A stretch of DNA of 26,467 bases from Fidelibacterota bacterium (GTDB taxonomy: Bacteria > Fidelibacterota > Marinisomatia > Marinisomatales > JABMOV01), in NCBI GenBank assembly GCA_046861395.1, contig JBHHUC010000027.1, forward strand, positions 1 to 26,467, written 5' to 3'. This document shows, one piece after another, positions 1 through 26,467 of the stretch. Made by a program: the position numbers and the translations under genes. The number at the start of each line of letters is the position of its first letter. The first letter of the stretch is position 1. Below the pieces are notes generated by a model that had not been told where the DNA came from, did no database searches, and was given only the letters and a program-made list of their open reading frames with translations.

Positions 1-1
1 T

Positions 2-1009
2 GATATTGACATCGGTGGTATTGATTACATTGATCGTGGCATAGAGTGTTGTTGTTTTACCTGACCCCGTAGGACCGGAAACCAGGATAATGCCGTTGGG
101 CAGATGAACTAATCGACGCCATTGTTCCAGAATTTCTTCTTCAAAACCCAATTTATAAAGTTCTATTTTACTTTTGGATTGGTCCAGAATACGCATAACG
201 GCTACTTCACCATGCACGGTAGGATACGTGGAAGCACGAACATCGACACGTTTCCCGCCGACAGTATGTGAAAAACGACCATCCTGCGGTCTACGTGATT
301 CAGCAATATCCATTTCAGACATCACCTTAATACGGGCCAGCAAGGGTCCTGTGGAGGATTTTGGAACTGTGTAATGTTGCTGCAACACTCCATCCACACG
401 GAATCGGATTCTTACATCCCGTTCTCGTGGTTCAACATGCACATCACTGGCTCCAACTTTAATGGCTTCATTGAAGAGCATATTGACTGCTTCGATGATT
501 TCCGTATCCTGATCGATTTCACGGGAAACTATTTTACTTTCTCCGGGCGTCCCGGATTGGCCGTAGAGGGCAGCACTATAGAATAAATCAATCGATCGTT
601 CAATTTCACTTTCGGTAGCCAGGACAAGATTAATATCCTTCTGCGTGATCATGGACAATTCATCCACCATCTGTACATTTAACGGGTCGGCGGTTGCGAC
701 TGTAAGTTGTTCATCAATCATGAATAACGGTAATACTTTATACTTTTCCGCTATTTTCTGGTCAACAAGGGCCAGGACGTCATTGTCAACTTCATAGGAC
801 GTCAGATCGAGATAAGGAATACCCAGTTGCTCGCTGAGTAGTTCCACCATGGCTTTTTCGGTTAAAAATCCAAGAGTGACAATCGCTTTGCCAAGATATA
901 TATGATGTTCTTCCTTATACTCCAGAGCTTCTTTCAGCTGTTCCTGAGTAACGGCCCCGGCATCAATCAGGATATCACCAATGCGTTTTTTTGTTAGTAC
1001 TGCAGCCAT
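2..1009 (-). CDS. pilB: Type IV pilus extension ATPase PilB/MshE/GspE with N-terminal MshEN domain (3' end runs off the window)
   Basis: Not in the ORF track; translated by hand from ATG at 1009: MAAVLTKKRIGDILIDAGAVTQEQLKEAL...ASDVHVEP...RFRVDGVL...MDIAESRRPQDGR...GIILVSGPTGSGKTTTLY (Walker A). SD-like GAGGT lies upstream, overlapping the pilD stop. Confidence 0.93.
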   Translation of the reverse strand, partial: MAAVLTKKRIGDILIDAGAVTQEQLKEALEYKEEHHIYLGKAIVTLGFLTEKAMVELLSEQLGIPYLDLTSYEVDNDVLALVDQKIAEKYKVLPLFMIDEQLTVATADPLNVQMVDELSMITQKDINLVLATESEIERSIDLFYSAALYGQSGTPGESKIVSREIDQDTEIIEAVNMLFNEAIKVGASDVHVEPRERDVRIRFRVDGVLQQHYTVPKSSTGPLLARIKVMSEMDIAESRRPQDGRFSHTVGGKRVDVRASTYPTVHGEVAVMRILDQSKSKIELYKLGFEEEILEQWRRLVHLPNGIILVSGPTGSGKTTTLYATINVINTTDVNI

Positions 1010-1017
1010 GGTTTACC

Positions 1018-1779
1018 TCATACCAGGATCAGGGTTAAGTACCAATCAATAATGGGACGGCTCCAGAACAGAGCAATGATGCATCCCAGGCTTAAATACG
1101 GCCCGAAGGGTATGCGCTGCCCAACACTTGCTTTACCAATTACCATTAATCCCAAAATAATCATGGCTGCCGAAAAAAAGGCCAGTGCTATGGCAATCAA
1201 GCCGCCTTGCCAACCTAAAATCAAGCCCATCAAGGCGGCATATTTCACGTCTCCCATTCCCATGGCCTCCTTGCGGAAGGCCAGTTGCCCAAGAACGGCA
1301 ATGGCGTAGAAACCCAACCCCAGGCTAAGGGCACCAATGATATAGGAGGAATCCATAAAACCACTGCGAGCCCAGGGCCAGAGTCCTGGTATGATCCCGA
1401 CCAGAAGCAAATTGTTGGGAATAATCTGATGATCGACGTCGATAAAAGTAATGGCAATAACAATGGAAATAAATATTGCATAAGCAAATAAATCTGCTGT
1501 CAGACCAACCTCCCGGTATGTGAGATAGAACATCAAGGCAGTGAGTAACTCTACCAGCGCATAGCGAGATGAAATGGTGTTTTTACAGGAAGAACATTTC
1601 CCCCGCAGGAAAAGATAACTCAGAACTGGAATATTTTCCCAGGCTTTCAATACGTATCCGCAATGGGGACAGGCCGATCGGGGCTTGACAATCGATTTCT
1701 CCAAGGGCAGTCGGTAAATAACGACATTTAAGAAACTCCCAATGGTCAGACCAAAAAGTATGACAAAAAATTCTGTCAT
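1018..1779 (-). CDS. pilD: Prepilin peptidase / N-methyltransferase (A24A)
   Basis: GSFLNVVIYRLP N-terminus, CPHC and CSSC Zn pairs, catalytic Asp motifs FIDVDHQIIPN and GMGDVK, C-terminal IPFGPYL, multiple TM segments. Confidence 0.96.
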   Translation of the reverse strand: MTEFFVILFGLTIGSFLNVVIYRLPLEKSIVKPRSACPHCGYVLKAWENIPVLSYLFLRGKCSSCKNTISSRYALVELLTALMFYLTYREVGLTADLFAYAIFISIVIAITFIDVDHQIIPNNLLLVGIIPGLWPWARSGFMDSSYIIGALSLGLGFYAIAVLGQLAFRKEAMGMGDVKYAALMGLILGWQGGLIAIALAFFSAAMIILGLMVIGKASVGQRIPFGPYLSLGCIIALFWSRPIIDWYLTLILV

Positions 1780-2150
1780 TACCCCTGTGCAAGTAAGTTA
1801 GAGAATTCAGATATAAGGTGGCTGGGATTGACCGGTTTGGTGATATAGGAATCAGCCCCGCTTTTTATCCCCAATTGTTTATCATGGTCCGTATCCTTGG
1901 CGGAAACAATCACCACAGGAATGTTTTTGAATTTCTCATCATATTTCAATAACCGGCATACCTGGTATCCGTCCAATCCGGGTAACATTAAATCCAGCAT
2001 GATCAGATCAGGTCGTAGCTTTCTTGCCTGTTGCAATCCATGCATTCCATCGTTGGCCGTGTGAATTTCGAAACCGTTTCGTTCCAGTAATATTTTAATA
2101 GGCTGAATAAAGAATTCTTCATCATCAACAATCAGAATTTTTTTCCCCAT
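1779..2150 (-). CDS. Single-domain (CheY-like) response regulator
   Basis: ILIVDDE, PDLIMLDLMLP (phospho-Asp), VSAK, YITKP; no output domain; TAATG overlap with pilD. Confidence 0.93.
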   Translation of the reverse strand: MGKKILIVDDEEFFIQPIKILLERNGFEIHTANDGMHGLQQARKLRPDLIMLDLMLPGLDGYQVCRLLKYDEKFKNIPVVIVSAKDTDHDKQLGIKSGADSYITKPVNPSHLISEFSNLLAQG

Positions 2151-2166
2151 ACGTTCTCATTCCTTT

Positions 2167-3264
2167 CTAATCTTCTAAGGCAATATTTTCAACCGTCGTA
2201 ATTGGATTTTCAGCCCGTAATTTAAGGCTTAAATCCGTTGGCCGGTCCGCACATCGGATCGCAGTATCTTCATCGATCTTTTTATCCATTACCAGCTTGA
2301 ATAAATGTTGATCAAATAGCTGCATTCCTTCATTTTTAGATGACTCAATCGTGTGACGTAACACATCCAAATCCCCTCGATGAATGACATCACGAACGCG
2401 AGATGTTGTCAATAGCAATTCCAGTGCTGCTGTCCGCTTCCCATCAATGGTCGGAATCAGACGTTGGGCGATAACAGCTTTCAGATTTTGACTAAGCTGC
2501 AACCGGATCATTTCATGTTCATTAACATGGTAAAAGCTCATGATTCGTTCGATGGTCTGATAAGCATTATTGGCATGCAATGTGCTTAAAACCAAATGAC
2601 CTGTTTCTGCGAAATTCATCGCAGCCGACATGGCTTCCTTATCACGGATTTCTCCGATCAATAATACGGAAGGTGCTTCGCGCAACGCACTTTTTAGTGC
2701 TGCGAAATACGAATGTGAATCCTGTCCGATTTCCCGCTGATTTACAATGCCTTTTTTATGCGATTTTAGAAATTCGATCTGATCTTCAAGTGTTAATATA
2801 TGTGCAGTTTTATTCGCATTACAATGATCGATCATTGCTGCCATCGTCGTTGATTTTCCGGAACCGGTTGCGCCGACAACGAAAATCAAACCCCTATCTT
2901 CCATGGCCAAATTTGACAGAATAGCGGGCATATTCAATTCTTCCAGTGTCAAAATCTTAGAAATAATTCTGCGTACGACAAAGGCAACGGAATTCCGTTG
3001 GCGGAAAAAGTTCACGCGAAACCGACCTACGCCAGGTAAGCTATAAGTAAAATCCAGCTCTTTTTCCTTGTTGAATATTTCCAATTGACGTTCATTTAAC
3101 ATTTCAGCCTGGAGATTGTTGATAGTATCAGGTATTATTTTTTCTTTTTCCAGTGGTAAAATTTTCCCTGATATCTTCAACATGGGATAGGCACCTAAAG
3201 TAATGAATAAATCCGAAGCATTGGCTTCTACCATTACATTTAATAAATCATTTATTTTATACAT
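2167..3264 (-). CDS. pilU: Type IV pilus retraction ATPase, PilU-like
   Basis: ASDLFIT, GRFRVNFFRQR, Walker A GATGSGKS, Walker B LREAPSVLLIGEIRD (PilU-type 'AP'), His box ETGHLVLSTLH; lacks AIRNLIRE; directly follows pilT. Confidence 0.85.
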   Translation of the reverse strand: MYKINDLLNVMVEANASDLFITLGAYPMLKISGKILPLEKEKIIPDTINNLQAEMLNERQLEIFNKEKELDFTYSLPGVGRFRVNFFRQRNSVAFVVRRIISKILTLEELNMPAILSNLAMEDRGLIFVVGATGSGKSTTMAAMIDHCNANKTAHILTLEDQIEFLKSHKKGIVNQREIGQDSHSYFAALKSALREAPSVLLIGEIRDKEAMSAAMNFAETGHLVLSTLHANNAYQTIERIMSFYHVNEHEMIRLQLSQNLKAVIAQRLIPTIDGKRTAALELLLTTSRVRDVIHRGDLDVLRHTIESSKNEGMQLFDQHLFKLVMDKKIDEDTAIRCADRPTDLSLKLRAENPITTVENIALED

Positions 3265-4328
3265 CAGGATGATACCATCTTGTTGAACTCGACCGGGTCG
3301 CTCACCATACCGAGAGCCTCGCTCTTGTTAACCAACCCTTCATTCACCAGCTTTGCCAAGGATTGTTCCATAGTCTTCATGCCGATCTTGGCACCAGTTT
3401 GAATGATGGACGGCAACTGAAATGTTTTACTTTCTCGAATCAAATTTCCAACGGCTGAGGTCCCGATAAGGATTTCAAATGCGGCGACCCTTCCTCCTCC
3501 CTGTTTTTTCAGCAATACCTGAGAAACAACGCCCACAATCGATTCACTCAGCATTACACGGATCTGGGATTGTTGCGTGGAAGGGAACTGGTCGATGATC
3601 CGGTCCAGCGTTTTGGTGGCATTAATCGTGTGCAACGTACCGAAAACCAGATGCCCGGTTTCGGCGGCTGTAATGGCCAGAGATGTCGTTTCCAGATCCC
3701 TCATTTCACCGACCACAATGACATCCGGATCTTCACGCAAGGCACTGCGTAGGGCCCGGGCAAACGATTTTGTATTTGAACCTACCTCGCGATGCCGAAT
3801 CAGGGATTTCTTGCTGGTATGGATGAACTCCACCGGATCTTCAATTGTGATGATATGCTTACGCATGTGGGAATTGATATAATTGATCATGGTATTCAAC
3901 GTCGTGGATTTCCCGCTGCCTGTCGGACCAGTGACCAGAATTAATCCCTTTTCCTTACTGACAAGTTCCTTCAGGATTGGAGGAAGCCCCAATTCCTCAA
4001 AGGTAAACGTTTTAGTTGACACCGACCGTAATACGGCTGAATCTCCGTATAATTCCTGAAAAACATTAACGCGAAACCGACCCATTCCTTTTACTTCAAA
4101 AGAAAAATCCAATTCCAACTCTTCTTCATAGAGCCGACGTTGTTCATCATTCATAATATCATAGATAAGGGTATGGACTTCTTCCGGTAATAGTGCTGGT
4201 AATTCCGTACGTCGCAATTCTCCGTTAACGCGCAGAATCGGCGGTGAATTTGAATTCAGATGAAGATCGCTGGCATCCGCCGAACGCATGAAATTCAATA
4301 ATTCATAGATCTGTATCTGGTTTCCCAT
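3264..4328 (-). CDS. pilT: Type IV pilus retraction ATPase PilT
   Basis: ASDLHL, GPTGSGKSTT, TIEDPVEF, ALREDPDVIVVGEMRDLET, AAETGHLVFGTLHT, AVGNLIRE (AIRNLIRE variant). Confidence 0.95.
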   Translation of the reverse strand: MGNQIQIYELLNFMRSADASDLHLNSNSPPILRVNGELRRTELPALLPEEVHTLIYDIMNDEQRRLYEEELELDFSFEVKGMGRFRVNVFQELYGDSAVLRSVSTKTFTFEELGLPPILKELVSKEKGLILVTGPTGSGKSTTLNTMINYINSHMRKHIITIEDPVEFIHTSKKSLIRHREVGSNTKSFARALRSALREDPDVIVVGEMRDLETTSLAITAAETGHLVFGTLHTINATKTLDRIIDQFPSTQQSQIRVMLSESIVGVVSQVLLKKQGGGRVAAFEILIGTSAVGNLIRESKTFQLPSIIQTGAKIGMKTMEQSLAKLVNEGLVNKSEALGMVSDPVEFNKMVSS

Positions 4329-6185
4329 TTAGTGTAATTTAATAATATTTGGCGTGATGAAGATAAGCAATTCCGTTTGCTCGGTTGTATTAATGGTATG
4401 ATTGAACAGCCGTTTAATAACCGGAATTTTTCCCAGGATCGGCATCGTCGTATGGGTTTGAACCGCCTGATCATAAATCAATCCGCCGATAAGCAGTGTT
4501 TCCCCAGTTTCAACCGTCACTTGGGTCTGGGTCTGCCGCCGTGATACAATGGGCCGATCATTATTCGGTCCGGTATATCCGGTAATCGCTTCAATCTGAG
4601 CATCAATGGCCATGGAAATAAATCGGCCTTCATTGATACGCGGAAACACATTCAAGGTTACATTCACTTCTTCATCCTGGAATGTGTACGGTGTCTGCCC
4701 CCCTGTCGTTGTACCCTGGGTTTGAGGAACCAAAACTGGAACGGTTGTTCCCACCGTCACTGTAGCCATAGTATTATCCTGTGCCGTAACCGACGGTTCC
4801 TGTAATAACCGACTTTTCCCGTCTGTGGATAAGACTTCCAACAGGGCTTGAAATACGGGCAAAGACAAGGTGGCCATCTTCAGACCATTAAAATGACCAA
4901 TATCAAGCAAGGCTGACTGGGCCAAGGCTCCTGTCGTAGTTCCCGTCTGCCCCCCGATGGTTCCTGTCTGGCCGGTGGTTTGCGTCCCGGACGTTGAACC
5001 GGACGCTGGGGACTGAAGATCGGCCCGGATAGACCAGTTGATGCCCATGCGATCATCCATGGTTAAACGTGTTTCGATGAACTTGACGGCAATGTTTATT
5101 TGCGAGACAGGTTTGTCCAAGGCATAGATCAATCGTTCAATTTTGGGAAAATTATAATGGACGTCCGTTACAAGAATATGATCGGCATTCGTTACGCCGC
5201 CTGCACCACCCAATCCTCCAGTGGTCGCCCCGCCCTGCTGTTGGTTGGCTCCCGTTGCACCACCGGTCAGCCCGCCAACTAATCCTGTCAAACCGGCAGC
5301 CTGGGCATTGGTGGCACCGGTAGCACTTCCGGCGGCTCCCAGGACACCCCCAGCCCCACCCTGTTGACTGGACGTCGTTCCTCCCTGAAGGGGATTCTGA
5401 ACGGCAGCTTTGAAGGTCTGCAGTTTTCCCTTCTTGGTCAGAACATTTGAAATGGCATTGGCGACGGCCGAAGCATCGGCGTAATCCAGTTTATAAATCC
5501 GTGTATCCATCGATCCTTCCATCTCCGTCGCAATGGGTTTGATGACAAGGATATTTTCCTGCAGAAACCAATCATAGCCGTTCACTTTCAGGATGACATC
5601 CAGGGCCGTTCCCAGATTTACATCATTCAGGGCAATCGTCACCGTGCCCTTGATTTCTTCTCCGGCCACAATATTCAGGTTATTCTGGGCCTGAAGGAGT
5701 CGCAGTAAATCGATAATGGGTGCGTCCTTGAAATTGAGGGAAACGGTTGATTCCATGGGTGATATCCGGGAAGCCCGGACCTGTTCCGGGGCTTCATGGA
5801 CTAAGGGTTCCCAGTACACTCTAAGAATCCGTCCCTGGCTTAAATCAATCGTATAATCAGGGAGAGTCGTGAAATAAAGTACTACTTCCGTTTGGACGGG
5901 ATTGGTGGCCAGTTGCTTGGCTGTGATGCGATATAACGGCGGTAAATCGATTTCCTTGCGATACCGTGTTTGGGGAAAGGACGTATTGGGGATTATCAGC
6001 CGCAGCATGGGAGGATTCGCGGATAAATCTTCCTCATATTCAATTATTTCCGTAAATCGCATGGATAGGCCCATCTCTGAACCGGCATCATAAGTATTGA
6101 TCAATTCCATCTCCTGACCGAACAGTCCGGCCCCCCAAATCCAGGTGATGATAAGAATCAATCGTTGGGTAAAAAGTTTATTCAT
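4329..6185 (-). CDS. pilQ: Secretin (PilQ/MshL/GspD family)
   Basis: Signal peptide, AMIN-like N-terminus, N0 SLNFKDAPI...NIV...GTVTIALNDV, N3 TRIYKLDYADA...LDKP, secretin domain QINIAVKFIE...MGINW...GETLLIGGLI...PILGKIP...ELLIFITPNII. Confidence 0.9.
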   Translation of the reverse strand: MNKLFTQRLILIITWIWGAGLFGQEMELINTYDAGSEMGLSMRFTEIIEYEEDLSANPPMLRLIIPNTSFPQTRYRKEIDLPPLYRITAKQLATNPVQTEVVLYFTTLPDYTIDLSQGRILRVYWEPLVHEAPEQVRASRISPMESTVSLNFKDAPIIDLLRLLQAQNNLNIVAGEEIKGTVTIALNDVNLGTALDVILKVNGYDWFLQENILVIKPIATEMEGSMDTRIYKLDYADASAVANAISNVLTKKGKLQTFKAAVQNPLQGGTTSSQQGGAGGVLGAAGSATGATNAQAAGLTGLVGGLTGGATGANQQQGGATTGGLGGAGGVTNADHILVTDVHYNFPKIERLIYALDKPVSQINIAVKFIETRLTMDDRMGINWSIRADLQSPASGSTSGTQTTGQTGTIGGQTGTTTGALAQSALLDIGHFNGLKMATLSLPVFQALLEVLSTDGKSRLLQEPSVTAQDNTMATVTVGTTVPVLVPQTQGTTTGGQTPYTFQDEEVNVTLNVFPRINEGRFISMAIDAQIEAITGYTGPNNDRPIVSRRQTQTQVTVETGETLLIGGLIYDQAVQTHTTMPILGKIPVIKRLFNHTINTTEQTELLIFITPNIIKLH

Positions 6186-6666
6186 CCAGTGTTAGCCTAA
6201 CTGTCTTTAATCCTTGGGTTAATGTCACATAATTCATGGCGATTTCGGCTACGGTATAGCCATTTATAACATCTCCTTCGGAAACAATTCTTTCATTAAT
6301 TAATGCATACCCAGAATTCCCCAGCCAGGATATGCCGTTCAAATCAAACGTTATACGGTCACCGGCGCCTGTTACGCCCAGAACCCGGCCCAGGATATTC
6401 CCGCCTTCAGTATCTTCGGTCGGTGTGGAGTAAAAGAACGGATCTCCCTCCCATTTTGCGTCCATTTCAATTTCAGGGATTACTGTCAGAGCGGCATAGA
6501 TCCGGGCATCGTCTACAACATCCGTTTGTTCCGTGAGTTTGGCAATTTCCTGAGATAGAATTTTATCCTCATTCGGAAAAAGAATGCCCGAATCAATAAT
6601 CCAGTAGATTATCAGAATCACCAGGATCACGGACATAATAGTTTGATTACGGTTCATGCCAAACAT
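6178..6666 (-). CDS. MshK/PilP/GspB-like alignment protein (single N-terminal TM)
   Basis: N-terminal TM, DPFF motif, C-terminal LNGISW...YALINERIVSEGDVINGYTVAEI...VTL beta domain; lies between pilO and the secretin. Confidence 0.65.
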   Translation of the reverse strand: MFGMNRNQTIMSVILVILIIYWIIDSGILFPNEDKILSQEIAKLTEQTDVVDDARIYAALTVIPEIEMDAKWEGDPFFYSTPTEDTEGGNILGRVLGVTGAGDRITFDLNGISWLGNSGYALINERIVSEGDVINGYTVAEIAMNYVTLTQGLKTVRLTLDE

Positions 6667-6670
6667 CCTG

Positions 6671-7240
6671 TTACACTCCCTTTATCATATATGAATAAAG
6701 GACAAGCCGGCATGACAATACACCGGGCGTTTCAATTTCAGTGTCCATGCTCAATCGTCCGATATTAAATAATTTGGGATGGTCGACCAATTTTTCCAGG
6801 AATTGTCCGATGGTCAGATAATCGCCCCGCAGCGTGAGCTGAACCAGATAACGGACAACATATTTATCCGCTAGGTTCAACCCTGTATATATCGCAGGAT
6901 AGGAATCTTCCAGGGTCGGTTGGATAGTAGGAACATTGATATTACTTTGTACGGCTAATTCGCGGATAGAGTTTATCAATTCCAGGAATTCCTTATTGTC
7001 GACCGTCACCCGTCCCTGTAGTGTGTCTAAACTGGCCACTTTTTTATCAAATGCTTGTTTGACCTGGTCGTAGGTATTTCTCACATCGGATAATTCTTTG
7101 AATTTCTGATCCAGACGAATGATCTCGGCTCGCAATTCACTCTTACGTTTCCCGTAGACATAAATATCTTGATAAATCCAAGCACCGATGGCCAGAATCA
7201 GAACCGTGATGATGGTATAAAATGTGTATTGATAATTCAT
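6671..7240 (-). CDS. pilO: PilO/MshJ-like alignment protein (start reassigned to ATG at 7240, MNYQYTF)
   Basis: N-terminal TM, coiled coil, C-terminal YLVQLTLRGDYLTIGQFLEKLVDHPKLFNIGRLSM. The ORF-track start at 7336 overlaps the upstream gene by about 90 nt, while 7240 lies just past its stop. Confidence 0.82.
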   Translation of the reverse strand: MNYQYTFYTIITVLILAIGAWIYQDIYVYGKRKSELRAEIIRLDQKFKELSDVRNTYDQVKQAFDKKVASLDTLQGRVTVDNKEFLELINSIRELAVQSNINVPTIQPTLEDSYPAIYTGLNLADKYVVRYLVQLTLRGDYLTIGQFLEKLVDHPKLFNIGRLSMDTEIETPGVLSCRLVLYSYMIKGV

Positions 7241-7244
7241 CGAC

Positions 7245-9767
7245 TTACCACCGCAATTTGAACTGGAAGAATAATTTCCATTCTTCCTCTCCTTCACTGG
7301 TTTCTTTAATTTCCCGTTCAATGGAATTGAATACACCGATTTGTTCCAGGTGAATCTGAAAATTGGTCAATTGGATATCGGCGAGGGACGGGTCGGACTG
7401 TACAAATCCGTTTATCTCCAGTACGCTGTCATAGTAATTCGGATTATTAAGATCGGTTTTATCTTCCGCTGTCAATTCCTTCTTGAAGACCAGAGACGTA
7501 AACTTGATATTTTTATCAATGTCGTTGGACAGAATTTTTAATATTTTTAATACGTTCTTAGTATGTATCCCGTCGTTTTTCAACAATTTATAATATCCAT
7601 CGATGATGTCCAAATCCTTTAAAATATCAAAATATTCCTGAGATTGTTCGGACAATGTTTCCCATTGATTTGTTTTTTCAACCACCTCTTTATTCATCAT
7701 TTTTATTTGAATATTGGAAAAGAATAAGGTTGTGATCAGGAAGGGCAGAATAAAGGCCGAAGAGGCGGCGGCCAATTTGGACAAGAAAATGAACCGGTAA
7801 CTGGCCAACGTATTTTTTGGCAGAATATTGAAAGTCTCAATTATATTATTCAATAGAGCAAAATTGAGAGAATACTTGGAAATTTCCTGCTCCCGGATAG
7901 TCACATTGTCATCAAAATGGAAAGTTTCATACCGAGTTGGATTCATCAGTTGAACATCCAGTTCCAAATTATCCGATAACACAGTCGTCATGTGGGGGAA
8001 ACTGGCTCCAATTCCATCTATAAATACACCGTCCCAGCTCATTTCGGAAAATTGCTTGGTAAAATAGTTTTTAGAGCGATTAATTTCATTGACCAGGCGT
8101 TCCACCGGTGGTCGCAGGAAGATCGAAAGTTTATACAGACTGATACCGAGTTTGGGTATGATTCCGTTCTTTTCTTGCGGAATACCGTAATCATGAATGA
8201 TTTTTACAGCCTTGTCTTCCTTGATTTCCACCGACCCGGCCTTGGTCATGATTTTCTGCTGTATGGCCTCATAGAATTCATTCGCACCCATGGCAATATC
8301 ACGGCTAAATACAAATTCATGATTGACGATCACAACCAGGGTTGTCGCATCATGACCGATATAGACAATGGCATAGGCTCCGGCTTTGAAATCCGGGTAA
8401 TTATGAATGAAGTTTTTCCAGATCAGAATGGGAATAGTGGAAAATAATCGTAATTTGATTTTATAGTTTTTATACTTACTGATTAACGATTCCAGTGTCG
8501 CCCGCTCGGCAGCCCCGACCACGACACTTTGTTTATTACTATCAACGATATCAGGAGCGGCACCCCAACTGATCGCCGCTTCATCCGGTTTAAAGGGAAT
8601 GGTTTTCTTAATATTCCAGGCTACTAAATCCTTCATTTCGGATTTTTTTACAACGGGAGTCTGGAATACCTTGGTACGGGTATTAACACCTTCATAATAC
8701 ACCGCGCCGTGTAGAGATTTACGATTGGTCGTCCTAATTTCTTTTTCCAGAATATAATCCAATAAATCTTCTACATGGTATAATACTTCATCACCAGCCT
8801 GGAAAGGAACTTCATAGGAATGAGCAAAGCGAATAATGGTCTCTGACTTGGTGGTTTCCAATTCCAGGACCTGGATGGCTTTTTTTTCAATAACAATGGA
8901 AAACCGATACCGGGATTCATTCAAATAACGTTTGATGAAGTTTAATGTTAACTCATTTTTCGTTGGTAAATAGCTTTGCGGCAAAGGAACAAATAAGCGA
9001 GAATTGAACTCATGGGGCGCAACTTCATGTTCACTGGCTTCCGATTCTCCGATCGCCTCAGCCGAACTGACCTGAATTTCACTGAGTAAATCACCTACTC
9101 CCGGCCCCTGATCATCAAATGATAGCGATTCTGGCTGATCCGGTAACGGTGTTTTTTTCGGTTCTTCGACCGACTTCGGGATCGGCGTCTCCGACGTCAA
9201 ATCCGGTATCTCCTCTTCCCCCGCCTCCGGGGAAACTGTGTCCGCCTCGGCAGCAGGCTGGTCCGGGGCGATTTTTTCTGATACCGGGGTTTCTTCAGTA
9301 CCGGTCTTTGATTTTAATACATCAAAAAGATTTTGAGAAAATTCATCCGGATCGGCTGTGGGCTGGTGTTGTTCGATGTCCAGTGCTTCCAATTGTGGTT
9401 CATCAGCAGGTAACACAGGTTCATCTTTCGGTTTCAAGGCGTCGGCTAGACTTTCCAGGAGTTCCTGGGACGAAATCTGCTCCTCGCTGTCCACCGCTGT
9501 ATCATCTTCCAACTCGGGAACCAGGGTTTTATCATCTACAATTGGTGATTCCGTGGCACTGCTTTGGTCGCCATCTTCAATTGTTACAGCAATGGGTTTA
9601 CCGTCTTTTTCTTCCGGTTGCGATTCTTTGGCAGCTTTTTCCTTTACCGCTTCAGGAATATCATCCGGTGTTCCGGCTTGTTGCGACCGCAATAAATCAA
9701 GCAACCGATTGGTAGCTAATTCTTTTTGTTCTTTCGGTTTTTTTTCTTCAGACACGGAAAGGATCAC
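7245..9767 (-). CDS. PilM-PilN fusion (MshI/GspL-like) with long acidic disordered N-terminal extension; start may be GTG at 9755
   Basis: PilM-like AIVYIGHDATTLVV...FSRDIAMG and VFIDGIGA...LSDNLELDVQLMNP, then the PilN signature FNILP (INLLP-like), a TM helix, coiled coil and PilN-like LKILSND...IKFTSL...LEINGFV...F...LEQ..VF. First ~250 aa are D/E/P-rich. Confidence 0.8.
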   Translation of the reverse strand: MILSVSEEKKPKEQKELATNRLLDLLRSQQAGTPDDIPEAVKEKAAKESQPEEKDGKPIAVTIEDGDQSSATESPIVDDKTLVPELEDDTAVDSEEQISSQELLESLADALKPKDEPVLPADEPQLEALDIEQHQPTADPDEFSQNLFDVLKSKTGTEETPVSEKIAPDQPAAEADTVSPEAGEEEIPDLTSETPIPKSVEEPKKTPLPDQPESLSFDDQGPGVGDLLSEIQVSSAEAIGESEASEHEVAPHEFNSRLFVPLPQSYLPTKNELTLNFIKRYLNESRYRFSIVIEKKAIQVLELETTKSETIIRFAHSYEVPFQAGDEVLYHVEDLLDYILEKEIRTTNRKSLHGAVYYEGVNTRTKVFQTPVVKKSEMKDLVAWNIKKTIPFKPDEAAISWGAAPDIVDSNKQSVVVGAAERATLESLISKYKNYKIKLRLFSTIPILIWKNFIHNYPDFKAGAYAIVYIGHDATTLVVIVNHEFVFSRDIAMGANEFYEAIQQKIMTKAGSVEIKEDKAVKIIHDYGIPQEKNGIIPKLGISLYKLSIFLRPPVERLVNEINRSKNYFTKQFSEMSWDGVFIDGIGASFPHMTTVLSDNLELDVQLMNPTRYETFHFDDNVTIREQEISKYSLNFALLNNIIETFNILPKNTLASYRFIFLSKLAAASSAFILPFLITTLFFSNIQIKMMNKEVVEKTNQWETLSEQSQEYFDILKDLDIIDGYYKLLKNDGIHTKNVLKILKILSNDIDKNIKFTSLVFKKELTAEDKTDLNNPNYYDSVLEINGFVQSDPSLADIQLTNFQIHLEQIGVFNSIEREIKETSEGEEEWKLFFQFKLRW

Positions 9768-10575
9768 TGTCTTTCATTCTTTCAAATACGTCGGCCCCCG
9801 AGACCTTGGTCTTGCCCGCCATCAGCATATCAATGATTAACTGGTGACATGATGTGACGATTTTACGGGGAAACCCCTTCGTTTTCTCATGAATAATCCG
9901 CATGGCATCTTCAGTAAATAAAGGATCATCCATATCGGCACCGGCTACAGATAAACGGTGTGAAATAAATGCGATGGTATCATCCAGATCCAACGGTCGT
10001 AAGGTATATCCGAAGGATATGCGGTCCCTGAAATTTTCATGCTTATTGAGCAATTCCTTGAATTCCGGTTGGGCAAAAATGATCACTTGAATTAATTTGG
10101 AATCATTGGTTTCAAAATTCAGCAACGTGCGGATAATTTCGAGCTGGGCACTGCCCATTTTCTGTCCTTCATCTATGACCAGTACAATACGACGATTACT
10201 GTGAATGGCCATATCGATGAGATAATGTTCAATCTTGTCCATCATATCCACCTGATGATTATGCGTCTGCTTGATGCCGAACATTTTCTGCAGATACATG
10301 AGGAATTCGAAATTATCCTTCCAGGTCGGATCGAGAATCAGATAAAACTTATAATCCTTTCCAAATTCGACGAAGCGCCCCAGCAACAGTCGCGATAATG
10401 TCGTTTTTCCCGTCCCGATCCCACCAATAACCACATTCAAGCCACGATTGAGTCGCAGCGAAATTTCCAAGCGGTTTAAACATTCACCATGACTTTTAGA
10501 CTGGTAAAAGAACTTGGGATCCGGAGCCATGGAAAAAGGCTCTTTTTCTAACCGAAGCAGTTCATAATAATCCAT
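9748..10575 (-). CDS. ExeA/GspA/MshM-family AAA ATPase (stand-alone, no peptidoglycan-binding domain)
   Basis: YYELLRLEKEPFSMAPDPKFFY..SH, Walker A GGIGTGKT, Walker B VLVIDEGQ, LLNFET..KLIQVIIFAQPE, ISHRLSVAG, TKGFPRKI. Confidence 0.92.
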   Translation of the reverse strand: MDYYELLRLEKEPFSMAPDPKFFYQSKSHGECLNRLEISLRLNRGLNVVIGGIGTGKTTLSRLLLGRFVEFGKDYKFYLILDPTWKDNFEFLMYLQKMFGIKQTHNHQVDMMDKIEHYLIDMAIHSNRRIVLVIDEGQKMGSAQLEIIRTLLNFETNDSKLIQVIIFAQPEFKELLNKHENFRDRISFGYTLRPLDLDDTIAFISHRLSVAGADMDDPLFTEDAMRIIHEKTKGFPRKIVTSCHQLIIDMLMAGKTKVSGADVFERMKDSDPFRV

Positions 10576-10598
10576 CGCTTATTTCCTGATAATGATGT

Positions 10599-11204
10599 TC
10601 ATTTTACCGAGTTTAAGTTCATCAAATAGGCATTGCAAAATTGCAGAATATCTTCCTCGGTCACCGGACTCTGTAGGACTTTATCAACCTGCAATTCCTT
10701 CAATTCGGATAAAATGCCATTCTCATAATTCTTTGTAATAACCAGGATGGGAAGATCCTGGAAAGATTTCTTGGAGCGGACCACTTTCAGGAATTCAATT
10801 TCGGATGTATCCCGTGATTTTAGGTCCATGATGATTAATCGTGGTGGAACCGGATGGACTTTCCGATAACCATCGAAACCATTGGAGGCGGAATCGATAT
10901 CGATTCCATTATACAGTCGCCGCAGTAATCCCTGGATTTCATCCAGCCGGACCGGATCATCATCAATAATCAACACATCGGCAGCATAATGTTTATCTCC
11001 AAAATAATAGGGATCATAAGTGAAGCCTTGTTCCGCCAGGAAAGAAATAAATTTTTCCCGTGTGATTCGATAATGACCCGAAGGAGTAGAAAACGCTTCC
11101 AGATTACCATGACGAATCCAGCGTTTTACCGTATTGACATCAACCTCACAATAGCGGGCCACATCACCGGTGGTATAAAATTTCTTTGGTTGCTTCGAAT
11201 TCAT
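10599..11204 (-). CDS. Response regulator with N-terminal BldC/excisionase-type (HTH_17, MerR-like) DNA-binding domain
   Basis: YTTGDVARYCEVDVNTVKRWIRHGNLEAFSTPSGHYRI is a BldC/Xis-type wHTH; receiver VLIIDDD...LIIMDL...VIT follows, with QSP in place of the conserved KP. Confidence 0.88.
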   Translation of the reverse strand: MNSKQPKKFYTTGDVARYCEVDVNTVKRWIRHGNLEAFSTPSGHYRITREKFISFLAEQGFTYDPYYFGDKHYAADVLIIDDDPVRLDEIQGLLRRLYNGIDIDSASNGFDGYRKVHPVPPRLIIMDLKSRDTSEIEFLKVVRSKKSFQDLPILVITKNYENGILSELKELQVDKVLQSPVTEEDILQFCNAYLMNLNSVK

Positions 11205-11227
11205 TTTTTGATGTTTCGCCGTATTTT

Positions 11228-11272
11228 AACGGTATTAATGAAATGAACGATATTCACAGTTTTAGTGATGTT
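11228..11272. repeat. Five head-to-tail imperfect 9-bp direct repeats (candidate operator)
   Basis: Plus strand: aacggtatt / aatgaaatg / aacgatatt / cacagtttt / agtgatgtt, exact 9-nt period, consensus about AAYGATRTT. Confidence 0.6.
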
Positions 11273-11296
11273 ACCACTTCTAAGTTTATATATCAA
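11268..11296 (-). promoter_or_regulatory. Sigma70-type promoter of the regulator/pilus operon
   Basis: Minus strand TTGATA (11296-11291), 17-nt spacer ending in TGG, TAACAT (11273-11268), giving an extended -10; predicted TSS near 11261. Confidence 0.6.
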
Positions 11297-11396
11297 GTAA
11301 TTTATGATGAAATTATAAAGAATATTTTGAAAGGGTATTCATGAGAACTTTGAGGATCATAATACGCACTAATAGAGGTAAAGTGTCTAGTGGCGA

Positions 11397-14300
11397 TTAT
11401 TTAAGGAGCATGAGCTTTTTAATAGCCGAATAAGATGGTGTCCGCAAACTCATAAGGTACATTCCGGCACTGACTGGTGAACCATCCCTGTTTCGTCCGT
11501 TCCATTTTATGGAATGAAATCCGGCAACTTCTTCCCGGTCCACCAGGCGTACTATTTCCTTCCCCAGGACATCATAAATTATAATCGTAACCCGGGTATC
11601 CTCCGGCAAATCGTAGTCAATTGTCGTGACTGGATTAAAGGGATTGGGATAGTTCTGCCGTAGAGCATAGGTGGCGGGAACCGGACGTTTGGTTTTTACC
11701 GTATAATAGGCATACGTCTGGAGCGAAGCGGTATTCGCCCCGTCACGTAAGTCACCGAAAAGATTGATTGTCGAATGCTCTCCCTGCAATCGCTCAAAGG
11801 TGATGCGTGCCAAAGCGGTTACCAAGTGCTCATCATCCGTTGCGGCTGCCGATTGGATAATCACATGGCCCGTTTCTTGGATATCTTTTTTCAGAAACAG
11901 CCATTGGGGCTCCAGGGCGGATTGAATAGATTCGACCTGCAACTCTTCCGGTTTATAATGGAGAGATAATGCAAATGCTCCGGCATCCAATGATGAATCG
12001 GTGAGGGCCACGGTAAGAATAAACCGGTTATCCGGTTCACCGGGTTTACGGTCGGGATAAGTGACGGAAACAGATAAATAATCATCATTTTCAATGGTTG
12101 ATCCCCGCGCCACGACTAGGTTACCATTATCCAGTGTCCAATTCCACATTTGGGCAAAAACCATCAAATCTTCAAAATCAAAACGGACATCGGGTTTAAC
12201 ATGAAAATAGGGGACCGTTCCCGTGACTGGCCCCACTTCCTGTTCCGGTAATACGGTATCCTGCATCCAGATATCCCGGAAGACCAGCAAATCTTCAAAA
12301 TTAATCTGATTATTTACATCATAATCGCCCAGGAAACGAACCGTGTAGACCAGATTCAATGTATCCTGTACACCGTCTGGATCATCGTTGAGGTTACCAT
12401 CGAACGGATTCCCGGCTTCATCCTGAAGGAGCGGAGAAAGATGTACGACGATTTGATCCCCGGCCGTCCACCCAGAGTCCGCCGCAATTTCAATGGATTG
12501 ATTCGTTCTGTTCCATTCAACCGTCGTATTGTAGGTTTCCCGGGTACCGGTAACCGTAACACCTGTCAGCACCGATAGGGAATCCAGAACCGACGACATG
12601 GTAATCATGATCGGTGACTGCCACAGTATGGGATCGTCCCCTGTATCAATAACATGAGGCAGGAATTCATTGTCTATATGAATTTGTATCGTATCTCCCT
12701 GACCGTATTCCCATTGGTCCTGCAAGGCAGCAGCGATGGTGATAATTGTATCCTGGTTAAATAAATCCGTTTCAGAATTCCAGCGAAGGTCCAACGTATA
12801 TTGATCCGACCCGATGTCGCTGATATCCTCATCTGGTACCAAAGGATTCCATACCGTTTGATCGTATGACCATGAGAAAGTTAATTGATAATGATCCTGG
12901 GTGGGATCCTGAATCTGGACGGGGATGGTGACAATCTGCGACATTTCCTCGAAGGGATCCAATGCCAATGTGAGATTCCCGACATGGTTATCCAAAATAA
13001 AAGGCCCGGTTACCATGTAATTTAATCCGATACCATCGAATGCAGTCACGCGAACAAAGACTTCGGTGGAATAACTGTCCCCCAAATCCATCTGGCTATC
13101 CCAGATTACCGTCACTGTATCAAGGCCGGGAATTCCGATCATATCCGACAGATACATCGGCTGCCAGGAAAGATTATCCACCATATATTCCCAGGTTATC
13201 TCTAGGGAATCCCCGTTGGCATCCAGAAACCAAGCTTGCACAATGACATCTCTGTGCTGCTCCGATTCCAAGGGAACTACATGGACTTCAGGCAATTGAT
13301 TATTTTGATTCATTCGAATGAAGATGGTCTGACGATCCGATAATTCCCCGTCCGACACAACGATTCGGAAGCTGGTATCGGTATGGAACGGTTCCGGGAC
13401 GCCAAACACCGAATCACCCGCGAGGGTACACCATGAAGGCAGATAATCCGCTGACCAGAACAGAGTTGAATCTTCTTGATCGATGGCAGTTCCGTGATAA
13501 ATAAAATATTGTCCGCTGTTGGCCTCAACCAGATTGCCGGAGGTAATGACCGGAGGATCATTGACGGGTGTTATATTGATGGTTACCTGCCAGGTCTGTG
13601 ACAGTTCACCATCACTTCCCGTTACAAAAAGGACTGTGTCCAAGTCCCCTTCTTCTGGTGTTCCATAGAGCGAGTCTGCCTCCACCACCGTCAACCAACT
13701 GGGTCTAACGGGAAAACTCCAGTTTATCATTGACCCTTCTGGATCAAATCCCGTGACACGGTAACCCACTGGACTATCTTCCATGGCGTATATATCAACC
13801 GCTGATGTCATGACCGGAGGGTCATTCACCGACAGGACCGTCAGATCAACAACCAGAGTATCGAGCAAAAAACCGTCATGGGTATACACGGTGAAACTGG
13901 TATCACTGTCCCCCTCGTTGGGCGTACCGAAAAGTGAATCAGCCGAGGCGGTCAGCCAGGTCGGGTAATCCACGAAAAACCAGGCATGAAATGAATTATC
14001 AGGGTCAACTACCTCACCCCGGTAAACATAGTACTCATCTTCCTGAGCGGTATCCTGGGCAGCAGAAACGATGACCGGCGGATCATTAATATAGTTGATA
14101 TGAACCGGGATGGTCAGTGAATCTGAAATCAATCCATCATCCACAACCAACCGGAAAATCGTATCACTGGCAAAATCATCCGGAGTACCGCTTATGGTCG
14201 CCCCGTTGGCATTCGTCCACCACGGATGAATATCATAATAATAATTTAATTGAGGATTGTCCACATCCACGGCTGACCCGGTGAAGGAAAACGGATTTTC

Positions 14301-16421
14301 TTCTATCAGAATAAAAGATGTATCATAGGGAAAGAACGGCGGATCGTTGACCGGGGTTACGGTAACGGTTAACGACAGGTTGGCACTGGCACCCAGCGGA
14401 TCTGTGACCTGCAACGGGAATGTTTCGGAAAAACCACTTGAATCAGGATCGGTAAAAAAGGTGATACTATGGTCTGGCTCATTGTAAACGGCAACTATTC
14501 TGTTCCCTGCCGGTATGGTAAATACAAGTGTTTCATCCGGGTCACTGTCATCACTGACCATGAGATACAGATCCAGAGTGAGACTATCATCTTCCAGAAA
14601 ACTTGTATCCGCCGCTGAGGTCCACACCGGAGCAGCATTGGGAATGACTGACAGAATTGCCGTGGAATCACTTTCATTGCCGGCACCATCACGAGCGGTA
14701 ATAAAATAGTAATATGTCTGACCGTTGGTGACGGCCGAATCTGTGTAGGTTGTGTCGGGATGAAGAACCATGGAGGGAAGTGGCGCAAACGCATTGGGTG
14801 TCAGCCCCTTATAAATGACATAGCTGGCAATATCAAATTCGGAATTCCCGTTCCAGGATAAGATAACCTCCAGATTGCCGCCCTGAGCCTGAAAATTCGA
14901 CGGCGTGGCCGGTGGAATAGCGTCGGAGCATTCTGTCAAATACACGTCCGTGTCCAGCGTAACAATATCCGTTTCAACCGTGATGGGTAGCGATACTCCC
15001 GATAAATCCATCGTATAATCACAGGAATCCTGGCCCGAACTAGGTGAACCATTCATATCAATGAAAGCACCGACAATATACCCGCTGTCAGGAATGAGAT
15101 TGGCAAAGGAATACAGGTAGGTCTGATTCACATCCAGATTGACCGATACCGGTACTTTTTCCAGGTCCGGGGAATCCAGATCGGGATCCGATCCAGGAAA
15201 CCAGCAGGATAGGTACAGCATTCCGCTGATCGGTCGGGTGGCAATAATATTCCCCTGAATGGCTCCGTTCCCTGATTCGAATACACTGATGTAACCCTGG
15301 CTGTCATCACTGGATTGATTGCCAAATGAATCAATAGCCGTCACGCGAAACTGGGTGTATTCCAGGGGCCCCATCGGTGCCACAACGGGCTCCACGCCAT
15401 CGTTGGCAATCGGACCGGTTTGATCGGTGAAAAAGTCTCCGATCTGTGGCGACAATGATATATGAATGGGATAGGTATCGAATGATTCATCCCATGCCGA
15501 CCACTGCACATCTACCGGCGTCATTTCCAGAATGGCTTCACCGCCGTCGGGTGTCAGGAGATCCACGCTGGGATTAGTGGCATCCACGATGATCTGATCA
15601 CTAAGTCCTAGATACTGCGCCGTCGTATCCCCGGTTCCGGCATTTCCTATTCGGAAATATCCCTCACTGAAATCGGCACTTTTATTTCCGAAGGAATCTT
15701 TGGCGAATACTGCCAGACGGGCAAAACGGGTATCAATAACGGGTAGGAAAATTTGAGCGGTTCCCGTATTACTAGTGCTGTCCAGCAAAGGATTCACAAA
15801 ACCGCCAATTGTTTCCATCAGTCCAATATCAATGGGGTTGGAACTGAAACTTTCATCCTGAGCATTAAATAAAACGGTTATTTCCTCACCAGGAGTGAAG
15901 ACTTCGCCGCCGTCAGGAGAATTCAGCATGAGTAACGGATCATTGGCATCAACGGTTACCGGAGATGACATTCCGCTGAAGATGGAGGTTGTATCGATAC
16001 CACCTCCCGTAGTGCCAATGGAAATATATCCCAGGGACGCATCTTCAGCCACGTTGCCGAAGGCATCCATGATTTTGATTTTCATACGAAAATAATTGGT
16101 CGATACGGAAGGCGTTGTAAGATTAATGCTCCCCGAATTGGGCAGATTGGATGCCAGCAGAACAAACTCGCCGCCGATTTCAGTCGCATATTCGGCCGTA
16201 ACCGGATTATTTGCGAATCCTTCATCCCCGGCATTCCAGACACAGGTAATAACATCACCGTTCTGGTAAATTTCTCCGCCATCGGGTGCTGTCAGATCGA
16301 TCCAGGGATCATTGGCATCAACCGTAAAAACAGCCGATGTTCCGACAAAGACCGCCGATGAATCGGTCTGCGCCTGAGAGAAGGCAAACAACAATAATAA
16401 TATGGGTGAGACCCGTTTCAT
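11397..16421 (-). CDS. Giant secreted surface protein/adhesin: 3 Ig-like PDGGE repeats, FN3, 5 cadherin-like repeats, 2 Ig-like domains, SbsA-like Ig, dockerin-like, cohesin-like, Por/T9SS-type CTD (FlgD-Ig)
   Basis: Signal peptide MKRVSPILLLLFAFSQA|Q; FN3 PPATP...LSW...SYVIYKG...YTD...NGQTYYYFITARDGAGNES; repeated VNDPP...P.W; GDYDVNNQINFEDL; C-terminal YALRQNYPNPFNPVTTIDYDLP...IYDVLGKEI...WNGRNRDG..VSAGMY...KKLMLLK. Confidence 0.9.
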   Translation of the reverse strand: MKRVSPILLLLFAFSQAQTDSSAVFVGTSAVFTVDANDPWIDLTAPDGGEIYQNGDVITCVWNAGDEGFANNPVTAEYATEIGGEFVLLASNLPNSGSINLTTPSVSTNYFRMKIKIMDAFGNVAEDASLGYISIGTTGGGIDTTSIFSGMSSPVTVDANDPLLMLNSPDGGEVFTPGEEITVLFNAQDESFSSNPIDIGLMETIGGFVNPLLDSTSNTGTAQIFLPVIDTRFARLAVFAKDSFGNKSADFSEGYFRIGNAGTGDTTAQYLGLSDQIIVDATNPSVDLLTPDGGEAILEMTPVDVQWSAWDESFDTYPIHISLSPQIGDFFTDQTGPIANDGVEPVVAPMGPLEYTQFRVTAIDSFGNQSSDDSQGYISVFESGNGAIQGNIIATRPISGMLYLSCWFPGSDPDLDSPDLEKVPVSVNLDVNQTYLYSFANLIPDSGYIVGAFIDMNGSPSSGQDSCDYTMDLSGVSLPITVETDIVTLDTDVYLTECSDAIPPATPSNFQAQGGNLEVILSWNGNSEFDIASYVIYKGLTPNAFAPLPSMVLHPDTTYTDSAVTNGQTYYYFITARDGAGNESDSTAILSVIPNAAPVWTSAADTSFLEDDSLTLDLYLMVSDDSDPDETLVFTIPAGNRIVAVYNEPDHSITFFTDPDSSGFSETFPLQVTDPLGASANLSLTVTVTPVNDPPFFPYDTSFILIEENPFSFTGSAVDVDNPQLNYYYDIHPWWTNANGATISGTPDDFASDTIFRLVVDDGLISDSLTIPVHINYINDPPVIVSAAQDTAQEDEYYVYRGEVVDPDNSFHAWFFVDYPTWLTASADSLFGTPNEGDSDTSFTVYTHDGFLLDTLVVDLTVLSVNDPPVMTSAVDIYAMEDSPVGYRVTGFDPEGSMINWSFPVRPSWLTVVEADSLYGTPEEGDLDTVLFVTGSDGELSQTWQVTINITPVNDPPVITSGNLVEANSGQYFIYHGTAIDQEDSTLFWSADYLPSWCTLAGDSVFGVPEPFHTDTSFRIVVSDGELSDRQTIFIRMNQNNQLPEVHVVPLESEQHRDVIVQAWFLDANGDSLEITWEYMVDNLSWQPMYLSDMIGIPGLDTVTVIWDSQMDLGDSYSTEVFVRVTAFDGIGLNYMVTGPFILDNHVGNLTLALDPFEEMSQIVTIPVQIQDPTQDHYQLTFSWSYDQTVWNPLVPDEDISDIGSDQYTLDLRWNSETDLFNQDTIITIAAALQDQWEYGQGDTIQIHIDNEFLPHVIDTGDDPILWQSPIMITMSSVLDSLSVLTGVTVTGTRETYNTTVEWNRTNQSIEIAADSGWTAGDQIVVHLSPLLQDEAGNPFDGNLNDDPDGVQDTLNLVYTVRFLGDYDVNNQINFEDLLVFRDIWMQDTVLPEQEVGPVTGTVPYFHVKPDVRFDFEDLMVFAQMWNWTLDNGNLVVARGSTIENDDYLSVSVTYPDRKPGEPDNRFILTVALTDSSLDAGAFALSLHYKPEELQVESIQSALEPQWLFLKKDIQETGHVIIQSAAATDDEHLVTALARITFERLQGEHSTINLFGDLRDGANTASLQTYAYYTVKTKRPVPATYALRQNYPNPFNPVTTIDYDLPEDTRVTIIIYDVLGKEIVRLVDREEVAGFHSIKWNGRNRDGSPVSAGMYLMSLRTPSYSAIKKLMLLK
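13305..14640 (-). repeat. Five tandem cadherin-like/He_PIG Ig repeats (~88-97 aa) in the giant protein
   Basis: Units start NAAP/NDPP and carry E(D/E), DPD/DVD/DPE/DQE, P.W...GTP and V.DG motifs; boundaries approximate. Confidence 0.8.
15279..16364 (-). repeat. Three tandem ~122-aa Ig-like repeats at the N-terminus of the giant protein
   Basis: Each reads D(S/T)(S/T)....G.S....VDA.(D/N)P...L..PDGGE...(W/F).A.DE.F...P...D(A/S)FGN...D.S.GY(I/F); starts at 16364, 15995 and 15629. Confidence 0.88.
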
Positions 16422-16424
16422 GAA

Positions 16425-17618
16425 TTACTGCCGGGTTTTCCTTTTACTCGCCTTATTCTGTTTTAATAAATATTTCGCCCGTGCGGTGCTAATGTCACGG
16501 ACACAGCGGAAACCCTTATCACGTCTCGAATAATTTGGCTGCTCAGACCATCGTCTATAGGATTGAATATCCCACTGGTTATGGTTGAAGGCACCGGACC
16601 GCCAGATTCGTCTGGAAGGTTCGTTTTGATCCCATGTAACTGTCCATTCCTTGACATTCCCGGCCATATCATAAGCGCCAAAAGGGGAAGGACTGTCCGT
16701 AGTTTGAAATCCATTATAATTCTGACCATTGTAAAATCCCACGGGTGTCGTGGCAAAGATGTCCCAGTTATCACCGCCCTCCCACGGGTCACCACTGTAT
16801 CGATAGTTGGCATTACTACTATCAATCACGTCCCCCCAGGGATATTCCCAGCCGGTCGTATCGCGGGCTGCCTTTTCCCATTCTTCTTCCGTCGGCAATC
16901 GCAAACCGTAATAGGATGCAAATTTATAGGCTCCAAACCAGGTTACTCCCGTTACCGGATGATTACCGTATCCTTCGTCGACAATGAAAGTTGTTCCATT
17001 CCAGTGGATCCGGCTTTCCCAACGGTAATGAAGGGAATAGTTTCCTGGGCCATAATGTTCATCACCGGCATAAAAACCCTGGACTTCATCCCCCCCATTC
17101 ATCCAGACAACACCGGCATCAAGGGCATCAATCAAAAAAGCGGCATATTCGGCATTGGTTACTTCAAATTGCATGATTTCATAATCGTAGGAAATATTGC
17201 GAATTTCATCATTATTACCGTAGGTAAAATTCCCGGCGGGAACGACGACGAAGGAAAAAGGTACATCTATAAAACGACCGGTGGCGATAACCTGAATAAC
17301 GGTTTGGTCACTATACATTCCCCCATATTCCGATCCCAGAAACCATTCGATATGTTTACCCGGTCCGGCGACAATCCCATCGCCAATGTCACCGGTTGCG
17401 TGTGAGGTATTTGTAAAGGAAACACCACCGTCAAAACTGATTTCCAGTGATACGGAAAAGGTGGTAAAAGTAATATCTTCACCCAGATCGTAATATATAT
17501 CCACAATCTTGGATCCATCGGTGCGCTGGGCGGCAGTTACATTTGTCACCGAAGCAGTCTGGGCGGATAAAAGTGCAACGCTAATCAATGCTAATAGAAT
17601 TCGGGTCATGATCTTCAT
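16425..17618 (-). CDS. Secreted FGE-sulfatase (SUMF1-like, C-type lectin fold) protein with N-terminal Ig-like domain; probably non-catalytic
   Basis: Signal peptide ...LLSA|Q; VTNVTAAQRTDGSKIVDIYYDL domain; FVVVPAGNF, EVTNAEY, HPVTGVTW, RLPTEEEWEKAAR, YPWG, FGAYDMAGNVKEW, GFRCVR. The FGE catalytic Cys pair after the RGG(S)-like motif is absent. Confidence 0.9.
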   Translation of the reverse strand: MKIMTRILLALISVALLSAQTASVTNVTAAQRTDGSKIVDIYYDLGEDITFTTFSVSLEISFDGGVSFTNTSHATGDIGDGIVAGPGKHIEWFLGSEYGGMYSDQTVIQVIATGRFIDVPFSFVVVPAGNFTYGNNDEIRNISYDYEIMQFEVTNAEYAAFLIDALDAGVVWMNGGDEVQGFYAGDEHYGPGNYSLHYRWESRIHWNGTTFIVDEGYGNHPVTGVTWFGAYKFASYYGLRLPTEEEWEKAARDTTGWEYPWGDVIDSSNANYRYSGDPWEGGDNWDIFATTPVGFYNGQNYNGFQTTDSPSPFGAYDMAGNVKEWTVTWDQNEPSRRIWRSGAFNHNQWDIQSYRRWSEQPNYSRRDKGFRCVRDISTARAKYLLKQNKASKRKTRQ

Positions 17619-17640
17619 AATATTTCCCGTGTTAATGTGT

Positions 17641-18567
17641 TCATGGTTGCCAAATGGATATGGTACTGTTCTGGATCAACAACAGTTGATCTTGATTCAA
17701 GGTGTTTCGCAGGGCCGATTCAGGTAATATTTCCACTTCACTAATTCCGGAAGTACCGATATGTTTCAGGATTATACGGACGACTTCGCCGGATCCGCTG
17801 ATACCGTTTCCCACCCCGGAGGTCAGCGCAATATTGATGGAAAACAGACCATTCGTACTGTCCATATCAACCAAGGTAAAATCGGTTACATTGTCCGCCA
17901 GATTTTGCAGTAGGAAGCTGCCGGAATCAGCTTGGAGCAGATATTGCTGCAATACAAATTGTTGAGGGTCAAAGTGTATCCTGGCATAGATGCCCATTAA
18001 ATCGACTACATCAATGGCATTCAGAGATAACGCTATGACCTGATTCACATTCATATTTGCATTACCAGGCGATAGGATCAGGCCAGGACCCTGTAGCGCA
18101 TCTACTGAAAAACGACGATAGGGCCAGGAATTTTCCTGAAATCCGGTGGGATAGGAAGCCCGGACCTCAAACCAGTATTCTCTGTCTTCCAATCCGCTCA
18201 GGGTGAAGGTATGGATACCGGTTGTGGTATCAAACGTCCAATAGGGCAGGGAATCAGCTAAAACATCAAACCCGTCAACAGGATTGGACCAGGCACTGGA
18301 ATTAATCCGATAGGAATAGGCAACCCCGGCGGCGATCTGGTATCCTGCGGAATCTGACGGCCAGTAATTCGAGTGGGCATGACGCCACTGGAATGTCGTT
18401 TCAGTTTGATTAATGGTGGAGCCAGTAGCCGGGCCGGCAAGGATTTCCGTCTGTGGTGGTTGAAACAACGGATCTTCTGGGTCAAAGGGATTTTCAATGG
18501 TCCCGAATATTTCAAATGAATTACATCCTGCACCATAGGCGATTAACAGGATGACTATCCATTTCAT
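17641..18567 (-). CDS. Lipoprotein with Ig/FN3-like domain and C-terminal cohesin-like domain (alternative start 18594)
   Basis: MKWIVILLIAYGAG|C lipobox then NPFDP; C-terminal VIALSLNAIDVVDLMGIYARIHFDP..F.L...ISGSGEVVRIILK...SEVEI...LRN is cohesin-like. Confidence 0.75.
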   Translation of the reverse strand: MKWIVILLIAYGAGCNSFEIFGTIENPFDPEDPLFQPPQTEILAGPATGSTINQTETTFQWRHAHSNYWPSDSAGYQIAAGVAYSYRINSSAWSNPVDGFDVLADSLPYWTFDTTTGIHTFTLSGLEDREYWFEVRASYPTGFQENSWPYRRFSVDALQGPGLILSPGNANMNVNQVIALSLNAIDVVDLMGIYARIHFDPQQFVLQQYLLQADSGSFLLQNLADNVTDFTLVDMDSTNGLFSINIALTSGVGNGISGSGEVVRIILKHIGTSGISEVEILPESALRNTLNQDQLLLIQNSTISIWQP

Positions 18568-18601
18568 ATTGAAAATTCTCGGTTCCCCTTTCATAATGTA
18601 T

Positions 18602-18644
18602 AAAATACTTATGATATTGAATTTATAGCGTGATGCTTCTCACA
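18602..18644 (-). promoter_or_regulatory. CRP-like box with class II promoter geometry
   Basis: Minus strand AATTGTGA-GAAGCA-TCACG (core 18644-18629), then 21 nt, then TATTTT (18607-18602, TAnnnT), placing the box centre at -41.5 for a TSS at 18595. Confidence 0.65.
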
Positions 18645-18645
18645 A

Positions 18646-21141
18646 TTATTTGGCGGTCAGGGTCCAGGTTCCATCCCAGTCATCTCCGGGTGGATTTTCC
18701 TTCAGATGCTCACAGCGGGTAATATACACCGTGGAAGGATTCAGGCTGCGGCCCGGGAACATGTCTTCCAGTTTTTCCGCTTTCCTGAACAGCTTCAGTG
18801 CCTCATCCCAGCGTTGGGCGAAGTAATGTTCCTGACCGGCATGGAAAATATCCAACAGTTCCTGATTCTGTTCCGAAAGTTTCCCCTTCTCCGCCAATAA
18901 TTCATATGTTTTCACCGGAATGGTTTTCCCCTTTACGCGAACGTTATCCAGAAAACGATATTCAAGCTGGTCTTTGGTGGCTTCATAGATTTTTTCTGCT
19001 ACCTGGATATAGACGCCATATTGTTTGGCGGAGGATTCAAGTCGGGCGGCCAGATTGACGGTATCACCCATCATCGTATAATTCATCCGCATTTCTGAAC
19101 CCATGTTCCCCGTTACCATTTGTCCGGCATTCAGACCGATGCGATGCTGCATGGCATATACGATATCGGGCCAGTCTCCTTCACTGCGCCATCTTTCCCG
19201 CAGTTCGCCCAGCTTTTCATTCATTTTAAGGGCCGCCATGCAGGTGAGGTATTCCTGATCTTCCACCGGCATGGGCGCCCCCCAGAAAGCCACGATAGCA
19301 TCACCGATATATTTATCCAATGTCCCCCTGTGATCCAGTAGAATTGTGGTCATTTCGGTCAAATACTGGTTCATCAGACTAACCATCTTTTCCGGCTCCA
19401 AGACCTCCGAGAAGGAGGAAAAACTCTGAATATCAGAGAAAAAGGCAGTATGATACCCTGATTCGCCTCCCAACTTCGGCTGTTGTTTTTGTTCGTACAT
19501 CTGATCTATCAAATCGGGGGAAATGTAGGTACCAAAGGTAGATTTCAAGAATTTCTTATCCCGTTGTTCCACAATAAACTTGTAAATCACATTGGAGGTA
19601 TACGTGAACAGAATACCCGCAATGGGAGCGACAATGGGAATCATGATACCTTCCCCGGGCGCAGGTAAGGCCGAATAAAAGAGATCACCATGACTGATAA
19701 CGAATTTTTCAGGAAACAATCCCCGACCGATATACCGTAACGTCCAGAACAGATCATTGGTAAACAGGCCGCAAGCCACGCCGAAATACACGATTCCCTC
19801 GAAGAAAACCAAGATTCCCGCCCAGACCGGATTCATATATGATAACATGACAAAGGCCAGTAAACAAAGCAATCCGGTTAAAAGACTGTGGGACAACAAA
19901 ATCGAGAACGTATTCGTGTCGAGGCGGAGGTCGGTTAACCGGGTACCAAACACATTGATAAAATTGTTATGCAAGATCGTTTGAATGGCATTGGCGTGGG
20001 TTTCCACTCCTGGCGTTAATTGCTGCAAACCAAAATAATTGTAGAATGGTGTAGATTTTGTATCATGCAAAACTTCCACTGCCACACCGATCAGGACAAT
20101 TTTATTATAAAATGGAGATGCGGTAATATCGAAATCAGCGCCCAGCCCCATCATGGCAATCATCTCCTGCCGCTCATCCGGGTCGGGAATCGCTTCAATC
20201 CATTCGGGAATGGATCCAGGAATAAACTGACTCATCCAGTCAATATCCTCTTCCGGATTGCTCAGTTCAACTTCATCGGTATCAATGATATATGCCAGGG
20301 AATAGCGGGGAAAAGTTCCCCACGGTGGGAAATTCTGTGTTGAAGGAATTTTATATCCTGATGGCGGACCGTAATAATTCACTAAAAAACTATTGGTCGC
20401 ACCATAGGCTTGAATGTGCAAGGGTCCGTAAGTCCAGATCAGCGTTTCTGGCTCAAACCGGGGAATCAGGGTGTCCGGTAAATCCAGGAAAGCCTTGGCC
20501 GATTCCATGGCAATCGTCATGAGTGCTTTATCCGGTTGATGATCCAAGGCTGTAAATATTTGATACTGGCGTGAAAATAAATCCACATCAAGTAGATCAT
20601 TAATCACGCCAATTTCCGGATCAACCTGCATAATGGCATCAGAGGGATTGGCCAGATATTGTGGTGGGATCCGTGTGGCCTCCTTGGCCACTTTGGCCGA
20701 TAGAATAACCGTAGTGCCCCGCTCACGAGCCTCAGTAATAGCCCGAGCGATGGCTTCATCCCCATCCTTGGGCGAATCAAACTGGATATCGAAAGCAATC
20801 ACTTTCGCCCCTGCTTTGGACAAGTGTTCGATAGTTTTGGCCCAAACGACCCTGGGATATGGCCATTCGTTCCATTTGGGATTTTCAGATGGCATTAACC
20901 GATAGGCTTCATCATCAACCTCAACCAGAACCACATCCATTCCCCGCTTTAGATAAGTCGAATCCGCTGCGCGCCAACCTGTCAGGGGACCACGGACGCT
21001 GTGAAACCTGAAATCATAGGTTTTCAGTTCCGTAACATCGAAGAGCCCTATCCAATGCAGCAGAGCCGTAGCCAGAATCGACCCTAGGGTAAGCAGCAGA
21101 GCCACACCATGAGATTTAAAATATTTTCTTACTTTTTCCAA
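18646..21141 (-). CDS. CHASE2-domain membrane class III adenylate cyclase
   Basis: N-terminal TM, CHASE2 (ELKTYDFRF..RGP, VVLVEVDD, WPYPR..WA, GAKVIAFDI.F, KIVLIG, PGVETHANAI), TM helices, cyclase FSDIQSFS, DKYIGDAI (Lys, ATP-specifying), YTMMGDTVNLAARLE, VKGK, TPR-like tail ...WDG.W.LTAK. Confidence 0.95.
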   Translation of the reverse strand: MEKVRKYFKSHGVALLLTLGSILATALLHWIGLFDVTELKTYDFRFHSVRGPLTGWRAADSTYLKRGMDVVLVEVDDEAYRLMPSENPKWNEWPYPRVVWAKTIEHLSKAGAKVIAFDIQFDSPKDGDEAIARAITEARERGTTVILSAKVAKEATRIPPQYLANPSDAIMQVDPEIGVINDLLDVDLFSRQYQIFTALDHQPDKALMTIAMESAKAFLDLPDTLIPRFEPETLIWTYGPLHIQAYGATNSFLVNYYGPPSGYKIPSTQNFPPWGTFPRYSLAYIIDTDEVELSNPEEDIDWMSQFIPGSIPEWIEAIPDPDERQEMIAMMGLGADFDITASPFYNKIVLIGVAVEVLHDTKSTPFYNYFGLQQLTPGVETHANAIQTILHNNFINVFGTRLTDLRLDTNTFSILLSHSLLTGLLCLLAFVMLSYMNPVWAGILVFFEGIVYFGVACGLFTNDLFWTLRYIGRGLFPEKFVISHGDLFYSALPAPGEGIMIPIVAPIAGILFTYTSNVIYKFIVEQRDKKFLKSTFGTYISPDLIDQMYEQKQQPKLGGESGYHTAFFSDIQSFSSFSEVLEPEKMVSLMNQYLTEMTTILLDHRGTLDKYIGDAIVAFWGAPMPVEDQEYLTCMAALKMNEKLGELRERWRSEGDWPDIVYAMQHRIGLNAGQMVTGNMGSEMRMNYTMMGDTVNLAARLESSAKQYGVYIQVAEKIYEATKDQLEYRFLDNVRVKGKTIPVKTYELLAEKGKLSEQNQELLDIFHAGQEHYFAQRWDEALKLFRKAEKLEDMFPGRSLNPSTVYITRCEHLKENPPGDDWDGTWTLTAK

Positions 21142-21149
21142 TTATCCCA

Positions 21150-23924
21150 TTAAAATCGGTAACCAAGTGAAAGTAGGATTCCCGAACTATTCAATTCCCA
21201 CGATTCCAGGAATTCATCCGTTTTTCCATTCTGATCATTATCAATTTTATCCCGGTTGAATACCGGTGTATGCAACCACCGGAAATTAGCAGATAAATTT
21301 GCCACTAGGTGTTCAATTATTTCATAATCACCTCCGATTTTAAACCCATATAAACTTGAATTTATATCTCCTTGACTGGCCATCCAGTCCAATCCGCCGA
21401 TCAAACGCAGTTTATTCCCCCAGATGGGATAGGTCCCATTTAACGCCACCATCATCCATAAGTAGGGTTTTTTCACGATCTCACCCTTGGTGTTGAAGGT
21501 TGGCAGTTCCAGTTCTGTGAGACTGGTGGAAATGACCGTTCTCAGCTCCGAAGCAAAACGACTGCTCATATTGATGCCATAGGCACGGGTATCCGTTTTA
21601 GGAAAAAGATAATTCCGGCGACGATCATTGGCAAAATTATCCACACTCCGTATCGTGTTGAAATTGATGACAATGTTATGTGATGATGTTGGCAGTGTGA
21701 TCGGATAATTCAGAGACATTGTGGTTTGGAGACTGGTGGAATTCTCCCTCAAATCGATGGGCGTTCCCGCCACTTTTTCGATTTCGGTCTTTTCGTTATC
21801 CTTGTTGATGGATTGAAAATTGAACATGAGCGAAGGGGCGTCCATGCCCGGCATTATACTCATGCTGGCGGAAAAGGTATTGGTATTCAAAGGGTCGGTT
21901 TGAGTCCGTAGAATTTTATTGTCCCGATGCTGATAACTCACCGCTATGAGAATCTTATTATCCAGCAATTTTATCCTGTTTTTCATGGTGAATTCTCGGA
22001 CATTGCTGGAAAGATAGGGATTTCCCAACGATACAAATTCGGGGCCTACCTGATAATATTCAATGGAAAAGGAATTGAAATAATAATTCCCAATCAGCCG
22101 GAGGGCATAGGCTGACGAAGGCATATTAACGATGGTTGCAACCGGGGATTTTTGGAAGGAAGCGATGTCCAGCGGTACCAATGGCGTCATATATTGATTG
22201 ACCGTAAAAAATTCTTCATATTTCGTTGGGTTGATCAATGCGGCTGTATCTACCATCAGGCCGCCGGCGATAACCAGTCCGTTTTCATCATATTCAACAC
22301 CGATCAGTCCGTCGAGGCTGTCATCCAGGGCCGTATCCAATTCAGTCAATGTCAGCGCTCCGTCCCAGATATTGCGATTATACAGACTCATATTCCAGTC
22401 CAGTTCAATACGGAGTTTATTCTGATCGAAAATCCCGGCCATTTCAAATCCGACAACAAAGTTATCTTCCGGGTCCCCTCCGCTCCATTTGGAATCGGGT
22501 AAATCCACACTGCCGCCCATGGCCGAAACCGCGTCGCGGAAGGATGTATAAGTATATGTTCCGGGAGTAACAAGGGTATCAGCGGTAAAGGTGGCCGAGG
22601 CAGGTAGAATGCGGTCAATACTGGCCCGGTCATCCATGGCCTTGATGGCATGCAGTCCCAGGGAAAATCGTTTAATGGGTTGAATTTTTAACTGGTAAGC
22701 TTTGATCGATCGCTCAAATGTGTACCCGGTACGGTCCAGGGGAAAGATATAATTTCCCAGTGTATCTGTTCGGATATCACTGGGATAGAACACATATCCC
22801 TCATCTTTTTTTCCACCCCACTGAACAGATTGATTTATAATTCCCGAGACGGAGTAGAACTTAATCCAGGGCAGTCGAATATTTACACCCAAACCCCGGA
22901 TTCGCTTACCATCAACGGTGAAAGCATTGAAACTGGGAAAATAGTCCCCCATATTGATGGATAAATAATCGCCGAAGCCCAAACTCAGGGAAAGGCGGTT
23001 GTACGGTTGTTCATAGGGACTTTCCCGCGTGGAAAGGCGGACCTGGGCATCGGCCCCGATCCAAGTAACGCCGACTTCAACCTTACCGGATAGTTCAGAA
23101 TAATTCAAGGTCGTTCCGCTGTTGTATTCCAGAGATGAGCGGGATGATATTTCGCCGCTGTACAGTAATTGTTCCTCCAGATTAAAACCTGATTTCACGG
23201 TGGTGAAGGACCACGCCACCGGTTCAATGGGAACACCATAGACAGAAGACATGGTTATGGTAACCGTATGAGGTCCCGGTTCAAGGTAATCAGGGAGTGT
23301 ATTGATAATTCCTCCGGCCACCAGCGTCCGGTCCGTATAGGAAATCCCATCGATGGTCACTTCGATAGTCGAAGAGTCCACAAACGGTGCATGAAAGAAA
23401 GACGCCGCCACCACAATATCTTCAGGTGGGATTGCGCTACCCGGTTCCGGCGCAAGAATCAATAATTCGGCCTCCATGGCCTGTGTAGCGGCATACTGGT
23501 CTGAGCCGGGAAAACGACGACCCTGCTCAGGGATTTGCTTGGCAGGCACAAATTGGGGATTTTCCAGCGGTGAATCGGCCGGGTAACCAATGGTGCCACT
23601 ATCGTGGGTCAAGATGACAATGGCATATTCAATTCCATCGGATGATATTTTATGTCCCGGGATGGTTCCTTCCCATGACAGGCCGGTGGACCGCATGGGA
23701 ATTTCCTGATAACTGTGATTGCCCCGGGTGCGGTAAAATAAGGTTGCCGAGCGGGCATTTTCCGCTGTAAACGTGGAAACGGTTATGACCTGATCGACTC
23801 CGGGAGTGACCCAGTCCGGTGGATTATGAAATAGAGGGGACTCTGTTTGGCCCTGCAGACCGACTTCGAGGATGCCGATGAGGAGCAGAACCCATCGTAT
23901 AGTGAAAGACCGTCCCGTATTCAT
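21150..23924 (-). CDS. Predicted outer-membrane beta-barrel protein with N-terminal periplasmic Ig-like domains
   Basis: Signal peptide; Ig-like LFHNPP...LFYR...Y.EIPM...WEGTIP...IEYAI; many alternating amphipathic strands; BAM-type C-terminus LLSLGYRF. Confidence 0.75.
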   Translation of the reverse strand: MNTGRSFTIRWVLLLIGILEVGLQGQTESPLFHNPPDWVTPGVDQVITVSTFTAENARSATLFYRTRGNHSYQEIPMRSTGLSWEGTIPGHKISSDGIEYAIVILTHDSGTIGYPADSPLENPQFVPAKQIPEQGRRFPGSDQYAATQAMEAELLILAPEPGSAIPPEDIVVAASFFHAPFVDSSTIEVTIDGISYTDRTLVAGGIINTLPDYLEPGPHTVTITMSSVYGVPIEPVAWSFTTVKSGFNLEEQLLYSGEISSRSSLEYNSGTTLNYSELSGKVEVGVTWIGADAQVRLSTRESPYEQPYNRLSLSLGFGDYLSINMGDYFPSFNAFTVDGKRIRGLGVNIRLPWIKFYSVSGIINQSVQWGGKKDEGYVFYPSDIRTDTLGNYIFPLDRTGYTFERSIKAYQLKIQPIKRFSLGLHAIKAMDDRASIDRILPASATFTADTLVTPGTYTYTSFRDAVSAMGGSVDLPDSKWSGGDPEDNFVVGFEMAGIFDQNKLRIELDWNMSLYNRNIWDGALTLTELDTALDDSLDGLIGVEYDENGLVIAGGLMVDTAALINPTKYEEFFTVNQYMTPLVPLDIASFQKSPVATIVNMPSSAYALRLIGNYYFNSFSIEYYQVGPEFVSLGNPYLSSNVREFTMKNRIKLLDNKILIAVSYQHRDNKILRTQTDPLNTNTFSASMSIMPGMDAPSLMFNFQSINKDNEKTEIEKVAGTPIDLRENSTSLQTTMSLNYPITLPTSSHNIVINFNTIRSVDNFANDRRRNYLFPKTDTRAYGINMSSRFASELRTVISTSLTELELPTFNTKGEIVKKPYLWMMVALNGTYPIWGNKLRLIGGLDWMASQGDINSSLYGFKIGGDYEIIEHLVANLSANFRWLHTPVFNRDKIDNDQNGKTDEFLESWELNSSGILLSLGYRF

Positions 23925-23962
23925 AAAAGAATTTTATGGGAATATCCGTACGGAAAAAAGGC

Positions 23963-24643
23963 TTATTGATACTCAATAACCAGTGTTTTTATTGTTCCGT
24001 TTTCATCCTCAAATTCTATCCGTAGGGTGGATGTGCTACCTTCTTCCGTTTCTTCAGGGTCTACCGGGATATTGGAAGGGTTCGATTGTTCAATCATCAG
24101 GGACCCATCCAGTAATGATACGCCTGTCAAACCGGCCGTGACATCCTGGGTCAGGCCACTGATTATATTTGTCAGACTAACAACGCCTTCCATTCCGAAT
24201 AACTGATCACCACTCTGCGGGTCGGAAACAAACCAGAAATCCGTTCCTTTGACCGATGCCACCGATGTCGGGGTCTGGATAGTGAATTCGGTTTTTTTCT
24301 GTTTTTTGATCTTGGCCCGTACCGTTCCGGCTTCCATATTTACTTTTTTAGCAATAGTAGTGGCGGATCGTTTTCCGCTGATTTCTACTTCCGTATTATT
24401 GCGGACTTTCAACGCCGATTTATCATCGATAAATATTAAAGCAGCGAAACCATTAGCACCGGTCCGGATATAATCACCATTTTCCAGGACCGTTCCCGGT
24501 TTCAGATTAACATACTCCGCATCGGGAGCAGAACGTTTAACCTCTGCTTTTCCCAGAACCTTTGTGGTAATGGCAATTTTACTTCCGGCCATGATTAGGG
24601 ATGTCATAAGAAACAGCATCAGGACAGTCCATTTTTTCATCAT
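23963..24643 (-). CDS. Secreted/periplasmic FecR-domain protein
   Basis: Signal peptide; G.VLENGDYIRTGANGFAALIFIDDKSALKV..NTE, GTVRAKI, FTIQTPTSVASVKGTDF, EGVVSL. Confidence 0.9.
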   Translation of the reverse strand: MMKKWTVLMLFLMTSLIMAGSKIAITTKVLGKAEVKRSAPDAEYVNLKPGTVLENGDYIRTGANGFAALIFIDDKSALKVRNNTEVEISGKRSATTIAKKVNMEAGTVRAKIKKQKKTEFTIQTPTSVASVKGTDFWFVSDPQSGDQLFGMEGVVSLTNIISGLTQDVTAGLTGVSLLDGSLMIEQSNPSNIPVDPEETEEGSTSTLRIEFEDENGTIKTLVIEYQ

Positions 24644-24645
24644 GA

Positions 24646-25812
24646 TTAATCCTCCACCCTGATGTTTTTTACAATGACATTTTGATTGACGATTTGATTT
24701 AGAATAAATGCTACGCTGGATTGGTCAGCCGAAACATTATTGATGGAAAAGATACCTGTTGGAATAAAACCGTCCAATGCCGATCCCGGTCCGAATATTC
24801 CAGTAAATTGATCATCACCCAGTGCCTGTTGCAACATTTGCAAGGTAGGATCGACCGTGGCGGTATTGGATGTACCCGCCATATCGGCAATCTTAAAGGC
24901 ATTAATGGAAGACAATAACTCTTCCTGGCCGGCCGTTGTTGTGAGCGTTTGCCTGATTTGCCAGACATATACACGACCGAATTGCAGAGGACGTGCACCT
25001 GATAAAGGATATTGATAACTATTAAAACTACCTAATGGCTCCCAGGATGAGCCACTGTTGAATGGCAATGACAAATCATCTTCTATTGCTTCATCAACGG
25101 AAGAATGTACCCCCAGTTTGAATTCCGCCAGACGAATATAATTTTCACAACCGGCACAACTCTCAGAATGCCAGTTAAAAATGGGATATGTCGTATAGAC
25201 CATGTTGGACAAAGTATCTACCAGGGCACCACCCGGGGATTCCAGTGAAATGGACACCGGGGAATGAATGACAATTTCCTTAGTTTCATCGTCTGTTAAG
25301 GAAAGATTATTGGAATTTGCCCCAGACCACAGTTTTATGGTAAAAGTATAGGTTCCGTCAGCCAGTTTCCCACTGGTGACGATGGAACTGAGGATCGCAT
25401 CAAATTCGGCGGGGTTCATCATATCGAGGATTTGGCCATGAATCTCAATGGGAGTATTGTTCAAATCATAGATGACTGTAGTTTCCCGGGATAGGTCCCG
25501 GCTGCTCAGACGAACCTGATTATTGATTTGAAAAGGAGTCGTTTCCAGCTCTACGATGGTGGTAGGGTTATCGATCCCCAGACTGGGTGAGATCATTTCA
25601 CCTTTGAAGTATAATTTGACAAAAACGGGATAGCTGTCAGAGGATATTGTATAATCAAATAGTTGTACCTGGGAGGACCCCGTTTGCAAGTCAAAACTAC
25701 TTATATAATAGGTCGCATATTCATAAATCTGACCTTGCAATGTAGCCGTTTGTGCCTGAGCCGGTACGGCACCGGTAAAAAATAAACACAGAATTAGAAT
25801 TGCTTTCTTCAT
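24646..25812 (-). CDS. Secreted hypothetical protein with Ig/FN3-like (DUF928-reminiscent) domain; start reassigned to ATG 25812
   Basis: Signal peptide MKKAILILCLFFTGAVPAQA|Q preceded by purine-rich GAAAGAGAG; LADGTYTF, ISLESPG...YPIFNW...YQYP..GARPLQFGRVYVWQI. Confidence 0.7.
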   Translation of the reverse strand: MKKAILILCLFFTGAVPAQAQTATLQGQIYEYATYYISSFDLQTGSSQVQLFDYTISSDSYPVFVKLYFKGEMISPSLGIDNPTTIVELETTPFQINNQVRLSSRDLSRETTVIYDLNNTPIEIHGQILDMMNPAEFDAILSSIVTSGKLADGTYTFTIKLWSGANSNNLSLTDDETKEIVIHSPVSISLESPGGALVDTLSNMVYTTYPIFNWHSESCAGCENYIRLAEFKLGVHSSVDEAIEDDLSLPFNSGSSWEPLGSFNSYQYPLSGARPLQFGRVYVWQIRQTLTTTAGQEELLSSINAFKIADMAGTSNTATVDPTLQMLQQALGDDQFTGIFGPGSALDGFIPTGIFSINNVSADQSSVAFILNQIVNQNVIVKNIRVED

Positions 25813-25836
25813 TGGTCTCTCTTTCAATTGTCTTGA

Positions 25837-25865
25837 AATTTAACGGATCGATCTTTCAGACACAA
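25837..25865 (-). promoter_or_regulatory. Candidate sigma70-type promoter for the signalling module
   Basis: Minus strand TTGTGT (25865-25860), 17 nt, TAAATT (25842-25837), about 25 nt before the ATG at 25812. Confidence 0.45.
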
Positions 25866-25890
25866 CCAGTATTGACAAGGAGTCGGAACA

Positions 25891-25906
25891 CGTGAAATAA
25901 GTCACA
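25891..25906. promoter_or_regulatory. CRP-like box
   Basis: Plus strand CGTGA-AATAAG-TCACA (minus strand TGTGA-N6-TCACG), 9/10 match to the TGTGA-N6-TCACA core. Confidence 0.55.
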
Positions 25907-26070
25907 TCCCTGATGAAACCGGAAAGATGAAATAGTGTCTGGTAACAACCAACATAGAGTTTCAGGGGGAGCCCAGATCTCAGTGAAAGAGATAAGAGAG
26001 ATGCGACGGTATCCTGGCAATGATATTTTCACAATATGATCATATCCGAATAGGACTATCGGTAATCGGT

Positions 26071-26107
26071 ATAAAAAATAAGCCCTCTGAATTGCTTCAA
26101 AGGGCTT
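26071..26107 (-). terminator. Rho-independent terminator of the rRNA operon
   Basis: Minus strand AAGCCCTTTGAA-GCAA-TTCAGAGGGCTT (12-bp stem with one G-U pair, GNRA loop) followed by ATTTTTTAT, just after the 5S gene. Confidence 0.9.
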
Positions 26108-26113
26108 GAAAGG

Positions 26114-26233
<120 letters not shown>

Positions 26234-26279
26234 AAAAGTTTTTTGGAAATTGATGCCTCGATTCATAAAAATGAAAAAT

Positions 26280-26467
26280 TGATAAAGCCGTTCGACATAT
26301 TAGTACCACTCGGCTGAATGCATTACTACACTTACACCTGTGGCCTATCAACGTTGTAGTCTTCAACGAGTCTTATTACCTAATGGTAGGGAGATCTCAT
26401 CTTGGGATAGGTTTCGCACTTATATGCTTTCAGCGCTTATCCTTTCCGAACATAGCTACCCAGCGAT
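26280..26467 (-). rRNA. rrl: 23S rRNA, 3' end (partial)
   Basis: Plus strand ...ATTAGTACC...CTTACAC...GCCTATCAACG...ATGCTTTCAGCGCTTATCC...TAGCTACC is the reverse complement of the conserved 23S 3' region; 3' boundary approximate. Confidence 0.96.

What the first reader, a model, noticed from the sequence alone, without database searches (positions are those of the whole stretch)
11397..25906. Candidate undescribed system: outer-membrane sensor, FecR, CHASE2 cyclase and cAMP-CRP controlling a modular surface adhesin next to a retractile pilus
Seen: co-oriented genes for a secreted Ig protein, FecR protein, beta-barrel and adenylate cyclase, then a cohesin lipoprotein, lectin-fold protein and giant T9SS-type stalk, then the pilus operon. 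Both upstream modules are headed by the same TGTGA-N6-TCACG box. Established: CRP-family proteins bind TGTGA-N6-TCACA with cAMP, and cAMP links surface sensing to pili in Pseudomonas (CyaB/Vfr) through different hardware. Inference: a self-contained surface-sensing and attachment circuit in which an external cue crosses the envelope, raises cAMP, induces the adhesin module and feeds back on the sensor operon. No CRP gene is present in the window.
Basis: inference. Interest (0 to 1): 0.8.

Follow-up and report, generated by a model that had tools for sequence, protein, structure and literature searches.

The report
cAMP-CRP switch for a surface adhesin
In an uncultured marine Marinimicrobia bacterium, an envelope-spanning sensor operon ending in a cAMP-making enzyme sits beside a giant surface-protein module whose promoter carries a conserved cAMP-receptor-protein site, a new variant of a signalling chain already known from a legume symbiont.

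Summary

**Cis-elements.** The boxes are conserved. A box follows the cyclase stop in 14 of 16 related loci where the cohesin-lipoprotein gene follows, and in 0 of 30 where it does not. In 14 of 14 cases a TAnnnT hexamer starts 22 nt after the box, which is class II CRP geometry. A box also precedes the sensor operon in 23 of 46 loci.

**Regulator.** The genome encodes a CRP orthologue. Its RETVSR recognition helix is invariant in 30 of 30 orthologues.

**Conservation.**
- The sensor operon (tandem-Ig protein, FecR protein, large outer-membrane barrel, CHASE2 class III cyclase) is found across the phylum, directly after the rRNA operon.
- It is usually followed by porX, the type IX secretion regulator.
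- The adhesin module is a lineage-variable insertion.
- The pilus adjacency is specific to this family, and the pilus promoter has no box.

**Closest known.** This is the Sinorhizobium NsrA/CyaK/Clr pathway, but the barrel here is not homologous to the NsrA-like protein. Earlier scan notes record similar modules on other DNA. The verdict is a new variant of a known kind, and the mechanism is inferred rather than shown.

The parts
26115..26467 (-). 3' end of 23S rRNA (26279-26467) and 5S rRNA (26115-26232), directly upstream of the sensor operon. A terminator-like hairpin lies at 26080-26107.
   Evidence: Rfam matches and terminator scan. The same rRNA adjacency was seen in 5 of 5 sources checked.
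25891..25906 (-). CRP-type box 1 (TGTGA-N6-TCACG), 79 nt upstream of the g18 start codon.
   Evidence: Exact match. A box within 1 mismatch was found upstream of g18 in 23 of 46 relatives' loci that have at least 300 nt upstream.
25837..25842 (-). Conserved TAAATT element, a candidate -10 hexamer of the sensor-operon promoter, starting 49 nt after box 1.
   Evidence: Read. TAAATT lies at +39 to +41 in 10 loci and at +49/+50 in 6 loci, out of 24 loci with a box. It is also present in 16 of 24 loci without a box.
24646..25812 (-). g18: secreted protein of tandem Ig/FN3-like beta-sandwiches, with a signal peptide and no Pfam family.
23963..24643 (-). g17: exported FecR-domain protein, 226 aa.
   Evidence: PF04773 E 2.9e-13. 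N-terminal hydrophobic segment at residues 7-25. Alignment A5.
21150..23924 (-). g16: outer-membrane protein with two N-terminal beta-sandwich domains and a large beta-barrel (residues 254-924), with an invariant C-terminal Y-x-F.
   Evidence: Alignment. AF2 model pLDDT 82. Best fold matches are MtrB (Z 18.3) and the FimD usher (Z 17.1). No Pfam family.
18646..21141 (-). g15: inner-membrane CHASE2 sensor fused to a class III adenylate cyclase.
   Evidence: Pfam CHASE2 117.5 bits and Guanylate_cyc 80.8 bits. Four TM-like segments. Catalytic domain matches CyaB 3r5g at E 3.3e-34, with Lys and Thr at the aligned substrate positions.
18629..18644 (-). CRP-type box 2, starting 1 nt after the cyclase stop codon and heading the adhesin module.
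   Evidence: Exact match. A box was present in 14 of 16 loci where g14 follows and in 0 of 30 where it does not.
18602..18607 (-). TATTTT, a candidate -10 hexamer starting 22 nt after box 2. This places the box centre at about -41.5.
   Evidence: Read. TAnnnT starts at +22 in 14 of 14 box-bearing g14 promoters.
17641..18567 (-). g14: lipoprotein (invariant Cys15) with an FN3-like part and a cohesin-like C-terminal domain.
   Evidence: Alignment A3. All 6 weak PDB profile hits are cohesins, E 0.019-0.036. Atlas features score 0.94-0.97 and TM 0.69/0.79 to a PF00963 cluster. Pfam itself finds no cohesin.
16425..17618 (-). g13: secreted FGE-sulfatase-domain protein, an optional member of the module.
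   Evidence: PF03781 120.6 bits. Present behind g14 in 6 of 16 loci.
11397..16421 (-). g12: 1674-aa modular surface protein with cadherin-like and Ig domains and a type A T9SS sorting domain.
   Evidence: Pfam and NCBIfam. SprA and 55 CTD matches in the genome. A giant ORF follows g14 in relatives.

Best explanation
This is a cAMP-CRP circuit that couples an envelope-spanning sensor to the display of a giant surface protein.

**Proposed chain of events.**
1. The operon g18-g17-g16-g15 encodes a secreted tandem-Ig protein, an exported FecR-domain protein, a large outer-membrane barrel with periplasmic Ig-like domains, and an inner-membrane CHASE2 adenylate cyclase.
2. A cue at the cell surface is passed through the barrel and the FecR protein to the CHASE2 domain. 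This step is inferred by analogy.
3. The cyclase makes cAMP. This is inferred from its catalytic residues.
4. An unlinked CRP orthologue with the RETVSR helix binds the two TGTGA-N6-TCAC(A/G) boxes. The gene, the boxes and their conservation are shown; binding is inferred.
5. From a class II position (about -41.5), CRP activates the promoter of the cohesin lipoprotein, FGE-like protein and giant T9SS cargo module.
6. From a class I-like position, CRP feeds back on the sensor operon.

**Scope.** The adhesin module is a lineage-variable insertion between the cyclase and porX. The pilus operon is not part of the circuit.
For: **Operon structure and conservation.**
- The operons are tight, with gaps of 3-38 nt or overlaps.
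- The four sensor genes lie in order in 20 of 20 order-level loci and 7 of 7 class- or phylum-level loci. These loci were picked by a cyclase or barrel match.
- The barrel family occurs in 145 of 201 sampled genomes of the phylum.

**Regulator.**
- The CRP gene lies at G000:C36.
- Strong orthologues occur in 35 of 40 relatives.
- RETVSR and the FGE..RSA cassette are invariant in 30 of 30 orthologues.
- The best solved relatives are GlxR, Mtb CRP, Thermus CRP and E. coli CAP.
- The two families that lack the cyclase and the barrel also lack the CRP orthologue.

**Boxes.**
- Box and g14 co-occur in 14 of 16 loci against 0 of 30 without g14.
- Background is 0.031 sites per kb, against 1.2-1.4 per kb in the two target windows.
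- TAnnnT starts at +22 in 14 of 14 box-bearing g14 promoters.
- Box-to-TAAATT spacing at g18 falls into two classes about one helical turn apart, covering 16 of 24 loci.
- The g14 promoter is the only one of 58 sites within 1 mismatch in the genome that has class II geometry.

**Cyclase.** It carries adenylate-type residues and is most like CyaB.

**Precedent.** NsrA, CHASE2 cyclases and Clr in S. meliloti, and FecR plus a CHASE2 kinase in Burkholderia.
Against: - No expression or binding data exist.
- The transcription start sites are unknown, so the -41.5 and -61/-70 positions rest on candidate -10 hexamers.
- The upstream box is missing in half the loci, including two of the three closest relatives (L028, L029). 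Feedback is therefore not universal.
- The genome has a second FecR plus CHASE2 cyclase pair and three other cNMP-binding proteins.
- Genome-wide, the box is not over-represented: 58 sites against about 70 expected from base odds. It is about 3-fold denser in non-coding DNA.
- A paralogous Ig, FecR and barrel trio exists without a cyclase. This weakens the 'sensor' reading of the trio.
- Related loci are kin, so the counts overstate independence.
- 'Adhesin' is inferred from domain content. Relatives' giants also carry beta-helix and ConA-like lectin domains.
Confidence: 0.55

Rival explanations
1. The boxes are true CRP sites, but they belong to a general cAMP-CRP regulon, for example one that reports nutritional state. 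The neighbouring CHASE2 cyclase is then not the specific input, and the adhesin module merely landed in a permissive gap between the cyclase and porX.
For: - crp is unlinked.
- A second CHASE2 cyclase exists.
- Other intergenic boxes lie upstream of a DUF11 surface protein and a TonB-dependent receptor.
- The whole region, including housekeeping genes after porX, is syntenic. Conserved order is therefore not proof of function.
Against: - The module is inserted at the same junction, right after the cyclase stop, in several families. The box starts 3-65 nt after the stop.
- The sensor operon itself carries the box in 23 of 46 loci.
- The g14 promoter is the genome's only class II-type site within 1 mismatch.
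Confidence: 0.2
2. The Ig protein, FecR protein and barrel are not a sensor. They are an outer-membrane assembly or secretion device, usher-like or accessory to type IX secretion, and g18 is its substrate or subunit. The CHASE2 cyclase senses on its own.
For: - Fold matches of the barrel include the FimD and PapC ushers (Z 14-17). Matches of g18 include CfaB pilins and a CupB6 tip adhesin.
- A paralogous trio without a cyclase lies beside a T9SS-sorted M43 peptidase and about 4 kb from sprA.
- porX follows the cyclase in 26 of 30 loci that lack g14.
Against: - The fold matches are generic: TM 0.2-0.36, and porins score nearly as high.
- No chaperone gene is present.
- FecR domains recur with CHASE2 sensors in unrelated bacteria.
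- The trio-cyclase order holds in 27 of 27 loci.
Confidence: 0.15
3. The palindromes are not CRP sites. They are bound by another regulator, or they act as RNA or DNA structural elements.
For: - No binding data exist.
- A second Crp/Fnr-family protein is encoded at G000:C65.
Against: - The half-sites are conserved while the 6-nt spacer varies freely.
- The stem would be only 5 bp.
- The half-site is the one read by R-E-x-x-x-R helices. This is established for E. coli CRP and is recalled.
- The paralogue lacks that helix.
- Phasing to a -10-like hexamer is fixed.
Confidence: 0.07

Closest known systems
Sinorhizobium meliloti NsrA - CyaK/CyaD1/CyaD2 - Clr pathway (with FecR-domain SMc02177)
   Same: The logic is the same: an outer-membrane beta-barrel protein, a FecR domain, inner-membrane CHASE2 adenylate cyclases and a CRP-family regulator that turns on exported proteins encoded next to a cyclase (passages of PMC13001267, PMC7529298 and PMC5498481). 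In an S. meliloti plasmid record, a 1209-aa FecR plus TPR plus C-terminal protein sits directly upstream of a CHASE2 cyclase.
   Different: - The barrel here is not detectably homologous: hhalign probability 0.03% and no tblastn match in plasmid records.
- It has Ig-like N-terminal domains instead of FecR plus TPR.
- FecR is a separate protein, and an extra tandem-Ig protein is present.
- crp is unlinked.
- The operator is the classical TGTGA-N6-TCACA type. The Clr site is recalled as TGTT-N8-AACA.
- The output is a T9SS cargo module.
- The host is an FCB-group marine phylum.
Pseudomonas aeruginosa CyaB - Vfr surface sensing through type IV pili
   Same: The cyclase catalytic domain is most like CyaB (3r5g, E 3.3e-34). 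A CRP-family reader is present, and Vfr is among the solved relatives. Both concern surface behaviour.
   Different: - The sensor domain is CHASE2, not the CyaB membrane domain (recalled).
- No Chp chemosensory genes lie in the window.
- The pilus adjacency is not conserved.
- No box lies at the pilus promoter.
Burkholderia BiofilmReg operon (response regulator, LysM-FecR protein, CHASE2 histidine kinase, DUF4136)
   Same: An exported FecR-domain protein is encoded next to a CHASE2 sensor that governs a surface or biofilm phenotype (passages of PMC5192318).
   Different: The output there is a histidine kinase and response regulator rather than a cyclase and CRP. It has no outer-membrane barrel, and its FecR protein carries LysM.
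FecA-FecR-FecI trans-envelope signalling
   Same: A FecR domain sits in the periplasm next to an outer-membrane barrel gene.
   Different: - No Plug or TonB-dependent receptor family is detected in g16.
- No ECF sigma factor is adjacent.
- The FecR protein is short and exported, with no cytoplasmic anti-sigma part.
PorXY-SigP control of type IX secretion (Porphyromonas gingivalis)
   Same: In relatives, porX directly follows the cyclase: NF052313 at 633.7 bits, in 26 of 30 loci without g14. The regulated module ends in a T9SS cargo.
   Different: No link between PorX and a cyclase turned up in two paper searches. P. gingivalis PorX did not cleave cAMP (passages of PMC9757075). In this genome porX has moved to another contig.

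Membership tests
NsrA/CHASE2-cyclase/Clr-type trans-envelope cAMP pathway | Inner-membrane protein with a periplasmic CHASE2 domain and a class III cyclase domain | tested here: met
   PF05226 at 117.5 bits and PF00211 at 80.8 bits. TM-like segments flank CHASE2.
NsrA/CHASE2-cyclase/Clr-type trans-envelope cAMP pathway | FecR domain in an exported component encoded beside the cyclase | tested here: met
   g17 matches PF04773 at 50.5 bits. The domain is fused in the S. meliloti protein and separate here.
NsrA/CHASE2-cyclase/Clr-type trans-envelope cAMP pathway | Outer-membrane partner homologous to NsrA (FecR plus TPR plus C-terminal barrel) | tested here: not met
   - No TPR or other Pfam family in g16.
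- Profile A1 against the 1209-aa S. meliloti protein gives hhalign probability 0.03%.
- No tblastn match in plasmid records.
- That the S. meliloti protein is NsrA is inferred from its size, architecture and position.
NsrA/CHASE2-cyclase/Clr-type trans-envelope cAMP pathway | CRP-family cyclic-nucleotide receptor that reads the signal | tested here: met
   cNMP_binding plus HTH_Crp_2 protein at G000:C36. It is unlinked to the operon.
NsrA/CHASE2-cyclase/Clr-type trans-envelope cAMP pathway | External cue raises cAMP through the barrel and the cyclase | not testable with these tools
   This needs biochemistry or genetics.
CRP-dependent promoter (class II) | Regulator with the R-E-x-x-x-R recognition helix and a cNMP phosphate-binding cassette | tested here: met
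   RETVSR and FGE..RSA are invariant in 30 of 30 orthologues.
CRP-dependent promoter (class II) | 16-bp TGTGA-N6-TCACA-type site centred near -41.5 | tested here: inconclusive
   The site is present and conserved. TAnnnT starts 22 nt after it in 14 of 14 promoters. The transcription start is not mapped, and no RNA run was listed.
CRP-dependent promoter (class II) | cAMP-dependent binding and activation | not testable with these tools
   This needs EMSA or a reporter assay.
Type IX secretion cargo (type A C-terminal domain) | C-terminal sorting domain above the curated cut-offs, in a genome with T9SS machinery | tested here: met
   - PF18962 at 31.8 bits (cut-off 27) and TIGR04183 at 33 bits (cut-off 23) at residues 1591-1671.
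- SprA scores 574 bits.
- PorX gives a full-length tblastn match, 694 bits.
- The genome holds 55 CTD matches.
Cohesin domain (PF00963) | Match to the cohesin family model or fold | tested here: inconclusive
   - Pfam finds nothing.
- All 6 PDB profile hits are cohesins, but at E 0.019-0.036.
- Atlas features score 0.94-0.97, and structure TM is 0.69/0.79 to a PF00963 cluster.
- No dockerin was found by Pfam or by a regex of my own in g12 or g13.
Pil-Chp/CyaB/Vfr pilus-mediated surface sensing | Functional and genomic coupling of the cyclase to type IV pilus and Chp genes | tested here: not met
   Pilus adjacency occurs only in 2 same-family loci of the 20. There are no Chp genes and no box at the pilus promoter.
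FecA/FecR/FecI signalling | TonB-dependent transducer, full-length anti-sigma FecR and an ECF sigma factor | tested here: not met
   No Plug or TonB_dep_Rec family in g16, and no sigma factor gene in the operon. g17 is 226 aa with only a leader-like hydrophobic segment.

The most novel reading that the evidence does not exclude
Marinimicrobia (SAR406) as a phylum carry a trans-envelope cAMP switch built on the FecR-CHASE2 core, but with an unrelated, much larger outer-membrane barrel and a tandem-Ig partner. It is anchored next to the rRNA operon and the type IX secretion regulator porX. It decides when giant T9SS surface proteins are displayed, which would be the attach-to-particle decision of one of the most abundant deep-ocean lineages. 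The swap of the barrel family would show that FecR-CHASE2 is a general adaptor able to take signals from different outer-membrane receivers. This bears on the open question of what CHASE2 domains sense.
Probability: 0.3. Interest if true: 0.75.

Novelty: new variant of a known kind. Interest (0 to 1): 0.55.

Why it matters
**CHASE2 inputs.** What CHASE2 domains sense is still called unknown in the Pfam text quoted in PMC5192318. The one studied case links them to an outer-membrane receptor. Here the same logic recurs in a distant, almost uncultured marine phylum with a non-homologous barrel. That argues for a general design rather than a rhizobial peculiarity.

**A testable regulatory prediction.** The cis-regulatory evidence gives a concrete prediction for organisms with no genetics: cAMP-CRP turns on a T9SS surface-protein module. 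The supporting evidence is the co-variation of box and module, the fixed 21-nt spacer to a -10-like hexamer, and the invariant recognition helix. This is relevant to particle attachment and carbon turnover in the dark ocean.

**A possible new link.** The conserved cyclase-porX neighbourhood hints at a connection between cyclic-nucleotide signalling and type IX secretion. That connection did not turn up in the paper searches I ran.

Tried and rejected
- **Complex prediction.** The FecR protein (residues 22-226) was tested against the CHASE2 periplasmic domain (residues 35-395), both with alignments. The tool's verdict was 'no answer', score 0.01. This counts neither for nor against binding.
- **RNA runs.** None was listed for window 16400-21200. 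Transcript ends could not be checked, and read laying was not used.
- **Weight-matrix scan.** I dropped that step and counted mismatches to the short consensus halves instead.
- **Loci search with an alignment.** The search for related loci with alignment A1 failed for lack of a conserved stretch. The single protein found only two close loci, which named the phylum.
- **NsrA paper.** PMC5952392 is not held. What I say about NsrA comes from passages of other papers.
- **Profile searches against solved structures.** The barrel and g18 profiles gave nothing significant.
- **Dockerin.** Pfam at E up to 10 on g12 residues 1330-1590 found nothing. hhalign of the g14 profile against that stretch gave E 0.0057 but probability 6.5%. 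I do not claim a dockerin or a second cohesin.
- **A wider class II regulon.** Only 4 further candidates appear at 2 mismatches among 741 sites, about what chance gives.
- **Pilus control by CRP.** Rejected for lack of a box and lack of synteny.
- **g11 as the cyclase-linked regulator.** g11 (HTH_17 plus REC) is not its orthologue. Median score was 30 bits against the cyclase-linked regulators, which share a median of 65.5% identity with each other. The true orthologue, porX, lies on contig C123.
Full report
**What is in the window**

All genes lie on the minus strand. Reading 5' to 3' on that strand:

| Feature | Coordinates | What it is |
|---|---|---|
| 23S end, 5S rRNA | 26279-26467, 26115-26232 | rRNA genes |
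| Terminator hairpin | 26080-26107 | strong terminator-like hairpin |
| Box 1 | 25891-25906 | TGTGA-N6-TCACG |
| g18 | 24646-25812 | signal peptide; AF2 model (pLDDT 74) of tandem beta-sandwiches; Foldseek matches are Ig/FN3-type proteins |
| g17 | 23963-24643 | FecR domain |
| g16 | 21150-23924 | no Pfam family; two N-terminal beta-sandwiches plus a large barrel |
| g15 | 18646-21141 | CHASE2 plus class III cyclase |
| Box 2 | 18629-18644 | starts one base after the cyclase stop |
| g14 | 17641-18567 | lipoprotein, cohesin-like |
| g13 | 16425-17618 | FGE-sulfatase domain |
| g12 | 11397-16421 | cadherin-like and Ig domains, type A T9SS sorting domain |
| g11 onward | after a 192-nt AT-rich gap | HTH_17 plus REC, then the type IV pilus genes |

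More on g16:
- The AF2 model has pLDDT 82.
- The barrel spans residues 254-924, and the C-terminal Y-x-F is invariant.
- The best fold matches are MtrB (Z 18.3) and the FimD usher (Z 17.1), with porins close behind.
- I therefore call it only a large outer-membrane barrel.

More on g14:
- Cys15 is invariant.
- All six weak PDB profile hits are cohesins.
- Atlas features score 0.94-0.97, and TM is 0.69/0.79 to a PF00963 cluster.

'Lectin-fold' is a fair gloss for the FGE domain; that the FGE fold is C-type-lectin-like is recalled, not tested.

**Are the boxes more than chance?**

Within the window alone they are not. Allowing one mismatch, shuffles give a mean of 1.43 sites, and 42 of 100 shuffles give two or more. 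The comparative evidence is what decides.

- *Data set.* I gathered 47 related loci, from the same family up to the same phylum. Titles name the phylum as Marinimicrobia / Neomarinimicrobiota.
- *Box 2.* A box within one mismatch of TGTGA-N6-TCACA lies in the 270 nt around the cyclase stop in 14 of the 16 loci where a g14 orthologue follows. The two exceptions, L032 and L106, have no intergenic gap. It lies there in 0 of the 30 loci where g14 does not follow. Fisher's test gives p = 5e-10, but the loci are kin and not independent.
- *Box 1.* A box lies upstream of g18 in 23 of 46 loci that have at least 300 nt of upstream sequence. Nineteen of the 24 sites lie between -62 and -100 from the start codon.
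- *Background.* Elsewhere in the same 718 kb the density is 0.031 sites per kb, which is the random expectation. In the two target windows it is 1.2 and 1.4 per kb.
- *Pattern of conservation.* The half-sites are kept while the six spacer bases vary.

**Promoter geometry**

- *g14 promoters.* In 14 of 14 box-bearing g14 promoters, a TAnnnT hexamer starts exactly 22 nt after the box. No other offset occurs more than three times. If that hexamer is the -10 element, the box is centred at -41.5. That is the class II CRP arrangement, which is established for E. coli and recalled here.
- *g18 promoters.* A conserved TAAATT lies 39-41 nt after the box in 10 loci, and 49-50 nt after it in 6 loci including the window. 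That is 16 of 24 loci in two spacing classes about one helical turn apart. The centres would lie near -60 and -69, as at class I sites.
- *Loci without a box.* TAAATT is also present in 16 of 24 of these, so the promoter exists with or without the box.
- *Window coordinates.* The hexamers are at 18602-18607 and 25837-25842.
- *g14 start.* This makes ATG 18567 the likely start, rather than 18594.
- *Limit.* Transcription starts are not mapped.

**The regulator**

- The genome has five cNMP-binding frames and two Crp/Fnr-type regulators.
- The one on contig C36 (P0001) carries RETVSR in its recognition helix and the FGE..RSA cassette. Both are invariant in 30 of 30 orthologues.
- Strong orthologues occur in 35 of 40 relatives.
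- Its closest solved relatives are GlxR, the M. tuberculosis and Thermus CRPs and E. coli CAP.
- The two families without the cyclase and without the barrel also lack this CRP.
- The other regulator lacks the helix.

**The cyclase**

- The catalytic domain matches P. aeruginosa CyaB (3r5g) at E 3.3e-34.
- The aligned positions carry the metal-binding Asp residues, plus a Lys and a Thr where class IIIb adenylate cyclases specify ATP. The residue roles are recalled.
- Four hydrophobic segments place CHASE2 outside the membrane and the cyclase domain inside.

**What is conserved and what is not**

- *Sensor operon.* The four sensor genes are in order in 20 of 20 order-level loci and 7 of 7 deeper loci.
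- *Barrel family.* It occurs in 145 of 201 sampled genomes of the phylum. It has 531 cluster representatives at E 1e-30 or better. None has a name or a Pfam domain among the 13 listed.
- *rRNA adjacency.* The operon directly follows 23S-5S in 5 of 5 sources checked.
- *porX.* The gene after the cyclase is porX in 26 of the 30 loci without g14. The identification rests on REC plus PglZ and NF052313 at 633.7 bits against a cut-off of 300.
- *Where g14 is present.* A giant ORF always follows, sometimes with the FGE gene in between. porX comes after the giant in 4 loci.
- *Reading.* The adhesin module is therefore an insertion between the cyclase and porX that brings its own box.
- *This genome.* porX, still followed by tsaE, tsaB and the rest, lies on contig C123.
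- *Pilus operon.* The junction of g12 with the pilus operon is a rearrangement seen only in the same family.
- *Pilus promoter.* It has no box.
- *g11.* It is not the cyclase-linked regulator.

**Genome-wide view**

- Sites within one mismatch number 58. Twelve lie in the 7.7% of the genome that my crude ORF map calls non-coding.
- The best is a perfect palindrome with a second site upstream of a DUF11 surface protein at a contig end. Another precedes a TonB-dependent receptor.
- Only the g14 promoter has class II geometry.
- The genome has two more FecR modules:
  - an Ig, FecR and barrel trio without a cyclase, next to a T9SS-sorted M43 peptidase and about 4 kb from sprA;
  - a FecR plus CHASE2 cyclase pair right after a T9SS cargo gene with a 5095-aa open frame.

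**Comparison with what is known**

[quoted passage not shown] The CRP-family regulator Clr then turns on targets that include the FecR-domain protein SMc02177. I read passages of PMC13001267, PMC7529298 and PMC5498481. The NsrA paper itself is not held.
- *S. meliloti plasmid record.* A 1209-aa FecR plus TPR plus C-terminal protein lies directly upstream of a CHASE2 cyclase.
- *Barrel homology.* The barrel profile A1 shows no similarity to that protein (hhalign probability 0.03%). The barrel also has no tblastn match in plasmid records.
- *Burkholderia.* It pairs a LysM-FecR protein with a CHASE2 histidine kinase in a biofilm operon (passages of PMC5192318).
- *Earlier scan notes.* They list FecR plus CHASE2 plus barrel plus Crp modules in at least 17 other genomes. 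They judge these as variants of the rhizobial pathway, several of them controlling a neighbouring surface-protein gene. I had reached the same comparison from the papers before reading the notes.
- *Literature searches.* Searches for Marinimicrobia with adenylate cyclase and for PorX with adenylate cyclase gave no paper on this locus. The PorX hits look like two-hybrid uses, judged from titles only.

**Verdict**

- *Observation.* It is confirmed.
- *Interpretation.* It is partly supported. The CRP gene exists, the boxes are conserved and phased like activator sites, and the sensor operon is ancient in the phylum. The pilus is not part of the circuit, and the design is not undescribed.
- *Classification.* I file it as a new variant of a known kind. 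The FecR-CHASE2-cyclase-CRP logic is the same. The differences are a non-homologous, larger barrel, an extra Ig protein, an unlinked crp, a classical CRP operator, a T9SS cargo module as output, and a conserved neighbourhood with the rRNA operon and porX.
- *Still inferred.* Passage of a signal, cAMP synthesis, CRP binding and activation.

Noticed in passing
window 26080-26467; L040, L087, L089, L103: The sensor operon lies directly downstream of the 23S-5S rRNA genes, in the same orientation, in 5 of 5 sources checked. Many relatives' contigs start about 0.3-1.3 kb before g18, as expected if assemblies break at the rRNA operon. It is unexplained why a signalling operon keeps this place across a phylum.
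   Followed up: partly
L035 8203-9765 and 25 other loci; G000:C123:19486-21039: porX, the type IX secretion response regulator (REC plus PglZ), follows the CHASE2 cyclase in 26 of 30 loci without the adhesin module. It follows the giant gene in 4 loci with the module. In the window's own genome it has moved to another contig together with tsaE and tsaB.
   Followed up: partly
L086 (G000:C84:15845-22979): A paralogous trio (419-aa Ig-like protein, 225-aa FecR protein, 770-aa barrel) has no cyclase. It is followed by a 900-aa M43 peptidase with a T9SS sorting domain, and sprA starts about 4 kb further on. Second matches suggest the paralogue is common in the order.
   Followed up: partly
L083 (G000:C96:15000-18400): A second FecR (251 aa) plus CHASE2 cyclase (761 aa) pair lies directly after a T9SS cargo gene whose open frame is 5095 aa and runs off the contig start.
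   Followed up: partly
L078 (G000:C8:38979-39116): The only perfect TGTGA-N6-TCACA palindrome of the genome, plus a second site 122 nt away, lies upstream of a 421-aa DUF11 surface-repeat protein at a contig end.
   Followed up: partly
L045 9341-10106: One relative keeps the box and g14, but behind them only remnants remain: the first 48 residues of the FGE protein and the last 59 of the giant, then porX. This looks like a deletion of the module's body.
   Followed up: no
window 11652-12434 (g12 residues about 1330-1590): By eye, there are two short acidic repeats reminiscent of a dockerin, followed by a stretch resembling the cohesin-like part of g14. Pfam finds nothing, and hhalign gives E 0.0057 with probability 6.5%.
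   Followed up: partly
window 7245-11204: The pilus operon is headed by an HTH_17 plus REC regulator and an AAA_22 ATPase that resembles the PEP-CTERM-associated ATPase (189 bits, below its cut-off). The PilM-like protein is 840 aa, with the PilM match only at residues 293-626. No pilin gene was recognised in the window.
   Followed up: no
L087 7185-8111: In one class-level relative the FecR protein is 309 aa instead of about 226. In L087 only a 3' fragment of 23S was matched upstream.
   Followed up: no

Follow-up and report, generated by a model that had tools for sequence, protein, structure and literature searches.

The question raised by this locus is whether a lectin-like protein and the giant protein encoded directly behind it bind each other as head and stalk of one adhesin. 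In the window, i.e. the whole 26,467-nt stretch of Fidelibacterota DNA analysed here, both genes lie on the minus strand. The 397-aa lectin-like head protein is encoded at 16425..17618 (ORF and translation) and the 1674-aa giant T9SS cargo protein at 11397..16421 (ORF, translation, Pfam/NCBIfam and profile), the giant's ATG at 16421 sitting 3 nt past the lectin stop codon (16425-16427). The original prediction had an N-terminal lectin domain, incomplete on its own, docking onto three extra strands of the giant in the manner of a donor strand; the three strand segments, the 3-nt gap and the lack of a T9SS tail in the lectin were all found where it had placed them. Every docking test reported here is computational.

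From N- to C-terminus the lectin consists of a signal peptide, an Ig-like N-domain (residues 22-116, 17271..17555, minus strand), an FGE-sulfatase-type C-type-lectin fold (residues 123-374, 16497..17252, minus strand; Pfam PF03781, E 1.2e-34, and Foldseek) and a basic C-terminal helix. The N-domain, the predicted hairpin acceptor, carries an invariant Q31-R32-x-D34-G35 motif, and a Pfam scan gave no family covering it at E<=0.1. It ends with ...IEWFLGSEYGGMYSDQTVIQVIATG (residues 90-114) and the FGE-sulfatase match starts at residue 123, confirming that it runs almost straight into the FGE fold. No T9SS sorting domain (Por_Secre_tail) was detected in the lectin by Pfam/NCBIfam scans. As the entire protein contains a single Cys, its FGE-type domain is probably a non-catalytic binding head; FGE requires a Cys pair. 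AF2 modelled the whole lectin with a mean pLDDT of 91.4, and the N-domain (block pLDDT 86-93) formed a confident seven-stranded sandwich on its own, with strands at residues 24-31, 38-45, 53-61, 74-76, 79-82, 85-93 and 107-115. The claim that the N-domain is incomplete alone therefore failed as literally worded, and this model counts against docking as it gives no sign that a donor strand is needed.

The giant is composed of three N-terminal hairpin+Ig units, cadherin-like/tandem-95 repeats, two internal N-domain-like domains and a T9SS type A C-terminal sorting domain (Por_Secre_tail, residues 1591-1671, 11409..11651, minus strand; PF18962/TIGR04183), and the genome encodes the SprA translocon. 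The tandem units (residues 19-140, 141-264 and 265-386; 15264..16367, minus strand; repeat alignment and profile) have Big_7/Kre9_KNH-like Ig cores. Site 1, the predicted donor and part of the complex-model interface, covers residues 20-38 at the mature N-terminus (16308..16364), its 16-mer DSSAVFVGTSAVFTVD corresponding to residues 20-35 (16317-16364). Site 2 (DTTSIFSGMSSPVTVD, residues 143-158, 15948..15995) and site 3 (DTTAQYLGLSDQIIVD, residues 265-280, 15582..15629), identified by sequence on the same minus strand, are kept in orthologues.

These extra strands go beyond chance, each being the start of a conserved unit of ~122 aa. A profile built from the giant's three units retrieved 74 more from 25 loci in the genomes of 24 relatives, the match mostly beginning at profile position 1-2, and in the resulting 77-unit alignment the strand-ending Asp (D17) and P21 are invariant. 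The PDB profile match of the unit to the Ig domain 9kvu_A (E 2.4e-4) begins at unit position 19, after the hairpin. When giant residues 1-395 were modelled as a monomer with AF2, the hairpin segments came out as coil at pLDDT <50 (1-36, 138-160 and 262-284), whereas the Ig cores reached about 70-84. None of the three hairpins packs in cis onto its own repeat, so the packing that would have spoken against docking did not occur.

The N-domain had also been likened to a domain inside the giant (residues ~1043-1145, 12987..13295, minus strand) that continues with an extra strand of its own. The continuation is present, residues 1105-1145 reading ...VIWDSQ...VRVTAFDG and then YMVTGPFILDN. The likeness held only in part: BLASTP of the two domains gave no significant similarity (E 0.89), but the N-domain profile matched residues 1067-1130 of this giant marginally (domain E 0.043; whole protein E 4.3e-5) and the giant's orthologues more strongly (best domain E 1.8e-7).

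We modelled the complex of the mature lectin (residues 20-397, 59-row alignment) and giant unit 1 (residues 19-140, 77-row unit alignment), thus covering site 1, with both alignments unpaired. The ipSAE values were 0.78, 0.74 and 0.71 (median 0.74), as compared to 0.00 for the best of three controls, all of them unrelated proteins rather than another Ig domain or a scrambled hairpin; the pLDDT of the partner was 88-89 and contacts agreed to 100% between runs. Of 157 solved complexes 116 reach the score mark of the tool, as do 2 of 215 mismatched pairs, counts that serve only as a rough guide here because we built the alignments ourselves. The interface comprises residues 20-38, 67 and 120-124 of the giant and residues 22-25, 27-35, 37, 39, 41, 43, 51, 64-65, 94-95 and 98-117 of the lectin, giant residues 20-38 lying against N-domain strands A and G and the QRTDG motif. 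Some of the invariant residues fall within it, namely Q31, R32, D34 and G35 of the lectin and D17, G104 and N105 of the unit. Interface positions are overall no more conserved than the remainder of the N-domain (mean column entropy 1.78 vs 1.82 bits; 2.10 vs 2.33 bits in the unit).

In the model the donor looks like a two-strand hairpin rather than a single strand, and since the lone N-domain was already modelled with seven strands, the contact is an augmentation by hairpin strands and not strict donor-strand complementation of a missing-strand groove. The core of the original prediction, a contact between N-domain and site 1, passed the modelling test proposed for it, whereas its mode is not supported. 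Edge-strand augmentation is a typical error mode of such complex models. The N-domain and the Ig core of the unit are distant homologues, as seen in their weak profile match, so that the model could be a cis arrangement transferred onto the lectin.

The two partners also occur together. Among the 201 genomes of the class that were searched, hairpin units were found in 25, the N-domain in 34 and both in 22, counts that overstate the evidence because related genomes are not independent. The three genomes with a unit and no N-domain have contig ends or low completeness at this spot; units were not found in 12 of the 34 N-domain genomes, six of which rest on weak N-domain matches. Where both were present, the genes lay on the same contig and strand in 15 of 22 genomes, adjacent or with only DGR genes between them. 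The genome studied here has one N-domain gene and one unit-bearing gene, as compared to 55 matches to T9SS sorting domains. In a metagenome scan with an N-domain-only alignment as query, a unit was found on the same strand in 33 of 80 loci (22 downstream, 10 upstream and one, L190, in the same ORF). Nine loci had no unit despite at least 1.5 kb on both sides, nor had 26 more with one such flank, and in the genome G070 no unit occurs within 11 kb downstream of the N-domain gene. By our reading, the first unit directly follows a signal-peptide-like segment in 32 of 35 unit-bearing ORFs. In the distant pairs L204, L224 and L160 Pfam detected Por_Secre_tail in the unit-bearing partners; the N-domain partners are Fib_succ_major proteins of ~330 aa that lack it. 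In L224 a single stalk gene precedes four genes for N-domain heads, and L209 encodes a single chain with unit, LRR, N-domain and Fib_succ_major.

What is new here is that orthologous lectins are targets of diversity-generating retroelements (DGR); the original prediction had not recognised the lectin as a member of a DGR variable protein family. In relatives, genes for an RT and an Avd-like protein are found between those for lectin and stalk, and the mismatches of three VR/TR pairs fall on TR adenines in 12 of 14, 19 of 20 and 18 of 18 cases. The approximate equivalent of this variable region in our lectin comprises residues ~336-372 (16503..16613, minus strand), as deduced from homology to the VRs of L161, L032 and L162. 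Neither a second copy (TR) of this stretch nor an RT was seen in the 94%-complete assembly of the genome by blastn and by a search with RVT_1, respectively.

Taken as a whole, these data are best explained, with slightly better than even confidence, by a two-component adhesin of stalk and hairpin-docked head. The giant would be a T9SS cargo that acts as stalk, and its mature N-terminus, and probably every N-terminal repeat, would offer a short β-hairpin that is unstructured alone. The 397-aa protein would provide an FGE-type C-type-lectin binding head on a small Ig-like adaptor with a QRxDG signature, and the model suggests that it is probably clipped to the giant via the short N-terminal hairpin, whose strands would lie along adaptor strands A and G and the QRTDG loop. 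This strand augmentation in trans would work like donor-strand exchange in pili. With a Sec signal as its only export signal and without a sorting tail, the head would reach the stalk, and perhaps the cell surface, by docking in the periplasm; we infer that heads may likewise occupy sites 2 and 3, be co-exported and be displayed. With a DGR hypermutating the head in relatives and the same adaptor bearing Fib_succ_major heads in other lineages, the adaptor/hairpin pair appears to form a general socket that accepts interchangeable heads. The clip may be the means by which marine bacteria equip a secreted stalk with binding heads that can be exchanged and are in some cases hypervariable.

Alternatively, the hairpins could be stalk-internal linkers between domains that pack against the Ig core of their own unit or of a neighbour, with the lectin being a separate, probably periplasmic DGR-type protein, the operon shared by process and not by binding, and the complex model a false augmentation. 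Hairpins precede every unit, internal ones included, like a plain repeat element, and profile alignment shows '...VTVD' strands before an 'xxPxV' strand in the tandem Ig arrays of the Deinococcus S-layer protein 8cka. The confident fold of the lone N-domain, the lack of overall extra conservation at the interface and the N-domain loci without a nearby unit point the same way. In addition, two tail-less Bacteroides C-Lec heads, BovT and BfiT, were found in the periplasm according to a preprint (bioRxiv 10.1101/2024.11.15.621889), which counts against surface display. However, AF2 leaves the hairpins unpacked in cis, and the complex model, to which cis and trans were both open, chose trans with a clear separation from the controls. 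Moreover, the first hairpin is located at the mature N-terminus in nearly all partner ORFs, and linkage persists through altered gene order, fusion and swaps of head type; we regard this explanation as unlikely.

The same modelled binding would fit a lectin that holds the N-terminal hairpins in the periplasm only, as an escort, holdase or retention factor that comes off no later than T9SS export, so that no surface tip forms. A head with a Sec signal and no sorting domain agrees with this, as do the periplasmic Bacteroides heads of that preprint, and a literature search of limited depth revealed no report of the T9SS carrying a tail-less partner. Such an escort is nonetheless improbable, as a hypervariable ligand-binding head, a DGR target in relatives, makes poor sense as chaperone, and both the choice of four heads for one stalk in L224 and the cis fusions L190 and L209 better fit a displayed binding module. 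Finally, the FGE-fold protein could be an enzyme modifying the giant, e.g. at the conserved Asp-Thr-Thr/Ser-rich hairpins, and the contact an enzyme-substrate encounter. The strong Pfam match and the conserved operon link would allow this, and Foldseek top matches of the lectin are FGE-fold proteins, the nearest structures being enzymes (CalU17, FGE, EgtB-like). Yet its one Cys precludes the FGE Cys pair, NCBIfam enzyme models score far under cut-off (EgtB 40.1 bits vs 360), the predicted contact involves the N-domain and not the FGE fold, orthologues are DGR targets, and Fib_succ_major replaces the FGE fold on the same adaptor, making an enzyme very improbable.

The two-component adhesin has its closest counterpart in Bacteroides, where DGRs diversify the C-Lec tip adhesins of type V pili (Macadangdang et al., bioRxiv 10.1101/2024.11.15.621889). 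These too have a DGR-mutable C-type-lectin-fold head on an N-terminal adaptor domain, a head gene beside the genes of the displaying stalk, and tail-less 'head only' relatives. Their adaptor, however, is a lipoprotein pilin domain that enters a polymer of small pilins by protease-mediated strand exchange. In the present pair a lipobox is missing from the head, whose adaptor is another kind of Ig-like domain with no Pfam family; a single T9SS cargo of 1674 aa serves as stalk, with its N-terminal hairpin as the predicted donor. In chaperone-usher pili, donor-strand complementation and exchange let the N-terminal extension of one subunit add a strand to the Ig-like domain of another. The giant's N-terminal extension, disordered alone, is likewise predicted to add one or more β-strands to the lectin's Ig-like domain, but this acceptor has its last strand (seven in the model), the donor is a two-strand hairpin, there is no polymerisation, and no chaperone or usher families were found among the ORFs scanned with Pfam.

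TvpA of Treponema denticola (PDB 2y3c), an FGE-type C-Lec DGR variable protein and a lipoprotein, shares the fold class of the lectin (Foldseek rank 47, E 2.0e-9), and lectin orthologues also have C-terminal VRs paired to adenine-specific TRs; unlike TvpA, our lectin lacks TR and RT in the 94%-complete assembly and has an additional N-terminal Ig-like adaptor. PorK/GldK, the FGE-fold lipoprotein of the T9SS ring, similarly combines an FGE-like fold with a T9SS organism (Foldseek rank 40, 9mzu_A), and NCBIfam GldK matches the lectin partially (E 1.3e-9, 37.8 bits vs a cut-off of 350). The lectin differs in having the N-domain and no lipobox Cys, and in being linked to one cargo gene and not to T9SS core genes. 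Cohesin-dockerin and split-domain tag/catcher pairs use a small module and a matching socket to mount different heads on one scaffold, as the adaptor/hairpin pair would, although there is no relation in sequence or fold and the predicted strand augmentation implies no covalent bond.

Directly upstream of the lectin lies a gene for a 317-aa putative lipoprotein (17641..18594, minus strand; translation), for which a Pfam scan gave no match. In relatives that include L126-L134 and L166-L168, tblastn matches to it again lie upstream of the orthologous lectin gene, a conserved position, and it may be a third component of the lectin/giant system.

The lectin gene (16425..17618, minus strand) is the upstream partner in a co-directional two-gene pair with the gene of the giant stalk protein (11397..16421, minus strand), and the ORF coordinates confirm that the two are separated by 3 nt. 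The giant (1674 aa) carries cadherin-like/tandem-95 repeats and a C-terminal sorting domain of the type IX secretion system (T9SS; PF18962, E 1.7e-7; TIGR04183, E 4.3e-8), and as the genome encodes a T9SS, with SprA at 574 bits, above the cut-off, and 55 sorting-domain matches, it is a predicted T9SS cargo. Its signal peptide, MKRVSPILLLLFAFSQAQ, lacks a Cys. The lectin (397 aa) begins with a Sec-type signal peptide, followed by an Ig-like N-domain without a Pfam match at E<=0.1 (residues ~22-116), an FGE-sulfatase-type fold (residues 123-374; PF03781, E 1.2e-34) and a basic C-terminal helix (..ARAKYLLKQNKASKRKTRQ; residues 378-396; window 16431-16487, minus strand). Searches with Pfam and NCBIfam found no T9SS sorting domain in the lectin, as had been proposed, so that by this criterion it is not a T9SS cargo. 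The AF2 model of the lectin is confident (mean pLDDT 91.4, 59-sequence alignment) and in Foldseek sits among FGE-fold proteins, with the T9SS ring protein PorK at rank 40 and the DGR (diversity-generating retroelement) variable protein TvpA (2y3c) at rank 47; a PorK/GldK identity was rejected (37.8 bits vs a cut-off of 350). The C-terminal helix is common to the closest orthologues and missing in most of the family, which stops at GFRCxRT.

The original prediction held that the giant carries three extra strands, each in front of a complete Ig repeat, which complete the sandwich of the lectin N-domain. All quoted peptides were found at their positions, and the three segments indeed exist, each forming the first ~18 residues of a conserved unit of ~122 aa, but they read as two short strands connected by a turn (e.g. 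TLVIF-GESE-IFTVD in relatives), suggesting that the donor segment is a hairpin rather than a single strand. A profile built from the three units retrieved 74 more units at 25 loci in 24 related genomes, mostly starting at profile position 1-2, and in the resulting 77-unit alignment the strand-ending Asp and two prolines after it are invariant. A profile search of the PDB found an Ig domain (9kvu_A, E 2.4e-4) whose match does not begin before unit position 19, placing the hairpin outside the canonical Ig core. In an AF2 model of giant residues 1-395, built on a shallow alignment of six sequences, pLDDT reached ~70-84 in the three Ig cores, and the hairpins (residues 1-36, 138-160 and 262-284) were coil with pLDDT <50, unpacked on their own repeats, as the original prediction requires. 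The hairpins open with D-S-S or D-T-T (window 16356-16364, 15987-15995 and 15621-15629, minus strand; D-[ST]-T in most relatives), resembling the Bacteroidota O-glycosylation sequon D-(S/T)-(A/I/L/V/M/T). Towards the other end of the giant, residues ~1400-1590 (window 11400-12700, minus strand) contain two D-x-N-x-x-I-x-F-E-D-L repeats and, after them, a beta-rich domain.

For this pair, the proposed likeness between the lectin N-domain and a domain inside the giant is weak (BLASTP E 0.89, profile domain E 0.043) and clearer in orthologues, with E values down to 1.8e-7. The claim that the N-domain is short of its final strand did not hold in the model: calculated by AF2 without a partner, it forms a seven-stranded sandwich including a C-terminal strand (residues 107-115) with block pLDDT values of 86-93, a result that, taken literally, is one of the two outcomes originally named as refuting, although a confident AF2 model of the isolated domain is no proof that it is stable alone.

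We modelled the complex of the mature lectin with the first unit of the giant (residues 19-140), using the 77-row unit alignment for depth, leaving the lectin and unit alignments unpaired, and leaving the hairpin free to pack in cis or in trans. Three runs gave ipSAE values of 0.78, 0.74 and 0.71 (median 0.74), with partner pLDDT values of 88-89 and contacts that agreed to 100% between runs, whereas the best of three controls, which were unrelated proteins rather than other Ig domains or scrambled hairpins, reached 0.00. The mark applied to such models is attained by 116 of 157 solved complexes and by 2 of 215 mismatched pairs, counts that are only approximate for custom alignments such as those used here. 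On the giant side the predicted interface comprises the hairpin (residues 20-38), which directly follows the signal peptide, residue 67 and residues 120-124, an invariant D-x-F-G-N loop. The lectin contributes strand A with the invariant QRTDG motif (residues 22-35), every other residue of strand B, and strand G together with the loop that precedes it (residues 98-117), with the FGE fold lying outside. The predicted geometry is as originally envisaged, except that a hairpin joins a domain that looks complete and no missing strand is supplied. The interface columns contain several invariant residues and are overall no more conserved than the others (1.78 vs 1.82 bits), so that conservation is a signal neither for nor against the contact.

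The second line of evidence is gene linkage, which is independent of the complex model. Among the 201 genomes of the class sample, which are related and hence non-independent in these counts, 25 carry the hairpin module and 34 the N-domain, with 22 carrying both; 15 of these 22 have the two genes on the same contig and strand, adjacent or separated only by genes of a diversity-generating retroelement (DGR). The genome studied here has a single gene of each kind, N-domain and module. In the three module-only genomes the spot coincides with a contig end or with low completeness, and of the 12 N-domain-only genomes six rely on weak matches, and in two (G068 and G111) a contig end truncates the gene. 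A scan with the full-length lectin alignment returned 80 loci from the genome collection, almost all of them relatives from other phyla that share the FGE domain only, and just one (L074) covering the N-domain; as this was uninformative on the N-domain, metagenomes were scanned with an alignment of the N-domain only. Here, 33 of 80 loci carry a unit on the same strand (22 downstream, 10 upstream and one, L190, in the same ORF), nine lack a unit despite flanks of at least 1.5 kb on both sides, 26 lack one with only one flank of at least 1.5 kb, and 12 are too short for judgement. The proposed co-occurrence in neighbouring genes is therefore frequent, not universal.

Within unit-bearing ORFs the first unit directly follows a signal-peptide-like segment in 32 of 35 cases, read by eye. 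At three distant loci (L204, L224 and L160), according to Pfam, the unit-bearing partners have T9SS sorting domains, whereas their N-domain counterparts, Fib_succ_major proteins of ~330 aa, have none. One of these loci (L224, a metagenome contig, 58-9437) encodes a T9SS stalk with a single N-terminal hairpin unit, followed by four consecutive head genes, each combining N-domain and Fib_succ_major. Fused forms also occur: one ORF (L190:6578-8098) joins signal peptide, hairpin unit, N-domain and FGE fold, and another single chain (L209:3941-8056) joins hairpin unit, LRR repeats, N-domain and Fib_succ_major. By sequence, adaptor (the N-domain) and N-terminal hairpin unit stay together when gene order or head type changes and when the two are fused, which is the expected behaviour of a physical pair.

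The head family was found to be a DGR target, which the original prediction had not considered. The 3' ends of the lectin orthologues in three genomes have a nearby second copy that differs almost only at its adenines, with mismatches between variable repeat (VR) and template repeat (TR) falling on TR adenines in 12/14 (G137), 19/20 (G049) and 18/18 (G078) cases, and the VRs fall in the final ~120 nt ahead of the stop codon. An Avd-like gene and a reverse transcriptase (RT) gene lie between lectin orthologue and stalk gene in relatives, and complete cassettes of Avd-like gene, RT and TR were found in this position at L161 (G137), L032 (G049), L031 and L036 (G076) and L162 (G078); the contigs of G076 and G003 break right at the VR/TR. 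The C-Lec/FGE-type fold (PF03781; Foldseek matches including TvpA) and the C-terminal position of the orthologue VRs correspond to those of DGR variable proteins. The 94.07%-complete assembly studied here contains no RVT_1 match and no template repeat, i.e. no second copy of the lectin 3' end, so that no DGR activity was found in this genome, and its lectin is a static member of a DGR target family. In the accessible part of their DGR survey, Roux et al. describe targets with C-Lec VR domains and varied N-terminal domains (PMC8144416), and the supplements may include this target class.

The closest system described, as far as the accessible part of the source goes, is that of the DGR-diversified C-Lec tip adhesins of Bacteroides type V pili (10.1101/2024.11.15.621889). 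The lectin-giant pair works like these adhesins and like donor-strand exchange, yet belongs to neither. As in chaperone-usher systems, the predicted donor is an N-terminal extension that is unstructured alone, namely giant residues 20-38 (pLDDT <50, predicted interface). However, the chaperone-usher acceptor is an Ig-like domain without its C-terminal (G) strand and incomplete alone, whereas the N-domain model has all seven strands; and those systems have genes for a dedicated periplasmic chaperone and an outer-membrane usher, of which none was found at this locus, the respective Pfam families being absent from the lectin, the giant and nine neighbouring proteins or pieces, with the other window ORFs inspected by eye. 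The subunits of type V (FimA/Mfa) pili start out as lipoprotein precursors bearing a lipobox Cys, and after a protease has removed the N-terminal strand the C-terminal strands of the next subunit fill the groove; here, neither protein has a lipobox, there is no pilin domain, and the predicted donor is N-terminal, a hairpin of a single giant T9SS cargo, which sets it apart from donor-strand exchange as well. Strand-mediated mounting of (DGR-type) lectin tips is known in kind. Judged from the matches listed, the present arrangement was not found in the literature: matches for type IX secretion and donor strand concerned only type V fimbriae or were reviews, those joining DGRs and type IX secretion were generic by title, and none described co-export of a hitch-hiking protein through the T9SS.

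Sequence architecture, conserved linkage and DGR targeting in relatives are established, and the support for docking is wholly computational. The complex model, which is the check originally proposed, and the linkage together partly support the original interpretation, and we slightly favour that the lectin N-domain binds the N-terminal hairpin of the giant, which would augment the A/G side of the adaptor. Each of the three hairpins could accept a head. Docking would take place in the periplasm, as the head has only a Sec signal, and the complex would be exported through the T9SS so that the head finishes at the distal (N-terminal) end of the C-terminally anchored stalk. Extended to a general plug-and-socket system of T9SS bacteria (Marinimicrobia and related uncultured lineages), tail-less C-type-lectin heads (FGE or Fib_succ_major), often DGR-hypermutated, would share a universal Ig-like adaptor (QRxDG) that clips in the periplasm onto the hairpin at the N-terminus of a giant T9SS cargo, and would travel with this cargo to the distal tip of a non-pilus adhesin, alternative heads competing for each stalk (four head genes at L224, three sockets here). 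This full hitch-hiker picture with exchangeable tips is tentative, and we consider it rather doubtful.

Three rivals have to be weighed against this reading. An enzymatic role would fit the strong match to the FGE fold, but true formylglycine-generating enzymes need an active-site Cys pair, which cannot be present in a lectin whose single Cys is residue 372; catalytic FGE identity was rejected on this ground, and an enzymatic role is the least likely of the three. Next comes a lectin acting as a periplasm-only escort, a role compatible with its Sec signal and missing sorting domain; the head-only Bacteroides relatives BovT and BfiT are located in the periplasm, according to the accessible part of the report (10.1101/2024.11.15.621889), and the fused single-chain forms are more readily pictured as displayed binding modules. 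The most likely rival is that the hairpins act intramolecularly and that the lectin and giant genes are linked functionally only: strand augmentation is a known error mode of such complex models, while the model of the giant alone left the hairpins unpacked and the complex model, free to choose, placed the hairpin in trans.

If docking is real, it would explain by what route DGR-diversified lectin heads that lack a sorting signal get to their display scaffold in bacteria relying on the T9SS instead of pili, widen the strand-mediated assembly of subunits beyond pili to include single giant adhesins, make T9SS export of a non-covalent complex a testable possibility and give a role to a widespread N-terminal domain outside every Pfam family, with hairpin and adaptor forming a compact natural docking pair. 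The full hitch-hiker picture, if true, would mean that hitch-hiker export via the T9SS is met here for the first time, and would provide a new, naturally orthogonal peptide/domain docking pair. As the hosts are uncultured marine and sediment bacteria, the relevance would lie in attachment to particles or cells in the marine environment and not in disease.

The whole-lectin search gave 5,969 matches among 8,000 scored candidates, many of which have only the FGE fold in common. Located 22 nt upstream of the lectin gene is a gene for a 317-aa putative lipoprotein (window 17641-18594, minus strand) without Pfam match, which keeps its position in relatives from the same order, where identity is 29-56%, and is a possible third member of the cassette. 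A cohesin/dockerin reading of this protein and the giant's C-terminal region, suggested for the latter by its repeats and beta-rich domain, was dropped as there was no such Pfam match. Downstream of the giant (window 2-9767 and 9748-11204, minus strand) lies a type IV pilus/type II secretion-like cluster with PilM identified by Pfam and PilB-, PilT-, PilQ- and prepilin-peptidase-like ORFs by eye only, and the same region encodes an AAA_22 ATPase and an HTH and receiver-domain regulator. Upstream of the lipoprotein-lectin-giant cassette, within window 18646-25827 (minus strand), a CHASE2 adenylate/guanylate cyclase is encoded, and farther upstream a 924-aa protein without Pfam matches and a FecR-domain protein. 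The cyclase is kept upstream of the cassette in relatives, and homologues lie near more distant N-domain/unit pairs, too; the loci concerned are L166, L126-L134, L034 and L160. This neighbourhood hints at cNMP-linked control of the adhesin.
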